Origin: an uncultured delta proteobacterium
GTDB lineage: Bacteria > Myxococcota > Myxococcia > Myxococcales > Myxococcaceae
Assembly: GCA_963771175.1 (NCBI GenBank)
Contig: CAVYSY010000026.1
Location: 320,001 to 384,000 of the forward strand
DNA length: 64,000 nucleotides
Reading direction: 5' to 3'
In this document: positions 1 to 64,000 of the stretch, piece by piece
How the letters are laid out: the number at the start of each line of letters is the position of its first letter
Numbering within the stretch: the first letter of the stretch is position 1
Notes under the pieces: model-generated
Database searches by the model: none
The model's input: the letters and a program-made list of their open reading frames with translations, nothing else
Told to the model about the DNA's origin: nothing
Made by a program: the position numbers and the translations under genes

Positions 1-509
1 ACCCATCCCACGAAAGTGTCTGTCGCAGGGCTCTCTGTCACGCTGTCGCGGTGCTCATGCGACGCCACCACGCCCCATTCCGGCTCCCAGGCCAGGGCCA
101 TGGCGCGCAACACCTCGGTCATGACGGGAGCGGTCAGTACCCGCTCCCCGATGGAACCGCTGTCGTAGGGCTCGAGCACGCAGGAGGATGGAAGCCAGAC
201 ATCAGCAGAACCGCACGACACATCGACGGCGGACGTTTCCCGAGGGTTGTCGCCTGCCCACAGGCTGAACAAAAAGCCATCGAAGATCCGATGCTTCTTC
301 TGGCCGAACAGCTTCAGGAAGCTCGCGGCGTCCGTGTCGAGCTGGCGTTTGCGTGCTTCCTCGAAGGAGCCAGCCGTCTGATGCCAGTGATTCCACGCCG
401 GGTCGCAGCGACCCAGGAGTTGGAAGAAGCGCTCCGCCCGGTATGCGCAAGCCTCTGCGGATTCGGACCGGGCCAGCCAGTAGGCCCCAGCGTAGTAGGT
501 CTCTTTCAT
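1..509 (-). CDS. Immunity protein, Imm52-like family (runs off window start)
   Basis: Manual translation from ATG at 509 after an AAGGAGG RBS: MKETYYAGAYWLARSESAEACAYRAERFFQLLGRCDPAW..., the typical N-terminus of myxobacterial Imm52 proteins; lies directly downstream of the Tox-REase-5 gene. Confidence 0.75.
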   Translation of the reverse strand, partial: MKETYYAGAYWLARSESAEACAYRAERFFQLLGRCDPAWNHWHQTAGSFEEARKRQLDTDAASFLKLFGQKKHRIFDGFLFSLWAGDNPRETSAVDVSCGSADVWLPSSCVLEPYDSGSIGERVLTAPVMTEVLRAMALAWEPEWGVVASHEHRDSVTESPATDTFVGW

Positions 510-523
510 CGAACGTCTCCTCC

Positions 524-1942
524 TTACGACGCCGGGGAAATATGGACGACCTCAATCTTCAGGCGCGCCCCCTCAAACATCTTCTTGAGCGCACCCGCGA
601 GTTTCTCCTCCGCCACGATCCACCGGATGGGCGTTCCCCGGGCGGCCCTGACCTGGCGCTTCGCCTGATCGAGCATCTGGTCACGGCCCTTGAAGAATCT
701 GACAAAGTTCAGCTCGTCATCAATGAACGTCGCATAACCGGTGCCCTTGGCCTCGAGCAGGACGCCCTGGTCGGAGCCGTCGAAGTCCACCTTCTCGCCT
801 CCCACCTTGACGCGGTAGGCGTAGCCCTTGGGGGCCCCCGTCACCTGTGCCTGGTAGTTCCGGGCGCTCTCGGACATGGACTCCTCCACCTGCACCCATT
901 GACCCGGGCCTCCGGAGGGTGGCGGCGGGGCCTGCCCGCCCCCATGTCCTCGCGCCACCATGGCCACCGCCGTGGGGGCGAGCACGAGGGTGACGCCTTC
1001 GGCCCCCAGGGCCACCGACTCCACCTCCGCCAGGGCCCCCGCCGAATAGCGGATGCCAAGCTGGGCCTCGGCCATCACCGCCGCCTGTCCGGCCCCTGGC
1101 AGCGTGGGCATCGCCGCAGCCATTCCCCCCGCCGTGTTCCCCACCGCCACCGTCGCCAGCATCACGAATGCTCGCGCCGCCTTCTCCCCCATCACCCCCC
1201 CGAATTTCTCCCCGGCCTCCTCTATCTCCTCGAAGGAGGTGGCCTCGTCCACCTCCTCCATCAGCACCAGCCAGCCCTCGATGAGCTTCCACACCGTGTC
1301 CCACCCCAGGTACGCCACCGCGCCCACCGTCATCAGCACGGCCACGCTCTTCGAGACGGGCTCGGGTAGCGCCAACAAAACCGCATACATCGTCAGGGCA
1401 CCGACCACCGTGGCGACCACCGCCGTGGGACTCACCAGGAGCCCGAGCTCTTCCTTCATGGCACCCAGCACCGAGCCATGGGCGATGGCCATGGCCAGGG
1501 CGTACCTGCCGTCGCCATCCAGCACGGGGCCGTCCACCAGCAGGCGCAGGCAATCTCCCGGTTCCCACGTCCGCTCGCACCACAGCAGGTAGCGGCGGCT
1601 CAACTCCACGTCCGCGGGCGATATCCCCTGCTGCTGGCGCTCCTCCTCACCCAGCAGCGTCAGCCGTCGGCCCCTGCCCTCGTACCGGAACCAGCCACTT
1701 CGCTCGGGAACACCGAACAACCGCCGGGCGTACTCCAGCGTCCGAGCAGCGGGCGGCACGGTGCGGGCGTGCTCCACCATGGCTTGCTTGAACTCGTCTT
1801 CGCCCAGCTCCACCGGCGCCATACCCTGGCGCGGGATGTGAACGATGGGGGAGCCCTGACCCGTGTCGAGACGGACGACCTTCGTTGCGCCGCCACACCC
1901 CGCGAGGAACGCGAACAGCAGCGGAATCATCCAGCGTGGCAT
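524..1942 (-). CDS. Lipoprotein polymorphic toxin with C-terminal Tox-REase-5 nuclease (SitA5-like)
   Basis: Lipobox FLAGC; hydrophobic middle region; C-terminal ARNYQAQVTG...VDFDG...LLEAKG (PD-(D/E)XK REase-5 motif). Confidence 0.85.
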   Translation of the reverse strand: MPRWMIPLLFAFLAGCGGATKVVRLDTGQGSPIVHIPRQGMAPVELGEDEFKQAMVEHARTVPPAARTLEYARRLFGVPERSGWFRYEGRGRRLTLLGEEERQQQGISPADVELSRRYLLWCERTWEPGDCLRLLVDGPVLDGDGRYALAMAIAHGSVLGAMKEELGLLVSPTAVVATVVGALTMYAVLLALPEPVSKSVAVLMTVGAVAYLGWDTVWKLIEGWLVLMEEVDEATSFEEIEEAGEKFGGVMGEKAARAFVMLATVAVGNTAGGMAAAMPTLPGAGQAAVMAEAQLGIRYSAGALAEVESVALGAEGVTLVLAPTAVAMVARGHGGGQAPPPPSGGPGQWVQVEESMSESARNYQAQVTGAPKGYAYRVKVGGEKVDFDGSDQGVLLEAKGTGYATFIDDELNFVRFFKGRDQMLDQAKRQVRAARGTPIRWIVAEEKLAGALKKMFEGARLKIEVVHISPAS

Positions 1943-2392
1943 GCGGAGCCCTCATGCGCGTGCCCACCGAACGCCGGGAGCATTAACAGAATCTACAGGT
2001 GCGCCCTGACTCTCACGTCACTCGGCACAAGCCGCCGCACCCGCTGCGCGGCCCCGTGGGCATCGCGCGCCTCCACTGCCGCGCATCCGGTAGCGGAGGA
2101 CTCTCCCGCTGGAGCGCCGGGCCTCACCCGGACAGCATCGCTTGTACTTCCGTCCACTGCCGCGAGGACACAGTCCATCGCGAGATGACATGGCGCCGGC
2201 ACAAGCACCCCCGACTCACCACGTCGTCTCCGCCAGCCTTACCTCTCCTCCCCCTGCCCGACCCCGCGGGCACGGTCCCCGGACTTCTCCCACCTCGTTC
2301 CCCACACCTCTCTTCACCCCTCCATCACCCTGCCGTAGACTTCTGAACGCTCCGTCCCCGGAGCCCGCTCCCTCCACCCCAGGAGTCTCTTC

Positions 2393-3387
2393 TTGAACCG
2401 GCGCATCATCGGCCTGCTCGCCACCGTCTGCCTCGCCTCCGCCTGCTCGGAGAAGCCCGTTGGCCAGATGGAGCCCATTCCCCGTCCGCCCGGCATGGCC
2501 TCCGCCCCAGAGAAGGCCGAGGCCCCGGCCGCGAAGCCGACCCCCGCTCCCGCGCCGCCAGCGGATCCCTCCAAGGTGGTGATGCGCTGGAAGCTCGATG
2601 CCCCCATCGCCTTCCGCCTCACCACCACCTCCTCCTCCGCGCCAGAGCCGGCCGCCAAGGACAAGCAGCCCGAGCCCGCGGCCGGCGAGCGGAGACGTCC
2701 TCCATCTTCGTCCTGCGCAAGACCGACTCCGGTGAATACGCCGTCACCATCACCCCGCAGGGGCCGGGTGGCGAGGCGGACCAGGGCACCATGAGCGAGC
2801 GCGGCTTCGTGGTGGACGGGCTGTCCGGGCCGCTGCACACCACGGCGGCGCTGGTGCTGGAGCTGCCGTTGAACCCGGTGGGCAAGGGCGCCACCTGGGC
2901 GCTCGGCATGGACCTGCTGGACCTGAGCTCCGTGCCCAACTTCATCGAAATGAAGGGACTCCTGGGGCAGAAGGCCGAGCGACAGAATCAAGTGAAGCTC
3001 GTCGAGCTCACCCCGGCCGAGAACGGGGAGCAGGTGGCGACGCTCGAGTACGACCTCTCCGACAACATCTACGGCAACCTCCGTGGCGACCTCCGCGTCT
3101 ACAAGTCGGCCCCGAAGCCGGAGAAGAAGGACGCGGCCGCCAAGAAGGGCGAGGGCGAGGACGAGGTGGCCAAGCCCCCGCCGCTGCAGCCCGCCTCGGC
3201 CGAGGTGCGGGTGAAGGGCCGGGGCGAGTTCCTCGTGAAGGCGGGTCGCTGGCGCTCCTGGGAGGGCACCGTGACGACGACCACCGAGGGCGCCCTGCCC
3301 GGCCTGAGCGCCGGCGAGCGGAAGCTGCGCCTCACCCCGCTCGATGCGGTGCCGCCGGAGCTGCTGCCGCAACAGGCGAAGAAGTAG
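2393..3387 (+). CDS. Hypothetical lipoprotein (frameshifted)
   Basis: Lipobox LASAC and Pro/Ala-rich linker; ORFs 2393..2794 and 2791..3387 join. Confidence 0.55.
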
Positions 3388-4425
3388 CAGCCGCCGCCTC
3401 CGACTCGCGGACGAGTCGGACCACGGCCTCCACCCAGGCGGGGTGCGAGTTGAGCGAGGGGACGAGGGTGAGGGACTCGCCCCCGCTCGCGAGGAACTGC
3501 TCGCGCCCGCGAATGGCCACCTCCTCCAGCGTCTCCAGGCAGTCGGCGACGAAGGCCGGGCACACCACCGCCAGACGCTTCACCCCGCGGGCGGCCAGCT
3601 CCGGCAGCACCACGTCCGTGTACGGCTGGATCCACGGGGTGCGGCCCAGGCGGGACTGGAAGGAGATGCTCCACCCCTCGGGCCCGAGCCCCAGCCGCCG
3701 GGCCAGCGCCCGCGCCGTGGCGAAGCACTGGGCGCGGTAGCAGTGGCGGTTCATCGTCCGTGAGGGCGTCGCAGCACCCGCCCGAGGCCAGGCAGTACCG
3801 CCCCGAGGGGTCGCTCTTGCGGATGTGGCGCTCGGGCACGCCGTGGAAGCTGAAGAGGACGTGGTCCGCCCGCGTTTCGGCGATGACGGGGCGCGCCACC
3901 TCGACGAAGGCCTCCAGGAAGGCCGGGTGGTCGTGGAACGCCGGCACCACCCGCACGTTGGGCACGTCCCAGGGCTCGGACAGCACCTCGTAGATGCGCG
4001 CCAGGGAGGAGCCCGAGGAGGACGGCGCCTCCTGCGGGTAGAGGGGCATCACCGTGAAGTCCGTCACCCCGCGCTTGCGCAGCCGGGCCACCGCGTCCGG
4101 CAGGGACGGGTTGCCGTAGCGCATGGCGAGCTCCACCTCGTACTCACCGGCCAGCCGCTGGGCCACGGCGGCCTCCAGGGCGCGCGAGTGCACCATCAGC
4201 GGCGAGCCCTCCTTCATCCACACCTTGCGGTAGGCGTCGCGCGCTCTTCGGCGGGCGGAAGGGCAGGATGATGCAGTTGAGCAGGAACCAGCGGCCCACC
4301 GGGTGGAGGTCCACCACGCGCGGGTCACTGAGGAACTCGCGCAGGTAGCGGCGCACGGCGCCGGTCTCGGGGGCGTCCGGCGTGCCCAGGTTGACCAGCA
4401 GCAGACCCTTGCGATTGGCGGTCAT
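3332..4425 (-). CDS. hemH: Ferrochelatase (frameshifted)
   Basis: [13 protein letters not shown]...[46 protein letters not shown] motifs across three frames. Confidence 0.93.
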
Positions 4426-4431
4426 GTCCTG

Positions 4432-4816
4432 TCAGTGCAGGGAATGGGGTTGGGTGAGGGCGAACTCGCCAATCCGCGCCTCGAACTGGCGTCCGTCCGG
4501 GCGCTCCATGGTGTAGATGCCCGCGCATGGAGCCGAAGGGCGTGCGCAGCTGGGCCCAGCTCGTGTACTCGAAGCGCTCGCCTGGACCCAGGCGGGGCTG
4601 CTTGCCGACCACGCCCTCGCCCTTCACCTCCTCCACCTTCCCGGTGGCGTCGGTGATGATCCAATGGCGGCCGCGAAGCTGCGCCGGCTCTCCGCCCACG
4701 TTGAGGATCTCCACCGTGTACATGAAGGCGTACCGGTGGGACTCGGGGGTGCTCCGCTCCGGCCAGTAGGCGGGCTTCACGGTGATGCGGATGCCTTCGG
4801 TGATGACGGAGGACAT
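4432..4816 (-). CDS. apaG: ApaG protein
   Basis: YAFMYTVEI...RHWIITDATGKVEEVKGEGVVGKQP...FEYTS...TPFGSMRG. Confidence 0.9.
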
Positions 4817-4877
4817 GCCACACAATTGGCCGGCTCGCCGCCCGGACGCAAGCCCAACGCGCCAGCCACCCGAGCGC

Positions 4878-5864
4878 TCAGGGGTTGGTGCCTTTCCGAT
4901 CCCCCTGGGACTGCGCCGGCACCTCGGGCGACCTCCCGCTTCGGCCAGATGAGCGAGGCCACGATGGAGGCCACCAGCACCCCGCCGATGATGCCCAGCG
5001 ACAGCCCGATGGGGACGTGGATGCCGAAGCACCAGGGGCAGCAGCATCTTCGTGCCCACGAAGCCGAGGATGACGGCGAGGCCCACCTTGAGGAGGTGGA
5101 ACTTGTCCATCAGGCTCGACACCACGAAGAAGAGCGAGCGCAGGCCGAGGATGGCGCACACGTTGGACGTGTAGACGATGAAGGCGTCCTGGCTGATGCC
5201 CAGCACGGCGGGGATGGAGTCCAGGGCGAAGAGCAGGTCCGTGGCCTCCACCACCAGCAGCACCAGGAAGAGCGGGCGTCACCTTGCGCCGGCCGTCCTC
5301 GACGGTGAAGAAGTTGTTGCCCTCGCCCTGGCGGGCCACCGGGAGCATGCGCCGGGCCACCCGCACCACCAGCGTGCTGCTCGGGGTCCGCGGCGTCCTC
5401 ATCCTTGGAGAACCCCATCTTCACCGCGGTGAAGACGAGGAAGCCGCCGAAGATGTAGAGCAGCCAGTGGAAGCGGTGGACGAGCGCGGTGCCGGCCAGG
5501 ATGAGGGCGGCGCGCATGATGAACGCGCCGATGATGCCCCAGAAGAGCACCCGGTGCTGGCACCTCCGGCGGCGACCCGGAAGTAGGCGAACACCATGAG
5601 GAAGACGAAGAGGTTGTCGACCGAGAGCGCGTACTCGACGACGTAGGCCGTCACCCACTGGAGGGACTGGGCCTTGTCCCAGAAGCCGAAGTACCAGAGG
5701 CCCCCGCAGAAGAGCATGCTGAGGGTGATCCACACACCCGTCCAGATGCCGGCCTCCTTGGGCGAGACCGCATGCTCCTTGCGGTGGAAGAGACCCAGGT
5801 CCATGGCGAGCATGGCCACCACAAAGAGGTTGAAGCCCAACCAGAGCGCGGATTGTGTATTCAC
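4878..5864 (-). CDS. TerC/Alx family membrane protein (frameshifted)
   Basis: YVVEYALSVDNLFVF, QHRVLFWGIIGAFIMR, TDLLFALDSIPAVLGI, YTSNVCAILGLRSLFF. Confidence 0.9.
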
Positions 5865-5945
5865 GAGCGAGTTTCCCTGAGCCGGCAGACGGCGGACGTC
5901 ACCCTATAACGGGCAGGCGCCCCCGCCGTCGATATCCTTGCGCGT

Positions 5946-8115
<2,170 letters not shown>

Positions 8116-8119
<4 letters not shown>

Positions 8120-11100
8120 CCATCGCTCCTCTCCAGCAGCACCACCGGGAAGCCGGCCAGCAGCGGCGCCAGGGGAAGCACCACGCTCCCCGCCCGACGC
8201 CCCGGCCGGACCTCTCGTCCGGTGAACACATCCCGGAACGACATGCTCGCATAGGACTCGGGCAGATCCAGGGACGTTTCCTCATAGGCCCCAGCAAGGC
8301 CGCTGGGGGACTCCAGGGCCGGGAGCGTGAAGCGCGGTGCGGCAGCGAGGACGACGGCCCGCTCGTACTCGCGGGCGAAGGCCACCACCGCGTCCGCGCG
8401 CGGGCCCACCGCGTCGAGCGCCCGGTAGCCGCCGTGGCGGAAGACGGCCGCCTGGCGCTGGCGCAGGCGCAGGGCCTCGGCCAGCACGAAGAGCTTGATG
8501 CGCCCGTCGTCCATGTCCGCGACCAGCCGCGAGCACAGCCCGAGCCGATCCGCCTCGGCCTCGCGCTCCAGCGCCTCCAGCATGCCGAGCGCGAAGGCCG
8601 TAGTCCACCGGCCGCCGGTTGTCGGGGTCCACGAGGGACAGGTCCCACAGCTCGCAGCCCTGGTAGGTGTCCACCACCCCGGGCGAGCCGAGCTTCATCA
8701 GCAATTGACCCAGTGCGTTGTGCTGCCCGGGCCGCTCGATGCGGCGCTTGAAGGCACGGAGGTCGTCCAGGAAGGCGCGGCTGACGCTCGCGTCCAGGCA
8801 GGCGTCCACGAAGCGCGACACGCCCTCCTCGTAGGCCGGGTCCGGGTTGGTCCAGGAGGTGCGGACCTTGGCCTCCTTGATGGCCTTGAGCATGTAGTCG
8901 CGGACGCGGCGGCGGAGCTCCGCCAGCTCCGCCTCGGAGAGGGACTCGCCCATGGGCCAGACGCCCACCGCCGTCTGGTAGAAGAGGTACTCGTCGTTGC
9001 GGCTGGGGGCGCCGCCCCCGGGGAGCCGCGTGCGGTGCGACGCCGTGAGCTGCGACCAGCGCTGCACCCGCTGGCGCCACTCGTCGGGCACCTCGGAGAG
9101 GACGTTGAGGCGCGCCCGCACGTCCTCGCTGCGCTTGGTGTCGTGCGTGCTGGTGGTGAGCATGCTCGCCGGCCAGTGCTCCGCGCGCTCCTGGTTGCGC
9201 AGGTGGAAGGTCGGCGGTGGTGCCGAAGTGCTCCGGCTCCCCGCCCACCTCGTTGAGGGCGACGAACCGGGTGTAGATGTAGAAGACGGTGTCCTCGAGC
9301 CCCTTGGCCATCACGGGGCCCGTCACCTGCTGGAGCTTCATGGCGAAGCGCAGCATCTCCGCCCGCTCATGAGGCCCCAGGTGCCCCGGGTAGCGCCGCA
9401 GCAGCACGTCCCGCAGGAAGTCGAAGATGGTGGCGTTGAGGGTGGCGTTGCGCTCCTTGGCGCGCTGCGAGCGTCTCCTGGATGTAGCGCACGTCGCGCT
9501 CGTCCAGCTCCGGCCGCCAGTCGTCCACGTAGGTGCGGTAGACCGGGAAGAGCGCGATGAACTCGGCCAGTGCCCGCCGCAGGCTGTTGAGGGTGAAGTC
9601 GCGCGTGCGCCGGTTGATCTCCGAGACGCGGTTGAGCCGGTGGGCGAGCATGTTCAGCTCGCTCGACATGAAGTCGCGCAGGATGAGGCGCTTCTTCTCG
9701 TAGACCAGCTCGTCGAAGTCCGGCGACTGGCCGATGAAGCGGTGGTACGTCTCCGTCAGCGGCTCCCGAGCGTCCGGCCGGACGAAGATGCCGCACACCA
9801 CGTTGGCGAAGCGGTAGCCGGTGGTGCCGTGCACCGCCCAGCCCTCGGGGATGCGCTCGCGGCCTCCCTGAATCTTCTCCACCACCACGTAGAGCGCCTT
9901 GCGCAGTGGCGAGTCCAGGCGCGCCCCCGCCTCCGCCTGCCAGCGCTCGCGCAACCGCAGCTCCACCTCTGGCCAGAGCGCCGCCTGGGCCCCGTGCTCG
10001 GCCTCGAAGACGGCCCGCGCCCGCTCCAGGAAGTACTGCTCCTGCAGGTTGAGGAAGTAGGCCGTCGGATCGAAGAGCCCGTCCGGGTGATCGATGCGCA
10101 GCCCGGTGACGCAGCCCTCGCCCAGCCAGTCGAAGATGCAGCTGGTGCGCCTCGTCGAAGACCTCCGGGTCCTCCACCCGGATGGCGGCCAGCCCGTTGA
10201 TGTCGAAGAAGCGACGGTAGTTGATCTCCTCGCCCGCCACGCGCCAGTGGGCCAGCCGGTAGCTGCACCCCTCGAGCAGCGCGTCCAGCTCGTCGAAGCT
10301 GCGCGGGTCGCCCGGACGGCCGTTGAGGGCCTCCACGTTGGCGGCGATGTGGTCCGCCACCGCGAGGCTGGACTGGACGAGGGCCGCCAGCCGGCGCTTG
10401 ATGACCTCCTTCTCGCGGTTGCGCTCGACGACCTTGGCGCGCTCGGTCTCGGTGCGAGCGGGCAGGTGGTGGATGGCGGTGAGGATGGAGTGGCAGCTCG
10501 AGGAGGTGCGGCTCCTCCGCGCCCAGCCGGCCCTCCAGCCCCTCCAGGTTGCGCCGCAGCACCCGCTCGTACTGCCGGGGAGCCACCGGGAAGCAGCCGG
10601 TCGTAGTAGTGGATGAAGAAGGCGCCGTCCCGGAAGCCCAGCTCGCAGCTCGCCCCGCTCGAGCACCACGCCGTACTGGTCCCCGAGCACCGGCAGCAGC
10701 ACCTTGTCCAGCAGCTCCTCCTTCACCGGATGCCAGTCGATGTCGAAGAAGCGCGCGTAGAGGGACGCGGGGCCGTTCTCCAGCACGTCGAACCACAGCG
10801 GGTTGAGGCGCTCGATGCCCATGTGGTTGGGCACCACGTCCAGGACCTGACCCAGGCCCTGCTGCGCGCACGGCGGAGCAGAAGGCCGCGTGCTCCTCGG
10901 GCGAGCCCACCTCGGGGTTGAGCTGCTTGTGGTCCACGCAGTCGTAGCCGTGCGTGCTGCCCGGGCGTCGCCTTGAGGTAGGGCGAGCAGTACACGTCCG
11001 TCACCCCCAGCCGCGCCAGGTAGGGCACGACCTCCCGCGCCGCGGAGAAGGGGAAGCCCTTGTGCAGTTGCAGCGCGATAGGTGGACAGGGGCGTGGCGC

Positions 11101-11203
11101 GCCCCAGCAACTCCTCCCGCACGCGCGAGTACACCGTTCCGGCCAGGGCCTCCGCGCCCCTCCCGCCCACCTCACCCGCTACGTCCATCCCCTCGAGTCG
11201 CAT
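8116..11203 (-). CDS. treY: Malto-oligosyltrehalose synthase (frameshifted)
   Basis: [77 protein letters not shown]. Confidence 0.93.
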
Positions 11204-11366
11204 GGCCCCCGTCGTAGGCGCACCGCGCCACACTGACCACCACGACGAGGCCGTTCCGCCAGCTATCCAACGCTCTCCGAGCTTCCGAGCCCGCAAGTGC
11301 AGAGGGCCCGCCACTCTCGTGACGAGCCCTCCGAAGGACAGCAACCGGTCATCCCGGAGATGCGGC

Positions 11367-11703
11367 TCAGCTCAGCTGCTTGTTCACCAGCGCCGTCATC
11401 TCGAACATGGTGACGGACTTCTTCCCACCGAAGATGGGCTTGAGCTTGTCGTCGGCGTTGATCTGCCGCTTGTTCTTCGCGTCCTGGAGGTTGTTCTTCT
11501 TGATGTAGTCCCAGATCTTGCTTGACGACCTCGGTGCGCGGAAGCGGCTTGTTCCCGACGATCTCCGCCAGAGCGGCGGACGGGGTCATCTCCTTCATGA
11601 ACGCGGCGTTCGGCTTGCGCTTGGCACCAGCGGCCTTCTTGGCGGCAGGAGCCTTCTTGGCGGCAGGGGCCTTCTTCGCGGCGGTGGTCTTCTTGGCGGC
11701 CAT
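11367..11703 (-). CDS. SWIB/MDM2-domain protein with Lys/Ala-rich N-terminus
   Basis: AAKKAP repeats followed by [39 protein letters not shown] (one frameshift). Confidence 0.85.
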
Positions 11704-11899
11704 TCGGTTCGGATCTCCTCCCCCCTATCGAGTGTCCGGGGGCGTTGCACGGCTTGTTCACAGCCAGAGCCGTCGGGCGCCTCCTAGCACGCCCGAGGCC
11801 GAAAATCAGCCCTCCGCTGCATTTTTCCCTCTGAGGGCCGAGGGGAAAATAGTGTTTCTCCCTCGGAAAGGAAGAGTGTTTTCTCTGGAGAAGCACACC

Positions 11900-12886
11900 A
11901 TGGTGAACACACTCGTCACTGGCGCGAACGGTTTCCTCGGCTCCTGGCTGGTGCGAGCGCTCACCGCACGAGGCCAGGAAGTGGCCTGTCTGCTGCGCCC
12001 CGGAAGTGACGTCTCGAGTCTCGTCGGGCAGCGCTACGAGACTGTAGCGGGGGACGTGACGGACGCGTCCAGCCTGGCGCGAGCGGTGGAGGGCCGGGAC
12101 GTGGTCTTCCACCTGGCGGGCATCCGCCGAGCCGCCAACCGTGAGGACTTCTTCAGGGTGAACGCCGAGGGGACGCGGCTGCTGTGCGAGGCCCTGGTGG
12201 CCGCCCCCGGGCCTCGCAAGCCCCGACTGGTGCTGGCCGGCTCGCTCGGCGCCTCGGGGCCCTCCACCCGCGAGCGGCCCAGGGTGGAGGAGGATCCGTT
12301 CCAACCCGCGGAGTGGTATGGCGAGAGCAAGGCCGAGGCCGAGCGCATCGTCTTCTCGTACGCGGACCGGCTGCCGGTGACGGTGGTGCGTCCGCCCCGC
12401 ATCGTGGGGCCGGGGGACCGCGAGAACCTCCTCATCTTCAAGCTGGTGGCGAGGGGCCTGCGGTTGGAGCTGGGCGGAGGCCCCCGGCCGTTGACGCTGG
12501 TGGACGTGGAGGACGTGGTGGACCTGCTCCTGCTGCTGGCGGAGCGAGACGAGGCCGTGGGCCAGGCCTTCTTCGTGAGCCACCCCCAGCCGCTCACCCT
12601 GGAGGAATTGCAGGACCTGACGGCCGAGGCGCTGGGGGTGAAGCCGCGCACGGTGCGCCTGTCCCCCGCCGTGCTGACGGCCCTGGCGACCGTGGCGGAC
12701 GGGGTGACGCGGGTGACGGGCCGTCGCCTGCCCCTCAACCGGAAGTTCGCGCGTCAGCTCCTGGTGCCGGCCTGGACGTGCTCGAGCGCCAAGGCCGAGC
12801 GGCTGCTGGGCTTCCGCGCCACGCGGAATCCGGCCGACTCCATCCGCCGCAGCGCCCACTGGTACAGGGAACACGGGTGGCTGTGA
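11900..12886 (+). CDS. NAD-dependent epimerase/dehydratase (extended SDR)
   Basis: LVTGANGFLGS, VFHLAG, YGESK. Confidence 0.85.
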   Translation: MVNTLVTGANGFLGSWLVRALTARGQEVACLLRPGSDVSSLVGQRYETVAGDVTDASSLARAVEGRDVVFHLAGIRRAANREDFFRVNAEGTRLLCEALVAAPGPRKPRLVLAGSLGASGPSTRERPRVEEDPFQPAEWYGESKAEAERIVFSYADRLPVTVVRPPRIVGPGDRENLLIFKLVARGLRLELGGGPRPLTLVDVEDVVDLLLLLAERDEAVGQAFFVSHPQPLTLEELQDLTAEALGVKPRTVRLSPAVLTALATVADGVTRVTGRRLPLNRKFARQLLVPAWTCSSAKAERLLGFRATRNPADSIRRSAHWYREHGWL

Positions 12887-12906
12887 GGGACGCGTCGTCG
12901 GAGTCG

Positions 12907-13004
12907 CTTGTAGACGTCTACGAGTGAAGGGCAATCCATATGTAGGATAAACCCGGTTTCACTTGTAGACGTCTACAAGCGAGCCGCTTCTAGACGTCCA
13001 GAAA
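12907..13004. repeat. Palindromic element cluster (CTTGTAGACGTCTACAAG)
   Basis: Copies at 12907-12924 (1 mismatch), 12962-12979 (perfect) and a degenerate copy at 12987-13004. Confidence 0.85.
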
Positions 13005-13200
13005 CAGCTCGCTCGCCCCCGCACCGGATGCGCATGCGCTGACTCGTCGGGTCCTCCACCGCGAACCACTCTACGCACCGCGCCTGCTCGGCCGCCCTGT
13101 CCAACGACCTCCGCGCCTTCTCTCTCCCATTCGCCGAATTCCGGGCCGTTTAGCGCGGTTGACACATGCCTGATTCCAGTGTCAGGAAGCCCGCCAGCCC

Positions 13201-13866
13201 ATGCCCGCGAAAGCCGCCTTCTACGATGTCGACGGGACGTTGATCAAAACCAACGTCGTCCACGTCTACGCCTATTACGCCATGAACCGGGGCTCCCTCC
13301 TGGGCATCGCCGGGAGGACCCTGGCCACTGCCGCCAGCGTGCCCCTCTTCGCCGCAATGGACGCGTTGGACCGGAAGACCTTCAACGAGTTCTTCTACCG
13401 GTACTACGCCGGCCTCTCCGAGGACCGCCTCATCTCCATCGCCGAGGACATGTTCGAGGACGTGCTCAAGCCCGCCATCTACGAGCAGACGCGCGACCTC
13501 ATCGACCAGGCGCGCCGGGTGGGCTGCCGCATCGTGCTCGTCACCGGAGCGCTGGACTTCAGCATGCGCCCGCTGGCCCGCTACCTGGGCGCCGACGACA
13601 TGATCGCCAACAAGATGCAGTTCGTCGGCGGCAAGGCCACCGGCAAGGTCATCCCCCCCATCATCGAGGGGGCGAACAAGGCCAACGCCATCCGCTCCTA
13701 CTGCGTCCGCGAAGGCCTGGCGCTCGATCAGTGCCACGGCTATTCCGACAGCTCTTCTGACTACGCCATGTTGTCCGTGGTCGGGCGGCCCAACGCCGTC
13801 AACCCGGACATGCGGCTGCGTTCCATCGCCCGGGCCTACAACTGGCCCATCCTCGACCTCAAGTAA
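13201..13866 (+). CDS. HAD-IB family phosphatase (ether-lipid cluster)
   Basis: FYDVDGTL, VLVTGA, GYSDSSSDYAML, AVNPD motifs. Confidence 0.85.
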   Translation: MPAKAAFYDVDGTLIKTNVVHVYAYYAMNRGSLLGIAGRTLATAASVPLFAAMDALDRKTFNEFFYRYYAGLSEDRLISIAEDMFEDVLKPAIYEQTRDLIDQARRVGCRIVLVTGALDFSMRPLARYLGADDMIANKMQFVGGKATGKVIPPIIEGANKANAIRSYCVREGLALDQCHGYSDSSSDYAMLSVVGRPNAVNPDMRLRSIARAYNWPILDLK

Positions 13867-13884
13867 GGAAAGCCTCCGCTCACC

Positions 13885-15498
<1,614 letters not shown>

Positions 15499-15517
15499 GT
15501 CCCCCGAGCCCCCCACG

Positions 15518-18500
15518 ATGAGTCTTCCCGAGCTGAACGTCACCGAGGTCTTCACCGGCAAGCGCCTGCTCTTCGCGGGCTCCACCGGCTTCGTGGGCAA
15601 GGTCACCCTGTCCATGCTGCTGTCGCGCTACGGCGAGACGCTGGACAAGCTCTATGTGCTGGTGCGCAAGGGCAGTGCCGCGTCCGCCGAGCGCCGCTTC
15701 TTCGACAAGGTGGCCACCAGCGAGCCCTTCCAGCCGCTGCGCGACGCCTACGGCGAGGAGGGTGCGCTGGAGTTCATCCGCCGCAAGGTGGAGGTGCTCG
15801 ACGGCGACATCACCGACCCGCTCATGGGCCTCACCCCGGAGCAGGCGGACGCGCTCACCGGCAAGGTGCACGCCATCGTCAACTGCGCGGGCCTGGTGTC
15901 CTTCAACCCGTCGCTGGAGGTGGGCCTCAACGTCAACACCCACGGCGTGAAGTACACCGTGGACCTGGCGCTCAAGTGGAATGTGCCGCTCATCCACATG
16001 TCCACCGCCTTCGTGGCCGGCAACCGCAGCGGGCTCGTCTTCGAGGACGAGGAGGTGGTGGGCTACTTCCCCCGCCGCGAGGAGCTGGACGGGCGCGACT
16101 TCAGCCTGGAGCAGGAGCTCGCGGACGCGGAGAAGATCGTCGCCCGGCTGCGCGAGCAGGCGGATGACAAGGCGCTGGCGTCCCTCTTCCGCAAGAAGGC
16201 GCTGGAGCGGCTGGAGCAGGAGGGCCGCGACGCCACGGACGAGAAGACGCTGCGGCTGGCGATGGGCCGCGAGCGCAAGCTGTGGCTCACCGGCGAGCTG
16301 GTCCGCGCCGGCATGGAGCGGGCGAAGCACTGGGGCTGGCCCAACACGTACACGTACACCAAGAGCCTGGGCGAGCAGGTGATGGCCAGCACGCCGGGCC
16401 TGCGCTACGCCATCGTCCGGCCCTCCATCGTCGAGTCCGCCCAGCACTTCCCCTTCCCCGGGTGGAACGAGGGCTTCACCACCTCGGCGCCGCTGGCCTT
16501 CGCCGGCATCAAGGGCCAACGCAACATCCCCGCCGGCGAGCGCGCCATCCTGGACATCATCCCGGTGGACCACGTGGCCGGCGCCACCATCGGCATCACC
16601 GCGCACTCCATGCAGGTGGAGGAGCGGCGCGTCTACAACCTCGCCTCGGGTGACGTGAACCCGTTCTACGCCAGCCGCTCCGTCGAGCTGGTGGGCCTGT
16701 ACCGGCGCCGCTACTACCGGAACAAGGAGACGGGCAACGCGCTGATGAACGAGCTGCGCTCGCGCGTCGAGCCGGTGCCGGTGAGCCGCAAGACGTTCGA
16801 GAACTTCAGCGCCCCCATGTTCGTCAAGGGCGCGCGCTTCCTGCGTCAGGTCATCGACGAGGTGAAGCCCGCCTGGGGCGCGCCCGCGGTGCAGGCCATG
16901 CTGGAGCGGGCCAAGGGCACGCTGGATGAGGTGGAGAACCAGGCCATGAGCCTGGTGGGGCTCATCGAGCTCTTCCTCCCCTTCCTCTACGACAACCGCT
17001 ACGTCTTCCGCTGCGACAACACCCGCTCGGTGTACGCGCGCATGGCCCACCACGACCGGGTCCGCATTCCGTGGGCTCCGGAGGCCATCGACTGGCGCAT
17101 CTACTTCCTCGACACCCACCTGCCCGGCCTGGAGAAGTGGGTGTTCCCCGGCCTGGAGGAGGAGACGAAGAGGCGCACCGTCATCGCCGCCAACCGCGAC
17201 CTGCTGGAGATGCTCGAGGCCAGCGTCAACGCGTGGCGCCACCGGGTGGCCTTCCGCTACGCGGTGGACGAGAAGGAGGAGCGCCTCACCTACGGCGAGG
17301 TCAACCGCTACGCCAACCGCGTGGGCAGCTTCCTCCTCAAGGAGGGCGTGAAGCGCGGGGACCGGGTGATGCTCCTGGGGGAGAACCGGCCCGAGTGGCC
17401 CGTCTCCTACTTCGGCATCCTCCGCGCGGGCGGCACCGCCGTGCCGGTGGACCCGAGCCTCAACGAGGCCGAGGTCGTCAACATCGCCCGCCGCGCCGAG
17501 GCCAAGGTGCTGCTGCTCACCGAGCAGACGCTGGAGGACATGCCCGGCATCATGGCGGCGCTCTCCCAGGCGGGCCTGTCCACGCGCGTGGTCGGCTTCG
17601 GCGAGGCCATGGGTGGAGACCCGACGTACCCGGACCACATCGGCCCGGTGCGCCGCACGGCCGCCGCGGACGACGTGGCCAGCCTCATCTTCACCTCGGG
17701 CACCACGGGCACGCCCAAGGGCGTGATGCTCACCCACCGCAACTTCGCCTCGCTCATCGCGAAGCTGGCGGGCGCCTTCGACATCGGCATGGGTGACGGC
17801 GTCCTCTCCGTGCTGCCGCTGCACCACACCTTCGAGTTCTCCGCCGGCTTCCTCACGCCCTTCTCGCGTGGCGCGGAGATTACCTACATCGACGAGCTCA
17901 CCTCGGACCGGCTGGGCGAGGTGTTCGAGACGGGCCGCGTGTCCGCGATGATCGGCGTGCCCGCGCTCTGGCAGCTCCTGCACCGCAAGGTGACGCAGGA
18001 GATGGCCAGCCGGCCGCCCCTGGTGGAGCAGACGCTCAAGTCGCTCATGGCGGCCCACGGCGAGCTGCGCAACCGCAGCGACATCAACCTGGGCAAGCTG
18101 CTCTTCTGGCCGGTGCACCGCAAGTTCGGCGGGAAGATCAAGTTCCTGGTGTCGGGCGGCTCGGCGCTGCCGGATGACGTGCACAAGGCCTTCCACCAGC
18201 TGGGCTTCAACATCATCGAGGGCTACGGCCTCACCGAGGCGGCTCCGGTGCTGGCGGTGTCCGAGACGCGCGTCAACAAGCGTCAGGTGGGCACGGTGGG
18301 CAAGGCACTGCCCGGCGTCGAGCTGCGCATCCTCGAGCCGGACAACGAGGGCATCGGCGAGGTGCTCGCGCGCGGCCCCAACGTCATGGCCGGCTACTTC
18401 GGGGACAAGGAGTCCACCGACGCCGTCCTCAAGGCGGGCTGGCTCTACACGGGCGACCTCGGGCGCATCGACGACGAGGGTCGGCTGTACCTCGTGGGCC

Positions 18501-19922
18501 GCAAGAAGGACGTCATCATCGACGCCAACGGGAAGAACGTGTACCCGGACGAGCTCGAGGACGTGTACGGCGTCCACCCGCACATCAAGGAGCTGTCCAT
18601 CGTCGGCCTGCCGGACGAGGGCGGCGGCGAGAAGGTCGCCTGCCTCTGCGTGCCGGACAACAAGGAGCGGCCTCGCGAGGAGGTGCGGCGCGAGCTGGAG
18701 GAGCACTTCCGCAAGACGAGCGCGGAGATGCCCTTCTACCGCCGGGTGAAGGTGCTGCGCTTCTGGGACGGCGAGCTGCCGCGCACCTCGTCGCGCAAGG
18801 TGAAGCGCAAGGTGGTGGTGGAGGAGCTGCAAGCGGCTGGAGAAGCTGGCCGCCTCGGGCGAGAAGGCCCGCGAGAAGGTGCAGGCCACCGGCGGCGTGG
18901 CCGACTGGCTCTACCCGCTCATCGCCGAGGTGGTGAACAAGCCCCTGGGCGACATCCGCCCCGAGGCCCGCCTCTCGGTGGACCTGGGCCTGGACTCGCT
19001 GATGCTCACCGAGCTGTCCGTGGCACTGGAGCAGACTGGCGTGCCGCTGCCCGCGGTGAATGACCTGACGCACGTGCAGACGGTGGACGATCTGCGCAAG
19101 CTGATCGTCGCCAGCGGGCGTCGTCCCACCCAGGAGACGCGCGCCAAGGACATCTCCCAGGAGGCCGAGAAGGCCGAGGATCTGGAGATTCCGGTGCCGG
19201 AACCGCTGGTGACGGTGGGCCGGAACCTCGTGCGGCTCGGCCAGCAGGCGCTCTTCGGCGGCCTGTTCGACGTGAAGGTGACGGGCAAGCCCTTCATCCC
19301 GATGAACCGCAACTTCCTCGTCATCGCCAACCACACGAGCCACCTGGACATGGGGCTCATCAAGGTGGTGCTCGGCGAGCAGGGGCAGCGGCTCACCACG
19401 CTCGCCGCGCGCGACTACTTCTTCGATACCCCGCTCAAGCGGGCGTACTTCGAGAACTTCACCGACCTCATCCCCATGGACCGCCACGGCTCGCTGCGCG
19501 AGTCGCTGCGGCTGGCCGGCAACGCCCTGCGCCAGGGCTTCAACCTGCTCATCTTCCCCGAGGGCACGCGCTCGACGACGGGGGAGCTGCTCGAGTTCAA
19601 GCCCACCCTGGGCTACCTGGCGCTCACCTACGGGGTGGACGTGCTGCCCGTCTACGTGAAGGGCGCCTTCGAGGCGCTGCCCAAGGGCCGCATGGTGCCC
19701 AAGTCGCGCGAGCTGGAGGCCCACGTGGGGCCCGCGCTGACGTACGAGATGTTGCGCGCCAAGACGCAGGGCATGGCGCGCTCGGAGAGCTACCGCTACG
19801 CCACGAAGCTGGCGGAGGACTCCATCCGCGCGCTGGCCGCCGGTCGCGTGCTGAGTTTCGATGAATCGGCGACGGTCGAGGACCAGCGCCGCGCGCTGTC
19901 GTCAGGAGGGAGCGAGTCGTGA
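15518..19922 (+). CDS. elbD: Multidomain fatty acyl reductase - acyl-CoA ligase - ACP - acyltransferase (one frameshift near 18835)
   Basis: FAR (GSTGFVGK, WPNTYTYTK), adenylation (FTSGTTGTPKG, GYGLTE, YTGDLG), ACP (LGLDSL), acyltransferase (NHTSHLD, IFPEGTR); architecture matches myxobacterial ElbD. Confidence 0.8.
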
Positions 19923-20948
19923 AGCTGCTCATCACCGGAGGCTCGGGCTTCCTGGGCTCGCACCTGGTCCCGCGGCTGGTGGCCGCGGGGCATGAGGTGC
20001 GCATCATCGGCCGCACCAGGCCCTCGGGCCCCGGCTACGAGAAGGCGGAGTACGTCCCGGGAGACCTGAAGAACCGCGAGGCGGTGCGACGCGCGCTGCA
20101 AGGCGTGGAGGCCGTCTACCACCTGGCGGGGCTCGTCTCCTTCCAGGAGAAGGACGCGCGGCGCATGTACGAGCTGCACGTGGACGCCACGCGCGAGCTG
20201 CTGCACGACGTGCGCGAGGCGGGCGTCCAGCGCGTCATCCTCGCCTCCACCTCGGGCACCATCGCGGTGTCCAAGGAGGAGCGCGTCGGCACCGAGGACG
20301 ACGGCTACCCCATCGAGGTGGTGGGGCGCTGGCCGTACTACCTGTCCAAAATCTACGAGGAGAAGCTCGCGCTGGAGTACTGCCGCAAGCACGCCATCCC
20401 CCTCGTGGTGCTCAACCCGAGCCTGCTGATGGGGCCCGGGGATGACCGCCTCTCCTCCACGTGGACGGTGATGAAGTTCCTGCAGGGCGAGCTTCCCGCC
20501 ATGCCCGGTGGAGGCATGTCCTTCGTGGACGCCCGGGACGCGGCGGACGCCTTCGTGAACGCGCTCACGCGCGGCGAGGTGTACGGGCGCCACCTGATGG
20601 GCGTGAACCTCACCATGGTGGACTTCTTCCACCGCCTGGAGCGCCTGTCGGGCGTGTCCGCGCCGCGGCTGAGGCTGCCCTCGCAGGTGAACGTGCTCGG
20701 GGCGAAGCTGCTGGAGCAGGTGGCGAAGTGGCGCGGGACGAAGCCCGCGTTGGATCCGCAGGAAGTGGACATCGGCGAGCACTACTTCTGGCTCGACGCC
20801 TCGAAGGCCGAGGCGCGAGCTGGGCTTCAAGGCCCGCGACGTCCACGAGACGCTGCACGACACGGTGCAGTACCTGTACACGCGGATGGCCCCGGGACAC
20901 CTGCCGGGCACCAGGGGCCGGCTCGACGAGCTGCGCGAGGGCACCTGA
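19919..20948 (+). CDS. NAD-dependent epimerase/dehydratase (ether-lipid cluster)
   Basis: LITGGSGFLGS, YHLAG, YYLSK; frameshift near the C-terminus. Confidence 0.8.
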
Positions 20949-20990
20949 GGTTCCCTCGAGGCCCCCCTCTCCCGAGGGGGGGCGGACCGC

Positions 20991-21875
20991 CTACCCGACC
21001 ACCCGGTTCCGCCCGGTCTTCTTCGCCTTGTACAGGTTCGCGTCCGCCACCTTGATGAACTGCAGCGGATCCACCATGTCCGGCGCCATGTCCGCCACGC
21101 CCAGCGATAGCGTGACCGGGATGTCCTGGGCCTCGAAGGTGAACTGCTTCTCCTCGATGGTCCGGCGGATCTTCTCCGCGAAGATGCGCGCCTTCTCCAC
21201 CCCGTCCTCGGGCATGACGAGCGCGAACTCCTCGCCGCCGTAGCGCGCGAAGCACTGCTCCTTGCGCACCAGCCGCTTGATGGTCTGCGCCAGCTCGCGC
21301 AGCACGTAGTCACCCGCCAGGTGCCCGTGCACGTCGTTGATCTTCTTGAAGAAGTCGATGTCGAACATCATCAGCGTCAGCGGGCGCCCGTAGCGGTGGC
21401 ACCGCCCCATCTCCCTCTCCAGGTACTCGAGGAAGTAACGCTTGTTGTTCACCCCGGTCAGGCCATCCACGATGGTGAGCATGTAGATGGTCTCGTGGTA
21501 CTGCAGCTCCACGTTGTCGCCGGTGAGGAACTTGAAGATGGAGCCGCCCACCTTGATGAGGTCACCACTGCGCAGCGGCGTCTCCTGCGTCACCTCCTGG
21601 TCGTTCAGGTAGGTACCGTTGGTGGAGCCGAGGTCCTGCACGAACATGCGTCCCTGCTTGCGGACGATGCGCGCGTGCTTGCGCGAGACGTTGTCGAGGT
21701 CCACCACGATGTGGTTGCCCTCTTCACGCCCGATGGTGAAGTCGTTCTCCAGGAGCGTGTACTTCTTCCCCAACTCCGGCCCGTGAATCTGCACGATGCA
21801 GCATTCCGAGTCGACGGGAGTCGCCAGCTCCTTGATCGACGAGATCTTGGTTACTCGGGTTTCGTCGCCAGCCAT
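20991..21875 (-). CDS. FHA-domain diguanylate cyclase (GGEEF)
   Basis: FHA motifs [40 protein letters not shown]. Confidence 0.92.
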
Positions 21876-22012
21876 CGCCTCGGAGACATAGCACGGCTCC
21901 CCGTGTGGAAGCCACGAGGGCCGGACCCCACCACCCCGGTTCCGTTATTCAACGAAGGGGAAAGAGCGGCCTTGCCGGGGCCGCCACCCCCCCGGGTAAC
22001 TTGGCCGCCCAT

Positions 22013-23242
22013 ATGGCCAAGACGCTGGCAATGATCCTCGCGGGCGGAGCCGGAACCCGGCTGGAGCCCCTCACGCGTGAGCGCGCCAAGCCGGCAGTCC
22101 CCTTCGGCGGGCGCTACCGCATCATCGATTTCGTCCTCTCCAACTTCGCCAACTCCGGCATCTACCGGATGAAGGTGCTGACGCAGTACAAGAGCGACTC
22201 GCTCAACAAGCACCTGTCCCGCGCCTGGCGGATGACCGCCTTCCTCGGCCACTACGTGGAGACCGTCCCCGCCCAGATGCGGACCGGCATGGACTGGTAC
22301 AAGGGCAGCGCCGACGCCATCTACCAGAATCTCAACATCATCACCGACGAGGAGCCGGACTACATCTTCGCCTTCGGGGCGGATCACGTCTACCGGATGG
22401 ACTGCCAGCAGATGCTGGACTTCCACATCGCCCGGAAGGCCGCCTGCACGGTGGCCGCCATCCCGGTACCCATCGAGGAGGGCAAGGATTTCGGCATCAT
22501 CGACGTGGGCGCGGACGGGCGGATGAAGGGCTTCGTGGAGAAGCCCAAGAACCCGCCCCCCATGCCCGGCAATTCGAAGATGTGCCTGGCCTCCATGGGC
22601 AACTACCTCTTCTCCACCGACGCGCTGGTGAAGGAGGTGGTGCGTGACGCCGCGGACGAGAACAGCGCCCACGACTTCGGCAAGTCCATCATCAGCGAGC
22701 TGTACAAGCGCGAGCCCGTCTATGTGTACGACTTCGCGCAGAACACCATCCCCGGCCAGGAGCCGAAGGAGCGCGGCTACTGGCGGGATGTGGGGAACAT
22801 CGACACCTACTACCAGTCCAACATGGACCTGGTGGAGGTGGACCCCATCTTCAACCTCTACAACGACCGCTGGCCCATGTACACGCAGCCCAACAACCTC
22901 CCGCCGGCCAAGTTCGTCTTCGCCGATCGGGAGCACCACCGGGTGGGCCACGCCACGGACTCGCTGGTGAGCGAGGGGTGCATCATCTCCGGCGGCCACG
23001 TGAACCGCTCGGTGCTCTCGCCCAAGGTGCGCGTCAACTCGTTCTCCGAGGTGCAGGACTCCATCCTCTTCGAGAACGTCACCATCGGGCGGCGCTGCCG
23101 CATCCGCCGCGCCATCATCGACAAGAACGTGGAGATCCCCCCGGGGATGACCATCGGATACGACCTCGAGGAGGATCGGCGCCGCTTCCACGTCACCCCG
23201 GGTGGCGTGGTCGTCATCCCCAAGGGCATGAAGGTCGCCTGA
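22013..23242 (+). CDS. glgC: Glucose-1-phosphate adenylyltransferase
   Basis: [50 protein letters not shown]. Confidence 0.96.
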
Positions 23243-23316
23243 GCCCTCGAAACGGCGGAGGCCCGGACACGCGGTGCGCGCCGGGCCTCCCCTCTCCTAC
23301 CGTCTGGGCCGTGGGC

Positions 23317-23769
23317 TCAGCGGAAGGCCGACTTCACCTCGGGCTTGTTGAGCACCACCAGCGACCAGATGCCCACCGGGATGCCGATGCAGCAGCACGG
23401 CCCGAAGCAGGGGATGAGGGCGATGATGGAGGCGGCCATGGCCAGGCCGAAATTCTCCAGGTTCTTCATCTTCAGGGCGCCGAAGAACGTCACACCGCTC
23501 AGGGCGAGCGTGAGCAGGTTGCCGACGGCCCCGAAAGACTGGGTGCGCTCCAGCCACGGGCGGAACTGCTGAAGGTTCGGATCATTGAGCATCTCGGGAG
23601 GGATGCCCCCCATCCCCAGGAGCGCCTGCACCAGCCCCAGCAGCGCGCCCGCGATGCCAAGCCCGGCCACCACCATCAGCAGGATGGCCGGCGTGGACAC
23701 CTGCTGGCGGGCCGCGGCCGTGTCCGACGGACCCGGCATCCCCGGAAAGTCACCCGGAATGTTCGTCAT
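23317..23769 (-). CDS. Membrane protein
   Basis: Three to four hydrophobic segments, PCFGPCCCIGIPVGIW motif. Confidence 0.65.
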   Translation of the reverse strand: MTNIPGDFPGMPGPSDTAAARQQVSTPAILLMVVAGLGIAGALLGLVQALLGMGGIPPEMLNDPNLQQFRPWLERTQSFGAVGNLLTLALSGVTFFGALKMKNLENFGLAMAASIIALIPCFGPCCCIGIPVGIWSLVVLNKPEVKSAFR

Positions 23770-23888
23770 GTGTGTTCCCCTCCCCTTGCGTGGGATGAAG
23801 CTTCCGCGAGCTTGGAGCCCGCGCGCCGGCTGATTCCACCCGGAGGTGGGAGGGAGCGCCAGAGAATTGACGCGCCCTCCCACGGAAA

Positions 23889-25313
23889 TCAGGCCTTGAA
23901 GGTCATCAGCGGGGCCAGCCGCGCCACCTCGCGGACGATGCCGGCCTCCACCTGCGAAGCCACCACCGGGCCAATCGGCTTGTAGGCCGCCGGCGCCTCC
24001 TCGATGCGGCGCTCGGCCCGCAGGGTGATGCAGTCCACCCCGGTGAGGCCCAGCGCCTCATCCCGGCGGTCCGCCCCACCCCGCGCCATGGAGAAGCGTG
24101 AGCGCGCCCGCCCCGCCCCATGCGACGCCGAGGCCAGTGCCTCCGCGTTGCCCTGCCCCACCATCAGATAGGACGCCGCCCCCATGGAACCGGGGATGAT
24201 GACCGGCTGCTCCGCCTCGGCCGGGCAGGCCCCCTTGCGCGCCAACCACCCGCCCTCCCACGGCAGGGTGATGTTGTGCGGCACGTCGTAGACGAGCGGC
24301 GCCTCCACGTCTCCGAACAGCTCCCGCAGGGTGAGCCGCAGCAGCTCCGCCAGCAGCAACCGGTTGAGGAAGGCGTAGTTGGCCGCCGTGGCCTCGGCCT
24401 GGAGGTACTCGCGCACCAGCTCCGGCTCCGCCAGCGGGAGGATGCCGCTCTCCGGAAATGGAGCTCCCACCGGCCACGCCGCTCGCGCCCGCTCCTGCCA
24501 CGTGAGTCCCACGTGCCTGCCCATGTCCCGCGAGCCCGAGTGCACCATGAACGCGAGCTGGCCCTCGCGCACACCCCACTCCCAGGCCCGCGCACGGTCC
24601 ATCACCGCCTCCACCCGCTGCACCTCGACGAAGTGGTTGCCCCCGCCGATGGTGGCCAGGCCCGGGTCTCGCACCACACCCTCCCGGCGCAGCCCCGTGG
24701 GTGCCCACTTCGGGTCCCCCCCGAGCGCCCCGCCCAGGTACACCCGCGCGGACTCCCGATCGAGCTGACCCAGGTCCGCCTTCGTCACCACGCCCAGCGG
24801 CTCCTCCAGCGTCTCCAGGAACCAGCCGGGCAGACCGTCACGCAGGAGAGCCTCCACCGCGCGCGAGCCCAACGCCACGTCCCGGGTGCCGAAGAAATAG
24901 TGGCCCTTCATCCGCTCGACGAAGGCGTCGCGGCGGGCGAGGAAGTCCTCCACGGGAATGTCCGCGACGTGCAGGCGCATGCCGCAGTTGATGTCGGTGC
25001 CCACCGCGCCGGGCACCACCAGCCCCTCCGTGTGCACCACCGAGCCGATGGCCACTCCGGAGTCACCCGGGTGGAAGTCCGGCGTGGCGCGCACGCGCTT
25101 GACCGCGCCGCCGCCCGGGTGCTTCAGCGCGGCGAGGTTCGCGAGCTGTTGAAAGGCCTTGCCCTCCACGGGCAGGTCCGGTGGGAGGAGCACCTCGGCG
25201 GGCGGCGCGTTCGCATCGCCCTGGCGGCGCACGGTGTAGACACGACCGTCGTACGTCACATCGAGCCCCTCTCGGGCGAGCGCCCGCAGGAGCCGGTTCA
25301 GTTTCGGCTGCAT
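23889..25313 (-). CDS. rtcB: RtcB family RNA ligase
   Basis: TPDFHPG, GTDINCGMR, GGGNHFVE, VHSGSR, PHN, PGSMG, SHGAGR, EEAPAAYK. Confidence 0.92.
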   Translation of the reverse strand: MQPKLNRLLRALAREGLDVTYDGRVYTVRRQGDANAPPAEVLLPPDLPVEGKAFQQLANLAALKHPGGGAVKRVRATPDFHPGDSGVAIGSVVHTEGLVVPGAVGTDINCGMRLHVADIPVEDFLARRDAFVERMKGHYFFGTRDVALGSRAVEALLRDGLPGWFLETLEEPLGVVTKADLGQLDRESARVYLGGALGGDPKWAPTGLRREGVVRDPGLATIGGGNHFVEVQRVEAVMDRARAWEWGVREGQLAFMVHSGSRDMGRHVGLTWQERARAAWPVGAPFPESGILPLAEPELVREYLQAEATAANYAFLNRLLLAELLRLTLRELFGDVEAPLVYDVPHNITLPWEGGWLARKGACPAEAEQPVIIPGSMGAASYLMVGQGNAEALASASHGAGRARSRFSMARGGADRRDEALGLTGVDCITLRAERRIEEAPAAYKPIGPVVASQVEAGIVREVARLAPLMTFKA

Positions 25314-25430
25314 GACCTTCTCGGAATCTGGCCCGCGCCCACGGGGGCACGGGGGACCATGACGAATGGATTCGAGACCTCGGGTCAGCAGCCGCGGTCG
25401 TCGGACGGCCGGAGCCGTCCTTCAGCGAAG

Positions 25431-25460
25431 AGGGACGAACCAGCCAGGAGCCGCCTGACA
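25431..25460 (-). promoter_or_regulatory. Putative ECF promoter of rtcB
   Basis: Reverse strand TGTCAG-GCGGCTCCTGGCTGGTT-CGTCCCT (17-nt spacer). Confidence 0.7.
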
Positions 25461-25525
25461 CCCGACCGCGCCATCGTGGGAGACTCACGGAGAAGCAACT
25501 TCATGGAGAACGAGGGACGAGGCTC

Positions 25526-26161
25526 ATGCTGAACAGGCGAAGAACCTGGAAAGAAACGCGCAGGTATCCATTCACCGCCAGCCTCCTGCTGTGGGCATTT
25601 CTCTCGGGATGCCTCCATAAAGAACCGCCAGCCCCCCGGCTCGCGCCCGAGTGCAAGGCGCCAGGGCCCACGGGGCCTGACACAATCCCCTGCCGGGTGT
25701 CCCCCGACTGGGTCAGGCAACAGGCGGCCCCGCCTGTCCATCCCCTCATCCAAGCGGCATTTTCCGATGAAGCAACGACCCGCTGGCCCAAGATTCCACT
25801 CGCGTCCGTTGAAGAGAGCCTGACGGACAGTCATCGAATCCTGCTCACTGGGCGGCTCGCGATGGTGAGCGGAAAATCCCAGGGAGGAGAGTTCATGAGG
25901 TTCTTTGACAATGATTCCGATGGTTATGTGGATCGTGTGGATGAACTCATCCTCGGCCCAGATCGCAGCACCACGCGGATCGCGCGAGATACGAATCAGG
26001 ATGGCCGCCCGGACCAGCGAGAACTACTGATTTCATTCTGGCGGGAGAACGAATGGCAGCACCGAATAGCGACACTAGATGAACAAATCATCAAGACATC
26101 CAAGACATTGACCTGGAGCATGCATGGGTATGCGTGGCTCCAAAGCAACATAGAGGACTGA
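25526..26161 (+). CDS. Hypothetical lipoprotein, lower GC
   Basis: Lipobox FLSGC; DNDSDGYVD and DTNQDGRPD Ca-binding-like loops; AT-richer codon usage. Confidence 0.5.
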   Translation: MLNRRRTWKETRRYPFTASLLLWAFLSGCLHKEPPAPRLAPECKAPGPTGPDTIPCRVSPDWVRQQAAPPVHPLIQAAFSDEATTRWPKIPLASVEESLTDSHRILLTGRLAMVSGKSQGGEFMRFFDNDSDGYVDRVDELILGPDRSTTRIARDTNQDGRPDQRELLISFWRENEWQHRIATLDEQIIKTSKTLTWSMHGYAWLQSNIED

Positions 26162-26522
26162 ATGAATGCGCATGATGGATGCGCGAGGTCTCTCGCGTCC
26201 AACTGGCCAGGTGTTACTGCGGCAGTTCCACGCTGAAGTGCCCATCTGGATACAACGAATGATGGGGGAGTCTGGCGCGGCACGCACTCGCGCCACGCCG
26301 CCTGGGGGTTTCTGCAGGACCTGCTGAACAAGTTGCCGGAAGAAATTGCTGCGGTCGCGAAAACAGCGAGGGCCCATTGCCCCCCAACCCGGTGCCCTCC
26401 GCGCTCGCCCGACCGGTGGGCGGGAGAGGGGTCCTGACTTTCTGGGAACTCACCCTTGTTAGAGGCCAGAGGAGGTCACGCGGACCGACCCATGTGCGCC
26501 GCGCCGCACCTCGAGGAGAACC

Positions 26523-28811
26523 ATGGCCCACACGCAGGCGAGCGAGGGAATGCGGGAGGCGCCCTTCGTGGCGAGCAGCCAACCGATGCTCTGGATTGGG
26601 GGCGGCCTGCCCCCGCGTTTCCGCTGGGCGAGTCCCGCCCTCGTGCACGCCCTCGGCCATCCCCTGGAGGAGTGGAAGACCCGGGGCTTCTTCCGGCGAC
26701 TCGTGCACCCGGAGCATCTCGACCGGGTGATGGACGCCTGGCGCGGAGTGGCCCAGAGCGGGAGTCCCCCGGACGGTCGAGTTCCACGCGGTATCGGCGG
26801 AGGGAGGGCTCGTCCGTCTGTCCGTCGAGCTGAGCGCGATCGAGCCCACGGCCGACGGCGCGGGAGAGCTCATCGGCACCCTCCAAGTCCTCCCCTTCCG
26901 GCCCCAGGCGGCCCTGGAGTCGCCTGCCTCTCGCGATGGAGCGCAGGGATACGCCTCCCCGGCCTGCGCCTGCCTGCGGGTGGAGACGCCCACAGGCGCC
27001 GAGGTGGACCTCCGCGAGACGCTGGACGGGCTCCCTGGTCCCGCCTGGCTGGTGGGTGAGGACCTGTCCATCGTGTGGTGCAACCCGCCGAAGCAGGCGC
27101 ACGGCACCGAGGAGCTGCTGTGCTCCGCGGCCCGCGCCTCGGCTCCCCAGGGCTGGGCCTCGGCCCATCGCCGGGCTCTCGCGGGAGAGCTGGGGAGCTT
27201 CGACTTCACCACCTGTGGCCACTCCTACCGGTGCCGCGTGGGGCCGGTGAGGGGGACCGAGGGTGACATCGTCGCGGCCCTCGGGGTCGCCACCGACGTC
27301 TCCGACCTCGACGAAGTGGCCCAGGAGCTCACCCGCACCCAACGCCATGCACGAGGGGCTCGTCGATGCCATCGACGGCATCGTCTGGGAGGCCGATGCG
27401 AGCTTCCGCTTCACCTTCGTCAGCAAGCAGGCCGAGCGCCTGGCCGGCTATCCCGTCCAGCACTGGACGCAGGAGCCGGACTTCTGGCTGAAGCACCTCC
27501 ACCCCGAGGACCGGGACTGGGCTCCCGCCTTCTGCATGAAGGCGACGCTGGAGTGCAGGCCGCACGAGTTCGAGTACCGGATGCTCGCGGCCGACGGGCG
27601 CACCGTGTGGCTGCGCGACATCGTCACCGTGGTCTCCGAGAATGGAATCCCCCGCAAGCTGCGGGGCATCATGGTGGACGTCACCGAGCATCGCCGGGCC
27701 CGGGAGGACCTGGAGCACACGGTCTCGCTGCTGCGCGCCACGCTCGACTCGACGGCGGATGGAGTCATCGTGGTGGACCGGAACCGGCAGATCACCGCCT
27801 CCAACGGGAGGTTCCAGCGAGCTCTGGCACGTCCCGCCCGAGCTGGTGGACACCCGGGAGTGGGAGCAGGTGTTCGAGCACGTGCGCGCCCAGGTCCAGC
27901 ACCCGGAGCAGTTCACGGCGCGGCTCCTGGAGCTGTACGCGGACCCCGAGAAGGAGGGCGTCGACACCATGGAGCTGCGCGACGGGCGCATCCTCGAGCG
28001 CTACTCGCGCCCCCAGCGGTTGGGAGACACCATCGTCGGCCGCGTCTGGAGCTACCGGGACGTGACGGCGGAGCGCCGCGCGCAGGCGGAGCGGGAGCGG
28101 CTGCTCCGCGAGGCCCAGGAGGCCATCCGCGTCCGGGACGACTTCCTGTCCATCGCGTCACATGAGCTGAAGACTCCGCTCACCCCCCTCAAGCTCCACC
28201 TGCAGGTGCTGAAGCAGCGGGTGGCACCCGGGCGGCCCGTCTCGTCCCCACACGTGGAGAAGGCGCTCGCCCAGGTCACCCGGCTCTCCGGGCTCATCAA
28301 TGACCTGCTGGACACCTCGCGCATCCAGGCGGGACGACTGGAGCTGAAGCACGAGCCCGTGTCGCTCCGGGAGCTCACCCGCGAGGTGCTCGCGGACCTC
28401 CGCCCGGTCAGCACCGACCACACGCTCGAATACGAGGAGTCCGACGAGGCGCTCGTCATCGAAGGAGACCGCGGCCGGCTCGGCGCAGGTGCTGGTGAAC
28501 CTGCTGGAGAACGCCCTCAAGTACAGCCCCACGGGAGGGAGCATCCGCGTCCGGGTGGAGAGGGACGAGACACAGGCCCGCATCTCGGTGTCGGACTCGG
28601 GGATTGGAATTCCACCGGACCAGAAGGCCCACCTCTTCGAGCGCTTCTTCCGCGCCCGCAACGCCCCCATCTCGGGCTTCGGCGGGCTGGGCCTCGGGCT
28701 CTACATCTGCCGGGACATCGTCGAGCGCCACGGCGGCCGCATCTGGGTGGAGAGCGAGGTGGGCCAAGGCTCCACCTTCCGATTCACCCTCCCGGTGGTG
28801 GCGCACCCTGA
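26523..28811 (+). CDS. Multi-PAS sensor histidine kinase (frameshifted)
   Basis: PAS repeats (LVHPEH, HLHPEDR), H-box FLSIASHELKTPLT, NLLENALKYS, DSGIGI, GLGLGL. Confidence 0.88.
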
Positions 28812-28888
28812 ACCACGGCGGACGACACGCGGGGGACAGCCCCCCGTCGCGAACACCACCTTCCCACCGAGCTTCCAGCCTTCCCGGC

Positions 28889-30055
28889 TCAGGCCGGCTG
28901 CTTCACCATCTGCGGCCGCTTCTCGAAGGCCGCCAGCGTCTGGGCGATCTCCTGGTTCACCTGGCGCAGCAGGTCCTGCTTCTCGCGGAACGGCAGGAAG
29001 GCGCTCTTGAAGCCGGAGACGATGATGGTGGTCAGGTCCTCCAGCGACAGCCCCAGCTGCTTGTGCGCGACCCACAGCTCCTTCGTCACCGTGGTGTCGG
29101 TGATGAGCCGGTTGTCGGTGTTGATCGTCACCCGCAGGCCGTAGTCGAAGTAGAACTTCAGCGGGTGCGCCTCCAGGCTCGACACCGCGCCCGTCTGCAC
29201 GTTGGAGGTGGGGCACACCTCCAGCGGAATGCGGTGGTCGTTCACGTAGTTGAGCAGGTCGCCGTCCTCGCGCAGCCGCGTGCCGTGGCCGATGCGGTGC
29301 GCCCCCAGGTAGTGGATGGCCTGGGAGATGGACTCGGGCCCGAAGGCCTCGCCCGCGTGCGCCGTGCAGTTGACGTTGTTCTTGAGGATGAGCTGGAAGG
29401 CCTCCTTGTGGTCCTTGGCCGGGAAGTTCGCCTCGGCGCCCGCCAGGTCGAAGCCGATGACGCCCCGGTTCTTGTAGGCCACGCGACAGCTCCGCCAGCC
29501 GCATCGACGTCTGCGGGTTGATGTGGCGGATGCCGCAGACGATGACGCCGTATTTGGATGCCCGTCTCGCGCTTGGCCACGCCGCAGGCCCTCGAGCACC
29601 GAGTCGATGACCGTCGTCATCTTCAGGCCCTGCTGCAGGTGCAGCGCCGGCGAGTAGCGCACCTCCAGGTAGCGCACGTTCTCGGCCGCCGCGTCCACCG
29701 CCAGCTCGTAGGCCGAGCGGTAGAGCGACTCGGCCGTCTGCAGCACCGACAGCGTCACGTCGAAGGCCACCAGGTAGTCCTCGAGGCTCTTGCACACCTT
29801 CGCCCATGTGGATGGCCTTGGCCAGGCCGTCCTCGGTGTCCGCGGGCAGCTTCACCTTCTGCTGCTCGGCCAGCTCGAGGATCGTCTTGAGCCGCATGCG
29901 AGCCGTCGAGGTGGCAGTGCAGGTCCGTCTTGGGCAGCGCGTGGAGCAGCTCCTCGGTCACCGGGAGGGTCGGGGGCGCGGACCAATCAGCCCGTGCGAG
30001 CGGATGAGGGAATACCAGTCGAGCTGGGGAGCTCGTCGTCGCGAATCGAAGCCAT
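28889..30055 (-). CDS. add: Adenosine deaminase (frameshifted)
   Basis: LPKTDLHCHLDGS, GFDLAGAE, TAHAGE, HRIGHG, EVCPTSN, INTDN. Confidence 0.92.
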
Positions 30056-30109
30056 GTCGGGTTCCTTCCTTGCCAAGCATCCTAGGGGTCTGAAAATCCT
30101 CGCTCAACC

Positions 30110-31180
30110 ATGCCGTCATCCCTCTGTCAGCGCCTCGTCTTACAGCTCGCCATGGCGGCGCTGATGGCCGCCTGCCGGCAGCCCACCGACAAGCTCTTCG
30201 CCTTCTCCTCCGATGCCCCCTCCCGGGCGGCGCTCGTCCCCTTGGAAAACGGGGTGCTGGTGGGCAACGAGGCCGGCCGGCTCCTGCGCCTGGACCTCGC
30301 GGGCGAGTCGCCCTGGAAGGTGGAGCTCGGACGCGAGGTGGCCGCGCGCCCCACGGTGTCGGGGGACGGCGTCATCGTAGGAACGGTTGGCGGAACGCTC
30401 GTCAGCCTCGCGCTCGACCAGGGCACGGAGCGCTGGCGCCTCACCGGGCAGCCGCCCGTGCTCACCCCGCTCGTCTCGGATGCGAGCGCCGTCTACGTCG
30501 TGGCCCCGGACGGCACCGTGCGCGCCCATGCCGTGGACTCCGGCGAGGTGCGCTGGCGGCGCCCGTTCCCCTCGGGTGCGCCCCGGCCTCGATGCCACCC
30601 GGCCCCTCCCCTCCCCCGTCCTCGCGGGCGGCCTCGTGGTGGTGGTGCTCGGGGACGCGGGACTGTTCGCGCTGGCGCCGCGAGGATGGCGCGGTGCGTT
30701 GGCGCCGGCCACTGGCCCAGGTGCTGGGACTGGAGGCCCAGGGGGACGTGCTGTACGTCTCCACCCGGAAGGGGGAGGTGCTCGCGCTCGGGCTCGCGGA
30801 CGGGCAGGTGCGCTGGCGGCAGACCCCCGCGCCCGTCCTCACCAGCCCGCCGAGCTTCGCCCTGGGACAGGTGTGGGTGGGCGCGGAGGACAACCTGCTC
30901 CTGGCCCTGTCGCCCCAGGATGGGCGGGAAGTCTCGCGCATCGGCCTGCCCGCGCCCCTGGTGACGCAGGTGGCGGAGTACCGCGAGTGGTTGCTGGTGC
31001 CCACGCGCGGCAGCCAGGGGTGGCTGATCGCGCTCGAGCCCGGAAAGGGGCCTCCGGTCTTCTCGCTGCGGCTGGACACGCCGCTGCTCACCCGGCCGGT
31101 GGTGCATCGGGGACCAGCTCTTCGTGCTGGGCCAGGACGGGCGCGTGCTGTCGTGGCGGCTCCAGCCCCCGAAGTCGTGA
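30110..31180 (+). CDS. PQQ-like beta-propeller lipoprotein (frameshifted)
   Basis: Lipobox LMAAC; repeated A.D..G.VRW blade motifs. Confidence 0.8.
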
Positions 31181-31196
31181 GCCGAAGTGGACCTCA

Positions 31197-31267
31197 CTTG
31201 TAGACGTCTACAAGCGAAGCAGCACCATTCCCCACATCAACCCACACCGCTTGTAGACGTCTACAAG
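31197..31267. repeat. Pair of perfect 18-bp palindromes CTTGTAGACGTCTACAAG
   Basis: Copies at 31197-31214 and 31250-31267. Confidence 0.88.
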
Positions 31268-31295
31268 TGAGCCGCGCCAGATCCCGCATTCTGGA

Positions 31296-32175
31296 ATGGA
31301 GAGTGGGCTACGGTGTCCGAGGCGGCGTCGCGTGCTGGAGAGGTGCGGCTTGTCCACGCCGTCTGGCAGTTCGAGCCCGGCAGGTGCGCGGCGACGGCTC
31401 CTGGCGGGCGACGCTGGCTCTGGGCACCCTGCTGCTCTCCAGCCGCGTGCGTCACGGGCGCGAGGCTGCCAAGGGTGGTCAGGAGCTGGCGCGGACGGCA
31501 GAGTGGGTGGACTCAAGCTGACGAGCAGTGCTGTGGGCTCGCCGCTGTGTGTGCCGCTCCGGCGGCCGGCGGAGAGTGTCGTCCCCACCACGGTGCAAAA
31601 GCTGGCGGAGGCGGCGGAGGCTGTCCAGGGACTCACCCGGACTTCCTCGACGAGGCCGAGGTGGCCCGGGTCGAGAAGGTCCTCGTCCAGTGCGCCAAGG
31701 AGGCCGACTACCAGGTCATCAACGGGAGCATCCCAAGGAGGGGTACCCAAGTGACACCGAGTGCAACCGCGTCGTTGGGTACGACAGAGTCGGCGAGAAA
31801 GTGACGCGTGCCATGGAACTCGGGACGATGAAGCGTGATCACCTTTCCTGGTCGAGCGAGAACTCGGGCCGGGAATCTCGACCGCCTATTCGCCAGGGAA
31901 CCGCGCTACGGCAAGAAACCGCCGGGCGAAAGTACGCCCTCACCGATGATAGGACGGGACCTCTCGTCCCCGACATCGTTCTGCACCTGGTGCGCGAACG
32001 CCGAACAGAATTCAATTCCTCTACGACTTCCTGTTCCCCTGTACCGCCGAGAGCAAGAGCGAGCCGCTCGGAGAGCAGAGTCAGAAGGTGCGGAAGCTGG
32101 ATAAGTACAAGGACCCCTCGCAGGAGGACGGACATGCGCGCTCTCGTGACGCCTCAGCTTGGAATCAGCCGATGA
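31296..32175 (+). pseudogene. Lipoprotein toxin with PD-(D/E)XK/VRR-NUC-like nuclease tip, multiply frameshifted
   Basis: Fragments LSSACVTG, CAKEADYQV, RAMELGTMK, LVPDIVLH, YDFLFPC; upstream of a DUF3396 gene. Confidence 0.55.
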
Positions 32176-33155
32176 CCGAGCACTACCCCCGGCTGCGTCG
32201 TCTACTCCTCCCAGCAGGGGGAGACCACCTCGTCCAGCGGAAGTGGTTAGGCTCGTCGTGCACCTTCCGTTTGACCACTATGACCTCTCGGACGGAGTGA
32301 ACCGTGCGCTCGATGTGTACCTCCGCGCTATTGGACAGGGACCGGAAATTCTTTCGGAGTGGTGCGACGTCTGGCGAATTCGACGCATTTCCGCTGGATG
32401 AGTGCGGGTGGGAGTTCGTCCGGTCAGCGCTTTCGACACTCGCGGGGGACGCTTCCTCGACGACGTCAAAGACGAGCAATACGTCCATCGCCCGGTGAAG
32501 AAACAGTTCACCGTGCGCTGGCTGTTGGGTGGGTCATCGGGCGTCGTGGCTATGGATTCTTCTACTGGGCCCGCCTGCCTGGCGTACTCCCGTGGAGGAA
32601 AGGGTCACGCATCGGTGGCGCTTCTCCTGGCCCACGGAGTACCTCGAGGAGCACGGCCCCGGGACGAGTGAGGGGAGTTGCGCATGGAGCTGGCGTCAGT
32701 CCTGCCCTTCTCCTCCGGCCACGCCGGCCTCGCCTTCTTATTCGCCCAACCCCTTCGTGCGCTTCCATGGAAAGGGATTCGCGAGGACGCCTTCCGGTAC
32801 CCGGGGCTGGATGTGGCCCACGGCAGCACGATCCCTCGGGCCCCGCGTGGATGGCGTGCATTGGCTCAACTTCCTCGGCCAGCCAGTGCTGGGGGAGTTG
32901 GGCGGCGCCGCGGGCCTGCGCACCCGGCTGCACTCCCCTGGAACCACCGTCCAGGAGCTGGAGGGCGAGCGGGTCGTGGTGACGCTGGGAGAGTGGCCGG
33001 AGGCTGGAGACCTGGCGCGAGGCCAGGACCTCCCCGCGTACCGCGAACTCGCACATGTGCTGGAGCCCTGGCTGTACCAGTGCCCCAGCTACGAAGCGTT
33101 CCACGGCACCACACACGAGGAAACCGTTCGCTGGTGGCGCCGCTTCCTCGATTGA
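32172..33155 (+). CDS. DUF3396/TsiV-type immunity protein (frameshifted)
   Basis: MTEHYPRLR..., [60 protein letters not shown]. Confidence 0.8.
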
Positions 33156-33165
33156 GTGCGGATGC

Positions 33166-35526
33166 TCAGCCCGGCATCAGGAAGCGCGCGATGACGCGCT
33201 TGAGGCCCACGCTCCGTCCGAACTCCACCGTCACCTTCGCGTTGGGGCCGTTTCCGTCCGTCGACACGATGCGCCCCATGCCGAACTGCTCGTGGCGCAC
33301 CGACATGCCGCGCACGTCTCCGCCCTCGCCGTCCATTCCGAGGCCTGCGAGTAGGAGCGGTCGATGCGCGGCCCGTCATCGTCCTCGAAGTGGCGCCGGC
33401 GCTGCACCATCGGAGATGCCCTCGAGGGCGGCGTCTCCAATCCTCTCCGCGAAGCCGAAGAGCGCCTGCGGCACCTCGCGCAGGAAGCGCGAGGGCGGGT
33501 TGTAGCGCAGCTCGCCGAAGAGGCGCGCGGCACTGCGCCAAGCGTGACGAACAGCCGCTTGCGCGCGCGCGTGAAGCCCACGTAGCAGAGCCGCCGCTCC
33601 TCGGCCATCTCCTCCCCGTCCGGGTCCTCCGCCGCCAGCGAGCGCGGCAGTGCGGGAAGACCCCGTCCTCCATGCCGGTGATGAACACCGCGTCGAACTC
33701 GAGCCCCTTCGCCGCGTGCAGCGTCATCAGCGCCACCCGGCCCTCGCCCACGTCCGCGTCCGCGTCGCCCACCAGCGCTGATCTGCTCCAGGAAGGCCTG
33801 CAGCGCGGGCACGTCCGCCGTAAGCGGCGAGGGTCCAGGCCCTCGTCCTCCGGCGCGCGCGGGCGCGCGTCCTCGCCCTCTTCGTCCCCGCCGAGGCCGC
33901 CGCCACGGCCGCGGCCGCGCGGTTCAGGTCGAACTCCTGCGCGGCGCCCAGGAACTCGCGCAGGTTCTCCGCGCGCGTCAGCGACTCGTCGGTGCCCTCG
34001 GCGATGAGCGCCTCCACCAGCGTGCGAGTCCTTGAGCATCTGGTCCACCGCGCTCGCCGCGTCCTGGGCCTCCTGCGCGAAGGCGTGCAGCGAGGACACC
34101 AGCCGCGTGGAAGCCGGTGAGCCGGCGCACCGCCGCCGAGTTGAGGCCGGTAATCCGCTCGGGCGCCGCGAGTCGCCTCGTAGAGGCTCACGCCCGCCTG
34201 GTTGGCCCAGTCCTCCAGCCGCTCCACCGTGGTGTCGCCGATGCCGCGCGCCGGCGTGTTGATGACGCGCAGCAGGTCCGCGTCCGAGCGCGGGTTCACC
34301 ATCAGGCGCAGGTAGGCCGCCGCGTCCCGGACCTCGGCCCGGTCGTAGAAGCTGCGCCCGCTCACCAGCGTGTAGGGCACGCGCGCCAGCCGCAGCGCCT
34401 CCTCCAGCACGCGGCTCTGCGCGTTCGTCCGGTAGAAGACCGCCATCCCCGAGTACTTGATGAAGCCCTCGCGCTGCAGCTCGTGGATGCGGCGCGCCAC
34501 CTCCTGGGCCTCGGCGCGCTCGTCGCGGTTCATCAGCAGCGTGAGGTTGCTCGCCCTTGGGCCGCTCGCTCCACAGCTTCTTCGCCATGCGCCGCGTGTT
34601 CGCGCGCGATGACCGCGTGCGCCGCGTCGAGGATGTTCTGGTCCGAGCGGTAGTTCTGCTCCAGCTTCACCACCCGCGCGCCCGGGTAGTGGTCCGGGAA
34701 GTGGAGGATGTTGTCCACGCTCGCGCCGCGCCAGCGGTAGATGGACTGGTCGTCGTCGCCCACCACCACCAGGTTGGCGACGCCGCTCCGGCGGAGCCAG
34801 CAGGCGCAGCAGCTCGTACTGCACGGGGTTGGTGTCCTGGAACTCGTCCACCAGGATGTGCTGGAAGCGCCGCCGGTAGTGGTCCAGCACGTCCGGGCGC
34901 TTGCGGAAGAGCCGCCACCAGCAGCAGCAGCAGGTCGCCGAAGTCCACCGCGTTCGCCGCGCGCAGCAGCCGCTGGTAGGCGCGGTAGGTCTTCTGCACC
35001 ACCCCGCCGCGCAGGTCGTCCACGTCCACCACCATGCTCGTCCGGGAGGCGGGCGGCGTTCTTCTCCTGGTCGATGCGGTGGAGGATCTCCCGCGGCTGC
35101 ATGACGGGGTCCATCGCGGACCTCGCGCATGGCGCGCTTGACGAGCTGGAGCTGGTCCCCGTCGTCGTAGATGACGAACGAGGGGGTGAGCCCCAGCAAC
35201 TCCGCTACCGACTCGTCCCGGAGGACGCGGCGAAGAATCATCGACGCCGAGGAGTGGAAGGTGCTCACCACCAGCTCGTGCGCCTGGAAGCCGAGGAGCT
35301 GGACGAGCCGCTCGCGCATCTCGCGCGCGGCCTTGTTGGTGAAGGTGACGGCGAGGATGCGCCACGGCGCGACGCCGCGCACCTGGACCAGGTGGGCCAT
35401 CCGGCGGGTGATGACGCGCGTCTTGCCGCTGCCCGCGCCGGACAGCACGAGGAGCGGGCCATCCCCATGGAGGACCGCTTCCCTCTGGGGCTCGTTCAGG
35501 TCTTTGAGGAGTTCGTCGGCGTTCAA
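33166..35526 (-). CDS. uvrD: UvrD/PcrA ATP-dependent DNA helicase (frameshifted)
   Basis: [67 protein letters not shown]. Confidence 0.92.
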
Positions 35527-35645
35527 GGCAGGGTGCTCTTCTAGAGGCAAACCCTGCTTGTAACGAGTTTCCGCCCATCTGGAAGGACGTTCAGCGGTGG
35601 GGGCCCCTCGCCTGCCCTGCTGGGGAGCATGTCTCCCCGAGCGGC

Positions 35646-36993
35646 TCAACACCCGCAGTCGCAGTTCTCCACCTCGGCCCCGACCACCTCGGAGCCGTCC
35701 TCGCGGATCAGCCGCACCCGTTGTGTGGGCCAGGACGCGTGCAGGAGCAGCTCCACCTGCCCGTCCCCCTCCAGGTCCAGCACCGCCGCCACCGTGTCCC
35801 CGTTCAACTCCTTCGCGGTCAGCACCCGCTCCCCGCCGCCGGGTCCCAGCACCACGGCCCGGGTGAGCTGCTCGTTGTAGTCCGAGCCGCATTCCGAGTT
35901 GCCCTCGCCCGTGACGAAGCGCGCCACCGTGAAGACGACGTCGTGCTCCCCCGAGGAGTAGCGCGCCGTCTTCACGTCCTCCGCCAGATTCTCCTGCACC
36001 TGCTCCGCCCGGACGGAGCCCTCCGAGCGCAGCGTGGCGAACCGGGGAGAGCTCCGGAGCGCGCGCTCCTGGGCCGCCCGCACCTCCTCGGAAGGCTCGT
36101 CCCCGAGCGAGTAGAACACCGGCGCCTTCGTGCCCGCGGGCAGGGCGAACACCAGGTCGCTCGGCGTCATCCCGCAGTCCAGCTCCGCGAAGGCCCACGC
36201 CCGGCCACAGCCCGGCTCCGTGGGCAGCGGCTCCTGCTGGGCGTAGCTGAAGTGGGGCACGCCGCGGTTGAGCCACGCGAACCCCGCCACCTTGCACCCG
36301 GACTGCACCAGCCCGTTCGCCCCATAGAGGTCGACGACATCTCCCGGGACGAAGCGGCCGGTGGGATCCTTCTCGGCCGGGGCCATCCACAGGCGCCGGC
36401 CCTCGTCCACGGGCGCGAGCCCGTCATTGCCGGCGTCCTTGTCCAGCAGCATGAAGGTGCGTCCGGCATGTACCTCCACGAAGCGCGGCCCCACCTCGTG
36501 CTTCCGGGTTCCGGCGCGCGCGGCAGCGGCCTCGGCCTCGGTGCGACAGGTGGCCTCCTTGCGTTCCCGCTCGGAGTCCAGCGGCCCGGCGTTCTTCACG
36601 TAGGCCTCCACCCCCGCCTCCGCCAACCGCTCGCGGAAGCCCTCCGCGGCCACCTTGTCAGCGAAGGCGTTGGCCACCACCACCTCCAGGCACGGCCGCA
36701 GGTTCCGGAAGGCGTTGGTGGACAGCCGGCCCGGCTCCGCGGGCAGCCCCGTCTTCTTCAGTGCATCCAGGGCCTCGGCCCCCTGCCCCAGGGTGGGCGA
36801 GGAGTGGAGGATGACCAACCAGCGCCTCGCATAACGCGCCTCGGGTGGTGGAGGATGCCACACCCGGAGTGGAGGCGTCCGGCGCCGGGGCCGCCACGAC
36901 GGGGGCCGGCTCGGAGGAACCACAACCCCGGAGCCCCTGGCATCCCAACACAGCCAGCAGGGGCAGGAGGAACAGGCGCGACAGTCGAGGCAT
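35646..36993 (-). CDS. SPOR-domain lipoprotein (frameshifted)
   Basis: Lipobox VLGC; SPOR-like segment AEGFRERLAEAGVEAYVK; C-terminal NCDCGC. Confidence 0.55.
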
Positions 36994-37022
36994 ACGAGAT
37001 GTTGTACCAGTAGACTCGCGCC

Positions 37023-37493
37023 ATGTCCGACACCGAGACCCGCCCCACCCAGGAGCAGCTCGACCGCTACGCCGAGCTGTTCAGCCAGAGTCAGACGATG
37101 CGGTTCTTCGGCCTGCGGTTGAGCTTCCCCCAGGGCGAGAAGGTCGTCATCACCCTCCCCGAGGTGCGCCCCGAGCACCGCGGGGGCCTGGGCACCGCCG
37201 CCATCAACGGGGGCGTGCTCTCCGCCATGTTCGACTACGCCATCGGCTGCACACCCGCCCTGAAGGACCCCTCCCGCCGCGCCGCCACCATGCAGCTCTC
37301 CATGAGCTTCGAGCGGCCCGTGCTGGGCGACGTCGTGCGCGCCGAGGCCACCATCGACTCGGCCGGCACCTCCACCCTCTTCGCCTCCGCCCGGATGTAT
37401 GACGCACAGGGTCAGGTGTGTGCCCGCTGCCAGGGGGTGGTCAAGCTGTCCCAGATGAAGTGGGCCTCGGGGCAGAGCCCCGCCATCAACTGA
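37023..37493 (+). CDS. PaaI/hotdog-fold thioesterase
   Basis: HRGGLGTAAINGGVLSAMFDYAIG, ATMQLSMSFERP. Confidence 0.85.
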   Translation: MSDTETRPTQEQLDRYAELFSQSQTMRFFGLRLSFPQGEKVVITLPEVRPEHRGGLGTAAINGGVLSAMFDYAIGCTPALKDPSRRAATMQLSMSFERPVLGDVVRAEATIDSAGTSTLFASARMYDAQGQVCARCQGVVKLSQMKWASGQSPAIN

Positions 37494-37603
37494 CCCCCCC
37501 TCCGCCTTCACCCCGCTCCGATATGCCCACTGGCACCGGACGTTTCCCAGGCACCGGGGAGCAGCGAGACCCTGGCGGGCCCTCGGATTCTCGGGAAGGC
37601 GCG

Positions 37604-38242
37604 ATGGGTGTGGCCTTGGTGCAACCAGTGCGGAGCGTGGTGCGACAGCGGGAGGAGAGCACGCGACCGGGGGGGAGCGTGCGGGAGGACGAGGTCGAGC
37701 TCGCACGGCGCGCCCTGCACGGGGAGCGTGCCGCCTGGGATGTACTCATCTCCCGCTACCATCACCGAGTGGTGGTCTCGCTGCTCGCCCGGGGAGTCCG
37801 GGCGGATCGGGCACAGGAGATTGCCCAGGAGACGTGGGTGCGTCTCATCCAGCAGCAGCAGAAGGGGCAGCTCCCCGAGCTGCGCCTGCCCAACCTCGCC
37901 CTCACCCAGGCGGCGTTCCTCGCGGCGGACGAGGGGCGTCGGGCCCGCCGGGAGTCCGTGGCGGGCAGCGTGGAGGAGCTGTCCGAGGCCCACCACCCGG
38001 TGGACCCCTCGGTCTCCGCCGAGCGGCGCCTGTTGTCCGAAGAGCAGCTCGCCCGGGCCCAGACGGCCCTGAAGCAGTGCTCGACGAGCGCCCAGCGGGT
38101 CTTTCAACTGGCGTGCGACGGCCAGGAGCTGCCGCACGCCGAGGTGGCCGCGCGCGTCGGCTTGTCCGTGCAGCGCGTCCGACAAATCTTGTGCGAGGTC
38201 CGCAAGAAGCTGCGGAGCGCCCTCGAGGAGGAAGCACCATGA
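37604..38242 (+). CDS. ECF RNA polymerase sigma factor
   Basis: Region 2 AQEIAQETWVRL; region 4 HAEVAARVGLSVQRVRQIL. Confidence 0.85.
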   Translation: MGVALVQPVRSVVRQREESTRPGGSVREDEVELARRALHGERAAWDVLISRYHHRVVVSLLARGVRADRAQEIAQETWVRLIQQQQKGQLPELRLPNLALTQAAFLAADEGRRARRESVAGSVEELSEAHHPVDPSVSAERRLLSEEQLARAQTALKQCSTSAQRVFQLACDGQELPHAEVAARVGLSVQRVRQILCEVRKKLRSALEEEAP

Positions 38243-38778
38243 ACCAGCCGCACATCCACCCCGCCGACGCCGAGCAGTACGTCCTCGGGGCGATGGAACC
38301 GGAGGCCGCGGCGGCCCTCGAGGCCCACACGGTGGAGTGCCCCCCGTGCGCCCTCATCCTCCAGCGCGAGGCCCTGCTGGAGGAGCAGCTCCGCGAGGTG
38401 GCCCAGGCGGCCGCCGACGAGGCCCGGGTCATCCGCCCGGCCCGCTGGAGCCGCCCCCGGGTGCCCGCCGCCGCGGGGGTGGTGATGGCGGCCGCGGCGG
38501 CGGTGATGCTCGTCGTCCTCCGTCCCCAGCCGGTGAGCACCCCGGAGACCCAGGACGACGGCTTCCCGGTGATGGCACTGCCGATGAACCTGCCGGAGAC
38601 GCCGGAGCGGCTGGTGGCCTGTCCGGACCTGGCGAGCCAGGAAGCGTGTGCCTCCGAGGCGCTGGCTCGCGGGCTGCTGGTGCAGTACCCCCAGGGGGTG
38701 GGCGAGGTCCCCCGCTACGAGGGCCACGCCGGACTGCCAGCCGGCGCGCTCCTCGCCGAAGGGCCCGCTTCGCTGTGA
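38239..38778 (+). CDS. Membrane anti-sigma factor (zf-HC2)
   Basis: HTVECPPC ZAS motif, one TM segment, overlaps the sigma stop codon. Confidence 0.8.
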   Translation: MNQPHIHPADAEQYVLGAMEPEAAAALEAHTVECPPCALILQREALLEEQLREVAQAAADEARVIRPARWSRPRVPAAAGVVMAAAAAVMLVVLRPQPVSTPETQDDGFPVMALPMNLPETPERLVACPDLASQEACASEALARGLLVQYPQGVGEVPRYEGHAGLPAGALLAEGPASL

Positions 38779-38789
38779 AAGGCTCCGCC

Positions 38790-39908
38790 ATGACCGACCG
38801 GATGAAGTACAGCCTGACGCTCCTGTGGGTGGCGGCGCTCGCCGTGGGGTGGCCCGCGGCGGCGGCGGACGGCAAGAAGGCCCTGCCCGAGGGGTGGTTC
38901 GTCACCGAGAGCGCGCCCCAGCTCTACGAGGCGGGCCTGGACACCGAGAGCCCGTGCGAGGGCAACCGCAGCGCGTTCCTGCGCTCGCGCCAGGAGATGA
39001 CCGAGGGCTACGGCACCTTCATGCAGGCCTTCGGCGCGGGGGCCTTCCGGGGCAAGCGGCTGCGCTTCTCCGCCCTGGTGCGCACCGAGGACGTGCGGGG
39101 CTGGACGGGCCTGTGGATGCGGGTGGAGGGCGAGGACCCGAAGGAGCCGCTCGCCTTCGACAACATGCAATCGCGCGCGCTGGTGGGCTCCACGCCGTGC
39201 AAGCGCTACGACGTGGTGCTGGACGTGCCCCAGGAGGCCAAGGCCATCATGGCCGGGCTGATGCTCAGCGGCACGGGCAAGGCGTGGATCGGCTCGGTGC
39301 GCTTCGAGACGGTGGACGCCTCGGTGCCAGTCACCAACCTGATCGCCGACAGGCCCCAGCCGCGCGCCGACAGGCCCACCGGGCGCATCGGTCGCGTCTG
39401 GTTCAACCGGGGGCAGGTGGAGGGCGAGCAGTACCGCGCCCTGCTGCAGCCGGACGGCTCCTGGAAGGACAACCTCGCAAACACGCTCTCGGTGGTGGAG
39501 GGCAACACGGTGCAGGGCACCGTGGGCAAGCAGCCGGTGCGCCTCACCGTCAAGGCCGGCGGCCCCTCCACCATCATCGAGGGTCAAGTGGGCAAGGAGC
39601 CGGTGTACATCGAGCTGGGCGCGCACAAGCTCGTCATGAAGCGGGGCATCTACACGCGGGACCTGGTGCGCGAGGACGAGCGCCCCGAGGACCACTCCTG
39701 CATCCGCTACCGGACCGGGGAAGGGATTGCCGTGAGCGACTTCCTCGACGTGTGTGGCGAGGCGCTCAGCAAGAAGCCGCCGCTGGTGCCCCTGGTGCTC
39801 TCCTTCCTGCAGAACGGTTTCCGCACGGTCTCGGCGGATAGGACCGCCTCTCCTCGCGTGGCGCCCAAGGATCGGCTCGCCGCCCCCCAGGTCCCCCAGC
39901 CCCGCTAA
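38790..39908 (+). CDS. Exported protein with beta-sandwich (CBM-like) domain
   Basis: Signal peptide; YGTFMQ..FRGKRLRFSA..WTGLWMRV..AFDNMQ segment. Confidence 0.6.
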   Translation: MTDRMKYSLTLLWVAALAVGWPAAAADGKKALPEGWFVTESAPQLYEAGLDTESPCEGNRSAFLRSRQEMTEGYGTFMQAFGAGAFRGKRLRFSALVRTEDVRGWTGLWMRVEGEDPKEPLAFDNMQSRALVGSTPCKRYDVVLDVPQEAKAIMAGLMLSGTGKAWIGSVRFETVDASVPVTNLIADRPQPRADRPTGRIGRVWFNRGQVEGEQYRALLQPDGSWKDNLANTLSVVEGNTVQGTVGKQPVRLTVKAGGPSTIIEGQVGKEPVYIELGAHKLVMKRGIYTRDLVREDERPEDHSCIRYRTGEGIAVSDFLDVCGEALSKKPPLVPLVLSFLQNGFRTVSADRTASPRVAPKDRLAAPQVPQPR

Positions 39909-39960
39909 CCATGACCCGCCCCCTGGCGCCGGTACGCGGGATGTGCTGAGCATCCCGCGC

Positions 39961-40620
39961 ATGGAAACGCAAACGCGCACCGCGGTCGTGGCCGGCGCGA
40001 GCGGGCTCGTCGGAAGCCACCTGCTCGACGCGCTGCTCGAGGACCCTCGCTACCGGGAGGTCCACTCCCTGGGCCGCCGTCCGCTGCCGAAGCAGCACCC
40101 GAAGCTCGTCCAGCACACCGTGGACTTCGCCCGGCTCGGGGACGAGGCGCTGCCGCCCGTCGATGAGGCCTTCTGCTGCCTGGGCACCACCATCAAGAAG
40201 GCTGGCAGCCAGGAGGCCTTCCGCGCCGTGGATCATGACGCCGTGCTGGCCTTCGCGCAGGCCGCGAAGAAGGCGGGGGCCCGGAGCTTCCTGGTGGTGA
40301 CGGCGCTCGGGGCGGACCCGCGCTCGCGCGTCTTCTACAACCGCGTGAAGGGCGAGGTGCAGGAGGCGCTCAAGGCCATCGGCTTCGAGTCCCTCGTCCT
40401 CCTCCAGCCGTCACTCCTCCTCGGTGAGCGCACCGAGCACCGTCCGGGCGAGCACGCGGCCATCGTGGCCTCGCGGGTGCTCGCGCCACTGCTGCGCCCG
40501 TTCGGAAGCCGCCCCATCGAGGCGCACACCGTCGCGCGGGCGATGCTCGCCCTCGCACGCGAGGCGCCGAAAGGTGTGAAGGTGGCTCCGTCGGGAGAGC
40601 TGCAGAAGCTCGGCCGGTAG
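39961..40620 (+). CDS. NAD(P)-binding oxidoreductase (YraR/TIP30-like)
   Basis: VAGASGLVG, FCCLGTTIKKAGS, FYNRVKGE, QPSLLLG. Confidence 0.85.
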   Translation: METQTRTAVVAGASGLVGSHLLDALLEDPRYREVHSLGRRPLPKQHPKLVQHTVDFARLGDEALPPVDEAFCCLGTTIKKAGSQEAFRAVDHDAVLAFAQAAKKAGARSFLVVTALGADPRSRVFYNRVKGEVQEALKAIGFESLVLLQPSLLLGERTEHRPGEHAAIVASRVLAPLLRPFGSRPIEAHTVARAMLALAREAPKGVKVAPSGELQKLGR

Positions 40621-40636
40621 CGCCGGGGCGGGTCCT

Positions 40637-41824
40637 TTAGAAGGAGAAATCCCGCTCGAAGAGCTCGCTGTTGCCCACCCGCACCATCAGGTGGGCGGAG
40701 CGACCGCCGGCACCGGTACCGAGGTCGAACTCGAGACCTTCCGGACCTTGCTGGGGCTTGAGCGAGGGCTTGCCGGGGGCGAGGAACACCGCCGCGGTCA
40801 CGGCACGGCCCGAGAGGGGTTGCACCAGGAGCCGGGAGCGCTGGCGCTCGCGAACGAGCACCACGCGGAACTCCCGCCGCTCCTCGAGGACTTCGCGATG
40901 CTCGGGGTGGCGCGCGGCACCGGGCCTGCGCGCGGGGGCGGGCTCACGCGAGGAACGGGCAACGGGCATGGGCTGCTCCTCGTCCCGCAGCGCCTTCTCG
41001 ATGGCGTTGTCCCCCTCCTCCAGGGCCCAGATGGCCTGCGCGCAATCGAGGCATTTCTGCGTGTGGCGATCCACCCAGGCCAGCTCGTTCGCGGACATCA
41101 TCCCCATGTCGAAGCGCCACAACTCGTCTTCGCTCAGGTGGAGCAACTGCCCCTTGGGTGGCTCCTCGACGCTCGCGGTGCTCTGGAGATCCGCGCGACA
41201 GTCGGGGCAACTCCGCAGGTGGGGACTCGGTCGCTCGGGCTCGTTGCCCAGGGCCGCCAGGAAGTCGTCACAGTCCGCGCGATCGTTGAACCACCAGGCG
41301 AGTGTCCTCTCGGCGGCATCGAGCACGTCGCGCTCGGCTCTGCGCTGCGCGTTGAGGGGGATGAACCAGCGGGCCTTCGAACGGAGCGCGGCGTCCAGAC
41401 GTCCGAGGCCCTCGCGAAACGCCTTCAACCGCGATGCTGAGTCTCCGTCGAGCGCGCCATGAAGTGCTTCCCACTCGCCTATCGCGCGGACGGCGGACTC
41501 GGCCCTGTCTCGCGCGGAGAGACCTTCCAACGAGGAGCTGCGCCACACCTCGGACTCCACGCCGTCTTCCCCGAGGGCCACCTCGGCGGCCTCCTCCGCG
41601 GCACGGAGGAGCGCGGGCTGGAGCGCCTCGGGCTTCTGCGCTCGGAGCCAGGTGTCGATGTCCGCACGACTCAAGCCCCGCAGGGCCTGCTCCACTCCGT
41701 CCCGTCCCAACCGCTCGCCGCGCCGGAGAACGTCTCCAATCGCCACGAGGGAACCGTCCGCGGGAGCGCTACCCCGCGCGAGCTGCTCACGACGGGACTG
41801 ATAACGAGAGAGTGTGTCGGACAT
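40637..41824 (-). CDS. Putative soluble zinc-binding anti-sigma factor
   Basis: Directly downstream of the ECF sigma; two Hx3Cx2C motifs (HLRSCPDC, HTQKCLDC); no obvious TM segment. Confidence 0.65.
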   Translation of the reverse strand: MSDTLSRYQSRREQLARGSAPADGSLVAIGDVLRRGERLGRDGVEQALRGLSRADIDTWLRAQKPEALQPALLRAAEEAAEVALGEDGVESEVWRSSSLEGLSARDRAESAVRAIGEWEALHGALDGDSASRLKAFREGLGRLDAALRSKARWFIPLNAQRRAERDVLDAAERTLAWWFNDRADCDDFLAALGNEPERPSPHLRSCPDCRADLQSTASVEEPPKGQLLHLSEDELWRFDMGMMSANELAWVDRHTQKCLDCAQAIWALEEGDNAIEKALRDEEQPMPVARSSREPAPARRPGAARHPEHREVLEERREFRVVLVRERQRSRLLVQPLSGRAVTAAVFLAPGKPSLKPQQGPEGLEFDLGTGAGGRSAHLMVRVGNSELFERDFSF

Positions 41825-41853
41825 GCGAGTACCCTCCTTCGGGTACAAAGGGC

Positions 41854-42516
41854 TCACTCCTGCCCGCCCTCCTTCTGGAGGTCGAGCAGGTAGAGCTTCA
41901 GGTAGGCCTGTGCGCGGCTGACGCGCTTGTACGAGTTGACCACGGTGATGTTGAGTCTCCGGGCGCATTCCTCGTGGTCCTCTACGTCCTGGTGGTGGTA
42001 CAGGTCCCACGCACCAGCTTCCTTGGGATGCTCACGCTGCAGGCGCTCGAAGGCGCGCCAGTAGAGTTCCTGGGCCTCGGTGCGCTCCTCGTCCCGCCGC
42101 GACTTGTCCATCGCGCGGTGCGCATCGACGGGCGACTCCTCCGGAGCCTCATCGGGGTTGGCCACGGCTGGCGCGAGGTCCTCGCGCTGCCGCCGGTAGA
42201 AGTCGATGGCCACGTGCTTGACGATGCGCAGGAAGAACGTCTTGGGAGACGCACTGCGCCCGGGCATCTGCTCGGAGACACCGCGGAACTGGTCGAGGCC
42301 GCGGTCGAGGAACTTGCCGATCGCGTCCTGGTAGAGCTCGTCCGCGTCCGCTGGAGAGCCGCGGCCATAGCTGGCCTGGATTTTGGAAATGACGTAGCGG
42401 GCCGGACGGGCCCAGCGCTCGCAGAGCGCGCCAAGCGGGGCTCCGACCGCCTCACCCGCGGCGCGGCGTTGGAGCACCTCTGCGAACAGTTCGTCATCCG
42501 TGAGCTCGTCGAACAC
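41854..42516 (-). CDS. ECF RNA polymerase sigma factor
   Basis: DADELYQDAIGKFL, FFLRIVKHVAIDFYRR, HEECARRLNITVVNSYKRVSRA. Confidence 0.85.
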   Translation of the reverse strand: MFDELTDDELFAEVLQRRAAGEAVGAPLGALCERWARPARYVISKIQASYGRGSPADADELYQDAIGKFLDRGLDQFRGVSEQMPGRSASPKTFFLRIVKHVAIDFYRRQREDLAPAVANPDEAPEESPVDAHRAMDKSRRDEERTEAQELYWRAFERLQREHPKEAGAWDLYHHQDVEDHEECARRLNITVVNSYKRVSRAQAYLKLYLLDLQKEGGQE

Positions 42517-42682
42517 CGGAAGGACCTCGGAGCGCCGCCAGGAGGCAAGAGACCCCCGCCTGGGCAGGGTGGGGTTCGGTGAAACGGCGGGTCAAGGTAG
42601 CACGACGGCATCCGAAGGCAGCCTCCCGATTACACCAGCGCCGTGTGTCCGACAGCGGGCACACGAAGGGCGTCTGAAAGGC

Positions 42683-42711
42683 AGGACGGAACCCGGGGGG
42701 GATTCCTGACG
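42683..42711 (-). promoter_or_regulatory. Putative autoregulatory ECF promoter of the sigma/anti-sigma operon
   Basis: Reverse strand CGTCAG-GAATCCCCCCCGGGTTC-CGTCCT (17-nt spacer). Confidence 0.7.
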
Positions 42712-42792
42712 GGGGGATTTTCCGGCCCATTTTTCCGGGCCCGGGTCCCCCCCGGCCGGACAGACCTCGCCCTGAACGCCCGGATAGCCTCC

Positions 42793-42822
42793 CGTCAGGA
42801 GGGGCGGCTGCGCCCCGTCCCT
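42793..42822 (+). promoter_or_regulatory. Putative ECF promoter of the metallophosphoesterase
   Basis: CGTCAG-GAGGGGCGGCTGCGCCC-CGTCCCT (17-nt spacer). Confidence 0.7.
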
Positions 42823-42854
42823 GCGGCTGAATTCAATTTAAAGGAAGCATCACC

Positions 42855-43559
42855 ATGTCCCGCACCATCGTCATCGGAGACCTCCACGGGTGTTACGACG
42901 AAGCCCTGGAGCTTCTCGACCGCGTGGGCGCCACCTCGAGTGATCGGATCATCTTCACGGGTGACCTCGTCGACCGAGGCCCCAAGCGCCGCGAGTGCGT
43001 CGAGCTGGCCATGCAGCACGAGTCCATCCTCGGCAACCACGAGGAGAAGCACCTGCAGCAGCGCCGCCGCAAGGACGCCGACCTCCTGCCGGATCATCTG
43101 GAGACCCGGCAGGTCCTCGGCCCCGAGCACCTCGAGTACTTCGCCACCCTGCCCCACTTCATCCGCCTGCCCGAGCACAACGCCGTCGTCGTCCACGCCG
43201 GAGTGCTGCCCGGAAAGGCCATCGAGGAGCAGGACACCTATCACCTGCTCCATGCCCAGTGCGTGAGGCCCCCGGAGCGCAAGAGCTTCTGGCCCTCCAA
43301 GGCGCCCACCGACTACCGCTTCTGGACGCACCACTGGAAGGGCCCCGAGCGCGTCATCTTCGGGCACACCGTGTTCGACCGGCCGCTCGTCACCGAGCAC
43401 GCGGTGGGCATCGACACCGGGTGCGTCTACGGCCGCTCGCTCACGGCGGTGGTGCTCCCCACGTGGGAGCTCGTCTCGGTGCCCGCGCGCCAGACGTACC
43501 GGGGCGGCAAGGACGTGGCCCTGCTCCCGGTCCACGGCGATGTGAACGTGTTCTCGTGA
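42855..43559 (+). CDS. Calcineurin-like metallophosphoesterase (PrpE/ApaH/Pnkp-phosphatase type)
   Basis: GDLHG, GDLVDRG, GNHE, VHAG, FGH, IDTG motifs. Confidence 0.9.
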   Translation: MSRTIVIGDLHGCYDEALELLDRVGATSSDRIIFTGDLVDRGPKRRECVELAMQHESILGNHEEKHLQQRRRKDADLLPDHLETRQVLGPEHLEYFATLPHFIRLPEHNAVVVHAGVLPGKAIEEQDTYHLLHAQCVRPPERKSFWPSKAPTDYRFWTHHWKGPERVIFGHTVFDRPLVTEHAVGIDTGCVYGRSLTAVVLPTWELVSVPARQTYRGGKDVALLPVHGDVNVFS

Positions 43560-43627
43560 GCTGACCCCGGCCGACAGGGACCTTCGGTGACCTTCGAGCG
43601 CGAACCGGCATAGAATCCAGGGAGCCA

Positions 43628-44383
43628 ATGACTGAGAGTTCGGACAAATCCTCCCGGGATGACGATTCCTCGATGGACACTGGCGATTCCCAGCCCAGTT
43701 GGCGGCTCCGAGGGCCGCTGCAGGATTTCCGGATCGTCAGGAGGCTCAGCCGGACCGGGGAAGAGACTCATGAGAGCGTTCCCGGGATCTTGCTCGTGGC
43801 CGAGCTGGATCGCTGGCTCTCCTCCGTCTCCAGCAGAAGAGTCTGTCACGAGTTGTACGAGGCCGTTACCGGCATGGGCTCAAGCGACCTCTTGCTCTAC
43901 CAACGGTCAGACCGACCGGAGCAGATCAGGCGTCGCCTGGCGAAGGCTTTTCGCGACGGCGAGCTGCTGGCCTTGCCGCTCGGGCCCCCTCGCATCCGCT
44001 CAGGCGGTGGGCCGAAGTCTGCGGGCACTGCCCCCGTCCTGGTCCCCCGACTGCCCGACAGCATGGCGGTGGACAACAGTGCGCCCGAGGAGCAGAAGCC
44101 GAAAGAAACGAAGGCGGACGAGAAGGAAGCCGAGCTGTCGTGGGTGGCCTTCGAGCTCGTCGACGAGGATGGCACACCGATAAGCGACGTCCGCTACCGC
44201 GTGGTTCTCCCCAACGGAGAGGTGCGCGAGGGTACGCTCGATTCCCAGGGCCAGGCGATCATCGAAGATATCGCCAAGGGCACGTGCAAGATCTTCTTCC
44301 CTGACCTGGATGACAGCGATGAGTCTCAGGGCGGCGAATCCGAGAGCGACGAGTCCGACAGCGGCGAAGAGGACGACCTGTAG
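43628..44383 (+). CDS. Hypothetical protein with C-terminal carboxypeptidase-regulatory-like beta-sandwich
   Basis: WVAFELVDEDGTPISDVRYRVVLPNGEVREGTLDSQG..IAKGTCKIFFPDLD; acidic tail. Confidence 0.6.
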   Translation: MTESSDKSSRDDDSSMDTGDSQPSWRLRGPLQDFRIVRRLSRTGEETHESVPGILLVAELDRWLSSVSSRRVCHELYEAVTGMGSSDLLLYQRSDRPEQIRRRLAKAFRDGELLALPLGPPRIRSGGGPKSAGTAPVLVPRLPDSMAVDNSAPEEQKPKETKADEKEAELSWVAFELVDEDGTPISDVRYRVVLPNGEVREGTLDSQGQAIIEDIAKGTCKIFFPDLDDSDESQGGESESDESDSGEEDDL

Positions 44384-44425
44384 CCAGTTCTCTCTCGTCC
44401 CAGCGCCAGGGCCCGCGGCAGGCGC

Positions 44426-44575
44426 TCAGGCGGAGAAGATGAACAGCCGCTTCTTGACGACAATCTTGACCCAGGTCTCGGTCTGGGCCTTCAGGCCCGC
44501 GGTCGCGAGCTTCTCGCGGGAGACGGTGACCCGCTTCTTCTCCGATTCCGTTGCCTTGGGTTTCGAGCGCGCCAT
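44426..44575 (-). CDS. Small basic hypothetical protein (49 aa)
   Basis: GAGGAG upstream; MARSKPKATESEKKRVTVSREKL... Confidence 0.35.
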   Translation of the reverse strand: MARSKPKATESEKKRVTVSREKLATAGLKAQTETWVKIVVKKRLFIFSA

Positions 44576-44901
44576 GGTTGCGTCCTGCTCCTCTTTGGTT
44601 CCTTGACGAATCCTGCCGTGCTTCGCTCCGGTGGGGAAGCCCCAGGGGCTCGGCTCGCCCGGAACGCATTGCCACGCGCTACGGCGCGAGCCACGGGCGC
44701 TGTCGCCAGGTGCGCGGCGCCGTCGTACGCTTCTCCCGTTCCTTCGCAATCTCCCCATCCGTCAGCCAGGGGATTTTGTCGGGGTACTTGAAGGCGAAGA
44801 ACTCGAAGTCATCCTTTCCCAGCGCTCCGGGGCGACCTGCGCTGCAGGGGCGCGGGACCTTGGGCACCTCAGCTTCGGAGTGGAGCGCCTTACGTCCGGC
44901 G

Positions 44902-44926
44902 GCGGGTTCGATTCCCGCCTCCACCA
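44902..44926 (+). other. Isolated tRNA/tmRNA 3'-end remnant
   Basis: GCGGG-TTCGATT-CCCGC T-arm followed by CTCCACCA; no matching 5' half found. Confidence 0.5.
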
Positions 44927-45010
44927 GCAGCGTGGCGTCAGGCAGGGTGCGGTCCCCCGCTTTTTGAAGGCATTCTCTACCGAGGGTAACCGGGGCAAGC
45001 CCACGGATCT

Positions 45011-46627
45011 TCAGGCGACATCCGAGGCGAGTGCAGTCCTTCTCACCGGGCTGACGCCCGCGGCGCCCACCCCGAGCTCGGCGGCGAGTGCCTCCAGGGC
45101 GGCGGGAGCGATGCGCGGATCCTGCCGCAAGTGACCCAGCGCGCGAGCCGATTCGGCCGCTCCGGGCTCGGCACTCTGCACCTGGACGACGAAGGCCGAT
45201 GCGCACAGCAGGGCTCTCGCGGCACACCCCGCGGTGGAGGCGGAGTCGCGCCCCGCGAGCAGCACGGCGGAGAGGATCTCATTCACCTCCGGGAGCGCAC
45301 CGCCCGCCAGGGTACGCACGCGCGAGAGTGTGGGGAGGATGAAGCGCCGGGGCTCCTCCAGCCGCGCGGCGAGCGCGAGCGTGCGGGCCGCCGTAACGGC
45401 CAGCATCTCCTCGCCATCACCGCCGCCCAGGTGCGCCACACAGCGGCGCGTGAGCCTTACCAGCAGCGGAGCCAACGCCGCGCTGCCTCCAATCAAACCC
45501 AGGGCCTCGTCGAGCAACCGCGCGTGACAGTCCTCGATTCGCGCGGGCAAGGGCCGCACGGGCGCCTCCACTCGCGCCACGGGAGGCTCCTCGAAGGCCG
45601 CGTCCGGAGGAGGTGGAGGCTCCACGGGGAGCAGCACCGGCGGAGGACCCGCGTGGCTCCGCTTGCCTGGCTCCGTCCGAGCAACGGGGAACAGCACGGG
45701 CGGACGCAGTGGGGTCCTGTCGCAGAGAGAGAGCTCCTCGCCAGCCGCACCGGCCAGGTCCTCCGAGAGAATCGAGCGGCGCTCGGGGAAGATCCGGGCG
45801 AAGAGACTGGCGATGTCGAGCTGGTCCACGCAGAGCTGACGCTCCTCGAGGAAGCGACGCAGGATGTCCGAGAGCTCGCGCGCCGAACGGAGCCGGGCCT
45901 CGGGATCCGCTGCGAGGGCGCGGAGCAGCACGGTCCAGAGCGACGGCGGACACCCGGGCAGCGGCTCCAGGCCGCGCTCGTCGAAGGCGCCGATCTGCTG
46001 GACGACCTGGGGAGAGTCCTCGAAGAGGGGCCGCCTGGCGAGCAGCTCGTAGAGGATCGACCCGAGGCGGAAGACGTCGCCGCGGGCCTCCACGAGGCGA
46101 CCTCGGGCCTGCTCGGGCGTGAGGTAGCGGGGCTCGCTCCGGACCCCCCCCGGGTCCACGAGCTTCACTTCACCAAGGCTGGAGATCCACACCAGGGAAG
46201 GCTGGAGGCCACGGTGGCCAGAGCGTGCGCGATGCAGATGGGCGAGGCCCTCGGCCACCTGCTGCACAATGAAACACACCTCGCGCAGCCCGATCGCCCC
46301 CCCGCGCGCCCCCACCTCATCCAGCAGGGAGTGCAGGTTCTCTCCGTCCACGAGCTCCAAGACCCGGCAGGGCTGGCCGTTGCTCACGCCCGTGCCCAAC
46401 ACCCGCACGACATTCGTGTGCGGGAGCGCGGCGGACGTCCTGGCCGAGCCCAGGAAGAGCTCGACGAAGATGACATCCCGCGCGGACTCGGGCAGCAGGC
46501 GCTCGATGCACACGGGCATCTCCGCCCCCTCGGCATCCACCGCCTTACCGAGGAGCACCTCGGCCACGGCGTTTCGCGACAGCGTCCGAACGATGCGATA
46601 GGTCCCCACGAGCGCCCCCAGCCCCAC
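45011..46627 (-). CDS. Ser/Thr protein kinase-fold protein lacking catalytic residues (pseudokinase)
   Basis: Kinase framework (LPHTNVVRV, LELVDGENL, YLTPEQARG, DVFRLGSILYELL) but VCIERL, HRGLQPS and LVDPG in place of VAIK, HRDxKxxN and DFG. Confidence 0.75.
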   Translation of the reverse strand: MGLGALVGTYRIVRTLSRNAVAEVLLGKAVDAEGAEMPVCIERLLPESARDVIFVELFLGSARTSAALPHTNVVRVLGTGVSNGQPCRVLELVDGENLHSLLDEVGARGGAIGLREVCFIVQQVAEGLAHLHRARSGHRGLQPSLVWISSLGEVKLVDPGGVRSEPRYLTPEQARGRLVEARGDVFRLGSILYELLARRPLFEDSPQVVQQIGAFDERGLEPLPGCPPSLWTVLLRALAADPEARLRSARELSDILRRFLEERQLCVDQLDIASLFARIFPERRSILSEDLAGAAGEELSLCDRTPLRPPVLFPVARTEPGKRSHAGPPPVLLPVEPPPPPDAAFEEPPVARVEAPVRPLPARIEDCHARLLDEALGLIGGSAALAPLLVRLTRRCVAHLGGGDGEEMLAVTAARTLALAARLEEPRRFILPTLSRVRTLAGGALPEVNEILSAVLLAGRDSASTAGCAARALLCASAFVVQVQSAEPGAAESARALGHLRQDPRIAPAALEALAAELGVGAAGVSPVRRTALASDVA

Positions 46628-46756
46628 ACCTGCCCGTCTCCCCGAACACTCTCGGGGCCGGGCAACCTGGGCATCGCTAGGAAGCTAGGAAGCTCGCCTG
46701 GACCGGCACCCCGCCCTGAGGTTGGGATTGCCCGCCTTGCAGTGGACATCTCCCGC

Positions 46757-47185
46757 CTAGGGCGCGGTCATGAGGCCCAGCACCTTCGCGCCTGCCGACT
46801 TCGCCCCGTCGAGCGCGGCCACCACCCTACCGTAGGGAGCGCGATCATCCGCCGTGAAGAACAGGACTCTGTCCTGCACGGGCATGGCGGCAAGGATGCG
46901 TGTCAGGCGCGGGACATAGTCCGCCTCGCTGACGGGCTCGTTGTTGAGGGTAAGCAGCCCCTCGGGGCTGATGGCCACCACCACCTGCTGGGTCTCTCGT
47001 GGCGCCTCGCTCGGCGTCTCTTCCTCTGTCAGAGGGAGCTTGACGTCGATGTCCTTCTCCATGAGCGGTGTCACCACCATGAAGATGATGAGCAACACGA
47101 GCACCACATCCACGAGAGGGGTGACGTTGATGTCCGCGTTCGCGTGGCCTTGAGGAAGAACGAAGGCCTTCTTGTGGGTGCGCAT
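46757..47185 (-). CDS. ExbD/TolR family protein
   Basis: DINVTPLVDVVLVLLIIFMVVTP, ADDRAPYGRV. Confidence 0.9.
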   Translation of the reverse strand: MRTHKKAFVLPQGHANADINVTPLVDVVLVLLIIFMVVTPLMEKDIDVKLPLTEEETPSEAPRETQQVVVAISPEGLLTLNNEPVSEADYVPRLTRILAAMPVQDRVLFFTADDRAPYGRVVAALDGAKSAGAKVLGLMTAP

Positions 47186-47198
47186 CGTGGACCTCCCG

Positions 47199-47618
<420 letters not shown>

Positions 47619-47734
47619 GAGGGTCCGCGCTCCTTCGTGAGGGGGAGAAAGCAAGACCACCGTACGCGGCCACACGAGGGCGTTGGCCGGCATGCCCTCA
47701 TGCTTCCGTCATGGTTTCGTCATCTCCGCCGACC

Positions 47735-47763
47735 TGTCAGGAATGAGGGGCCGCCACGTCCCT
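47735..47763 (+). promoter_or_regulatory. Putative ECF promoter of the vWA operon
   Basis: TGTCAG-GAATGAGGGGCCGCCA-CGTCCCT (16-nt spacer). Confidence 0.7.
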
Positions 47764-47798
47764 TCGCGCAGAACGACTCGCGCCCAGCGGAGGGGCAC

Positions 47799-49567
47799 AT
47801 GACCACCCAGAACCAGACCACCCCCACGCTCCCCGAGGCCCAGCGCGGCCCGGCGGAGAAGCTCCTGGACCTCGTCCTCGGGGGCTCCGCGCACCTGTGG
47901 CACAACCGCCCGGGCCTGGACGTGAACGGCGTCTGGCACCCGGCCCAGGCGGCGAAGCCGGACCTCGTCCGCCGCGGCACCCCGGTGAAGCCCGGCCTCT
48001 TCGTGCCCGCCGCGGTGAAGCTCTACGGCCAGCTGCTGGACATCTACCGGCTCAACACGGACCTGATGGCGCACTTCGCCTCCTACGCGCTCACGCAGAC
48101 GGACTGGCGCGATCTCAAGGTGGCCACCTGCGCGCTGATGCTCGTGCAGAGCCACTCCGGGCAGCCCGTGCGCGAGGACGACGGCTCCATCGCGTTCCAC
48201 GACGACGACTTCCGCGCCATCGGCGAGGCCATGCTCCTCCACTACGAGCGCAAGTCCACGCGCATGCTCACGCCCAAGGCGGTGCTGCGGGTGGCCGAGC
48301 TGCTCGAGACGCCGGAGATCGCCCGCCTCAACCGCGAGGCCGGCTTCGGTGACCCCGCGTCCCGCAAGCCGCCGCTCGGCCGCTGGAAGCGCGTGGCGAC
48401 GAAGTGGCTGCGGCTGCGCGAGCAGAACCTGCCCATGCTCCAGGGCCTGGTGAAGGCCGGCTACAAGGAGACGCTCAAGAGGATCGCCCGCAAGGCCGGT
48501 TACAAGCCGGTGTCGCAGGCCTTCTTCGAGGTGCTCGGCTGGAAGCAGAAGCAGGCGGCCGCGGGCCACCGCTCGGTGGGCCTGGAGGGACTCAAGCTCG
48601 TCAAGCGGGAGCGCTTCGACGGGCTCTCGGAGGCGGAGATCTGCGAGTGGATCGAGCTGGAGCGCCTCTCCTACAAGGAGGTGGTGGGCCGGCTGCCCAA
48701 GGACCTGGGCCTGACGCCGGCCATCATGGCGGCGCTCCTGCCCTCGCTGTCGGACCGCGACTTGCGCATGCTGACGCCCACGCTCGAGGAGCTGGGGCTG
48801 ATGTCCGACCCCGCGATCCGCGCGCGCTGGGAGAAGGCGGTCGCAGACGGCGACCGACCAGCGCGCGCTCCACATCGCGAAGAACGTCCGCAGCCAGGAG
48901 CTGAAGGCGAAGCTGGAGGAGGCGAGCGACAACGCGGCGAAGGCGGCGGTGGCGGAGGCGACGGCCGAGACGGACGTGAGGGTGATGTTCCTCATCGACA
49001 AGTCGGGCTCCATGGAGGGCGCCATCGAGCAGTCCAAGGAGGCGCTGTCGCGCATCCTCGCCGGCTTCCCGCTGGAGAAGCTGCACATCGCGTCGTTCGA
49101 CACGATGGGCACGGTGCTGAAGCCCAAGGCGGCGAGCCGGGCGGCGGTGCAGCACATGCTCGCAGGGGATTCAGGCGTCGGGCGGCACGACGCACGCGGC
49201 CGGTGTGCATGCGCTGCACCGGGCGGGAGTGCGGGTGCCGGAGGAGGCGAAGCTCGTCGTCATCGTCGTGGGTGACGAGGCCGGCGAGGCGGGTGACCAG
49301 TTCGCCCGCGCCTTCCGCGAGTGCGGCTACAGCGTGGCCGCCATGGCGCTGCTGGTGAGCGTGGCCAGCACGCGGGGCAGCACCGTGCGCACGTGCGCGG
49401 CGCAGCTCCGGGTGCCGTTCAGCGAGGTGCAGGTGGACCAGTTCGAGGACCCGTACCAGGTCCCCCGCGTGCTCAAGGCGCTGATGGACGCGCCGACGGC
49501 GACCGGGGCCAGCCAGTCCGGCTGGGTCGAGCGGGTGATGCGCACGCCGCTGCTGAAGGTGGCGTGA
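47799..49567 (+). CDS. Large helical N-domain + C-terminal vWA domain protein (frameshifted)
   Basis: MIDAS motif FLIDKSGSMEG, then GGT and VVGDE elements; frameshifts near 48845 and 49165. Confidence 0.8.
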
Positions 49568-49574
49568 GAGAGGA

Positions 49575-50575
49575 GTGGGTGTCGTGGACTACCGGAAGTT
49601 CCTCGGGAAGGTGGAGTCGGCGGTGCTGCCCTACTTCGGCGGCGCCTCCGTCGACGCGGCCTCGCGGCGCCTCCGCGTGTCCACGCCGCCCGCTCCGGGC
49701 TGGTGGCGCTTCGACGTGCAGGGGCGCACCGCCACCGCGCGGGAGCCGGCCGAGCCGGAAGGGCTCGACGGGCTCCCGCTCATTCGTGGACATCTCTGGG
49801 GCTCGCGGTTGGTGCGCGAGGGCGCGGTGGCCGAGCCGGTGAAGCTCCTCCCCGAGGAGGAGCCGCCGCGCTTCTCGCCGCTGCGCGCCCGGCGCTGGCA
49901 TGACGGGACGCTCGTCTTCGAGGGGCTCGACTTCGAGGGCGAGGCCGAGGGCACCGCACGCCTCCTGTTGGAGGAAGGCCGGGCGCTCGCGGAGGTGAAG
50001 GCCGTGCCGGCGTCGCTGCGGGCGGCCTTCGGTTACGCGGTGCTGGAGGGTGCCTCGCGCGCGCTCGGCATCCGCTTCTCCCCGGTCGAGGTGCGTGGAC
50101 AGGTGCTGTCCGTGTCCGAGGGAGGCCGTCCCGCGGCCGAGGCCCGGCTGCGGGCCCTGGCCGCCGAGCGCGAGGCCCACGTGCGGGCAGTGGAGGCACG
50201 GCCACGGGCGCGTGGAGGTCCAGCGGCAGCGGGCGGTGGAGGAGGTCCGGCTGCAGGCGGAACTGGCGCGACTGCGGAGCCAGCCGCGTCACCTGCAGCA
50301 GCAGGCGCAGGGGGCCGTGCGGGTGGAGCGGGCGTTGGAGGCGGCGGGGGCGCGGCTGCTCGACACGCGGCGGCTGGGGAGCGAGCGGCTCGAGGTGACG
50401 TTCGGCTTCATGGGCGAGCGCTTCATCAGCATCGTCGAGGCGAGACACGCTGCAGGTGGTGGACGCGGGCATCTGCCTCGCGGGAGCGGACCGGGAGGTG
50501 ACGCTGGAGAGCCTGCCGTCGGTCATCCGCGAGGCCATCGAGGACGACGTGCTGGTCATCACCCGGCACGCGTGA
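49575..50575 (+). CDS. Hypothetical protein with coiled coil and C-terminal E2-like DAGICL motif (frameshifted)
   Basis: Joined frames end ...LEVTFGFMGERFISIV...LQVVDAGICLAGADREVTLESLPSVIREAIEDDVLVITRHA*. Confidence 0.6.
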
Positions 50576-50585
50576 GGGCCTTCCC

Positions 50586-51048
50586 ATGGACAAGCGCGAG
50601 GTCTGCCTGCTCATCGGCCGGGACGGGACGGTGCTGTGGAGCGATGCCTCGGACAGTCCCGTGCTGGCTGCCGGACTCGCGCGCACGCTGGGAGGCCATC
50701 TGGCGGCTGCGCGACGAGCTGGAGGAGATTGCTCACAGCCACCCGGTGGGACCGCTGGGCTTCAGCGCCGAGGACGAGACGACGATGGCGGCGCTCACCG
50801 AGGCGCTCGGACGGCCAGTGCGCTTCTCGGTGGTGGCGCCCGACGGCATGGTGGTGCGCGAGGACGGTCGAGACTTCATCGTCACCGAAGAGCCCGCCTG
50901 GGCCGGACACATGCGGGCCGACTCCGGAATGAGCTCCCTCGACCATCCGGCGGTAACCGCACCTCCTCTCCGCCCTCCAGAAGGTGACACTCGTCGGTTC
51001 GACGGAGACTTCTTCGAGGCGCATGAGCCGGTAGGATGCGGCGCGTGA
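50586..51048 (+). CDS. JAB/MPN metallo-isopeptidase (frameshifted, end uncertain)
   Basis: N-terminal REVCLLI (catalytic Glu) and AHSHPVGPLGFSAED (HxH-x7-S-x2-D JAMM motif). Confidence 0.8.
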
Positions 51049-51308
51049 GCGCGAACGAGCACGACGATGAGGGACGGACGGATCGCTGGCAGAGCCTCGT
51101 GACAGGGGCCTTCCTGCTCGAGGAGTCGCTGAAGGCAACCCCTCCCCCGAGTGACACACGGCCCCCCAGAGCGCTCGCGGTGAGCTACCTCGACAGCGTG
51201 CTGGAGGTGTTCCCCTCCAGCGTGGACCCGGTCGAGGACTTCGAGGGCTACGCCATCCGGCGGATGGCGCTCGCCCTGCGCCGGGCCCTGGAGGAGAGCG
51301 GACGCTGA
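51036..51308 (+). CDS. Small hypothetical protein
   Basis: GC3-rich ORF of 90 aa following the JAB gene. Confidence 0.5.
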   Translation: MRRVSANEHDDEGRTDRWQSLVTGAFLLEESLKATPPPSDTRPPRALAVSYLDSVLEVFPSSVDPVEDFEGYAIRRMALALRRALEESGR

Positions 51309-51324
51309 GCGCTCCGGGCCGGGC

Positions 51325-51985
51325 TCACACCGGACGGAGCTCGGAACGGTAGCCGCCCTGCTCGACGGGAGGCTGGGTCCCGAGCTTCTGCTCGACGGCC
51401 TTCACGCCGAAGGCGCTGGGGTCGAGCTGGTCGCGGCCGGAGAAGACGCCGCGGGCGCGGCCCAGCAGCCACCCGAGGCCCTTCACCGCATCCCGGAGAA
51501 TCCGGATGGGCGCCGCGCGCGACATGAGCGGCGGGCTGAGCTGGTCGAGCTCCTCGCCCTTCAGGGTCATCTCCTTCACCCCCACGCCTTGCGAGTACAC
51601 CATCTCCGCCGCCCAGCCAGCCGGTATAGGAGGCGAAGGCGAACGCGCCCAGTCCCAGGAGGGTGGAGAGCAGAGAGGGACGGTGGCTCGCCCGCCATGT
51701 GGCGACCCCGAAGGCCCCCAGCACGATGACGACGTTGCCGAGCCCGTGCAGGAACATCATGTCCTTGGAGTGCTTGTCGGTCTTCACCTCCTGGGAAGCG
51801 GCCATCCCGGCCAGACCCGCGAGCAGCCCGCCCGCCGCGACGCTCCACCACAGCGTCCGGCCCGCCCGGTCCAACCTCCGGTCCTGGCTGAACGTCGCCG
51901 CCAGGTCGACGATGACCGTGGACGGCAACAGCGCCAGTGGAGCGTGAATCAACATCGGGTGCAGCTCGTGTACGCGCGTTTCCAT
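51325..51985 (-). CDS. DUF2231-type membrane protein (frameshifted)
   Basis: LHPMLIHAPLALL, AGLAG, FLHGLGN, YTGWLGG.MVY..GVGV. Confidence 0.75.
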
Positions 51986-52177
51986 GGGCTTCCTCCTCGT
52001 CCAGGGAACCTTGGGGCACGCGGCCCCACTGGCAACCCGCCCGCCTGTCCGTCGGGAGTCACGGTTCCCGACGGAGGAGCATCCGCGGGGGAGGGCAGGC
52101 GAGGCGGCAGCCCCCTTGTCGGGGAGGACGGGCGTGGGCAGACCCCGGGCACGGGCGCGCTGCCCCAGGAGGGCTCG

Positions 52178-52394
52178 GTGAAATCCGCGGGGCTGATGCT
52201 GGTGCTGGCGGGGCTCGTCCTCGCCGTCGTGGGGCTGCTGGTGTACTCGGGCGCGCTGTCCTGGTTCGGCCGCCTGCCGGGCGACCTGCGCTGGGAAGGC
52301 GAGCACACCCGGCGTCTACGTCCCGCTGACCTCGATGCTGCTGCTCTCCGTGCTGCTCAGCTTGCTGGCCTTCGTGGTGCGCCGGCTCCTCTAG
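52178..52394 (+). CDS. DUF2905-type small membrane protein (frameshifted)
   Basis: WFGRLPGDLRWE...YVPLTSMLLLSVLL. Confidence 0.75.
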
Positions 52395-52516
52395 CTCCAG
52401 GGCCTCGCGATGCGCGCGTGCATTCGTCGTGTGGAGTTCACTCGGCGCCGACAACACTTGGGTGCTGGCGCACAGTGACTAGGCTTGCACTCGCTCACCT
52501 TCAGGAGGAGCACTGG

Positions 52517-52999
52517 ATGACGAACGAGTCACGCCCGCCGCAAGAGGCCGAACAGCAGAACACGGCCGAGCTGATGGCCCCGCCCACCACCCCTTCCATG
52601 GGCCAGCGCCCCGCCTCCGTGACGCCCACGGGCCGGGCCGGTGCCCGGCGGAAGATGGGCAAGACGGGGCCGGCGGCCAAGAAGGGCCGCACCGTCGCGA
52701 AGCGCAAGCCGGAGAAGAAGCGCCCCGCCAAGCAGGCGAGGGGGGCGGCGGCACGCAAGACCACGCGTGCTGGCGCGACCAGCAGCTTCCGCAAGAAGGA
52801 GGGCTGGAAGTCCGAGGCCACGGTGGGCGGCCGCAAGCCCTCCGCCTCGCAGAAGAAGGGCCCCACCAAGAAGGCAGGTCCAGCCCGGAAGACCGTGGCC
52901 CGGCGCGCCACCGCCGCCAGGACCGCCACCGGGCGAGGCACGGCCGCGAAGCGCACCACCGCGAAGCGCACCACCGCGAAGCGCACCACCCGCCGCTAG
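52517..52999 (+). CDS. Lys/Arg/Ala/Thr-rich histone-H1-like basic protein
   Basis: AGGAGG RBS; low-complexity basic sequence; AKRTT tandem repeat x3. Confidence 0.6.
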   Translation: MTNESRPPQEAEQQNTAELMAPPTTPSMGQRPASVTPTGRAGARRKMGKTGPAAKKGRTVAKRKPEKKRPAKQARGAAARKTTRAGATSSFRKKEGWKSEATVGGRKPSASQKKGPTKKAGPARKTVARRATAARTATGRGTAAKRTTAKRTTAKRTTRR

Positions 53000-53015
53000 G
53001 CGCCCTCCCCGCTCC

Positions 53016-54761
53016 TCACGGCCTGACACCAGGAGGGGCCTGGAGGCGTCGCCGCTCGAGCACCCGCCGGAATCCGCTCTCCTTCTCGGAGGAGACGCAC
53101 ACCGCGTGGCCGTCGAGCACGCCACACACCACCGACTCCGGGTGGCGCAGGAAGGGCGCCAGGTACGCGGGGTGGACCACGTAGACGCTCTCGGGTTGGA
53201 ACTCGCCGCGCCCAGCCTCCTGCTGGAGCGCGGTGCAGTAGGCCTGGGCCCGGGCAGGGTCCACTCGCGCGAGGTATGCGCTGTTGAAGGTCATCCCCAG
53301 GGAGGCCGCCTTGTACGCGAACATGGGAGTGAAGGGCGCGCCGGCTCCGGGGTGCGGACAGCCTCGGCCGTTCCCGTCGTGGAGCTGCGGCGGGAACAGC
53401 ACGAGGTGGCGGTAGTCGTCCTTCATCCGGTCCCACTCGGGCGAGCGCAGGGCGTTCCAGGACTGGCCCTGGAAACGCTCCTGGGCCACGGCCGGGCCGA
53501 GGTCGAACATCTGCACGCCCACGGCGAGAGCGAGCAGCCCCGTGCCCACCCACGGTCGGCGGCGCCACGCACCCAGCACGAGCGCGAGCGCCCCCGTCAG
53601 CAAGGCGTAGTGCAGCGGCCAGATGAAGCGCCCCGAGGAGCGGAACGGCTCCACGAGCCGCATCACCGGCCCGTAGAGCCCCTGCAGGTCCAGCACCGGC
53701 CGACCCGCGAAGGTGACGCGCGAGGAGAGCGCGAACACGCCCAGCAGGAAGCAACCCACCGCCAGGGGCAGCGCGCGCTTCCACTGGGGCGTCCACTCCG
53801 AGTGCCGCGCCAGCCGCGACACCAGCGCGGAGCCCACGCCCAGCCCGAGCAGGAGCAGCACGCCCAGGCCCAGGTAGCCGAAACCCTCGTACTGGCCGCG
53901 CGCCGTGTTCAGGGTGGGCAGCAGCCGGGACCAGCCCATGGGATTGACGAGCGTGAGCAGGTCCGACGAGACATCACCGAAGCCCTCGATGCCGGCCGGG
54001 GTGCTCGTGCCCACGTAGCCGAGCAGCCAGAAGAGGCCCAGCAGGAGCGCGACGAGCCCCCCCAGGGAGAGTCCCACCCCACGCCAGGAGAGCGTCCCGT
54101 CCACCAGACGCAGCCGCAGCAGCGCCGCCGCCGCCAGCACCAGCCCCATGGCGGACAGGTACGGGTGGATGGTGGCGCTCAACGCCATCAGGAGGAACAT
54201 CACCGCCACGGCGCGCCGCGCCCCCGCCCGGTCCGGCCAGTCGCGCAGGTTCACCCAGAAGAGCCCGAGCAGGAGCCAGTGCGCGCAGAGGCTGTCATGC
54301 CCCAGGCGCCACATCAGCACGGGCGCGAGCGCGAAGAGCGCGCCTCCGAGAAAGTGCGCGGCCAGGTTCGGGGTGAAGAGCGCCGTCAGCCGGGCACCCA
54401 GATAGCCCTGGAGGGCGAAGCACAGCGCGAGCCAGGGGCCGATGTACTGGAACGGGAACGGCAGCAGCCCCGCGAAGGGCCGCAGCAGCAGGGCCACCAG
54501 GGGGATGGAGTCCATGTAGCCCAGGGTCGTCCCGAGCGGGTGCGCCAGACCGGGCACGGCCCCGAGGGGAAGCCCCAGCAGCGGCTCGTTGCGGAAGAAG
54601 AGCCAGCCCGTGAGGTGCTGGGACCAGTCGCCCACCATCAGCCAGTCCACCTGGCCCGGGTTCAGCGTCCGGTCTCCATGACTCAGGATGAACCAGAGCA
54701 CGCCGAAGGCCGCCGCCAGCAACGCGGGCAGGTGCTCCCGCCCCCGCTGCCACACGTTCAT
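53016..54761 (-). CDS. Polytopic membrane protein (GT-C-like, DUF6311 type)
   Basis: GDWSQHLTGWLFFR, GYMDSIP, FQYIGPW, QYEGFGYLGLG, FRSSGRFIWP. Confidence 0.65.
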   Translation of the reverse strand: MNVWQRGREHLPALLAAAFGVLWFILSHGDRTLNPGQVDWLMVGDWSQHLTGWLFFRNEPLLGLPLGAVPGLAHPLGTTLGYMDSIPLVALLLRPFAGLLPFPFQYIGPWLALCFALQGYLGARLTALFTPNLAAHFLGGALFALAPVLMWRLGHDSLCAHWLLLGLFWVNLRDWPDRAGARRAVAVMFLLMALSATIHPYLSAMGLVLAAAALLRLRLVDGTLSWRGVGLSLGGLVALLLGLFWLLGYVGTSTPAGIEGFGDVSSDLLTLVNPMGWSRLLPTLNTARGQYEGFGYLGLGVLLLLGLGVGSALVSRLARHSEWTPQWKRALPLAVGCFLLGVFALSSRVTFAGRPVLDLQGLYGPVMRLVEPFRSSGRFIWPLHYALLTGALALVLGAWRRRPWVGTGLLALAVGVQMFDLGPAVAQERFQGQSWNALRSPEWDRMKDDYRHLVLFPPQLHDGNGRGCPHPGAGAPFTPMFAYKAASLGMTFNSAYLARVDPARAQAYCTALQQEAGRGEFQPESVYVVHPAYLAPFLRHPESVVCGVLDGHAVCVSSEKESGFRRVLERRRLQAPPGVRP

Positions 54762-54912
54762 CCCAGCTCCACCTGTGTTCCCCATCGGTCCCCCCCTTAG
54801 CGGAAAGGCGAGCCGAAGCGTACCGCCTTCCCGTGGGCCCGGCGGGCCATCGGCCGCGCCCCGGACTCCGAGGCGGTGGACGGGCCCCGGAGGTCTTGCC
54901 ATCGTCCGGGCC

Positions 54913-55858
54913 ATGCGAATTGCTCGTCTGCTGACCCTCTCCGCGCTGGCGTTCGCGGCCCCCGCCGCTCGCCGCCCCCCCCAAGGGAAAGACCACCATG
55001 ACGAAGCCCTCCGAGACAAAGCCCTCCGAGACGAAGCCGCCCGACCTCGAGGCCGAGACGCGCGCCTGGCACCAGAAGCGCATCGCGAGCCTCACGTCCG
55101 ATGATGGCTGGCTCACCCTGGTGGGGCTGCACTGGTTGAAGGAAGGCGCCAACGACTTCGGCTCCTCGGAGGAGAACGAGTGCGTCTTCCCCGCGGGGAC
55201 GCCGGCGCGCATCGGCACCCTCACCCTGAAGGGCGGCAAGGTGACGCTGGCCGTCGCGCCGGGAGTCACCCTCACCCGGGCCGGCCAGCCCTTCACCGGA
55301 GGCGAGCTGCGCGACGACTCCGACGGCACGCCGGATGTGCTCTCGCTGGGGACGCTGCGCTTCTTCGTCATCCGCCGGGCAGAGCGGATTGGCATCCGGG
55401 TGAAGGACTCGGAGGCCGAGGCGCGCAAGAAGTTCCACGGCATCCCCACCTACCCGGTGAGCGCGGCCTGGCGCGTCGAGGGCCGCTTCGAGCCGGCGGC
55501 CACGCCCCGGAAGCTGTCGGTGCCCACGATGCTCGGCACGGTGGAGGAGATGAACTCGCCGGGCACGGCGGTGTTCACGGTGAACGGCCAGGAGTACCGG
55601 CTGGACGTCACGCAGGAGCCCGGGGACCCGCAGCTCTTCATCATCTTCTCGGACCTGACCAACCGCACGGAGACGTACGGCGCGGGCCGCTTCCTGTACG
55701 CGGACCTGCCCCGGGACGGGAAGGTGGTGCTGGACTTCAACCAGGCCTACAACCCCCCGTGCGCCTTCTCGCCCTACGCGACGTGCCCGCTGCCTCCGCC
55801 GCAGAACCGTCTGAAGCTGCGCGTGGAGGCCGGCGAGAAGCGCTACGGCGACCACTGA
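54913..55858 (+). CDS. DUF1684 family protein (frameshift after signal peptide)
   Basis: GWLTLVGLHWL, ETYGAGRFL, LDFNQAYNPPCAFSPYATCPLPPPQN. Confidence 0.88.
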
Positions 55859-55860
55859 GT

Positions 55861-55890
55861 CGTCAGGAACACCGTCCGCCTCACGTCTCC
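55861..55890 (+). promoter_or_regulatory. Putative ECF promoter of the Ubl-E1 operon
   Basis: CGTCAG-GAACACCGTCCGCCTCA-CGTCTCC (17-nt spacer). Confidence 0.65.
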
Positions 55891-55955
55891 CAAGCGGAAA
55901 ACCCGGCCGGGCCGAGCCCTCGGTCCGGGCCGGAGTGGACGCGAGGAGGCGTGAC

Positions 55956-56201
55956 ATGGCGACGCTGAACATCACCTACAACGGGCTGTCCTCGGACCTG
56001 CCGCTGGAGCTGGACGGCCACGTGGCGGACGTGGACGTGCGGCGCATCGCGGTGGAGGTGGTGCGCTCGGGCGGGGCGCCGGGGCTGCACATCGCCAACC
56101 TGCGCGAGGACGCCTTCGCCCACTACGTGGTGGACCGGTTCCGCGGGCCCCGGGGCGAGGAGCGCATCTACCTGCGGCCCAAGGTGCCCTTCGGGGCGTG
56201 A
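55956..56201 (+). CDS. Putative ubiquitin-like (beta-grasp) protein, 81 aa
   Basis: GAGGAGG RBS; N-terminal beta hairpin (ATLNITYNGLSSDL), helix, C-terminal IYLRPKVPFG-A; immediately upstream of the ThiF gene. Confidence 0.65.
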   Translation: MATLNITYNGLSSDLPLELDGHVADVDVRRIAVEVVRSGGAPGLHIANLREDAFAHYVVDRFRGPRGEERIYLRPKVPFGA

Positions 56202-56214
56202 GGGAGGGCCCACC

Positions 56215-56793
56215 ATGCGCATCGTCTTCTGCGGAGTGGGGGCCATCGGCTCCACGGCGGCGGTGCTGTGCCGCAACCTGGAGGCGACGCTCGTCTTCAT
56301 CGACTTCGACCGGGTGGAGTCCAAGAACCTGCTGGCGCAGGCCTTCGTGAAGCCCTCGGTGGGGAAGAACAAGGCGGAGGCGCTGAAGCTCCAGTTGCTC
56401 AACCTGCACGGGGTGAAGGCCGAGGCCTTCGGCGTGCGGGTGACGCGGGACAACGTGGCGGCGCTGTGCGGGAGCGCGGACCTGCTCGTCGACTGCTTCG
56501 ACAACCAGGAGAGCCGGCTGCTGCTGAGCGGGTTCGCCCGGAGCGCGGGCAAGCCGCTGGTGCACGGGGCGCTGGCGGCGGACGGCACCTTCGGGCTGGT
56601 GCGCTGGGACGAGCGCTTCGTCCCGGACGCCGAGGACACCGTGGGCCAGGCCACCTGCGAGGGCGGCGCGCACCTGCCGCTCATCGGCCAGCTCGGCGCC
56701 ACGCTCGCACGGGTAGTGCAGGACTTCGTGAAGCACGGCACTCGCCGTGACGCGATGGTGAGCCTCGTGGCGGTGACGCCGACCGCGAGCTGA
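56215..56793 (+). CDS. ThiF/MoeB/E1-like adenylyltransferase
   Basis: CGVGAIGS, IDFDRVESKNLLAQ, GKNKAEA, VDCFDN; candidate Cys in ATCEG. Confidence 0.88.
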   Translation: MRIVFCGVGAIGSTAAVLCRNLEATLVFIDFDRVESKNLLAQAFVKPSVGKNKAEALKLQLLNLHGVKAEAFGVRVTRDNVAALCGSADLLVDCFDNQESRLLLSGFARSAGKPLVHGALAADGTFGLVRWDERFVPDAEDTVGQATCEGGAHLPLIGQLGATLARVVQDFVKHGTRRDAMVSLVAVTPTAS

Positions 56794-56828
56794 AGGAAGG
56801 GGGATATGCTCCAGGGCACGAGGTCCTC

Positions 56829-57422
56829 ATGCACCGTGTCGCGTTGCTCCTCTGTTCCCTCTGTGTCCTCTGCCCGCGGGTAGCGCTGGCGGAAGACTTC
56901 GTGACCCGCATCCAGAACTGGTTCTCGGGGCTCGGGAAGCCCGCGGCCCCGCCCCCTCCCGAAGACCTGGGTGCCCGGAACACCTTCACCATCAACCCGA
57001 TGGTGCTCCGGGACGAGCGGCTCGGCGTCGAGTACGAGCGCGCCTTCGGCCGGGGCTTCTCCGTCTACCTCGCGCCCGAGTTCGCCTATGGCCAAGCGGA
57101 GCACTCCTGGAACCTGTCGCTCGGAGGGACGCTGGGCACGCGCTTCTTCGTGCTCGGCAGCGCCCCCAGCGGCATCTACTTCGGACCCGAGTTCGGCGTG
57201 GACTACCAGCGCGCCTACCAGGACCAGAAGCTGCGGAAGGGCTTCGGGCTGGGGCTCGGCGGGAACGTCGGCTGGACCCTGGTGCTCTTCAACCGCCTCA
57301 CGGTCGCGGCGGGGCTCTCGGCCCAGTACCGGGCCATCCCGGACCTCGAGTCCTCCGAGGAGGAGGCCATCCGTGTGGAGCTCGTGCCCACCCCTCGACT
57401 GGCCTTCGGCGTGGCCTTCTGA
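56829..57422 (+). CDS. Outer-membrane beta-barrel protein
   Basis: Signal peptide, alternating beta strands, C-terminal Phe (LAFGVAF). Confidence 0.7.
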   Translation: MHRVALLLCSLCVLCPRVALAEDFVTRIQNWFSGLGKPAAPPPPEDLGARNTFTINPMVLRDERLGVEYERAFGRGFSVYLAPEFAYGQAEHSWNLSLGGTLGTRFFVLGSAPSGIYFGPEFGVDYQRAYQDQKLRKGFGLGLGGNVGWTLVLFNRLTVAAGLSAQYRAIPDLESSEEEAIRVELVPTPRLAFGVAF

Positions 57423-57430
57423 CCCGGGGC

Positions 57431-58207
57431 CTACCGCCGCTTCACCGCGAAGGGCCCGAAGGCCTGGTCGGCCGGCATCACCTCGACGAGGTTGATGTTC
57501 ACATGGGCCGGTCGCGACGCCGTCCACACCACGATGTCCGCGATGTCCCGCGCGGTGAGCGGCTCCATGCCCGCGTACGTGGCGTTGGCGCGCGAGGCAT
57601 CGCCCTTGAAGCGCACCAGTGAGAACTCGGTCTCGACCATGCCGGGCTCGATGTTGGTGACGCGCACCCGGGTGCCGATCAGGTCCGCCTTGAGGTTCTG
57701 GGAGAACTGGTGGACGAAGGCCTTGGTGGCGCCGTAGACGTTGCCGCCCGGGTACGGGTAGGTGGCCGCCACCGAGCCGATGTTCACCACGTGCCCGCGG
57801 TTGCGCGCCACCATGCCCGGCAGCAGCGCGCGCGTCACGTAGAGCAGGCCCTTGCAGTTGGTGTCGATCATCCGCTCCCAGTCATCGAGCGAGCCCTGGT
57901 GCGCGGGCTCGAGCCCCAGGCCCAGGCCGGCGTTGTTGACGAGGATGTCCACCTCGGAGAAGGGCGGGGAGAGCCGGGCGAGCGAGTCCTCCACCTCGCG
58001 GCGCTGGCTCACGTCGAAGAGGAGGACGTGCGAGGGACCCGGCAGGCGCGCGGCGAGCTCCTCGAGGCGGGACTCGCGGCGGCCGGTGAGGACGAGGCGG
58101 GCACCAGCGGCGGAGAGGAGCTCGGCGCAGGCCGCGCCGATACCGGAGCTGGCCCCCGTGACGAGGGCGGTCTGGCCCGAGAGAGGGCCTTGGACAGGAG
58201 CGTTCAT
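57431..58207 (-). CDS. Short-chain dehydrogenase (YdfG-like)
   Basis: TGASSGIG, NNAG, YGATK, IEPGMVETEFS. Confidence 0.9.
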   Translation of the reverse strand: MNAPVQGPLSGQTALVTGASSGIGAACAELLSAAGARLVLTGRRESRLEELAARLPGPSHVLLFDVSQRREVEDSLARLSPPFSEVDILVNNAGLGLGLEPAHQGSLDDWERMIDTNCKGLLYVTRALLPGMVARNRGHVVNIGSVAATYPYPGGNVYGATKAFVHQFSQNLKADLIGTRVRVTNIEPGMVETEFSLVRFKGDASRANATYAGMEPLTARDIADIVVWTASRPAHVNINLVEVMPADQAFGPFAVKRR

Positions 58208-58227
58208 GGAGCCGCCATACTACCGGC

Positions 58228-59614
58228 TCACGGGGAGGGCCAGCGCTCCAGTTCCATCTCGTCGAGGAACACCGTGTGGTTGTTGCCGTTCAGCGGCTGG
58301 ACGGCGATGCCGCGCACGGCCTTCAGGGTGAGCCCGTCGTTGGGTGCGCCCGCGGGCTGCCAGTCGTTCCGCCGGGTGAAGGCCGACAGGGGCACGCTCA
58401 TCCACTTCCAGCCGACGTTGTCATCCTTGAAGCCGAACTCGAAGCGCTCGGCCGAGTCCGCGCTGTCGCCGTTGTCCCACAGCTCCAGGCGGAAGGAGTC
58501 TCCGGTGTTGGTGCCGTGGAACCAGAAGTTCAGGTAGTGCCCCTGGCTCCAATCCAGGGGCGTCTCGAAGGTGCGCGCGAGGCTGGCCTGCGACGAGCTG
58601 GCGATGTCGTACTCCAGCACGAACGTGTTCCCCACGTGCCCATACTCATGCAGCCAGACGTTGAGCCGCGAGCCCGACCCGACCGACATCGTCCAGGTGC
58701 CGAGCGCCTCGAAGTCCTCCACCACCTCCTTCGGAGCGGCCAGCCCGTAGCGGACCTCGTCATAGAAGGAGACCATCGGCGAGCCCGGCCAGGTGAAGGA
58801 GCCCATCCAGTACTCGGTGCCCGGACCGACGCCGGGCCAGAAGTTCATGATGATCCGCCCCGGATGGGAGGGCAACGACCCCAGCGGGCCCGTCGCGCTC
58901 TGGACACGCGAGCCGTCGACGTACCAGTGGAGGGCCTCGCGCGTCCATTCGAGGCCGTAGGTGTGGAAGGCCTCCGCGGCGTCGAAGGGAAGGTCGAGCC
59001 CCGCGTAGTGGCCCTGTCCGTTGACCACGTAGTTCATCTGCATCCGCCGGGTGTTCAGCCCGACGAAGGCGATGTCGATGCCATCCCAGCGCGTATTCTC
59101 AGCCGGGCCCGTGTAGATGCTGAAGGACGTCAGCGTGCCCGAGCCGCGCGCGGGCTTCATCCGGACCTCGTAGCGCCCGTAGCCGTGGAGCCGCGTGGAG
59201 GCGACCTCGCCCGAAGCATAGGGGCGGCCGGAGCACCCGTCCGGGCACGGCGTCTTGTCGAGCTGCAGCTCCAGGATCCCACCGTTGGCCCGCACGTGGT
59301 CGGCACGCCAGCCGGCATTGAAGTCCTCGCTGCTGGCCCAGCCATCCGAGCGGCGCCAACGCGTGGTGTCGAACGTGTCGAACGTGTCGTCGAAGGTCCC
59401 AGGGCCCTCCAGCCAGGAGAGTGTCGGGGGGCCACCGTCGACGCCGCCGACATAATCGCTACTTCCCGCGTCCGTCCCACCAGCCACCGCCACCTCCTCC
59501 CTGCCCCACACCTCCATCGGAGGTGGAGATGCCGTCGTAGTCGGACCAGCGGCAGCCCGCCTGGAGCAGACCGGTCGCCAGCAGGAGCAGTCCCCATCTC
59601 ACGTTGCGAGCCAT
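58228..59614 (-). CDS. GH16 (lichenase-like) lipoprotein with C-terminal CBM-like domain; catalytic glutamates absent
   Basis: Lipobox LQAGC; YASGE, YGRYEVRMKPA, FHTYG, IMNFWPG; WDGIDIAF in place of WDEIDIEF. Confidence 0.8.
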
Positions 59615-59730
59615 GTGTCGCACCCTCCTTGGACGCGCATGGCGCCGAATCTACCAAGCCGGGCCCTCCCGGGTGCGCCGCCTGGCTGCTCGCTCTCCGA
59701 AACCGTCCGAAAAACTCCGGGAAAATGCCG

Positions 59731-59759
59731 CGTCAGGATTCCGGGAACCCAGCGTCCAT
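59731..59759 (+). promoter_or_regulatory. Putative ECF promoter of the tRNA array
   Basis: CGTCAG-GATTCCGGGAACCCAG-CGTCCAT (16-nt spacer). Confidence 0.7.
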
Positions 59760-59782
59760 TACCCGTGAAAGGAGCGGTGACG

Positions 59783-59956
59783 ATGCGGACGATGACGAAG
59801 CAGAGCACGATGAATCCGAAGCAGCACAGCAACGCCGGTTTCAAGCCCGTGCGCTTCAGCATCCGCCCGGTCCCCGCCTCCTCGTATCCGCTGTATCCCG
59901 TCGACGGGCGCGATTCCCGCGGCTCCTTCGACCCGCCACACCCTGGCCTCTTCTGA
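59783..59956 (+). CDS. Putative leader peptide (57 aa) of the tRNA array
   Basis: AAAGGAG RBS; MRTMTKQSTMNPKQHS...SFDPPHPGLF*; ends just before a terminator hairpin. Confidence 0.55.
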   Translation: MRTMTKQSTMNPKQHSNAGFKPVRFSIRPVPASSYPLYPVDGRDSRGSFDPPHPGLF

Positions 59957-59983
59957 TGCTCCGCCTCCCGAAGTGAGGCGGCG

Positions 59984-60028
59984 GCGAAAGAGGCCGGGTT
60001 CCCGAAAGGGGCCCGGCCTCTCGCTTTT
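59984..60028 (+). terminator. Intrinsic terminator/attenuator hairpin
   Basis: GCGA-AA-GAGGCCGGG-TT-CCC GAAA GGG-G-CCCGGCCTC-TCGC followed by TTTT. Confidence 0.65.
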
Positions 60029-60044
60029 CCAGCCTCACTCCTCC

Positions 60045-60131
60045 GGGGACGTAGAGCGTTACGCGAAGACGCACCGGCCTGTAGAGCCGGAGCCTTCAAT
60101 GGCCCGCTGGGTTCAACTCCCAGCGTCCCCA
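60045..60131 (+). tRNA. tRNA-Tyr(GTA)
   Basis: Acceptor GGGGACG/CGTCCCC; anticodon arm CCGGC-CTGTAGA-GCCGG; long variable arm; T-arm CTGGG-TTCAACT-CCCAG. Confidence 0.8.
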
Positions 60132-60150
60132 CTCCGCAGTGGAAGTACGG

Positions 60151-60168
60151 GTTCTCTGACAACTGAAT
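60151..60168 (+). promoter_or_regulatory. boxA-like antitermination element
   Basis: GTTCTCTGACAACTGAAT resembles rRNA-operon boxA (GYTCTTTRACAA). Confidence 0.45.
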
Positions 60169-60211
60169 CGCAGTGGTGAAGCGCCGCCTGCCCTCAAGCG
60201 AGGCGGCACAC

Positions 60212-60282
60212 GCCTCCGTAGCTCACGGGTAGAGCATCCGCCTCTTAAGCGGACGGTGAGGGTTCGAGTCCCTCCGGAGGTA
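60212..60282 (+). tRNA. tRNA-Lys(CTT)
   Basis: GCCTCCG/CGGAGGT; TCCGC-CTCTTAA-GCGGA; GAGGG-TTCGAGT-CCCTC. Confidence 0.88.
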
Positions 60283-60289
60283 CTCATAC

Positions 60290-60363
60290 GCGGATGTCGT
60301 CCAGCGGCAGGACACCGGCCTCCCAAGTCGGAAACACGGGTTCGAATCCCGTCACCCGCTCCA
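60290..60363 (+). tRNA. tRNA-Gly(CCC)
   Basis: GCGGATG/CACCCGC-T-CCA; CCGGC-CTCCCAA-GTCGG. Confidence 0.88.
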
Positions 60364-60368
60364 CCTAT

Positions 60369-60439
60369 TCCGGGATCGTCCAGCGGCAGGACGGCGGGCT
60401 CTGACCCCGCAGACGCAGGTTCGAATCCTGCTCCCGGAG
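60369..60439 (+). tRNA. tRNA-Gln(CTG)
   Basis: TCCGGGA/TCCCGGA; GCGGG-CTCTGAC-CCCGC. Confidence 0.88.
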
Positions 60440-60462
60440 CTGTCGCAGCACAGGCAACACAT

Positions 60463-60534
60463 TCCACGGTAGCTCAATGGCAGAGCAGGCGGCTGTTAAC
60501 CGCAAGATTGGGGGTTCGAGTCCCTCCCGTGGAG
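60463..60534 (+). tRNA. tRNA-Asn(GTT)
   Basis: TCCACGG/CCGTGGA; GCGG-CTGTTAA-CCGC. Confidence 0.9.
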
Positions 60535-60539
60535 CAACT

Positions 60540-60615
60540 CGGGGTGTAGCTCAGTCTGGACGAGAGCGCGTGCTTGGGGTGCACGAGGTCGTCGGTTCGA
60601 ATCCGGCCACCCCGA
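60540..60615 (+). tRNA. tRNA-Pro(GGG)
   Basis: CGGGGTG/CACCCCG; CGTGC-TTGGGGT-GCACG. Confidence 0.9.
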
Positions 60616-60635
60616 CTCCGTTTCAACCGTTTCAT

Positions 60636-60709
60636 CTGGGTGTGGCTCAACTTGGTAGAGCGCGCGGTTCGGATCCGCGAGGTTGCAGGTTCAAATCCTG
60701 TCACCCAGA
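60636..60709 (+). tRNA. tRNA-Pro(CGG)
   Basis: CTGGGTG/CACCCAG; CGCGG-TTCGGAT-CCGCG. Confidence 0.9.
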
Positions 60710-60715
60710 CATTTC

Positions 60716-60789
60716 GCCTCCGTAGCTCAGGGGAACAGAGCGCACGGCTCCGGACCGTGAGGCCGCAGGTTCGAATCCTGCCGGGGGCA
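60716..60789 (+). tRNA. tRNA-Arg(CCG)
   Basis: GCCTCCG/CGGGGGC; CACGG-CTCCGGA-CCGTG. Confidence 0.9.
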
Positions 60790-60798
60790 CAGCTTCGA

Positions 60799-60870
60799 TG
60801 CGGAGTGGGACCGGACGTCCCACCGGGTCTCATACGCCTGGGTCGCAGGGTTCGACTCCCTGCTCCGCAA
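60799..60870 (+). tRNA. tRNA with CAT anticodon (Met, fMet-like or Ile2), atypical D-arm
   Basis: TGCGGAG/CTCCGCA; CGGGT-CTCATAC-GCCTG; CAGGG-TTCGACT-CCCTG. Confidence 0.7.
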
Positions 60871-60882
60871 CTTCTTCATCAT

Positions 60883-60955
60883 GCCGTCCTGGCGTAGGTG
60901 GTCCGCGCGCCCGTCTGAAGAGCGGGAGGACCGGGTTCGATTCCTGGGGACGGCA
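60883..60955 (+). tRNA. tRNA-Phe(GAA)
   Basis: GCCGTCC/GGACGGC; CCCGT-CTGAAGA-GCGGG. Confidence 0.82.
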
Positions 60956-60963
60956 CTCGTTTT

Positions 60964-61037
60964 GCTCCTGTAGCTCAGCTGGTAGCAGCACCGGTTTCGT
61001 AAACCGGGGGTCGTCGGTTCGAACCCGACCGGGAGCA
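60964..61037 (+). tRNA. tRNA-Thr(CGT)
   Basis: GCTCCTG/CGGGAGC; CCGGT-TTCGTAA-ACCGG. Confidence 0.88.
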
Positions 61038-61053
61038 CTGTTTCACGCAGCAT

Positions 61054-61125
61054 GTTGGCTGAAGGCAAAGGGTGAGCCACCGGTCGTGAATCCGGTTCCA
61101 GAGGGTTCGAGTCCCTCCAGCCGAC
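61054..61125 (+). tRNA. tRNA-His(GTG), irregular anticodon loop
   Basis: 8-bp acceptor with G-1:C73 (GTTGGCTG/CAGCCGAC); CCGG-TCGTGAAT-CCGG; GAGGG-TTCGAGT-CCCTC. Confidence 0.65.
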
Positions 61126-61132
61126 CTTCTTC

Positions 61133-61205
61133 GCACGCCGAGCCAGCTGGAGACGGCGTTGGTCCCACACACCAATTTCGCCGGGTTCGATCCCCGGGGC
61201 GTGCA
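61133..61205 (+). tRNA. tRNA-Val(CAC), non-canonical G8 and C33
   Basis: GCACGCC/GGCGTGC; TTGGT-CCCACAC-ACCAA; CCGGG-TTCGATC-CCCGG. Confidence 0.72.
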
Positions 61206-61226
61206 CTGCAACAGACTCCCCAACGC

Positions 61227-61301
61227 GTCCGCGTGGCCCAATCGGGAGAGGCGGCTGGCTCAAACCCAGCTCACGTGCGAGTTCGACTCTCGCCGCGGAC
61301 A
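61227..61301 (+). tRNA. tRNA-Leu(CAA) with short variable loop
   Basis: GTCCGCG/CGCGGAC; GCTGG-CTCAAAC-CCAGC; 6-nt variable region; GCGAG-TTCGACT-CTCGC. Confidence 0.8.
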
Positions 61302-61327
61302 TACCCCCCAAGAAGGACAACCGAGTC

Positions 61328-61870
61328 ATGGAGACACTGGTCCTCAACCAGTCCTATGAGCCCGTGGCCCGGATCTCCTGGCAGCGAGCGGTGATGCTGC
61401 TGTGGCAGGGGAAGGTCGAGGTGGTCGAGGAGTACGACGACCGCCTCGTCCGCTCCGTCACCGTCGAGATCCGGATGCCCTCCGTCATCCGCTTCCTGCG
61501 CGGCGCGCGTCGGGGCGGGCGCGGCGTGAAGTTCAGCCGCGACAACGTCTACATGCGCGATGGCTGCCGGTGCCAGTACTGCGGCCGGAAGGTGTCGCGC
61601 CCCGAGGCCACGTACGACCACGTCGTGCCCCGGGCCCAGGGCGGCCGTACCACCTGGGAGAACATCGTGATCGCCTGCGTGCCCTGCAACCAGAAGAAGG
61701 GTGGGCGCACGCCGGTGCAGGCGGGGATGGCGCTGCTCTCCGCTCCCGTGAAGCCTCGCAAGCTCACGGGTTCGGTGCAGCTCACCTTCGCCCACGAGAA
61801 GGGCATGCCCGTCTCGTGGAAGAAGTTCCTCCGTGACGTCGCGTACTGGCACACGGAGCTGGAGGAGTGA
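61328..61870 (+). CDS. HNH endonuclease (McrA-like) inside the tRNA array
   Basis: TLVLNQSYEP, PSVIR, FSRDNVYMRD..CQYCG, TYDHVVPRAQGG..TWENIVIACVPCNQKKG. Confidence 0.92.
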   Translation: METLVLNQSYEPVARISWQRAVMLLWQGKVEVVEEYDDRLVRSVTVEIRMPSVIRFLRGARRGGRGVKFSRDNVYMRDGCRCQYCGRKVSRPEATYDHVVPRAQGGRTTWENIVIACVPCNQKKGGRTPVQAGMALLSAPVKPRKLTGSVQLTFAHEKGMPVSWKKFLRDVAYWHTELEE

Positions 61871-62012
61871 GCGGCGGGTGAAGGGGAACCACCAGAGGTG
61901 GTTCCCCGGCTCTGCTCCGTGACAGGAGCAGTGCTGACAGGGAAGGCCAGAGGCGTTCCCGACACCCGTACGCCCCGCACGCCGGCAGGCGGGCCCTGCT
62001 GCCGGCATATTT

Positions 62013-62099
62013 GGAAGGTCGACGCCGGAGGCCCGGCGGCCCGCCTCGAAAGCGGTGCGGGCGCATGACGCGCTCGGGGTTCGAGTCCCTTGCCTTCTG
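62013..62099 (+). tRNA. tRNA-Ser(CGA)
   Basis: GGAAGGT/GCCTTCT-G; CCGC-CTCGAAA-GCGG; long variable arm; GGGG-TTCGAGT-CCCT. Confidence 0.7.
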
Positions 62100-62112
62100 T
62101 TCCGTCTCTTCT

Positions 62113-62200
62113 GGAAGTGTGAACTGGCGATGGCGCCAGGCCCCGTTGCTAGCGGGTGCGGACCGGCTTCCGGTCTGGGGTTCGAGTCCTCCGCCTTCCG
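62113..62200 (+). tRNA. tRNA-Ser(GCT)
   Basis: GGAAG../..CTTCC-G; CCCG-TTGCTAG-CGGG; variable arm GACCGG-CTT-CCGGTC; GGGG-TTCGAGT-CCTC. Confidence 0.7.
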
Positions 62201-62314
62201 TTCCTCTGCCCTCTTTCCGACGGTGTCGTGTGACCGCCGGACGGGTGAGCCCCCCGCCCCAGGAGCCTAGTGTCCCGCGCGCCCGGCATCCCCGCCGGGA
62301 AGGGGAAGACACAG

Positions 62315-62854
62315 ATGCGCGACTTCAAATTGGGACGCTGGGCGGTGTTCGGCCTCGTGCTCGCTGCTCCCGTGCTGGGTCTGGGCTGCGGCAATGACGA
62401 CGACGAATCGGAGCAGGAGAAGATCGAAAGGGGTCTTTCCCTCTCCCCCGTGCCCCTCAACCTGGACGGGAAGGACCGCGACCTCGTGGGCCTGGGCAGC
62501 TACATCGTCAACGCGCAGGCCGCCTGCAACGACTGCCACACCAACCCTCCCTTCGAGCCGGGAGGCGACCCCTTCAAGGGAGAGCCGGAGAAGATCAACG
62601 CGGCGCGCTTCCTCGGGGGTGGGACGCCCTTCGGCCCGACCCTCGTCTCGCCCAACATCACCCCGGATGCTTCCGGCAACCCGGGAGGCGCAGACTTCGA
62701 GGAGTTCCAGCGCTACATGCGCACCGGCAGGGAGGAGGACGGCGACATCCTCCAGGTGATGCCGTGGCCCATCTACAAGAACATGAGCGACCGGGAGCTG
62801 CGCGCCATCTACGAGTACCTGCGCGCCATCCCCCACGTCGAGTCCGGACCCTGA
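62315..62854 (+). CDS. Cytochrome c lipoprotein
   Basis: Lipobox GLGC; CNDCH heme-binding motif; SPNITPD, VMPWP..KNMSDRELRAIYEYL. Confidence 0.85.
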   Translation: MRDFKLGRWAVFGLVLAAPVLGLGCGNDDDESEQEKIERGLSLSPVPLNLDGKDRDLVGLGSYIVNAQAACNDCHTNPPFEPGGDPFKGEPEKINAARFLGGGTPFGPTLVSPNITPDASGNPGGADFEEFQRYMRTGREEDGDILQVMPWPIYKNMSDRELRAIYEYLRAIPHVESGP

Positions 62855-63004
62855 GCTGAAACGTCGGGGTCACAACCCCGTGAACCCTGGAAGTTCGGAA
62901 TCCACCATTTCCGCTCCGCACTGACGCGCGGCGTAGTGAACCCACCCGCGTGTCGGGCGCATGGATGCGCGCTGCAAGCAACCCCTACGCGGAAGGAGCG
63001 GCAC

Positions 63005-63211
63005 ATGGAATGGCTCGAGTTCGGTCGGTGGTCCCCGGAGGTGGAGAAGCGCCTCGCGCGCCAGGCGGTGCGCCTGAGTATCGCGGCCCAGCCCTCTCGC
63101 CCTCCCGCCCAGCATCCCGAGAGCGCCAGCGCCCGGGCCCGCCGGCTGGAGGCCCTGCTGCGGCAGACCCCAGCCTCCAACCCCTGGGGGCACCCCGCCG
63201 CCGAGTGCTGA
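63005..63211 (+). CDS. Small hypothetical protein
   Basis: GAAGGAG RBS; MEWLEFGRWSPEVEKRL... Confidence 0.4.
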   Translation: MEWLEFGRWSPEVEKRLARQAVRLSIAAQPSRPPAQHPESASARARRLEALLRQTPASNPWGHPAAEC

Positions 63212-63347
63212 GCGGCACGTCGGGGGCCGGGTCGGGAATGCGCCCGGGCGACAGGGATTGAATTGAGAGGTCCCGACGCGAGGTCGGGGTCCACCACTGC
63301 GATTCAGCACGCTAGAGTGCCCCTGCGCCGACGAGGCGTTCCCGACC

Positions 63348-64000
63348 ATGGCCACGAGGAAGAGCGAGGACAACGAGCGTCTCATCGACCGCGATCTCAC
63401 CGCGCTGGCGCGAGACGGGAAGCTGACGGCCGCGCACGGCGTGGACGGTCCGGTGACGGAAGTGCTGGGCCTGCTCACGCGAGGGGGCAAGCACCCGCTG
63501 CTCTCCGGGGAGCCCGGCGTGGGCAAGTCCGCCGTGGTGCAGGAGGTGGCGCGCCGCATCACCGAGGGCCGCGTGGACGCGGAGCTGGCCAACGCGCGCA
63601 TGGTGGAGGTGTCCGTCGCCAACATCCTGGCGCGCAGCACCCAGCGCCAGGCGGCGGAGAGCTTCGAGGAGTTGCTGGCGCTGGCTGAGCCGGCACCCCT
63701 GCCCCATCGTCTACATCCGGGACCTGCCCGCGGTCATCGGCGGGCCCCTGGCCCCCGTGGCCTTCCGCGCCCTGCGCACCGGGGGCATCCGCTTCATCTT
63801 CGAGACCGAGCCCAAGCGCGTGCAGGAGTTGCTGCGCGCGGACGAGGCCTTCGCCGAGCGGCTCCACCTCGTGCCCGTGCAACGAGCCGCCCGCCGAGCG
63901 GGCCCGCTGGATATTGGGCCGCGTGGCCGAGGAGCTGGAGCGCGAGCTGCACCTGCCCATCGACCCGGCGGCGTGCGACCTGACGCTGCGGCTGGCCTCC
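63348..64000 (+). CDS. ClpA/ClpB-like AAA+ ATPase (partial, frameshifted)
   Basis: RDLTALARDGKL, HPLLSGEPGVGKS Walker A; runs off the window end. Confidence 0.75.

Follow-up and report, generated by a model that had tools for sequence, protein, structure and literature searches.

A single bipartite motif of the ECF type, GTCAGG-N15/16-CGTC, is well supported by sequence comparison as a link between dispersed transcription units, including that of a sigma factor gene, within a 64,000-nucleotide stretch of DNA from an uncultured delta proteobacterium (the window). The original prediction had placed six units under this motif; comparative support was obtained for five, and the sixth copy, upstream of rtcB, has the weakest flanks. 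The explanation that best accounts for the whole, with a probability of roughly 0.7, is a sigma factor–driven regulon for RNA damage or translation stress that is controlled through the motif. The shared promoter suggests a single switch for the response to damaged RNA.

The motif in the window

An exact-pattern scan recovered precisely the six predicted copies, all oriented towards a gene and located 26–168 nt 5' of its start (counting from the final C of CGTC up to the following start codon, 120 nt for rtcB, 168 for the sigma gene, 35 for the phosphoesterase, 47 for the Ro60-like gene, 68 for the ubiquitin-like (Ubl) gene, and 26 for a small leader ORF). The comparison with shuffled background that had been suggested with the prediction was run on the window, where 0.91 matches were expected from 100 dinucleotide-preserving shuffles; the shuffle maximum was 4, and at least six copies were reached in 0/100. 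One-mismatch variants occur at about the chance frequency (13 versus 11.7 expected for N16, and 8 versus 11.2 for N15). The pattern had been picked after inspection of the sequence, and 1705 patterns of the form 6-mer-N15/16-4-mer have at least six copies in the window, compared to about 1020 in Markov shuffles; the motif count alone therefore fails multiple testing. The case for the motif rests on position, orientation, and cross-species conservation, not on count. Scored with a weight matrix (PWM) whose training sites all came from other genomes, the six copies are the top six in the window, a ranking that reflects the flanks only, because those sites were preselected for the exact core. In its extended form, the motif reads GTCAGG(AAc)-N15/16-CGTC(Cc).

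If the whole of GTCAGG is excluded from the spacer, its length is 16, 16, 16, 15, 16, and 15 nt in window order. The two length classes of the original prediction were thus recovered, its values of 17 and 16 having counted the final G as spacer. Its suggestion that the shorter spacers are homopolymer assembly errors was not borne out, since the N15 spacing recurs at the Ro60-like promoter in 14/14 Archangium/Cystobacter/Vitiosangium loci (L001-L014) and at the tRNA-leader copies of L009, L015, and L016; the short spacers are therefore genuine.

Conservation in related genomes

Orthologous upstream regions, another suggested comparison, were searched in 80 related loci (1,423,985 bases), of which 38 are Myxococcaceae/Archangiaceae loci (clade A) and 42 form clade B. 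By our arithmetic, about 20 exact matches would be expected at the shuffle rate of the window, and 110 were found. Ninety-six of the 110 lie on the same strand and within 450 nt 5' of one of six gene types (Ubl 30, Ro60-like 26, sigma 20, phosphoesterase 17, HNH 2, and mid 1); the remaining 14 include three before tRNA arrays (L009, L015, and L016) and two before Y-like RNAs (L070 and L072). Within clade A, an exact copy lies 5' of the Ubl gene in 30/30 loci, the phosphoesterase in 17/19, the sigma gene in 19/25, and the Ro60-like gene in 22/37, and all 15 Ro60-like genes that have no copy of their own stand immediately behind the phosphoesterase. Control genes of the same clade gave near-zero counts (mid 1/38, anti-sigma 0/24, DUF1684 0/12, second sigma 0/14). 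In clade B, the motif precedes the Ubl gene in 1/31 loci and the Ro60-like gene in 4/37. Two loci with distant sigma orthologues (61–62% identity), L042 and L070, retain it, whether at the sigma gene or at the cassette.

The motif is thus very probably a real, shared cis-element. That the base composition of a genome with 69% G+C produced the six matches by accident is next to inconceivable: the excess of equally frequent patterns would fit such an accident, but the conservation at orthologous positions and the clean negative controls rule it out for five of the six sites.

Table 1. Motif copies and associated genes in the window.
Feature	Position	Strand	Basis or remarks
Motif copy 5' of rtcB, GTCAGG-N16-CGTC, weakest copy	25434..25459	-	120 nt before ATG at 25313
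rtcB, RNA 3'-phosphate ligase family	23889..25313	-	Pfam RtcB E=5.7e-90
Motif copy 5' of sigma gene (putative autoregulatory promoter)	42685..42710	-	pattern scan; PWM 26.1 bits
Divergent ECF-type sigma factor, 220 aa	41854..42516	-	Pfam Sigma70_r2 30.8 bits (cut-off 24)
Putative cytoplasmic anti-sigma, 395 aa, two H-x3-C-x2-C motifs	40637..41824	-	zf-HC2, gene order
Motif copy 5' of metallophosphoesterase, divergent from sigma promoter	42794..42819	+	pattern scan; 17/19 orthologues
Calcineurin-like metallophosphoesterase, ApaH / PrpE / Pnkp-phosphatase type	42855..43559	+	Pfam Metallophos E=3.7e-14
Motif copy 5' of Ro60-like operon	47736..47760	+	top PWM score, 27.4 bits; exact in L001-L014 (14/14)
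Ro60/TROVE-like protein, C-terminal vWA domain, two +1 frameshifts	47808..49567	+	structure search
Protein with two beta-barrels, long coiled coil, and C-terminal domain with invariant Cys; one frameshift	49575..50575	+	
JAB/JAMM-type peptidase, one frameshift	50586..51048	+	HSHP...S..D motif in translations
Motif copy 5' of Ubl-E1	55862..55887	+	exact motif 5' of Ubl in 30/30 clade-A loci
Small ubiquitin-like candidate	55956..56201	+	alignment of 15 orthologues
Minimal E1-like adenylyltransferase, ThiF family, 192 aa	56215..56793	+	Pfam ThiF E=7.6e-21
Motif copy 5' of tRNA-array leader	59732..59756	+	same layout in L009, L015, L016
Leader: conserved Shine-Dalgarno, small ORF (57 aa), GC-rich hairpin before first tRNA	59783..59956	+	
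Array of 13 tRNA genes	60045..61301	+	ARAGORN
HNH endonuclease gene, begins 27 nt after last tRNA	61328..61870	+	Pfam HNH 3e-15

The sigma factor and its candidate anti-sigma factor

By sequence, the sigma factor is a borderline member of its family. It falls under the cut-off of TIGR02937 (41.7 versus 42.9 bits, residues 62-234), Pfam detects no region 4, and a profile of 21 orthologues matched no solved sigma structure at E <= 0.01. All named members among its 403 homologues are from Myxococcota. The downstream gene, always immediately 3' of the sigma gene, is a putative anti-sigma factor, an assignment based on gene order and a sub-threshold zf-HC2 match (E=7.5e-4, 20 bits, cut-off 22.2). 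H202/C206/C209 and H254/C258/C261 are invariant in 13 orthologues, a weak match to RslA (3hug_B) was obtained at E=0.073, and the translated sequence contains no hydrophobic segment. A second sigma factor gene lies in the window at 37403-38239, 4 kb from the first.

The first sigma factor probably reads the motif. It is improbable that the motif, though real and conserved, is recognized by a different ECF sigma factor or by a DNA-binding activator or repressor, with this sigma gene merely one further target. Genomes of this kind encode many ECF sigma factors, and such a reader would be in keeping with the atypical sequence of the first sigma, with the second being syntenic at 20 Myxococcus-type loci, and with the 6/25 clade-A sigma genes that have no exact copy; in L018, L023, L024, and L026, nothing better than a doubtful site with one mismatch is present, and the -10 of L033 and L041 reads AGTC. 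The -35 element, which has no AAC of the usual kind at the usual spacing, also weighs against the favored model. Against a different reader, the bipartite form, the fixed 15/16 spacing with free spacer sequence, the CGTC at -10, and the uniform orientation fit a sigma factor rather than a dimeric regulator. The motif precedes the first sigma gene in 20/27 orthologues, compared to 0/14 for the second, and in Myxococcus the region between the sigma and phosphoesterase genes holds divergent copies.

A Ro60-like protein, a Y-like RNA, and a ubiquitin-like system

The protein originally labeled vWA does contain a C-terminal vWA domain (VWA_2, 3.3e-8), but as a whole it is predicted to have the Ro60/TROVE fold. 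The model of the intact orthologue P0243 (pLDDT 81.4) has TROVE/Ro60 structures as its best full-length PDB matches (9kop at 1.1e-8, 1yvp, 9nfa, and 2nvo); the sequence is too divergent for the Pfam TROVE model to match. This assignment shifts the reading from a Ubl system with RNA repair to a module centered on Ro60 and Y RNA. Y RNAs adjoin Ro60 genes elsewhere (PMC4201824). In relatives, a YrlA-like match (48.8 bits, E=1.7e-9) separates the Ro60-like gene from that of the phosphoesterase, and the structure of this RNA is 98.8% paired, with compensatory changes in 15/33 pairs and none of 500 shuffles equaling it. The Myxococcus copies lie inside the operon of these two genes; no Y-like RNA was found in the window itself.

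The product of the next gene was rejected as the predicted E2-like protein: its model (pLDDT 84.5) gave no UBC fold and no PDB match at E <= 0.001, only weak OB-type matches. The JAB peptidase matches Prok-JAB at E=4.6e-4 in the L001 orthologue (under the cut-off) and at 1e-4 in L039. These three cassette genes carry +1 insertions in the window, at 48845 and 49161 (compared with L005), 50445, and 50663, respectively; should they be genuine, the source organism has a dead module.

In the Ubl candidate, an invariant C-terminal LRPKVPFG is followed by a variable tail of 0–12 residues (15 orthologues). Its E1 partner matches ThiF (2.7e-21 for the L001 orthologue) and the E1-E2 models of PADLOC (9.9e-14). 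Bil and CBASS Cap2/Cap3 are bacterial ubiquitin-like conjugation sets. They likewise encode Ubl, E1, and JAB peptidase together, with a conserved C-terminal Gly ahead of a removable tail. In the present system, by contrast, no E2 with a UBC fold was detected, the E1 consists of a minimal ThiF domain, and the Ro60-like protein and Y RNA are joined to the set in one cassette. Beyond the sigma-bearing clade, a single cassette forms the core (Y RNA, Ro60-like protein, OB/coiled-coil protein, JAB, Ubl, and E1), and tRNA arrays and an HNH gene frequently flank it.

The phosphoesterase scored under all equivalog cut-offs of NCBIfam (ApaH-like 4e-26, bacterial Pnkp phosphatase region 1.9e-22) and matched 2qjc (3.1e-27) and 4j6o (1.2e-19) in the PDB. 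The first tRNA begins 288 nt 3' of the leader motif copy, and a strict scan detected no terminator in the leader. Rfam placed 10 of the tRNAs at the gathering score and an 11th at 31.5 bits; one additional tRNA-like match lies at 61055-61125. HNH orthologues adjoin tRNA arrays in L009, L015, L022, L031, L032, L039, and L046.

The rtcB copy

It is possible, though doubtful, that the match before rtcB arose by chance, which would leave a regulon of five units in the window and no RNA ligase. About 0.9 random matches are expected per window. The copy has no AA after GTCAGG and scores 15.3 bits, level with the best score that a shuffled window yields on average (15.0, maximum 24.6) and well short of the other five (20.6–27.4); an RtcB homologue lies within 10 kb of the cassette in only 1/80 loci (L035, 31% identity). 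Its placement argues the other way: the copy is intergenic, properly oriented, close to the rtcB start, and retains the CGTCCCT extension. By our estimate, about 8% of two-strand positions qualify, so that only about 0.08 chance matches would be expected at such a place. As described in the sources, RtcB also accompanies Ro60 and Y RNA in Salmonella (PMC7790460) and tRNA arrays with HNH in cyanobacteria (PMC8421152).

Discussion

A model consistent with these data has the motif serving as the promoter recognized by the small sigma factor, which the soluble anti-sigma factor, with its two zinc-finger-type motifs, probably keeps inactive. Once released, the sigma factor would drive transcription of its own operon, the phosphoesterase, the Ro60-like RNA-binding protein with the OB/coiled-coil protein and JAB peptidase, the Ubl with its E1, the tRNA array followed by the HNH gene, and probably rtcB. 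The trigger may be cleaved or damaged tRNA/RNA or blocked translation, and the output would bring together the healing and ligation of RNA ends, the handling of faulty RNA by Ro60 and Y RNA, and tRNA resupply, with the Ubl tagging some target. The proposal that the sigma factor co-activates tRNA resupply, RNA repair, and a Ubl system is thus backed for five units by the shared motif; the RNA-damage signal we infer, and a response to RNA damage or translation stress is somewhat favored as the function.

The closest known arrangement is the Salmonella rsr-yrlBA-rtcBA RNA repair operon under RtcR/sigma-54, which, as described, shares a Ro60-type protein, one or more tRNA-like Y RNAs transcribed as part of its unit, an RtcB ligase, and one dedicated regulator, silent in normal growth (PMC7790460). 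That regulator is a CARF-domain enhancer-binding protein acting with sigma-54, in contrast to the ECF-type sigma and putative soluble anti-sigma of the present locus, where only the promoter connects the scattered units, the Ro60-like protein diverges too far for the Pfam TROVE model, no RtcA was seen, and Ubl, E1, JAB, OB/coiled-coil protein, phosphoesterase, and tRNA array are additional. The TrcR regulon of Anabaena PCC 7120 comprises a long tRNA array (the trn operon), the HNH gene all8564, rtcB, and dpsA, and was shown to respond to translational stress (PMC8421152, PMC10272220). Common to both are a supernumerary tRNA array with an adjoining HNH gene (likened by type) and co-regulation (in the present system a probable one) of the array with a distant rtcB via one shared promoter element. 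TrcR is described as a ribbon-helix-helix repressor on direct repeats over sigma-70-type promoters, whereas positive control by an alternative sigma factor is proposed here, and those reports mention no Ro60, Y RNA, or Ubl system.

In promoter geometry, the motif matches that of ECF41 (TGTCACA-n16-CGTC, 5' of the sigma gene and a neighboring target; PMC3426412), with a GTCA-containing -35, a spacer of 16 +/- 1, and a CGTC -10. The ECF41 -35 is GTCACA, compared to GTCAGG(AA) here; by that account, ECF41 sigma factors also differ in having a fused C-terminal regulatory domain, in place of a separate anti-sigma candidate, and one neighboring target gene rather than a multi-unit regulon.

A different purpose with the same wiring is rather unlikely: an anti-phage or conflict island, in which phage parts would be the targets of Ubl conjugation, as with Bil-type systems, spare tRNAs would replace those destroyed during infection, and HNH would be a nuclease effector. 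A patchy spread is usual for mobile conflict systems, and the cassette is patchy across Myxococcota and also occurs in Actinomycetota (Virgisporangium, L062 and L073), with 59–66% identity in the N-terminal part of the Ro60-like protein. The E1 matches noted above and the match of HNH to PtuB-type PADLOC models point in the same direction, as does the M. xanthus pair DdvS/DdvA, an ECF sigma and anti-sigma described as controlling a CBASS/CRISPR-Cas island, hence a myxobacterial pair for a conflict or stress module rather than envelope stress (PMC6061681, PMC11506125). According to these reports, DdvA is a transmembrane anti-sigma factor, unlike the present candidate, and the target genes are unrelated. 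Weighing for housekeeping RNA repair, E1 and HNH are the only components that matched a PADLOC model, the sigma gene and cassette are as conserved and syntenic as core genes within Myxococcaceae, and Ro60/Y RNA, RtcB, and Pnkp-type phosphatases are parts of RNA repair or quality control. In distant, motif-free Polyangiaceae loci, the cassette is still flanked by tRNA arrays and the HNH gene, which argues for a functional link independent of the motif.

Conservation of the putative promoter motif

Across the 64 kb of the window, the ECF-type bipartite motif GTCAGG-N15/16-CGTC is matched exactly six times. All six sites of the original prediction were recovered at their places by an exact pattern scan, and a start codon on the matching strand follows 26–168 nt downstream of every copy (6/6). 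Shuffling gave an expectation of 0.91 matches per window, and six were reached in 0 of 100 shuffles. Since the motif had originally been chosen by eye, every pattern of the same form was also counted. In the window, 1705 such patterns have at least six copies versus ~1020 in Markov shuffles, and only six of the 1705, GTCAGG/CGTC included, are enriched at least ten-fold over expectation. The number of copies by itself is therefore weak evidence once all same-form patterns are counted, and position and conservation have to decide. One-mismatch variants show no excess over chance in the window, so no further sites are claimed.

Anchored views of the sites gave a longer consensus, (c/t)GTCAGGAAc ... 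CGTCCc. When the window was scanned with a weight matrix trained on sites of other genomes only, the six copies obtained the top six scores, and no seventh site exceeded 11.4 bits. Five copies scored 20.6–27.4 bits; the remaining one, upstream of rtcB, scored 15.3 bits versus a mean best score of 15.0 in shuffled windows. rtcB is the least certain member of the regulon.

Relatives were collected with A2, an alignment of the middle gene of the Ro60-like operon, whose conservation is similar to that of the sigma gene in the homologue search. One genome scan with 10-kb flanks yielded 80 loci (L001–L080) from Archangium, Cystobacter, Vitiosangium, Myxococcus, Corallococcus, Pyxidicoccus, Polyangia, Labilithrix, and two Virgisporangium (Actinomycetota), and the window proteins were mapped onto them by tblastn. 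The units in Archangium are spaced by other genes, as in the window. The layout of Myxococcus, Corallococcus, and Pyxidicoccus is compact, with the anti-sigma and sigma genes on one strand, the divergent phosphoesterase, the Ro60-like gene, and the middle gene, and with Ubl–E1 a few kb beyond. Polyangia, Labilithrix, and Actinomycetota carry a single cassette, Ro60-like–middle–JAB–Ubl–E1, with no sigma gene in range. In distant GC-rich loci, gene calling by ORF length picked shadow frames; Pfam covered L032, L039, and L046 (47 of 132 ORFs listed).

Across these 80 loci (1,423,985 bases), the exact motif occurs 110 times versus ~20 expected at the shuffle rate of the window, and 96 of the matches lie on the same strand and at most 450 nt upstream of a regulon or cassette gene. 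Among the 14 others, three precede tRNA arrays (L009, L015, and L016), two precede Y-like RNAs (L070 and L072), and two lie at locus ends before a tRNA leader of the window type (L003 and L033). Seven have no assigned gene, including three in Labilithrix that fall within the palindrome GTCAGGCCGTCCCGnAGGGCGGCGTC and, because of it, are more likely to represent a hairpin than a promoter.

Exact motif matches by downstream gene, and genes carrying the motif in clade A (38 loci with at least 64% middle-gene identity) and clade B (the other 42 loci)
Gene	Matches upstream (of 96)	Clade A	Clade B
Ubl	30	30/30 (one N17)	1/31
Ro60-like	26	22/37	4/37
Sigma	20	19/25	1/2
Phosphoesterase	17	17/19	no gene present
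HNH	2
Middle gene (control)	1	1/38	0/42
Anti-sigma (control)		0/24	0/2
DUF1684 (control)		0/12	no gene present
Second sigma (control)		0/14	no gene present

At orthologous upstream regions the motif is kept in clade A, with controls near 0. The 15 clade A Ro60-like genes that lack a copy of their own each lie directly behind the phosphoesterase gene. Together with the counts for the two clades, this indicates that the motif tracks the sigma-bearing clade and marks the same units. E1 was rejected as a motif-bearing gene: with a Ubl gene of only ~260 nt in front of it, its upstream matches (18/59) merely re-detect the Ubl promoter. The stretch CCTCCGnGCAGAACGA, which directly follows the -10 element in the Ro60-like promoter, is kept across Archangium (same place in L001–L013) and may be a start-site region or a further control element.

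Coordinates of features in the window and in related loci
Feature	Location	Strand
Polymorphic-toxin-type region	window 3-1951	-
Ferrochelatase gene (split)	window 3102-4431
Lipid-type gene run	window 13174-21052	+
Polymorphic-toxin-type region	window 32499-33152	+
Second ECF-type sigma gene	window 37403-38239	+
Anti-sigma candidate	window 40637-41824	-
Sigma	window 41854-42516	-
Conserved stretch CCTCCGnGCAGAACGA	window 47761-47785
Position of missing Y-like segment	window 47761-47807 (versus L001:8076-8220)
Ro60-like gene	window 47808-49567	+
Middle gene	window 49575-50575	+
Single-base insertions	window 48845, 49161, 50445, 50663
JAB gene	window 50586-51048
Ubl gene	window 55956-56201
E1 gene	window 56215-56793
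tRNA leader (small ORF starts at 59783)	window 59757-60044
tRNA array	window 60045-61301
14th tRNA-like element	window 61055-61125	+
Y-like RNA	L027:7917-8060
Y-like RNA	L015:7047-7179
Y-like RNA	L001:8093-8194
Y-like RNAs	L039:7700-7848 and 8044-8190
Motif in Labilithrix palindrome	L045:13254-13279	-
Motif in Labilithrix palindrome	L053:13387-13412	-
Motif in Labilithrix palindrome	L055:13401-13426	-
RtcB homologue	L035:4895-6046	-

Sigma factor and candidate anti-sigma factor

The assignment of the sigma gene to the ECF type is supported by a region 2 domain (Pfam Sigma70_r2, E=2.6e-7, 30.8 bits, above the cut-off of 24). The general ECF model TIGR02937 covers residues 62–234 at 41.7 bits, just below its cut-off of 42.9, and Pfam gave no match for region 4. 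No solved sigma structure matched a profile of 21 orthologues at E<=0.01. The protein has 403 homologues, and the named ones are all from Myxococcota. The exact motif, with its CGT-type -10 element, lies upstream of 20 of 27 sigma orthologues, and we infer that it is recognized by this sigma factor. Its geometry equals that of the ECF41 promoter signature, given as TGTCACA-n16-CGTC in PMC3426412. Another ECF-type sigma gene, ~4 kb away, keeps its synteny in 20 Myxococcus-type loci; it was rejected as owner of the motif, which is found in 0 of 14 usable upstream regions.

The gene downstream of sigma encodes a candidate anti-sigma factor of 395 aa that is conserved in 26 loci, with no hydrophobic segment visible in the translated sequence. 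Two H-x3-C-x2-C motifs are invariant in 13 orthologues. The zf-HC2 model scored 20 bits, which is sub-threshold (cut-off 22.2), and the match to the anti-sigma factor RslA is weak.

A Ro60-like protein and Y-like RNAs

The protein that had been labeled vWA in the original prediction does contain a vWA domain (VWA_2, 3.3e-8), and full-length matches to TROVE proteins identify the protein as a whole as Ro60-like. An AlphaFold model of an intact orthologue was built from a 31-sequence alignment (pLDDT 81.4). TROVE/Ro60 chains account for 8 of its best 10 matches in the PDB, with 551–614 aligned columns, E values of 1.1e-8 to 1.2e-6, and TM scores of 0.35–0.55; full-length matches at E values of ~1e-8 to 4e-6 include 9kop, 1yvp, 9nfa, 2i91, D. 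radiodurans Rsr (2nvo), and a Thermus phage Ro60. As modeled, the protein is Ro60/TROVE-like: a ring fold comes first, then a vWA domain carrying a MIDAS, whose D-x-S-x-S motif (D397, S399, and S401) is invariant in 31 orthologues. The relationship was missed by sequence comparison: Pfam TROVE (PF05731) did not match at E<=1, and phmmer against the PDB returned vWA proteins only. Language-model neighbors (Atlas) are TROVE clusters with a score of 0.84, which serves as a lead only.

The phosphoesterase and Ro60-like genes of Myxococcus are separated by a gap of 300 nt, which contains a match to YrlA (Rfam RF02553; 48.8 bits, E=1.7e-9 in a 1.6-kb stretch of L027), below the Rfam gathering threshold of 69. 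In the Y-like RNA, a conserved stem, GCGCCCGGCCG ... CACTCGGGCGC, encloses a variable, often tRNA-like middle, a module with a T arm, an acceptor-like stem, and a D arm that is supported, like the stem, by covariation. An alignment of 16 sequences has 33 pairs with 98.8% of cells paired, 15 of the pairs having changed on both sides (compensatory); 0 of 500 shuffles scored as high, and slid controls were 35–52% paired. R1, a covariance model of this RNA, matched 92 times at E<=1e-3, and ~55 of the 80 loci are represented. Nearly all matches fall in the phosphoesterase leader or immediately before the Ro60-like gene, in the actinomycete loci as well. The RNA genes are 71–150 nt long, in one to three tandem copies, and also occur in the two Virgisporangium loci; as a family, they stay below the YrlA threshold of Rfam.

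The window itself lacks such an RNA. Rfam E-value scans of 42500-51500, 23000-27000, and 59600-61500 gave only tRNA cross-matches, as did R1 over the whole 64 kb with filters off, which uncovered no replacement copy, and a search of the window for the stem motifs found no pair. In alignment A9, a Y-like segment of ~80–100 nt is cleanly absent from the window, L004, L005, L009, and L011; its place would be after the promoter and ahead of the ribosome-binding site. The segment is present before the Ro60-like gene in other Archangium species.

Candidate genes for ubiquitin-like conjugation and RNA end processing

E1 is supported by ThiF matches above cut-off (7.6e-21 in the window and 2.7e-21 for the L001 orthologue). 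The Ubl candidate has no Pfam match. All 15 sequences of it share an invariant LRPKVPFG near the C terminus, after which come 0–12 variable residues, and an invariant C-terminal glycine motif with a variable tail is the usual mark of a precursor that is trimmed to its terminal glycine. JAB translations show the JAMM-type motif H-S-H-P-x6-S-x2-D, and Prok-JAB matched orthologues at E=4.6e-4 to 1e-4, below the 25-bit cut-off. The E2-like label given to the middle gene did not survive structural modeling. In the predicted structure (pLDDT 84.5), a long coiled coil accompanies two beta-barrels, and an invariant cysteine (C297) lies in a small C-terminal domain whose fold is not UBC. A fold search of the PDB returned 0 matches at E<=0.001, the best ones being weak and to OB-type domains (Mpa inter-domain, E 1e-2), and Atlas gave no usable match. 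An E2/UBC-fold enzyme is therefore ruled out on fold.

Two further labels, rtcB and metallophosphoesterase, were borne out. The RtcB domain scored 303 bits over Pfam profile positions 1–425 of 426, with NCBIfam scores below equivalog cut-offs, and the phosphoesterase is of the ApaH/PrpE/Pnkp-phosphatase type. Within 10 kb of the cassette, a single RtcB homologue was observed among the 80 loci, in L035 (31% identity).

tRNA arrays and their leader

ARAGORN called 13 tRNAs in the window; the array comprises 13–14 tRNAs in 1.26 kb, followed by an HNH gene (Pfam). The 14th tRNA-like element, not called by ARAGORN, scored 31.5 bits with Rfam, just above the local-scan threshold. Seven of the 80 loci contain arrays, with 5–17 tRNAs each. 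Arrays flank the cassette on both sides in L031, L032, L039, and L046 (Polyangiaceae), with HNH between array and Y RNA; as these loci are motif-less, the link between tRNA array, HNH, and the Ro60–Ubl genes exists where the motif is absent. L-arrays, described in PMC8421152 as long runs of closely spaced tRNAs that are spread horizontally, supplement the host set, have HNH nearby, and stay silent until translational stress induces them, are similar: the window array is likewise closely packed with HNH nearby and is putatively supplementary.

In the leaders of the window, L009, and L016, a conserved Shine-Dalgarno sequence comes after the motif, as does a small ORF (57, 57, and 44 aa) whose sequence is loosely conserved between Archangium and Myxococcus. 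L015 retains the Shine-Dalgarno sequence, and its first ATG opens a frame of 2 codons only. Before the first tRNA (Tyr), the leaders of the window, L015, and L016 contain a GC-rich hairpin that the L009 leader lacks; in the window, a short T run accompanies it just before tRNA-Tyr. A strict scan of the leader, hairpin included, called no terminator. It is possible that the leader acts as a translation-sensing attenuator.

Model of the regulon and relation to known systems

The most economical reading is a cytoplasm-sensing sigma/anti-sigma switch that would drive an RNA-damage regulon. Once released, the sigma factor would turn on the Ro60/Y-RNA particle; the same switch would also turn on the RNA-end phosphoesterase, the tRNA reserve, the Ubl tagging set, and, probably, the RNA ligase. 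The parts are of known kinds (RNA repair regulons, Ro60/Y RNA modules, and ECF regulons), and the addition of a Ubl pathway is unexpected. To our knowledge, RNA repair operons (RtcR; rsr, Y RNAs, and rtcBA) have been described in one model organism and inducible tRNA arrays (TrcR) in another, with different kinds of regulator. An alternative sigma factor with a candidate soluble anti-sigma factor would be a third kind of switch that appears to unite both themes, in a regulon that also brings in ubiquitin-like conjugation genes and a divergent Ro60 missed by sequence models.

Damaged tRNAs cause Salmonella RtcR to drive rsr-yrlBA-rtcBA (PMC7790460). In Anabaena, TrcR keeps rtcB, a long tRNA array, and the HNH gene beside it repressed until translation is impaired (PMC8421152 and PMC10272220). 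Each of these experimentally studied systems covers part of the function proposed here and uses another type of regulator.

A defence-island purpose of the regulon appears rather unlikely; among the PADLOC defence-system models, only E1 and HNH were matched. A more far-reaching proposal, and a quite improbable one, holds that the Ro60-like/Y-RNA particle would sense or scaffold broken or misfolded tRNA or RNA and would be mechanistically coupled to minimal Ubl conjugation, with a 192-aa E1, a Ubl ending in ...PFG, JAB, and a Cys-bearing non-UBC OB/coiled-coil protein replacing E2. Tagging by the Ubl would be directed at the anti-sigma factor or at a target in translation or RNA handling, and RNA damage would in this way be converted into sigma release. 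If true, bacteria would have an equivalent of ubiquitin-dependent quality control of RNA and ribosomes, which Myxococcaceae would have wired to tRNA resupply and RNA end repair via one cytoplasm-sensing ECF sigma factor.

The simpler sigma/anti-sigma reading would offer a concrete regulon in genetically tractable myxobacteria, where M. xanthus (L017 and L029) has the compact form. The loci also point to a large family of Ro60-like proteins and Y-like RNAs beyond current TROVE and YrlA models, and the genomic association of Ro60/Y RNA with Ubl tagging, being conserved, could prompt new questions about the roles of bacterial Ro60 particles. Consistent with the original view that this combination had not been described as a single ECF regulon, no description of the regulon or of the Ro60-like/Ubl cassette was found in the literature searched; Burroughs & Aravind 2016 (NAR 44:8525) or Sim et al. 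2020 (Annu Rev Microbiol) may mention such neighborhoods. Searches for GTCAGG with ECF, or for ECF with RtcB and Myxococcus, found nothing related. A preprint on Asgard-archaeal viruses brings together the terms Ro60, Y RNA, ubiquitin-like, and ThiF. Among the matches listed, only PMC7824862 joined Myxococcus with a Ro60 term, with one mention of each.

Frameshifts and other genes in the window

Relative to the near-identical L005, the region at 47.8–51.0 kb is frameshifted by four single-base insertions, none in a long homopolymer run, which break the Ro60-like, middle, and JAB genes. Assembly or sequencing error is a likelier cause than decay, because other genes of the window, such as the ferrochelatase gene, are likewise split. 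The polymorphic-toxin-type genes (Imm52 immunity, Tox-REase-5 nuclease domain, and TsiV-type immunity) are unrelated to the motif. The lipid-type run, also unrelated to the regulon, encodes a HAD hydrolase, a LarA-like protein, a fused fatty-acyl reductase/AMP-ligase (1189 aa), an acyltransferase with a carrier domain, and an epimerase, and resembles an ether-lipid or alkyl-lipid cluster.

Follow-up and report, generated by a model that had tools for sequence, protein, structure and literature searches.

A conserved ECF-type promoter motif and a putative translation-damage regulon in Myxococcota

Comparison of orthologous upstream regions indicates that GTCAGG-N15/16-CGTC, a motif found in the 64-kb stretch of myxobacterial DNA analysed here (the window), is a conserved promoter footprint before the orthologues of all six units that it precedes, and the sharing of this signal among myxobacteria suggests that they answer damage to protein synthesis, or its blockage by drugs, with one coordinated emergency response. 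We consider it probable that a sigma factor encoded in the window drives a translation-damage regulon with an anti-sigma factor and a gated tRNA array. The footprint, the list of targets, their co-occurrence with the sigma factor and the alternative pairings of the leader all come from genome comparison.

In the proposed mechanism, GTCAGG(aa)-N15/16-CGTC would be the -35/-10 promoter of the ECF sigma factor at 41854-42516, which would drive its own operon and be held inactive by the soluble protein encoded downstream until blocked translation or cut translation RNAs (through ribosome-targeting antibiotics or ribotoxins) led to its release; the start sites and the anti-sigma release are steps that we infer. 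The released sigma factor would then switch on a regulon conserved across Myxococcota, comprising a healing and sealing set (RtcB, RtcB2, a metallophosphoesterase, MJ1316-EEP-2H-PAP, RlaP, AAA33-Thg1 and R2K-TROVE), a spare tRNA set, tmRNA or ArfB-like rescue, a Ubl/E1/JAB/vWA/X module and drug efflux (MATE; CmlA/FloR in M. xanthus).

The footprint in the window

The motif is found six times in the window, with every copy on the strand and upstream of the unit named in the original prediction. On the minus strand, the copy at 25434..25459 (N16) lies 120 nt before rtcB and is exact in 15/17 orthologous loci, with one mismatch in 2, and that at 42685..42710 (N16) lies 168 nt before the sigma gene of its operon and is exact in 21/22. 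On the plus strand, the copy at 42794..42819 (N16) precedes a metallophosphoesterase gene (exact in 18/20 orthologues and 0/10 paralogues), that at 47736..47760 (N15) the vWA operon (exact in 19/21), that at 55862..55887 (N16) the Ubl-E1 genes (exact in 19/21, one mismatch in 2) and that at 59732..59756 (N15) the tRNA array. Exact matches range from 15/17 to 21/22, with 15/15 for the tRNA leader, and the boxes are invariant while the spacers and the distances to the gene vary; no exact match occurred in the matched in-gene control stretches of this comparison, and 0/6 distant RtcB loci carry the motif. The check in orthologous upstream regions that had been proposed was thus run, the motif being kept before the orthologues of all six units, and the invariant boxes with their variable spacers support the earlier reading of it as an ECF-type promoter. 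The two shorter spacers, given as 16 nt in the original prediction and suspected of having been shortened by assembly indels, are constant at N15 in 18/18 close relatives at the vWA operon and at 15/15 array loci, which rules out that origin.

Pfam agrees with the gene labels assigned in the window (RtcB, Sigma70_r2, zf-HC2 (weak), Metallophos, VWA, Prok-JAB (weak), ThiF and HNH). The RtcB RNA ligase (23889..25313, minus strand; PF01139, E 5.7e-90) is accompanied by a calcineurin-like, ApaH/Pnkp-phosphatase-like metallophosphoesterase (42855..43559, plus strand; Pfam Metallophos, below all family cut-offs), which is a candidate RNA end-healing enzyme.

Targets beyond the window and the inducing signal

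Further sites suggest a genome-wide regulon larger than the six window units; the six-unit regulon first proposed therefore stands as to its conserved window sites but is too small in extent. Off-window sites in the same genome precede RtcB2, RlaP, MJ1316-PAP, Thg1, R2K-TROVE, tmRNA, an ARPP-2 operon and tRNA genes that have split off from the array. The RNA-repair targets among them recur in M. xanthus AM003, and for five off-window targets 13/13 orthologue checks found the site conserved, never with more than one mismatch. The split-off tRNA genes have their orthologues in a 25-tRNA array that adjoins the sigma gene in Hyalangium, and they have retained the promoter. The tmRNA site is present in 19/21 sigma-bearing genomes and absent in two, versus 0/9 genomes without the sigma factor, a conservation that comes mostly from one genus and concerns a site overlapping a sigma70-like TTGAC promoter. 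The CCA-adding enzyme, with a site in just 4/22 sigma-bearing genomes, is ruled out as a core target; in one Polyangiaceae genome a site precedes another CCA-type gene. Sites also occur before the tuf-operon tRNAs, rplJ and dnaG, which we left out of the core set, and an Rfam search at the strong sites with no assigned target matched no family. Altogether, the RNA-repair, tRNA, rescue and efflux targets lend comparative support to the RNA/translation-damage theme; we found no report of the sigma factor or the regulon in the open-access literature.

Translation block or damage is the likely inducing signal. According to the available parts of a published RNA-seq study with one sequencing accession per condition (PMC6617876), chloramphenicol changed 1920 genes of M. 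xanthus DK1622, 625 of them upwards, including cmlA/floR MXAN_2566 (log2FC +5.60), which 4/4 primers map to a locus (L233) carrying an exact site. The same parts report the HNH gene MXAN_1486 (+8.09), tRNA-Tyr MXAN_1491 (+5.28) and tRNA-Gly/Leu MXAN_0380/0381 (+5.27/+2.94), their locus tags being mapped through annotation and gene order only; of the three induced sigma factors given there as examples, none could be mapped to the sigma factor at 41854-42516. At the M. xanthus locus, three raw RNA runs of unstated conditions consisted mostly of unstranded background; the sigma operon showed an excess of stranded reads, the divergent targets showed hardly any or none, and no transcription start sites were seen.

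With the same sigma factor and promoter, the main trigger might instead be phage or rival toxins, the Ubl/E1/JAB module and the HNH nuclease being defensive. One strong site, in a low-GC island, would fit such a role, as it lies 14 nt before a gene that we take from its motif to be DUF262-like and that is followed by a HipA-like gene, and the available text of PMC11601596 associates related Ubl operons in bacteria with immune-type regulators. However, most identified targets belong to RNA repair, tRNA supply, rescue and efflux, and chloramphenicol alone induces several of them, so we regard phage or toxins as an unlikely main trigger. The two kinds of trigger are nevertheless compatible, because phage and toxins also damage translation.

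The reader of the motif

The proposed reader is a divergent ECF-type sigma factor of 220 aa (41854..42516, minus strand; PF04542, E 2.6e-7), which reaches 42 bits with TIGR02937 over residues 37-209, just below the 42.9 cut-off, has no region-4 Pfam match and found no match in a PDB sequence search. It is present as a single copy in 22/41 genomes. From Archangium to Polyangiaceae, 79/79 loci of its gene have the motif upstream, 57 of them exactly and 22 with one mismatch, compared with 58/1500 random upstream regions, so that a bipartite promoter-like motif with a spacer of 15-16 stands before the gene of the sigma factor itself at all of these loci.

Genome-wide counts seem to follow the same sigma factor. 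Total N16/N19 matches are 650/1272 in 22 sigma-bearing genomes versus 482/493 in 19 without it, where related genomes are not independent samples, and this suggests that genomes with the sigma factor avoid the N16 motif overall. In the 9.83-Mb genome of the window, matches are enriched in non-coding DNA (N16, 23 vs 9.3; N15, 17 vs 7.1), where about 16 of the 40 exact N15/16 matches, or about half, are expected by chance, and N16 matches are depleted in coding DNA (8 vs 36, P 2e-8). Within 1.35 Mb around the sigma genes, N15 and N16 give 65 and 90 matches and other spacers 2-9. Because the motif is gained in non-coding and lost in coding DNA, genome totals are flat, and neither in the close genus nor in M. 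xanthus AM003 are they above those of a reversed-pattern control; that control ignores codon phase and is therefore uninformative, and phase-matched spacers replaced it.

Since the motif stands before the sigma gene at all 79 loci, N16 avoidance tracks the sigma factor and the adjacent ECF fails on both counts, we think it very likely from this comparison that the sigma factor at 41854-42516 reads the motif, as had been predicted. Myxobacteria encode many ECF sigma factors, and GTCA...CGTC-like boxes are common among ECF promoters, so the motif could be a real promoter or operator read by another sigma factor or by a TrcR-like repressor, with the sigma factor at 41854-42516 as one more target. 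This seems quite unlikely given the loci and the avoidance just described, and a -35/-10 promoter, rather than a palindromic operator, is what the fixed spacing of 15-16 nt and a ribosome-binding site that begins 11 nt downstream of CGTC would lead one to expect. We reject the neighbouring ECF (37676-38242) as the reader, as it has no site in 16/16 loci and was not found in the motif-bearing genomes G018 and G025. That the sites lack function and match by chance or through common descent of the flanking DNA is very improbable: although 1/100 shuffled windows reached 6 (mean 1.6, with a looser N14-17 spacer pattern) and genome totals are flat, the boxes are kept while spacers and gene distances vary, paralogues have no site and split-off tRNA clusters keep theirs, so that chance is refuted for the six window sites and likely for some weak off-window matches. 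The whole genome holds 56 N15/16 matches, or 0.36 per 64 kb, with at most 2 in any other 64-kb bin; the Poisson P is 2.4e-6 per window, to be read against 154 windows and a pattern chosen after the fact.

Downstream of the sigma gene in 81/84 loci (80 sigma-centred and 4 others) lies the gene of a putative soluble anti-sigma factor (40637..41824, minus strand), which has a helical N-terminal part and a C-terminal beta-sandwich, with two CxxC motifs in close relatives only. A model of the complex scored 0.77 (best control 0.00), and the mark used here was reached by 116/157 solved pairs and 2/215 mismatched pairs; the runs of the model share at least 79% of contacts, with a partner pLDDT of at least 78, and the modelling thus supports binding of the soluble protein to the sigma factor. 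A fold search with the partner returned generic beta-sandwiches only (best Z 8.7), the N-terminal part being barely covered. In the available part of Casas-Pastor 2021, the Myxococcales group ECF216 has mostly transmembrane anti-sigma factors in its subgroup 2, and neither GTCAG nor RtcB is present in the portion of the supplement examined.

Known systems, the ubiquitin-like module and the tRNA leader

In its working, the regulon appears to resemble the cyanobacterial TrcR/trn regulon, while its regulator differs. As described in the accessible parts of PMC10272220, the autoregulated TrcR of Anabaena PCC 7120 controls a silent tRNA array (the trn operon), rtcB, HNH nucleases, a slipin (Band 7) gene, a RimK ATP-grasp gene and an exporter, and the regulon is induced by elongation-blocking antibiotics. 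Here, too, the shared motif brings the tRNA array, rtcB and HNH under one autoregulated control, and the likeness extends to two RtcB proteins, Band 7, an R2K ATP-grasp and MATE/MFS. In contrast to TrcR, reported there as a repressor with an 8-bp site near the -10 box, we propose an ECF sigma factor that acts at a bipartite promoter and has a soluble partner. Relative to the TrcR regulon as reported in those parts, the additions are tmRNA, the Ubl/E1/JAB module, a far broader range of RNA-repair genes and a predicted leader-peptide gate.

The RtcR/sigma54 RNA-repair operon is linked with rsr and Y RNA. A stress-induced RtcB and a Ro/TROVE partner are shared with this operon of E. coli and Salmonella as the available text of PMC12754779 and PMC10272220 presents it, where RtcR is a CARF enhancer-binding protein of one operon, unlike the dozens of dispersed sites and the ECF-type promoter found here. 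Bacterial tRNA arrays, the many myxobacterial RtcB paralogues, orphan RNA-repair enzymes (RlaP, Thg1-like and MJ1316 proteins) and bacterial Ubl operons are mostly without a known trigger or context, and one promoter would unite them in one response, in an organism amenable to genetics. If true, the model would describe a third way of regulating RNA repair, alongside RtcR/sigma54 and TrcR, give a ubiquitin-like system a role in the quality control of translation, and offer an attenuator through which failing translation calls up tRNA.

The module, on the plus strand throughout, consists of a ~590-aa protein with a C-terminal vWA domain (47799..49567; Pfam VWA; frameshifted in the assembly, intact in relatives), protein X (49584..50575; frameshifted in the assembly), a JAB/JAMM peptidase (50586..51048, end approximate; PF14464, weak at E 0.0022; frameshifted in the assembly) with E...HSH...S..D invariant among 17 aligned orthologues, a putative ubiquitin-like protein of 81 aa (55956..56201) ending in KVPFG plus 0-7 residues, and a ThiF/E1 enzyme (56215..56793; PF00899, E 7.6e-21) with an invariant GxGxxG and a conserved cysteine (ATCEGG). 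In 16/16 sequences of the putative Ubl, PFG is invariant and followed by 0-7 residues; its PDB sequence search found no match and its Atlas clusters are unnamed. Protein X consists of two OB-like barrels, one long helix and, at the C-terminus, a domain whose D[AS]G[IV]CL cysteine is present in 150/150 relatives. Its C-terminal domain matches Ubc9 (Z 4.8, rmsd 3.9, 80 aligned) and FANCL (Z 4.6), tied with HPF/RaiA (Z 4.6-4.7); Foldseek gave no match at E<=0.001, alignment of the C-terminal domain against PDB and Pfam sequences nothing significant, and Atlas no usable named match. Of the earlier vWA-E2like-JAB label, vWA and JAB therefore hold, whereas the E2-like part is only suggestive, with a weak fold match tied with other folds, and protein X is a candidate minimal E2. 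Ubl conjugation through protein X is conceivable, in our judgement at slightly less than even chance.

Bub (6E/DUF6527) operons, as far as the available parts of PMC11601596 describe them, likewise combine a Ubl with a conserved near-terminal Gly, an E1 and a JAB peptidase. Unlike in those descriptions, there are no BubAB/BubCD or BubBD fusions here, since Ubl (81 aa), E1 (~192 aa), JAB (~120 aa) and X (~330 aa) are separate in relatives; E1 and X keep invariant cysteines instead of Tyr/Ser; and a vWA partner and proposed sigma control take the place of WYL or CapH/CapP control. DUF6527 (BubE) had no Pfam match among 80 window ORFs. A bolder and rather doubtful extension is a phylum-wide Myxococcota 'RNA SOS response', in which a new cytoplasmic anti-sigma factor would sense damaged RNA or stalled ribosomes and free an unclassified ECF sigma factor, a ribosome-read attenuator would gate a complete spare tRNA set, and a new four-gene Ubl pathway (built on a minimal cysteine E2 whose OB folds bind RNA, together with a vWA partner) would tag damaged ribosomes or RNPs for repair or turnover.

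In trp-type and antibiotic-sensing attenuators, the last codons of a short ORF overlap the antiterminator strand upstream of a terminator hairpin. The leader of the tRNA array is like these, in that the end of its 57-aa ORF (59783..59956, plus strand) overlaps the predicted antiterminator strand (59939-59956), followed by a middle hairpin and a terminator-like hairpin with a short U-tract (59960..60030, plus strand; 5' arm 59986-59999, 3' arm from 60012). Across 19 leaders, the ribosome-binding site lies at +10/11 and the ATG at +25/26, with an ORF of 44-62 aa and the frame kept, and in 19/19 the ORF overlaps an antiterminator pairing of 9-12 bp that is predicted to exclude the terminator. A simple terminator scan of the leaders called 0 terminators, the U-tract being short; folding at full length favours the terminator over the antiterminator by 1.7-12.1 kcal/mol, and among three further leaders one pairs no better than shuffles (P 0.185). 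On these predictions we find it fairly likely that the leader is an attenuator-like switch that opens upon translation stall, forming a second gate: a ribosome finishing the ORF would cover the antiterminator and let the terminator form, whereas with ribosomes stalled or never loaded the antiterminator would pair first and the tRNAs be transcribed. Unlike in trp-type attenuators, the output is a tRNA array, and the leader, which is long (44-62 aa) and variable, has no stretch of a single repeated amino acid and would therefore sense translation failure in general. This attenuator-like leader had been missed by the earlier reading.

The array itself holds 13 tRNA genes by ARAGORN (60045..61301, plus strand; Tyr, Lys, Gly, Gln, Asn, Pro x2, Arg, Met, Phe, Thr, Val and Leu) and ends with an HNH nuclease gene (61328..61870, plus strand; PF01844, E 3e-15), and in both M. 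xanthus AM003 and Myxococcus sp. Y35 an HNH gene likewise comes after a tRNA array.

Motif sites in the window and ahead of orthologous genes

The regulon is real, of the translation-stress type and bigger than originally predicted. That prediction had joined six dispersed units through a putative -35/-10 promoter motif, GTCAGG-N15/16-CGTC; the six sites stand, while their confinement to six units does not, as the motif also lies ahead of many genes outside the window. With a pattern allowing N14-17, all six were present on the claimed strands and positions, upstream of rtcB (25434-25459, -), an ECF-type sigma gene (42685-42710, -), a metallophosphoesterase (42794-42819, +), the vWA operon (47736-47760, +), the Ubl-E1 operon (55862-55887, +) and a tRNA array (59732-59756, +), with a gap between the boxes of 15 or 16 nt at each. 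Shuffled windows gave a mean of 1.6 matches to this pattern and reached six in 1 of 100, and N15/16 matches in the whole genome (9.83 Mb) number 56, an average of 0.36 per 64 kb, with two in its second-richest 64-kb bin. The gene labels were upheld by Pfam (RtcB, Sigma70_r2, Metallophos, VWA, ThiF and HNH, with weak matches for zf-HC2 and Prok-JAB), and ARAGORN called 13 tRNAs. Within the array, positions 61050-61127 (+), missed by ARAGORN and Rfam, resemble a tRNA with GTG in its anticodon loop and are probably a 14th gene, tRNA-His; several relatives carry a His tRNA in their arrays.

Conservation in orthologous upstream regions, proposed with the prediction as a check, was borne out. Across 41 genomes, orthologues of five units (500 nt upstream examined, window genome counted) have the exact site at 21 of 22 sigma, 15 of 17 rtcB, 19 of 21 vWA (the second piece of one split gene excluded), 19 of 21 Ubl and 18 of 20 metallophosphoesterase loci, and six of the nine loci without it have a site with one mismatch; the tRNA-array leader carries the site in 15/15 array loci. 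No exact site was found in in-gene control stretches, ahead of six distant RtcB homologues or ahead of ten metallophosphoesterase paralogues. Across orthologues the boxes are constant, but neither the spacer sequence nor the distance from site to gene is.

In this indel-prone assembly the genes for ferrochelatase, UvrD, vWA, X and JAB are each split into pieces, and the dense frameshifts in ordinary genes at 3099-11700 and 26463-36400 (ferrochelatase, glycogen enzymes, histidine kinase, UvrD) are indicative of sequencing indels. The two shorter spacers had been suspected of being shortened in this way, but a spacer of 15 nt recurs in every one of the 15 tRNA-array leaders and of the 18 close vWA loci, and this explanation is therefore wrong. 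A Tox-REase-5 domain protein (524-1951, -) and a TsiV-type immunity gene fragment (32499-33155, +) are unrelated to the regulon.

The sigma as probable reader of the motif

The proposal that the sigma at 41854-42516 (-) is the likely reader gains comparative support. The best 80 of 153 sigma relatives found among named genomes, some of them also in the 41-genome set, include Archangium, Cystobacter, Myxococcus xanthus AM003, Corallococcus, Hyalangium and Polyangiaceae, and all 79 loci with enough upstream DNA have a site with at most one mismatch (57 exact, 22 with one), the corresponding counts in 1500 random upstream regions being 4 and 58. Across 1.35 Mb of these loci, N15 and N16 yield 65 and 90 matches, compared with 2-9 for other spacers. 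Of 23 genera, the same 5 have the sigma, vWA, Ubl and the close metallophosphoesterase. Relative to phase-matched spacers, non-coding matches in the window genome are enriched (N16, 23 vs 9.3 expected; N15, 17 vs 7.1), and in coding DNA N16 is depleted (8 vs 36) and N15 is not (8 vs 7.2). Summed over genomes, N16 matches relative to the control spacer N19 come to 650/1272 in 22 sigma-bearing genomes and 482/493 in 19 without the sigma, kin genomes not being independent in these counts; for other sigma-bearing genera of the window's own family the ratio is 8/65 and 21/61 in two and near 1 in two more (20/24, 27/28).

A second ECF sigma with a zf-HC2 partner (37676-39908, +) adjoins the locus across Myxococcaceae without the motif. 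As a reader this neighbour (37676-38242) was rejected, given that no site occurs within 800 nt in 16/16 loci and that two genomes carrying the motif yielded no copy of it. The 5' leader of the motif-bearing sigma (42517-42684, -) is 161-173 nt long in most close relatives and has a strong fold, and may form an additional layer of control.

The gene after the sigma (40637-41824, -), a putative anti-sigma, encodes a soluble protein of 395 aa. The modelled complex scored 0.77 (best control 0.00), with at least 79% contact agreement between runs and a partner pLDDT of at least 78, a mark attained by 116 of 157 solved pairs and 2 of 215 mismatched pairs; the model thus supports binding of the sigma by this partner.

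Wider regulon and tRNA-array leader

Of the 56 genome matches 40 are non-coding, about 16 of these being expected by chance, and a matrix derived from 161 sites in other genomes gave 15 non-coding and 0 coding matches at a score of at least 21 (control spacers, 1-2). Among the off-window genes behind sites are a second RtcB, of the release_rtcB type, MJ1316-EEP-2H-PAP, two RlaP, AAA33 with Thg1, R2K with TROVE/Ro60, an ARPP-2 operon, Band 7, Rnk and MATE; for five off-window targets, a site with at most one mismatch was present in 13/13 orthologues found. A site also precedes tRNA-Arg with the CCA enzyme and mnmA, and was rejected as a conserved target, being retained in 4/22 only. M. xanthus AM003 has 31 exact sites, including ahead of the sigma, metallophosphoesterase, Ubl, RtcB2, R2K, MJ1316 and RlaP, as well as an ArfB-like factor, SerRS, an RNase II/R family gene, MATE, cmlA/floR and tRNA-Gly/Leu.

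In the window genome the motif lies upstream of seven additional tRNA clusters and tmRNA. Hyalangium has an array of 25 tRNAs about 8 kb from the sigma, to which six dispersed, site-bearing tRNAs on three window-genome contigs compare at 0.82-0.91 and copies without a site at 0.44-0.69; the array was therefore split, each piece retaining the promoter. The tmRNA site occurs in 19 of 21 sigma-bearing genomes, as an exact match in 6, and in none of 9 lacking the sigma (30 of 38 loci fetched). Upstream of tmRNA (L360 and relatives) the motif and a sigma70-like TTGAC...TTAAGGT/TTATGGT promoter interleave, an arrangement that suggests dual control.

Several further sites precede less familiar features. 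At L126:304-470 (G000 C24:286003, +) the DNA behind a strong site is non-coding and contains GGTTCGACTCC, which resembles a tRNA T-loop, and a short U-run; it has no Rfam match and is possibly a tRNA-like or Y-type small RNA. At L138:284-3200 (G000 C33:101383, +), a low-GC island has a site 14 nt ahead of a gene that is DUF262-like by its motif and is followed by a fragmented HipA-like gene, and the promoter may have been captured by a defence island. Proteins without Pfam or NCBIfam match lie immediately behind conserved sites at L149:328-1206 (G000 C56) and L120:447-1952 (G000 C4), the latter a partner of ARPP-2.

Between the array promoter and a conserved hairpin lie a ribosome-binding site (+11) and a leader ORF (+26; 59783-59956). 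In 19 leaders the ORF encodes 44-62 aa and its reading frame survives indels; the last codons are of the P-G/S-L/F type, and the stop lies 31-40 nt upstream of the hairpin. In the nascent fold the final six codons pair with the 5' arm of the hairpin over 9-12 bp in 19/19 leaders (shuffle P <=0.05 in 18), and in two of three additional leaders pairing was better than in shuffles. A ribosome completing the leader would block this pairing and allow termination, and stalled translation would leave the antiterminator pairing free and permit read-through into the tRNA array. Against such an attenuator-like gate, the terminator is more stable than the alternative in full-length folds and its U-tract is short; a simple scan called no terminator, and the Polyangiaceae array L208 does not fit the pattern. 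About 2 kb past the array a gene (63267-64000, +), for which no motif site of its own was seen, encodes a Clp-type AAA protein that ends in a PCRF (release-factor) domain; Myxococcus sp. Y35 has a similar AAA gene directly after HNH (L152:3328-6176).

Expression, related systems and the ubiquitin-like module

In three raw RNA runs, conditions not given, the M. xanthus locus had a stranded excess across the sigma operon, targets near background and no start sites. In strain DK1622, synteny would presumably place the sigma near MXAN_1510, which is not among the three induced sigmas given as examples in the chloramphenicol study described next. In the AM003 array, which runs from tRNA-Tyr through HNH, a one-mismatch site and leader come first. 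In the published DK1622 chloramphenicol transcriptome (PMC6617876), HNH MXAN_1486 rose by 8.09 log2, tRNA-Tyr MXAN_1491 by 5.28 and tRNA-Gly/Leu MXAN_0380/0381 by 5.27/2.94, the tRNA and HNH tags being tied to motif-bearing genes by annotation and order only. cmlA/floR MXAN_2566 rose by 5.60 and corresponds to locus L233 by exact match of 4/4 primers, with an exact site about 280 nt ahead of the coding segment; a MATE, not mapped to a motif-bearing gene, rose by 3.0 to 3.9. In that condition 625 genes rose, and the authors ascribe the tRNA rise to fast growth.

The system works like the chloramphenicol-induced TrcR regulon of Anabaena (trn array, rtcB, HNH, slipin, RimK, exporter; PMC10272220), but its regulator is of another class, and it adds the attenuator-like gate and the Ubl module. 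It also overlaps with the RtcR response. A search of the open-access literature found no published description of the regulon.

The vWA, X, JAB, Ubl and E1 genes form a single run divergent from the sigma in several distant genomes, followed in one Polyangiaceae locus by a tRNA array. This module is not a Bub operon (PMC11601596). Alignments show that the JAB metal motif is retained and that the E1 cysteine and a PFG near the end of Ubl are invariant. The predicted fold of X (49584-50575, +) comprises two OB-like barrels, a long helix and, at the C terminus, a small domain that aligns with Ubc9 (Z 4.8, rmsd 3.9, 80 residues), a match tied by ribosome hibernation factors. The G[IV]CL cysteine of this domain is present in 150/150 relatives, and a role of X as an E2 is plausible.

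Follow-up and report, generated by a model that had tools for sequence, protein, structure and literature searches.

The five-gene locus

The window, by which we mean the whole 64,000-nt stretch of DNA analysed here, contains five genes encoding a vWA protein, an OB/Cys protein (gene 2), a JAB peptidase, a small ubiquitin-like protein (Ubl) and an E1. All five lie where the preliminary description had placed them, in two halves separated by unrelated genes:

47799..49567, + strand: gene 1, vWA protein; broken as assembled
49575..50572, + strand: gene 2, OB/Cys protein; broken as assembled
50586..51048, + strand: JAB/JAMM metallopeptidase; broken as assembled
51036..55858: spacer between the halves, with unrelated genes (a small ORF, a frame-broken membrane protein gene, a Lys/Arg-rich ORF, a DUF6311 membrane protein and DUF1684)
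55956..56201, + strand: Ubl, 81 aa, ending RPKVPFG-A; intact as assembled
56215..56793, + strand: minimal E1/ThiF-type adenylyltransferase, 192 aa; intact as assembled

Comparison with other genomes indicates that the five genes form one functional unit, always kept together within a genome. The vWA gene lies immediately 5′ of gene 2 in 76 of the 80 loci that carry gene 2, and JAB lies at most 600 nt from gene 2 in 73 of them. The Ubl and E1 genes follow directly 3′ of JAB at 18 loci, in two of which the Ubl was undetected; a neighbourhood survey of the kind proposed in the preliminary description thus recovers 16 contiguous five-gene operons, along with 25 split loci in which Ubl/E1 lie 2.9–7.9 kb downstream of JAB on the same strand. 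Where 8 kb of flank or more was available, 25 loci showed no Ubl/E1 in it; when five genomes of this type were tested, each had a single Ubl elsewhere. In one sample of the phylum, gene 2 and Ubl occur in the identical 66 of 251 genomes and in no others, even where megabases separate the two. The system is single-copy and present, with synteny kept, in all sampled genomes of whole genera (18/18 and 21/21), while outside Myxococcota it is scattered (two Virgisporangium genomes, one Actinomycetota MAG and one Planctomycetes MAG). Because the halves are contiguous in other lineages, co-occur perfectly at the genome level and have a promoter motif in common, they are best read as one system, as had been proposed. 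As a myxobacterial gene set it is apparently undescribed.

Frame breaks in the assembled copy

The vWA, gene 2 and JAB genes had previously been read as intact, but in the window copy they are affected by five +1 frame moves, each due to an extra base on the + strand, leaving only Ubl and E1 unbroken:

48842 (C) and 49161 (C), + strand: extra bases in the vWA gene
~50211 (G) and 50443 (A), + strand: extra bases in gene 2
50664 (C), + strand: extra base in JAB

A sixth extra base at ~50936 probably lengthens the JAB tail; JAB is 116–122 aa long in relatives. If the breaks were real, the three genes would be pseudogenes in this strain and the system would be dead. The given sequence does carry the five bases, and, while all four independent runs lack them where covered, none of these runs is clearly the source of the assembly. 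We nevertheless regard inactivation as very unlikely. All five are single-base insertions, with no deletion or stop among them, and third-position GC remains near 1.0 on either side of each break. Each is missing from 8/8 same-genus relatives, and strain X20, which is ~98% identical, has none of the five. The genome is just 81.66% complete, versus 96–100% for 15 of 17 genus relatives, and about 17 more same-strand frame changes of the same kind occur elsewhere in the window, where they break a UvrD-like helicase (three times), an AAA_2 ATPase (twice), a histidine kinase and others, all of which are intact in the relative G017. Since insertions of the same kind break the helicase and other window genes, the five insertions are most likely assembly or sequencing errors rather than real inactivation.

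A common promoter-like motif and an adjacent sigma/anti-sigma pair

The preliminary description had reported the same promoter motif upstream of both halves. The motif, GTCAGGA-N13-17-CGTC, is real by count: it has five copies in the window versus 0.36 expected, and none of 100 shuffles reaches five. The copies and the features around them are as follows:

40637..41824, − strand: putative anti-sigma factor, 395 aa, downstream of the sigma gene (start codon picked by eye within the ORF)
41854..42516, − strand: ECF-type sigma factor, 220 aa (Sigma70_r2, E 1.7e-7, 31.4 bits versus a cut-off of 24)
42685..42710, − strand: two-part promoter-like motif upstream of the sigma gene, suggesting autoregulation
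42794..42819, + strand: two-part promoter-like motif upstream of the phosphoesterase gene
42855..43559, + strand: calcineurin-like metallophosphoesterase, 234 aa (Metallophos, E 3.3e-14)
47736..47760, + strand: two-part promoter-like motif 38 nt upstream of the vWA gene
55862..55887, + strand: two-part promoter-like motif 68 nt upstream of the Ubl gene
59732..59756, + strand: two-part promoter-like motif ~290 nt upstream of the tRNA array
60045..61301, + strand: array of 13 tRNAs, on the same strand as the system

Comparison across loci indicates that this one motif is common to the two halves and the sigma gene, and in several lineages to a tRNA array as well. It is found within 250 nt 5′ of Ubl in 24 of the 25 split loci and, as a minus-strand copy, 5′ of the sigma gene in 17 of the 25 loci that have this gene. 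For the vWA gene, a copy within 1200 nt on the 5′ side was found in only 34 of 68 loci. The motif-then-tRNA-array arrangement recurs in two other loci (L046 and L091). tRNA arrays also lie near Ubl/E1 in other lineages, with tRNA genes close by in only 7 of 20 sampled genomes. A homologue of the sigma factor (62–93% identity) adjoins the system in only 26 of 81 loci, and anti-sigma homologues adjoin the sigma gene in many loci. The anti-sigma factor itself has two Cys-rich HC2-like motifs, with a zf-HC2 match (E 7.5e-4, 20 bits) under the cut-off of 22.2. In Myxococcus-type loci the metallophosphoesterase gene lies immediately 5′ of the vWA gene. The sigma/anti-sigma pair and the motif on the tRNA array, like the frame breaks, had been overlooked in the preliminary description.

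Ubl, JAB and E1

The 81-aa protein has homologues in 185 representative clusters. The RPKVPFG ending is conserved and followed by 0–8 variable residues. As had been suspected, the model of the protein is a beta-grasp of beta-beta-alpha-beta-beta topology (pLDDT 91). This fold, with its conserved Gly near the end and the variable tail behind it, fits the earlier suggestion that JAB trims the Ubl. The peptidase has the appropriate signature: an intact orthologue matches Prok-JAB at 30.3 bits versus a cut-off of 25, and the Glu and H-x-H-P-x-G-x3-F-S-x2-D are invariant in 22/22 sequences. The E...H-S-H-x7-S-x2-D residues previously reported for the window copy are indeed encoded, but as assembled no single ORF joins the Glu to HSH.

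The E1 reported beside the Ubl matches Pfam ThiF (E 6.7e-21, 75 bits versus a cut-off of 28.1) and, as had been noted, lacks CxxC motifs. As judged from sequence, the adenylation site is complete: the Gly loop, D-x-D-R-V..K-N..Q, K, D..D-N...R and one Cys are invariant in 22/22 sequences, the last being Cys148 in T-C-x-x-G-x-H-L-P.

Like ThiS/MoaD + ThiF/MoeB pairs, the locus combines a small beta-grasp protein ending in a conserved Gly with an adjoining ThiF-family adenylyltransferase bearing a loop Cys. The Ubl, adenylated by E1, could become a thiocarboxylate and supply sulfur to a cofactor, to a metabolite or to a tRNA base, with JAB only maturing the carrier and the Cys of gene 2 relaying a persulfide. 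JAB-trimmed sulfur carriers are known (CysO/Mec and QbsE/QbsD), as is the dual-use TtuB of Thermus. Among named families, the E1 comes closest to ThiF and MoeB, both sulfur-carrier adenylyltransferases (1.9e-19 and below, every match falling under its cut-off), and its invariant Cys lies in what we take to be the Cys-bearing loop of MoeB and ThiF. The best structural neighbours of the Ubl include MoaD, and tRNA arrays are close by in several lineages. We nevertheless consider a sulfur-carrier pathway quite improbable. Unlike the cases of ThiS/MoaD, CysO, QbsE and TtuB, no sulfur-transfer or biosynthetic partner is nearby: scans of 11 neighbouring ORFs in the window and of 46 proteins that flank 12 contiguous loci turned up no rhodanese, cysteine desulfurase, PP-loop thiolase or thiamine/Moco/cysteine enzyme, the window result being in line with what had been reported from inspection. 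The E1 has neither a rhodanese domain nor a CxxC site, the Ubl has no Pfam ThiS/MoaD match and ends in a single Gly behind Pro-Phe rather than Gly-Gly, and it co-occurs perfectly with vWA and OB/Cys proteins, which are foreign to known sulfur relays.

Gene 2 has a new architecture and a predicted Ubl-binding site

The GICL-containing protein, present as described earlier, is a new architecture comprising a tandem OB fold, a coiled-coil linker and a C-terminal Cys domain (~317–332 aa when intact). Its model has a pLDDT of 88 and a pTM of 0.82, and the single Cys of D-x-G-x-C-L is invariant in 31/31 sequences. Searches of Pfam, NCBIfam and PADLOC gave no match, including to any E2 family; the HPN motif is absent, and no structural match to the Cys domain was found. 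In the predicted complex with Ubl the median score was 0.66 (runs 0.66, 0.00 and 0.78), versus 0.01 for the best of three controls. A score of 0.66 is reached by 116 of 157 solved complexes versus 2 of 215 mismatched pairs, a calibration that is rough here given the self-made alignments. The runs have at least 16% of contacts in common, with a partner pLDDT of at least 71. The interface covers gene 2 residues 275–311, including 284–288, and residues 78 and 79 of the Ubl tail lie against residue 285; the prediction thus places this tail next to the invariant Cys of gene 2. The E2-like assignment is supported as far as this predicted placement of the tail is concerned, but the searches give no support for homology to E2/UBC proteins. 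Since there is no E2 family match and the Cys domain has no structural relative, ‘E2-like’ denotes a role, not a family.

The vWA protein

Gene 1, when intact, encodes a protein of ~590 aa, with an unassigned N-terminal domain of ~380 aa and a C-terminal vWA/MIDAS domain; as assembled, no single ORF covers the whole of the latter. The vWA call made earlier is upheld by VWA_2 matches to the middle piece (E 2.4e-5) and to an intact orthologue (E 3.9e-11), and the MIDAS residues D-x-S-x-S, T and D are invariant in 19/19 orthologues. Ro60/Rsr (TROVE + vWA; RNA quality control) has the same two-part layout, and the N-terminal language-model neighbours, which serve as a lead only, are TROVE/DUF2828 clusters (score 0.77–0.83). 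An hhalign comparison with a Ro60 profile gave one collinear 425-column alignment (E 0.0063) with a probability of only 6%. Pfam TROVE did not match gene 1, a profile search of PDB sequences matched the vWA part only, and no Y-RNA-like family was detected near the system. A separate, true Ro60 is encoded on another contig of the same genome. In the eukaryotic ribosome-assembly factor Rea1/MDN1 (8ql1) a MIDAS domain docks onto UBL domains; this binding is non-covalent and, unlike the present system, has no conjugation enzymes.

Comparison with known conjugation and conflict systems

Similar to Bil (BilABCD; ISG15-like/ubiquitination defence), the present system encodes a separate Ubl, E1, Cys-bearing transfer protein and JAB together, and its Ubl precursor would need trimming. 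One solved bacterial E1-E2-Ubl complex, 8tyz_B, turns up as a weak structural neighbour of this Ubl. Bil is described as having a recognisable UBC-type E2 and a larger E1 (10.1101/2023.09.26.559546); here there are instead an OB, coiled-coil and Cys-domain transfer protein without an E2 family match, a 192-aa minimal E1 core, an obligatory vWA/MIDAS protein and its own sigma factor. CBASS type II Cap2 (E1-E2 fusion)/Cap3 (JAB) likewise pairs ThiF-type E1 chemistry with a reversing or priming JAB. The fused Cap2 is reported to conjugate the C-terminus of the cyclase itself, without a free Ubl (PMC10097602), unlike here, where a free 81-aa Ubl is present and there is neither a cyclase nor a fusion. 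Bub (bacterial ubiquitination-like) operons also join a peptidase of their own to a diverged bacterial E1/E2/Ubl pathway; they are reported to work through oxyester intermediates, with an E1 that has no catalytic Cys and is fused to a peptidase, and with a serine protease as deconjugase. By that account the present system differs, with an invariant Cys in both E1 and gene 2 and a separate JAMM metalloenzyme. A vWA protein accompanied by JAB, E1 and Ubl is also a feature of vWA-MoxR ‘FtsH ternary’ conflict systems of developmentally complex bacteria, whose further components are a MoxR AAA+ ATPase, a caspase-like effector, an E3 of the RING type and an E2-Ubl fusion with an EAD1 adaptor (Kaur, Burroughs, Iyer and Aravind 2020, PMC7159879). 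None of these further components was seen in our locus or its relatives.

These likenesses raise the possibility that the same chemistry serves antiviral defence of the Bil/CBASS kind, tagging phage or host proteins on infection, rather than housekeeping linked to stress or translation. Known defence systems are made up of the same parts, Ubl, E1 and JAB. The E1 is matched, over their E1 part only, by 23 PADLOC E1-E2 models (best 8.6e-14) and weakly by the anti-phage 6A-MBL cap2_3 model (2.6e-10), but PADLOC matches none of the other four proteins. Polyangiaceae loci have HNH and Uma2-type nuclease genes and tRNA arrays beside the operon, and occurrence outside Myxococcota is scattered. Defence systems are usually patchy and fast-evolving; here, a single copy is conserved throughout whole genera, gene 1 is 57–75% identical between loci, even across phyla, and there is a dedicated sigma/anti-sigma pair. 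A defence role is thus unlikely in our estimation.

A model for the system

Taken together, the genes have the appearance of a pathway that links a small ubiquitin-like protein to targets and is switched on from a stress-type promoter of its own. We think it reasonably probable that it is a conserved myxobacterial Ubl modification module, with a few Actinomycetota copies, controlled by an ECF sigma/anti-sigma pair in Myxococcaceae-type genomes; conjugation, thioesters and JAB cleavage are all steps that we infer. A stress signal would free the sigma factor and switch on both halves. JAB would then cut off the variable tail (here one Ala) behind the conserved Gly80 of Ubl, and the minimal E1 would adenylate Gly80, perhaps forming a thioester on Cys148. 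Ubl would be handed to the invariant Cys of the OB/Cys protein (Cys284 in the modelled orthologue), which, though not a recognisable E2, would act as one and perhaps also as an E3, joining Ubl to targets chosen by the OB domains and/or the vWA protein. The intact MIDAS of the latter suggests metal-dependent docking of an acidic partner, and JAB may also undo the modification. A link of this module to stress or translation would fit both its ECF sigma promoter and the tRNA arrays beside it.

A five-gene ubiquitin-like system in two halves

The system consists of five genes on the plus strand of the window, arranged in two groups:

47799-49567, plus strand: gene 1, an unassigned N-terminal part followed by a vWA domain (read in pieces)
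49575-50572, plus strand: gene 2, with a C-terminal domain carrying D-A-G-I-C-L (read in pieces)
50586-51048, plus strand: JAB peptidase (read in pieces)
55956-56201, plus strand: Ubl, an intact 81-aa ORF ending in RPKVPFGA, about 5 kb downstream of the first half
56215-56793, plus strand: E1, an intact 192-aa ThiF-family protein (Pfam ThiF, 6.7e-21)

A preliminary description of this DNA had proposed a split Ubl conjugation system here, and its five genes and their motifs are present at exactly the limits it assigned to them. It had also taken the genes to be intact, which is not so for three of the five: gene 1, gene 2 and JAB are frame-broken as assembled. In a locus from a genome of another family within the same taxonomic order (L023), the five genes run head to tail on one strand and encode a vWA protein of 591 aa, a gene 2 product of 317 aa, a JAB of 116 aa, a Ubl of 81 aa and an E1 of 192 aa.

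For a survey of gene neighbourhoods, we searched species-representative genomes with gene 2 and kept the best 80 of 137 relatives' loci. Among these best 80 of 137, the vWA gene ended within 600 nt upstream of gene 2 in 76 and JAB started within 600 nt downstream of it in 73. Ubl/E1 followed within 300 nt of JAB in 18 loci (the Ubl itself being undetected in two of the 18); in 25 it lay 2.9-7.9 kb away, downstream and on the same strand, and in another 25 that had at least 8 kb of downstream flank it was not seen; 12 of the 80 ended at a contig edge before it could appear. Five genomes from the 25 Ubl/E1-less loci with enough flank were tested, and each had a single Ubl gene at another site. 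In an even sample of 251 genomes of the phylum, 66 had gene 2 and 66 had the Ubl, and they were the same 66, in several of which megabases of one chromosome separate the two genes. The genes thus do co-occur across genomes, a point on which the preliminary description had let its proposal stand or fall. The five genes are one unit.

Loci with the titles Polyangiaceae, Labilithrix and Kofleriaceae carry the contiguous form, as do two Virgisporangium genomes and one Actinomycetota MAG; the split form occurs in loci with the titles Myxococcus, Corallococcus, Pyxidicoccus, Archangium and Cystobacter. The system is single-copy and syntenic and is present in every sampled member of whole genera (18/18 and 21/21); Myxococcus xanthus carries it (locus L090).

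In the two Virgisporangium loci (L108, 2932-6855; L112, 3122-7085), the vWA gene is immediately preceded, in the same orientation, by genes for a PCMT-like methyltransferase and an Hsp70-like protein of about 900 aa, and a radical-SAM gene with DUF2344 is found downstream; the operon may have gained these neighbours in that lineage only. Two loci titled Labilithrix (L094, 11810-12754; L105, 14105-15049) and an unclassified Proteobacteria MAG (L082, 3740-4684) have an FHA-GGDEF diguanylate cyclase gene after E1. In the spacer between the two halves of the window's system, a plus-strand ORF at about 52420-52999 encodes a Lys/Arg/Ala/Thr/Pro-rich product containing short repeats (…TTAKRTTAKRTTAKRTT…), which resembles histone-H1-like basic proteins.

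Frame breaks in the first half

Because the window has a G+C content of about 70%, the true coding frame stands out clearly in third-position GC, and the plus-strand coding frame shifts by +1 base five times between 47799 and about 50900. In a multiple alignment with eight relatives of the same genus (L015-L022), the window alone has single extra bases at 48842 (C), 49161 (C), about 50211 (G), 50443 (A) and 50664 (C). All five are absent from 8/8 relatives, which read each of the three broken genes in one frame, and there is no homopolymer run at any of the five insertion sites. The JAB motif that had been described as intact, E...HSH-x7-S-x2-D, is present in all its residues but not in one frame, since the extra base at 50664 separates the Glu from the HSH.

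We aligned contigs from four independent public sequencing runs, none of them clearly the source of the assembly, to 47700-51100. One base was omitted at each of the five sites in all four runs wherever these were covered, with two runs as exceptions: X2 leaves 48842 uncovered and shows no omission at about 50211, where its depth is 3, and X20 has a 25-base omission across about 50211 in place of the single-base one. A public-run strain of about 98% identity spans the whole of 47700-51100 in a single contig, with 61 other letters in 3401 bases. The base at 50936 is also omitted in X20 and in a further run, X1, and there is probably a sixth insertion at about this position, removal of which restores a short JAB tail as in the relatives.

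Events of this type occur throughout the window. Comparisons with two complete relatives had 120 window indels in common; of the 79 single-base events examined, 30 divide strongly coding flanks with different best frames, and 25 of these 30 are same-strand changes (counting 50664, for which the strand call differed). Three of the 25 lie at gene boundaries, and the remaining 22 comprise the five in this system and about 17 elsewhere. Elsewhere, three events hit the gene for a UvrD-like helicase and two that for an AAA_2-type ATPase; genes for a PAS histidine kinase and an epimerase and an AMP-binding/acyltransferase gene are broken as well, and all of these are intact in a relative's genome (G017). 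Examples of frame-shifting insertions in the window are those at 18829, 20812, 27347, 27818, 28483, 29799, 30589, 34023, 34778, 34913, 51608, 63680 and 63879, the one at about 51608 breaking a minus-strand membrane-protein gene.

Since the insertions are absent from the relatives and the runs, since the same type of event recurs across the window, and since the source genome has a completeness of only 81.66% (versus 96-100% in 15 of 17 genus relatives), we read them with high confidence as assembly errors, neither pseudogenisation nor recoding. It is correspondingly unlikely that the breaks are real and that the vWA gene, gene 2 and JAB are pseudogenes in the source strain. Programmed +1 frameshifting or recoding was considered and rejected: every site simply has one base too many, lacking in 8/8 relatives, the contexts have no common motif, and the relatives use a single frame. 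ORF-based reading of this genome, with its many genome-specific single-base insertions, needs care, and the case shows that a reading of raw sequence can silently repair frame errors.

A predicted beta-grasp Ubl and a minimal E1

An exhaustive search returned Ubl homologues in 185 representative clusters at E <= 0.001. In an alignment of 47 sequences, R74 is invariant, P75, P78 and G80 are at least 90% conserved, and 0-8 variable residues follow Gly80, giving a conserved C-terminal Gly that is either exposed or carries a removable tail. Whether the 81-aa protein has a beta-grasp fold had been named as a check on the original proposal; the AlphaFold model (pLDDT 91) has the beta-beta-alpha-beta-beta order and is a beta-grasp. 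Foldseek against the PDB gave nothing at E <= 0.001, the structural neighbours having modest scores and forming a consistent list, and Pfam and NCBIfam, in which ubiquitin, ThiS, MoaD and Urm1 were sought, gave no family at E <= 1.

The E1 matches Pfam ThiF (6.7e-21) at 75 bits against a cut-off of 28.1. Across 22 diverse sequences, a Gly-rich loop, D-x-D-R-V..K-N..Q, a Lys and D..D-N...R are invariant; the Gly loop and the Arg/Lys/Asp motifs presumably constitute the ATP-binding and adenylation site. One Cys, in T-C-x-x-G-x-H-L-P, is also invariant in 22/22 and is a candidate for a catalytic residue that would take the Ubl as a thioester, and the CxxC zinc motifs of MoeB/ThiF are absent from all 22, in agreement with the first account of this ThiF/E1 protein adjacent to the Ubl. 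The NCBIfam ThiF and MoeB models match it below their own cut-offs, and PADLOC E1-E2 models match over the E1 part only (best 8.6e-14).

That ThiF and MoeB are the nearest named families of the E1 and that the Ubl has a MoaD-like fold would fit a sulfur carrier in a thiocarboxylate pathway. However, no sulfur-transfer or thiamine/Moco/cysteine enzyme is found among 11 window neighbours, just as the preliminary description had noted the lack of thiamine, molybdopterin and cysteine-synthesis genes nearby, nor is one found in the flanks of 12 contiguous loci (46 proteins). The Ubl, moreover, ends in a single Gly after Pro-Phe, and its fate is tied to the vWA protein and the OB/Cys protein (gene 2). 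We consider it very unlikely that the Ubl is a sulfur carrier.

Gene 2 as a candidate transfer protein

Gene 2 has at least 512 relatives at E <= 0.001 (8000 candidates scored), and every source name among the 120 matches listed is 'hypothetical protein' or 'uncharacterized protein'. An alignment of 31 sequences has a conserved N-terminal region of about 195 residues, a variable linker and about 80 C-terminal residues with one invariant Cys in the context V-V-D-[AS]-G-[IV]-C-L. The structural model (pLDDT 88, pTM 0.82) comprises two beta-barrel units and long helices, then a helix followed by four strands, the Cys loop and a final helix.

No family was matched in Pfam or NCBIfam (both at E <= 1) or in PADLOC (E <= 0.1), and so no UQ_con, Prok-E2 or E2 model. 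The HPN motif is a hallmark of E2 enzymes, and no HPN precedes the invariant Cys in the alignment of 31. Foldseek with the whole model gave no PDB match at E <= 0.001 in a search that the OB domain dominated and that barely probed the Cys domain. As modelled, with a helix, a four-strand meander, the Cys loop and a helix, the C-terminal domain would be compatible with a UBC fold. In the ESM Atlas, the Cys domain had feature scores of at most 0.76 and a TM of 0.44-0.54 to unrelated small alpha+beta proteins, the Atlas model having a pLDDT of 0.43. A search for the Cys domain among shorter proteins gave 17 matches, all close relatives without a Pfam family; we read them as fragments of the same family, several being marked partial or lying on very short contigs.

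The predicted complex of full-length gene 2 with the Ubl reached a median score of 0.66 (runs 0.66, 0.00 and 0.78) against 0.01 for the best control. The 0.66 mark is reached by 116/157 solved complexes and 2/215 mismatched pairs, counts that are rough here because each protein was given its own custom alignment. At least 16% of contacts recur between runs, and the partner pLDDT is at least 71. In the best run, the interface is formed by the C-terminal domain of gene 2 (residues 275-311, including 284-288), and the Ubl tail touches residue 285, beside the invariant Cys284, through its residues 78 and 79. Gene 2 is predicted, in silico only, to hold the Ubl C-terminus at an active-site Cys; the predicted geometry, a matter of model confidence and no measurement, is that expected of a protein carrying the Ubl on Cys284. 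Of the 'E2-like' label given to gene 2 at the outset, the role is supported by the predicted complex, whereas membership of the E2 family is not: gene 2 appears to be E2-like in role only.

JAB and the vWA protein

The intact JAB orthologue in L023 matches Prok-JAB at 30.3 bits against a cut-off of 25, below which fall the intact orthologue in the same-genus locus L020 (21.3 bits) and the broken window piece (19.3 bits). The metal site, E plus H-x-H-P-x-G-x3-F-S-x2-D, is invariant in 22/22 sequences. The family also has a conserved C-terminal E-P-x-W...L-R..S-G (at about 50890-50935 in the window), somewhat like a ubiquitin-type LRLRGG end, and after it a tail of very variable length.

The vWA protein matches VWA_2 at 44 bits against 27, and the vWA domain of ITIH4 at an E of 7.4e-7; its MIDAS residues D401, S403, S405, T464 and D493 are invariant in 19/19. 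Its first 380 or so residues have no family match. The overall architecture is that of Ro60, with an N-terminal part in the position of TROVE followed by a MIDAS vWA domain, and the language-model neighbours of residues 1-380 in the ESM Atlas are TROVE and DUF2828 clusters (scores 0.77-0.83), which is a lead only. When aligned by hhalign with a bacterial Ro60 profile, built from relatives of the source genome's own Ro60 on another contig, gene 1 was collinear over 425 columns (pairwise E 0.0063, probability 6%), and BLASTP against that true Ro60 gave three weak collinear segments (best E 0.012). Pfam TROVE matched neither gene 1 nor the locus in carrier genomes, and the gene 1 profile found only vWA domains among PDB sequences. 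On these Pfam, BLASTP, PDB and hhalign results, TROVE membership of gene 1 is kept as a lead only; judged from sequence, the N-terminal domain could be related to Ro60/TROVE, a possibility to be taken seriously if with more doubt than belief.

Rfam detected no Y-RNA-like family near the system in the window (44000-59000) or in 7 relatives' loci; at E <= 1, nothing relevant was found in the window region (one chance miRNA-like match), and the relatives' loci gave tRNAs only. A separate true Ro60 orthologue (TROVE plus vWA_Ro60), whose relatives are named 60 kDa SS-A/Ro ribonucleoprotein, is encoded far from the locus on contig 51 of the source genome (L120, 838-2517, minus strand).

A two-part promoter-like motif, a putative sigma factor and tRNA arrays

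The upstream regions of gene 1 and the Ubl share only the 8-mer GTCAGGAA. Because this alone is not significant within the window (475/2000 shuffles reach a common substring of 8), the promoter case rests on a two-part motif and its conservation. In split loci, GTCAGGAA is the commonest 8-mer upstream of the Ubl (17/25), with CGTCC 13-14 nt later. The window has five copies of the pattern GTCAGGA-N13-17-CGTC versus 0.36 expected, and 0/100 shuffles reach five; in its strict form the pattern occurs 13 times in the 9.8-Mb genome, three of them in the window, against 6 for a reversed control pattern. The pattern scan placed the motif as follows, the tRNA array being added:

42685-42710, minus strand: motif upstream of the sigma gene (divergent pair with 42794)
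42794, plus strand: motif before a calcineurin-like phosphoesterase gene (divergent pair with 42685)
47736, plus strand: motif upstream of gene 1
55862, plus strand: motif upstream of the Ubl
59732-59756, plus strand: motif about 290 nt upstream of the tRNA array
60045-61301, plus strand: array of 13 tRNA genes (Tyr, Lys, Gly, Gln, Asn, Pro, Pro, Arg, Met, Phe, Thr, Val, Leu)

Within the 80-locus set (best 80 of 137), 24/25 split loci have the motif at most 250 nt upstream of the Ubl, 34/68 loci have it at most 1200 nt upstream of the vWA gene and 17/25 sigma-bearing loci have it upstream of the sigma gene; in L046 and L091 it lies between E1 and a tRNA array. The earlier observation that both halves carry the same promoter motif holds for the two-part motif, at 47736 and 55862. 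We take this motif to resemble ECF promoters; a sigma-70 consensus scan of 47500-57000 gave 0 sites. Ten further strict matches lie in the source genome on contigs 3, 4, 6, 25, 38, 46, 51, 54 and 56 and at C26:30350, and these sites could mark more members of the regulon.

The sigma gene encodes an ECF-type factor of 220 aa, of which region 2 alone was matched (Sigma70_r2, 31.4 bits versus 24), region 4 giving no family at E <= 0.001. The 395-aa protein encoded after it matches zf-HC2 weakly, at 20 bits under a cut-off of 22.2, so that the sigma gene has both its own promoter motif, at 42685-42710, and an adjacent candidate anti-sigma gene. A homologue of the sigma factor (62-93% identity) lies beside the system in 26/81 loci, pointing away from the vWA operon, and in Myxococcus-type loci the phosphoesterase gene immediately precedes the vWA gene. 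From the logic of autoregulation and from this linkage, we infer that the sigma factor reads the two-part motif. The phosphoesterase gene is followed, at 43628-44383 (plus strand), by a gene whose 251-aa product matches no family and has a highly acidic tail rich in Ser, Asp and Glu; this gene may belong to the same sigma-dependent transcription unit.

At least two tRNA genes were found in 6/35 scanned loci, and three Polyangiaceae loci have arrays on both sides of the operon. Downstream of Ubl/E1, 2-20 same-strand tRNA genes, in arrays that vary in content, occur within about 10 kb in 7/20 sampled genomes and none in 13/20; one of the seven apparently coincides with L046, and the counts overstate independence, as the genomes are interrelated. 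The presence of tRNA genes close to the system is recurrent, not universal. In two Polyangiaceae loci (L065, 2380-2907; L075, 6159-6686), an HNH endonuclease gene separates the upstream tRNA genes from the vWA gene, and in L065 a Uma2-type nuclease gene (10188-10757) follows the downstream array; these neighbours hint at a mobile or conflict-related setting of the arrays.

Possible functions and relation to known systems

Taken together, the results largely support the idea of a split Ubl conjugation system, which can be widened to a regulon under sigma control with the tRNA array as a member. To our knowledge, experimental work on bacterial Ubl conjugation is recent (CBASS Cap2/3, Bil and Bub), has always concerned phage defence and has involved recognisable E2 domains. 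Bil, CBASS Cap2/Cap3 and Bub are the closest known systems, together with the vWA-MoxR 'FtsH ternary' systems that embed a Ubl set (PMC7159879), and have the Ubl/E1/JAB logic in common with the cassette. It differs from all four in its transfer protein, minimal E1, regulation and core-like inheritance, and in its obligatory, MoxR-independent vWA partner. The cassette was not described in the literature searched, and a mention in comparative-genomics tables outside that literature (e.g. those of the E1-superfamily survey of 2009) is possible; by term search, PMC1779556, PMC8421152 and PMC4758250 do not mention myxobacteria, nor PMC1779556 vWA.

A defence role of the Bil/CBASS kind would be compatible with the predicted chemistry of the system. 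Against it, the system is single-copy and occurs in all sampled members of whole genera, and it is syntenic, slowly evolving and under its own sigma switch; we regard a defence role as unlikely. Another reading, bolder and likewise unlikely, is a bacterial Ubl pathway of RNA or translation quality control, in which a stress-responsive ECF sigma factor would co-induce a reserve tRNA array and a Ubl-tagging machine, with gene 1 as a diverged Ro60-like ring and gene 2 as a new class of E2/E3. The sigma factor would answer translational or oxidative stress; the vWA protein, as a highly diverged Ro60-like ring, would capture damaged RNA or ribonucleoprotein; and the OB-fold/Cys protein would read the nucleic-acid-bound targets and tag them, or the ring itself, with the Ubl.

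The cassette would add to bacterial Ubl conjugation a transfer protein of new architecture (tandem OB, coiled coil and a small Cys domain), a minimal E1 of 192 aa, an obligatory MIDAS-vWA partner and its own sigma/anti-sigma switch. Unlike that of a scattered defence island, its inheritance is core-like across whole myxobacterial genera. The common promoter ties the Ubl system to tRNA arrays, so that the poorly understood function of these arrays becomes testable, and since M. xanthus is genetically tractable, each step of the proposed mechanism is directly testable there.

Follow-up and report, generated by a model that had tools for sequence, protein, structure and literature searches.

A near-invariant cysteine protein in a ubiquitin-like gene cassette of Myxococcaceae: a possible E2-like carrier without the UBC fold

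Gene X in the window

The window, a stretch of 64,000 nucleotides from an uncultured delta proteobacterium, contains at positions 49584–50575 of the forward strand a gene for a protein of 329–332 amino acids, called protein X in the following, which here can only be read by using three frames. Frame 1 (from 49575) gives VGVVDYRKFLGK...AAEREAHVRAVEA, frame 2 continues with ...VEVQRQRAVEEVRLQAELARL...RLEVTFGFMGERFISIVEA, and frame 3 contributes TLQVVDAGICLAGADREVTLESLPSVIREAIEDDVLVITRHA*, the stop codon being 50573–50575. The longest ORF has its GTG start at 49575; database orthologues start with the GTG at 49584, which is preceded by GAGAGGAG. The TGC codon of a near-invariant Cys (Cys300 in the intact orthologue) occupies positions 50474–50476 of the same strand. 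In the window its local protein context is ...VVDAGICLAG..., and the corresponding motif of the family is D-[AS]-G-[IVF]-C-L-x-G-x-D. Both the frameshifted reading and the Cys codon had been pointed out in an earlier note on this DNA, and both are present.

In same-genus genomes the joined three-frame reading is a single unbroken ORF of 332 amino acids, and the N-terminal 207 amino acids show 86–95% identity in 16 of the 17 other same-genus genomes. Since the joined reading matches an uninterrupted ORF, the observation goes beyond chance. Gene X is intact in the relatives and almost certainly also in the organism, its broken state belonging to the assembly. The description of the Cys site as cryptic and hidden by a frameshift is thus correct for the frames of the window, which are indeed broken, but not for the organism, where the gene is almost certainly whole.

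The other genes of the cassette

Four further genes, all on the forward strand, form a putative ubiquitin-like cassette with gene X. Gene 1 (47799–49567) encodes a protein of about 589 amino acids with a C-terminal vWA domain, which contains the MIDAS-type motif DKSGS and was matched by VWA_2 in the window piece as well as in orthologues that are intact. Here the gene is broken by 1-nt insertions at ~48842–48846 and 49161–49162. No Pfam family was found for the N-terminal 347 amino acids of the vWA protein, whose N-region comprises about 380 residues; a TROVE/Ro60-like N-terminus, which had been suspected from its appearance, was not found in Pfam and was dropped.

Gene 3 (50586–51048) codes for a small JAB/JAMM peptidase of the Prok-JAB family (PF14464) with the motif H-S-H-x7-S-x2-D, and is broken by one 1-nt insertion at ~50663–50666. 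The general motif H-x-H-x7-S-x2-D is present and reads HSHPVGPLGFSAED. PF14464 matched the window piece with an E-value of 0.0084, the Archangium orthologue P0002 with 20.5 bits (below the cut-off of 25), and the JAB orthologue of locus L043 with 30.5 bits (cut-off 25).

The two remaining genes are intact. Gene 4 (55956–56201) encodes a small protein of 81 amino acids, a putative ubiquitin-like modifier, which ends in ...RPKVPFG-A. Its Gly80 is invariant (31/31), whereas the tail behind it varies and measures 0–16 residues. The small protein matched no Pfam family, no PDB sequence and no ThiS/MoaD model. Gene 5 (56215–56793) encodes a ThiF/MoeB-type, E1-like adenylating enzyme of 192 amino acids with an invariant Cys (TCEGG). 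For five orthologues of this E1, ThiF (PF00899) gave E-values from 4.6e-21 to 3.8e-24. MoeB and ThiF are the closest relatives, as judged from the PDB entry 1jw9_B (E 4.3e-11) and from the ThiF/MoeB models of NCBIfam. Cys148 is invariant in 32 of 32 sequences and aligns with Cys187 of MoeB. The orthologues are 190–221 amino acids long, most of them 190–206, and consist of the ThiF domain alone. In PADLOC, the E1 matched just the E1 part of "E1-E2" models, and nothing was found for X, the vWA protein or the small protein.

Frameshifts and assembly errors

In an alignment with five relatives, gene X of the window has exactly two surplus single bases, which were also seen as private insertions in blastn comparisons with two relatives. 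The first, at 50210–50212 of the forward strand, shifts frame 1 to frame 2; the second, at 50443–50445 of the same strand, shifts frame 2 to frame 3. Contigs from four other public sequencing runs were compared at these sites. The extra base at ~50443–50445 is absent from the contigs of all four runs. The extra base at ~50211 is missing from three of the four (runs X20, X1 and X2): it is omitted in the contigs of X1 and X2 and covered by a 25-nt gap at 50204 in that of X20, and the X3 contig shows no gap there. The neighbouring vWA and JAB genes have three further insertion sites, and there, too, all four runs lack the extra base. One of the contigs, of 12.6 kb, differs from the window at 32 of 2,097 bases (98.5% identity).

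Among the 25,889 bases of the window that align at ≥85% to two relatives, 24 isolated 1-nt insertions but only one deletion are shared against both relatives. GC3 is ~0.9 or higher in each successive frame. Because of this 24:1 excess of insertions and the absence of the surplus bases from relatives and from other runs, the two frameshifts of X are almost certainly single-base insertion errors of the assembly. The assembly is rich in such errors, and other "frameshift" findings made on it should be discounted accordingly.

Gene order and co-occurrence

The ancestral order is vWA protein, X, JAB/JAMM peptidase, Gly-ended small protein, ThiF-type E1. The genes of the modifier and the E1 have moved 4.9 kb downstream in Archangium, to 55956–56793. 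X is directly followed by the JAB gene in 43 of 43 loci and directly preceded by the vWA gene in 42 of 43, the intergenic gaps between the three genes measuring 8–60 nt. The available flanks contain the small protein in 22/43 loci and the E1 in 21/43; in 12 of these the modifier-E1 pair directly adjoins the JAB gene. No sulfur or biosynthetic enzyme is conserved beside the E1, whose neighbours are the vWA protein, X and the JAB peptidase.

Of 41 related genomes, 21 contain X, and the small protein and the E1 (E≤1e-30) were each detected in these same 21. Across 301 Myxococcota genomes, the 89 that have X are exactly those that have the small protein, and they belong to 21 of 136 genera, although related genomes are not independent and such perfect co-occurrence overstates the statistics. 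The association holds even where the two groups of genes are megabases apart, as in G022 (1.63 versus 3.32 Mb) and G271 (8.45 versus 0.93 Mb). The cassette is single-copy and was found in 82 of the 115 sampled Myxococcaceae genomes, across many genera. Taken together, these data support the assignment of gene X to a putative ubiquitin-like cassette, in which it is accompanied by the genes for a JAB peptidase, a small protein ending in Gly and an E1 of the ThiF type.

None of the five cassette genes codes for a UBC-type E2. In five cassette-bearing genomes neither UQ_con (0/5) nor Prok-E2_A (0/5) was detected, a result that is weak since the controls were silent. Prok-E2_B was present in 2 of these 5 genomes and, across the Myxococcota, in 10 of 251; its occurrences are unlinked to X and sit in Cap2-like ORFs of 557–699 amino acids.

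Conservation and predicted structure of protein X

Protein X (~330 amino acids) belongs to no Pfam family. Its own family comprises 523 cluster representatives at E≤1e-3. From the best 150 of these, 82 full-length homologues were retained after 68 fragments and two-piece matches had been dropped. Cys300 is kept in 80 of the 82 and replaced by Ala in two. It is the sole conserved Cys of X and lies inside the most conserved motif, in which D296 is found in 81/82, G298 in 82/82 and D305 in 80/82 sequences. The residue is also kept in 42 of 42 genomic loci, a set that was found with an alignment of a 13-sequence subset and picked by the peptide SLPSVIREA and is therefore biased towards conserved C-termini. 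It is present, too, in a 40%-identical operon from another family. The invariance of the Cys, which the earlier note had wanted checked, is hence borne out with two exceptions.

The AF2 model of X has a pLDDT of 93.5 and a pTM of 0.88. It predicts an N-domain rich in beta structure, a hairpin of coiled coil and a small C-domain of the alpha/beta type, and so agrees with the proposal of a small C-terminal domain that is fused to a coiled coil and an N-terminal domain of no known family. In the model, the C-domain is made up of a helix (239–256), four strands (260–296), the Cys loop and a further helix (313–322); Cys300 is located in the loop after strand 4 (293–296) and before helix 313–322. 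Searches for related proteins yielded no match at E≤0.001 among the viral structures of BFVD and no usable match in the ESM Atlas. No fused forms of X were seen among proteins of 582–2000 amino acids, which is weak evidence.

Comparison of protein X with E2 enzymes

The UBC fold consists of an N-terminal helix, a four-stranded antiparallel sheet, a Cys flap, a crossover helix and two further helices. UBC-type E2 enzymes have an HPN motif or, in its place, a conserved His or Asn ahead of the Cys, and carry a signature with Gly at position -3 (G-x-[LIV]-C). Their catalytic Cys lies in the loop behind strand 4, which is also the location of Cys300 in the model of X. The C-domain of X had been taken for a minimal or divergent E2 of this kind. 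In Pfam, neither UQ_con (PF00179) nor any of the families Prok-E2_A to E matched the window pieces or the intact orthologue at E≤1, and NCBIfam gave no match of X to an E2 family. Two profiles of X, which were compared with all PDB sequences at E≤10, did not retrieve an E2. When X was aligned by means of hhalign with a 10-sequence alignment of Prok-E2_B, the probabilities were 3.1% (P 0.014) and 0.95% (P 0.058). The best local alignment places the Cys of X over the catalytic Cys of Prok-E2_B and continues into the next helix; it covers 27–29 columns and is not significant. Five fold searches of the PDB, which were performed with the whole model and the isolated C-domain and evaluated for the best 50 matches of each search without an explicit UBC score, contained no UBC, RWD or UEV chain among the matches listed.

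The residues around the Cys point in the same direction. No His or Asn column conserved to at least 75% exists between columns 282 and 300 of X, which confirms the remark of the earlier note that an HPN motif is not visible. Between strand 4 and the Cys there are only three residues (A-G-I). The claimed G-x-I-C-L motif is off by one, as the Gly of A-G-I-C-L is at position -2 in X and at -3 in Prok-E2_B. A conserved His of E2 enzymes is mentioned in Iyer et al. 2006 (PMC1779556). Neither the family and profile searches nor the fold searches thus support the assignment of X to the E2 enzymes.

Discussion

Proposed role of protein X

The composition of the cassette suggests the following scheme. 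The JAB peptidase would trim the tail of the small protein and thereby expose the C-terminal Gly, which the E1 would adenylate in order to take the modifier onto its Cys148. The modifier could then be passed to Cys300, which lies in an exposed-looking loop of the modelled alpha/beta C-domain, and be delivered from X to targets, with the vWA protein as a likely target- or modifier-binding partner. X would then be the equivalent of an E2, or of an E2/E3 hybrid, lacking the UBC fold. All chemical steps of this scheme are inferred, and so are the beta-grasp fold of the small protein and the part given to the vWA protein. An E2-like role of the Cys is the best functional guess, and its basis is context, not homology.

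That X acts as the non-UBC, E2-like thiol carrier of the five-gene cassette is a serious possibility whose chances we put somewhat below even. It is favoured by the conservation of the Cys, the cassette itself, the co-occurrence of its genes, the invariant Cys of the E1, the invariant Gly of the modifier, and the lack of a UBC-type E2 that tracks with the cassette. Against it stand the lack of detectable E2 homology and of an HPN-type motif, and the replacement of the Cys by Ala in 2 of 82 homologues. The prediction of a complex between the E1 (two copies), residues 1–80 of the small protein and X gave a score of 0.01 (mark 0.32) and speaks neither for nor against binding. In the archaeal SAMP/UbaA/HvJAMM1 system, ubiquitin-like proteins are conjugated by an E1 alone, with no E2. 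Since such E1-only conjugation is known, an E2-like carrier is not strictly needed.

Protein X might instead be a non-catalytic scaffold, adaptor or regulated substrate whose coiled coil and N-domain keep the JAB peptidase and the vWA protein together. The E1 alone would then attach the modifier to targets, among them perhaps X or the vWA protein itself, and the Cys would be structural, redox-sensing or a site of modification. The genes for vWA protein, X and JAB peptidase are contiguous in 42–43 of 43 loci and the modifier-E1 pair moves off as a unit, which suggests that X acts physically with the JAB and vWA proteins. The archaeal precedent and the missing E2 homology also fit such a role. 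A purely structural role does not explain, however, why a single Cys in the best conserved motif is kept in 80/82 sequences, and the E1's own invariant Cys (32/32) is left unexplained as well. We regard this alternative as possible, if rather unlikely. The eukaryotic assemblies BRISC/BRCA1-A, with BRCC36, MERIT40, BRCC45 and Abraxas, and the proteasome, with Rpn11/Rpn10, contain E2-variant or coiled-coil scaffolds. The cassette resembles these assemblies in bringing together a JAB protein, a vWA protein and a coiled-coil scaffold, a likeness that is an analogy only.

It is improbable that the five genes form a ThiS/MoaD-like sulfur-carrier pathway instead of tagging proteins; in such a pathway the E1 would adenylate the small protein, whose C-terminal Gly would become a thiocarboxylate, and the Cys of X would relay persulfide sulfur. 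The E1 is indeed nearest to MoeB and ThiF, as noted above. Moreover, rows 4a–4d of Table 1 in Iyer et al. 2006 (PMC1779556) catalogue operons of ThiS/MoaD, JAB and E1 without an E2 as sulfur or siderophore systems. The cassette shares with these operons a MoeB/ThiF-like E1, a JAB peptidase and a Gly-ended small protein with a tail (PMC1779556). Yet in the operons of rows 4a–4d the E1 carries a fused rhodanese domain, and biosynthetic enzymes are encoded as well, for instance cysteine synthase or CoA ligases (PMC1779556). The E1 of the cassette, in contrast, is a bare ThiF domain without rhodanese or biosynthetic neighbours, the small protein fits no ThiS or MoaD model, and the additional vWA protein of 590–760 amino acids has, like X, no counterpart in those operons and no obvious place in a sulfur relay.

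Even less probable is that the C-domain of X, as the earlier note would have it if taken literally, is a minimal and strongly diverged UBC/E2 fold that the searches miss. The order of helix, four strands, Cys loop and helix is that of the UBC core. X also shares with Prok-E2_B (PF14461), which occurs in the CBASS Cap2-like E2-E1 fusions, the pattern D-[GA]-x-[LIV]-C-[LF] with a helix after it, and the hhalign comparison sets Cys on Cys; one member of Prok-E2_B reads DGFLCLGGGD where X has DAGICLAGSD. Set against this are the hhalign probabilities of 1–3% and the fold searches described above. Furthermore, in Prok-E2_B the Cys is preceded by a stretch of ~30 residues with strand 4 and the PH/HPN loop, which has no counterpart in X. 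The P-H and F-P elements conserved in Prok-E2_B are absent from X, as is its C-terminal Y-W helix, and the domain of X has only ~95 amino acids, with helices 3–4 missing.

The poorest prospects of all has the idea that vWA, X and JAB are true pseudogenes of a cassette decaying in the source strain: five frameshifts within 3.2 kb of three consecutive genes, next to intact modifier and E1 genes, would agree with decay, but the same isolated 1-nt insertions occur at 19 more sites of the window in the 24:1 ratio, GC3 does not fall past any shift, the contigs of other runs lack the insertions (4/4 runs at four sites, 3/4 at ~50211), and the genome has a completeness of 81.7% in only 58 contigs.

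Relation to known systems

Among the closest known arrangements are the bacterial conjugation operons with E1, E2, JAB and a ubiquitin-like protein, such as class 6d of Iyer et al. 2006 and the Bil systems. They likewise combine a Cys-bearing E1 of the ThiF type with a JAB peptidase, a small protein whose C-terminal Gly is covered by a tail that can be removed, and a further protein with a Cys (PMC1779556, PMC10557695). The cassette departs from them in several ways. None of the tests that were run identifies its second Cys protein as a UBC-fold E2. A large vWA protein is obligatory, and the E1, of 192 amino acids, has nothing but the adenylation domain. Finally, the cassette is single-copy, occurs in many genera of Myxococcaceae and is not obviously located on mobile defence islands. 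With the archaeal SAMP/UbaA/HvJAMM1 system it has in common an E1, a ubiquitin-like protein and a JAMM peptidase in the absence of a UBC-type E2 (PMC4443979); the archaeal system is not known to include an obligatory extra Cys protein or a vWA partner, both of which the cassette possesses. Operons described in Iyer et al. 2006 (PMC1779556) and Kaur et al. 2020 differ from the cassette. In the open full-text literature, no paper describing the cassette was found.

Significance

About three quarters of the sampled Myxococcaceae carry a cassette in which an unnamed protein with a near-invariant Cys and a vWA protein take the place of a UBC-type E2. Conjugation of ubiquitin-like proteins in bacteria has been demonstrated experimentally only recently, with the CBASS Cap2/Cap3, Bil and Bub systems. 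To our knowledge, the carrier in all of these is an E2 of the UBC fold. It is conceivable, though on the unlikely side, that X is the first E2-type carrier of a ubiquitin-like protein built on a non-UBC fold, that it works in a vertically inherited, chromosomally fixed protein-tagging pathway of social myxobacteria, and that the vWA/coiled-coil/JAB module is a bacterial counterpart of BRISC or of proteasome lid assemblies. Should X not be the carrier, the cassette would still be a five-gene system that has not been described before, with every component annotated as "hypothetical". If the Cys of X does carry the modifier, the E2 step would have been invented twice, and Myxococcus xanthus would offer a genetically tractable model of a housekeeping-type bacterial tagging system.

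Gene for protein X

In the window, the coding region of protein X (about 330 residues) needs three successive frames, which lead from 49575 via switches at ~50210 and ~50444 to the stop codon at 50573-50575. The GTG at 49584, which is the start used by database orthologues, is a likelier start than 49575. The third frame encodes the C-terminal piece TLQVVDAGICLAGADREVTLESLPSVIREAIEDDVLVITRHA. As the earlier note had claimed for a C-terminal domain obtained by joining frames, TGC is read at 50474-50476, the codon of Cys300. That the frames belong to one gene was likewise confirmed by a clean ORF of 332 residues in one relative (P0001). With residues 1-207 as query, one copy of X was found in 21 of 41 related genomes, including 16 of the 17 other genomes of the same genus. 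None of the copies in these 21 genomes is interrupted by a stop, their frames being 312-380 aa long. The window has a G+C content of 69% and stems from an Archangium-type myxobacterium; Archangium species are the closest named records.

Genomic context and co-occurrence

By means of a 13-sequence alignment, 43 X loci were retrieved. The gene directly before X codes for a vWA-domain protein of 590-760 aa in 42 of them, the 43rd beginning inside X; the gene directly after X codes for a JAB peptidase (122-131 aa) in each of the 43. Next to the JAB gene, 12 loci carry first a small gene and then one of the ThiF family (~191 aa; PF00899, E about 1e-21 to 1e-24); in 10 more, this pair is located 3-6.6 kb farther along. 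In the window, the genes for the small protein (55956-56201) and for the ThiF-type E1 (56215-56793) are intact. Unrelated genes lie between this pair and the JAB gene, among them those for a 90-aa ORF without a family (51036-51308), for a DUF6311 membrane protein on the minus strand (53016-55019) and for a DUF1684 protein (54998-55858). This intervening stretch, seen in Archangium, corresponds to window positions 51036-55900; in Myxococcota that are more distant, the five genes of the cassette stand side by side. Immediately upstream of the cassette, intact genes on the opposite strand (45011-47693, minus) encode two ExbD/TolR proteins in tandem and a 538-aa Ser/Thr protein kinase. In one Myxococcus locus, the vWA gene is preceded at close range by a co-directional gene for a calcineurin-like metallophosphoesterase (L026:4209-4916). 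A complete five-gene cassette was also present on a 7.7-kb contig binned as Actinomycetota (L046), which is either a lateral transfer or a binning error.

The small protein contains near its end the motif RPK[VT]PFG, which is invariant in 31 of 31 sequences and followed by 0-16 variable residues. Judged from sequence, a Gly with a variable tail is what one would expect if a JAB peptidase cut the tail off a modifier. The small protein matched no ThiS, MoaD or ubiquitin model. The E1 possesses the nucleotide-binding element and the D-x-x-D-N-x-x-x-R element; its Cys148 is invariant (32 of 32) and aligns with Cys187 of E. coli MoeB.

The identical 21 of the 41 related genomes contain X, the small protein and the E1, the E1 being counted at E<=1e-30. 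Among 301 sampled Myxococcota genomes, both X and the small protein occur in one identical set of 89 (21 of 136 genera): 82 of 115 from the window's family, 5 of 20 from a second and 1 of 1 from a third family, plus the window's own genome. Neither sample holds X or the small protein alone, these being raw counts in which relatives are not independent. In five genomes (G022, G271, G295, G018 and G012) the gene groups lie far apart or on separate contigs, and both are kept.

Conservation and predicted structure of X

An intact X orthologue had no match in Pfam or NCBIfam, and sequence comparison linked it to no protein of known structure. Among 1.84 billion cluster representatives, the family takes in 523 at E<=1e-3, of which 140 reach E<=1e-30. 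In a 90% collection, it comprises 662 clusters at E<=1e-5, none of which has a Pfam domain and every named one of which is a "hypothetical protein". From the best 150 of the 523, 82 full-length members were aligned, 68 fragments or two-piece matches being left out. G72, E125, R129, A151 and G298 are invariant, and the C-terminal motif consists of D296 (81/82), G298 (82/82), C300 (80/82), L301 (78/82) and D305 (80/82). The earlier note had proposed the invariance of the cysteine in homologues as a check; besides these 80 sequences, it is present in 42 of 42 readable genomic loci and is retained in a 40%-identical copy from another family of the phylum. The two homologues with Ala instead of Cys, P0048 and P0117, are divergent in the adjacent motif, too (DPGIATSG and DAGIAPAR), and may be inactive paralogues.

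The AlphaFold2 model calculated from this alignment (pLDDT 93.5, pTM 0.88) shows beta strands from 14 to 118, helices at 123-164, a long helical hairpin (174-228 and 239-256), four strands at 260-296 and the Cys300 loop followed by a helix at 313-322. The proposed succession of N-terminal domain, coiled coil and C-terminal domain is thus borne out. The coiled-coil hairpin varies in length, and the X proteins of relatives have 312-338 residues or more.

Possible role of X

The cassette contains all that a Ubl-tagging pathway needs except a recognisable E2, and a near-invariant Cys is present in a single further protein. On the simplest reading, which we put forward tentatively, X would carry the modifier: the E1 Cys would hand it to Cys300 of X, from where X would pass it on, and the vWA protein would act as binding partner. 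Binding of acidic ligands is known for vWA domains of the MIDAS type, and Rea1 offers an example of contact between a MIDAS and a Ubl. Somewhat less probable is a non-catalytic X that serves as scaffold or substrate while the E1 alone conjugates; the tight vWA-X-JAB linkage and the coiled coil speak for such a role. A sulfur relay is improbable, as neither a rhodanese nor biosynthetic genes are present.

Comparison of X with UBC-fold E2 enzymes

Nothing in the tests says that the proposed carrier X is a UBC-fold E2, as the earlier note had supposed. Searches of Pfam and NCBIfam were negative, and profiles from two X alignments (A4 and the 82-sequence A2) detected no E2 among all PDB sequences at E<=10. 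No UBC, RWD or UEV chain was among the matches listed in PDB fold searches with the whole model or the C-terminal domain, which gave no explicit UBC score. When the profiles were compared by hhalign with that of ten Prok-E2_B domains from Myxococcota genomes, A4 reached a probability of 3.1% (P 0.014) and A2 one of 0.95% (P 0.058). In the single local match, 27-29 columns long, the cysteines of X and of the E2 domains are aligned with each other, as are the helices that come next; this is a hint, not evidence. In Prok-E2_B, the Cys comes after ~30 residues that include conserved F-P and P-H elements, a segment that X lacks. The motif reads A-G-I-C-L rather than the proposed G-x-I-C-L. Close to the Cys, neither a His nor an Asn is conserved in the 82 sequences, in agreement with the earlier remark that an HPN motif is not visible. 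A C-terminal domain truly related to UBC yet unrecognisable is accordingly given little credence.

Nor does the occurrence of UBC-type E2 genes match that of the cassette. Of five cassette-bearing genomes, 2 contain Prok-E2_B, as do 10 of 251 genomes from the phylum; in every case it is part of a Cap2-like ORF (557-699 aa). UQ_con and Prok-E2_A had no match in the five genomes, where the controls were equally silent. On contig G200:C144, a Cap2-like Prok-E2_B ORF (625 aa) lies ~5 kb from the modifier-E1 pair, with X on the same contig; this proximity may be coincidence or a defence-island neighbourhood.

Origin of the frameshifts

In a DNA alignment with five relatives, the X gene of the window contains exactly two extra single bases; the upstream vWA gene contains two and the downstream JAB gene one. 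When syntenic stretches of 80 kb from two same-genus genomes were compared with the window, 25,889 bases aligned at >=85% to both; these contain 24 isolated 1-base insertions common against both and one isolated deletion. Nineteen of the 24 lie outside the vWA-X-JAB locus, clustered in few genes (8583-11522, 18829, 20812, 29483-31106 and 54907). Other frameshifted genes of the assembly, which is 81.7% complete in only 58 contigs, are likely artefacts as well.

Contigs from four other public runs were compared over 48700-50800, one of them 12.6 kb long with 32 substitutions over 2,097 bases. The extra base is absent from all four runs at four of the five sites and from three at ~50211, where the contig of run X3 is without the gap. 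At 50204, 25 nt are missing from the closest contig (run X20, about 98.5% identical), made up of a 24-nt in-frame difference in coiled-coil length plus one spurious base. GC3 is near 0.9-1.0 across each successive frame. Because an insertion-biased assembly error accounts for all these data and true decay fits them poorly, the X gene should be regarded as intact, and a real pseudogene is most improbable. In the organism, the proposed active site is thus almost certainly not hidden by a frameshift; the extra bases are missing from relatives and other runs.

Significance of the cassette

No description of the cassette was found in full-text literature searches outside subscription-only sources or in the most relevant comparative papers. 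The real finding is the genomic context of X: the cassette is a bacterial system of E1, putative Ubl and JAB that includes two obligatory partners not described so far.
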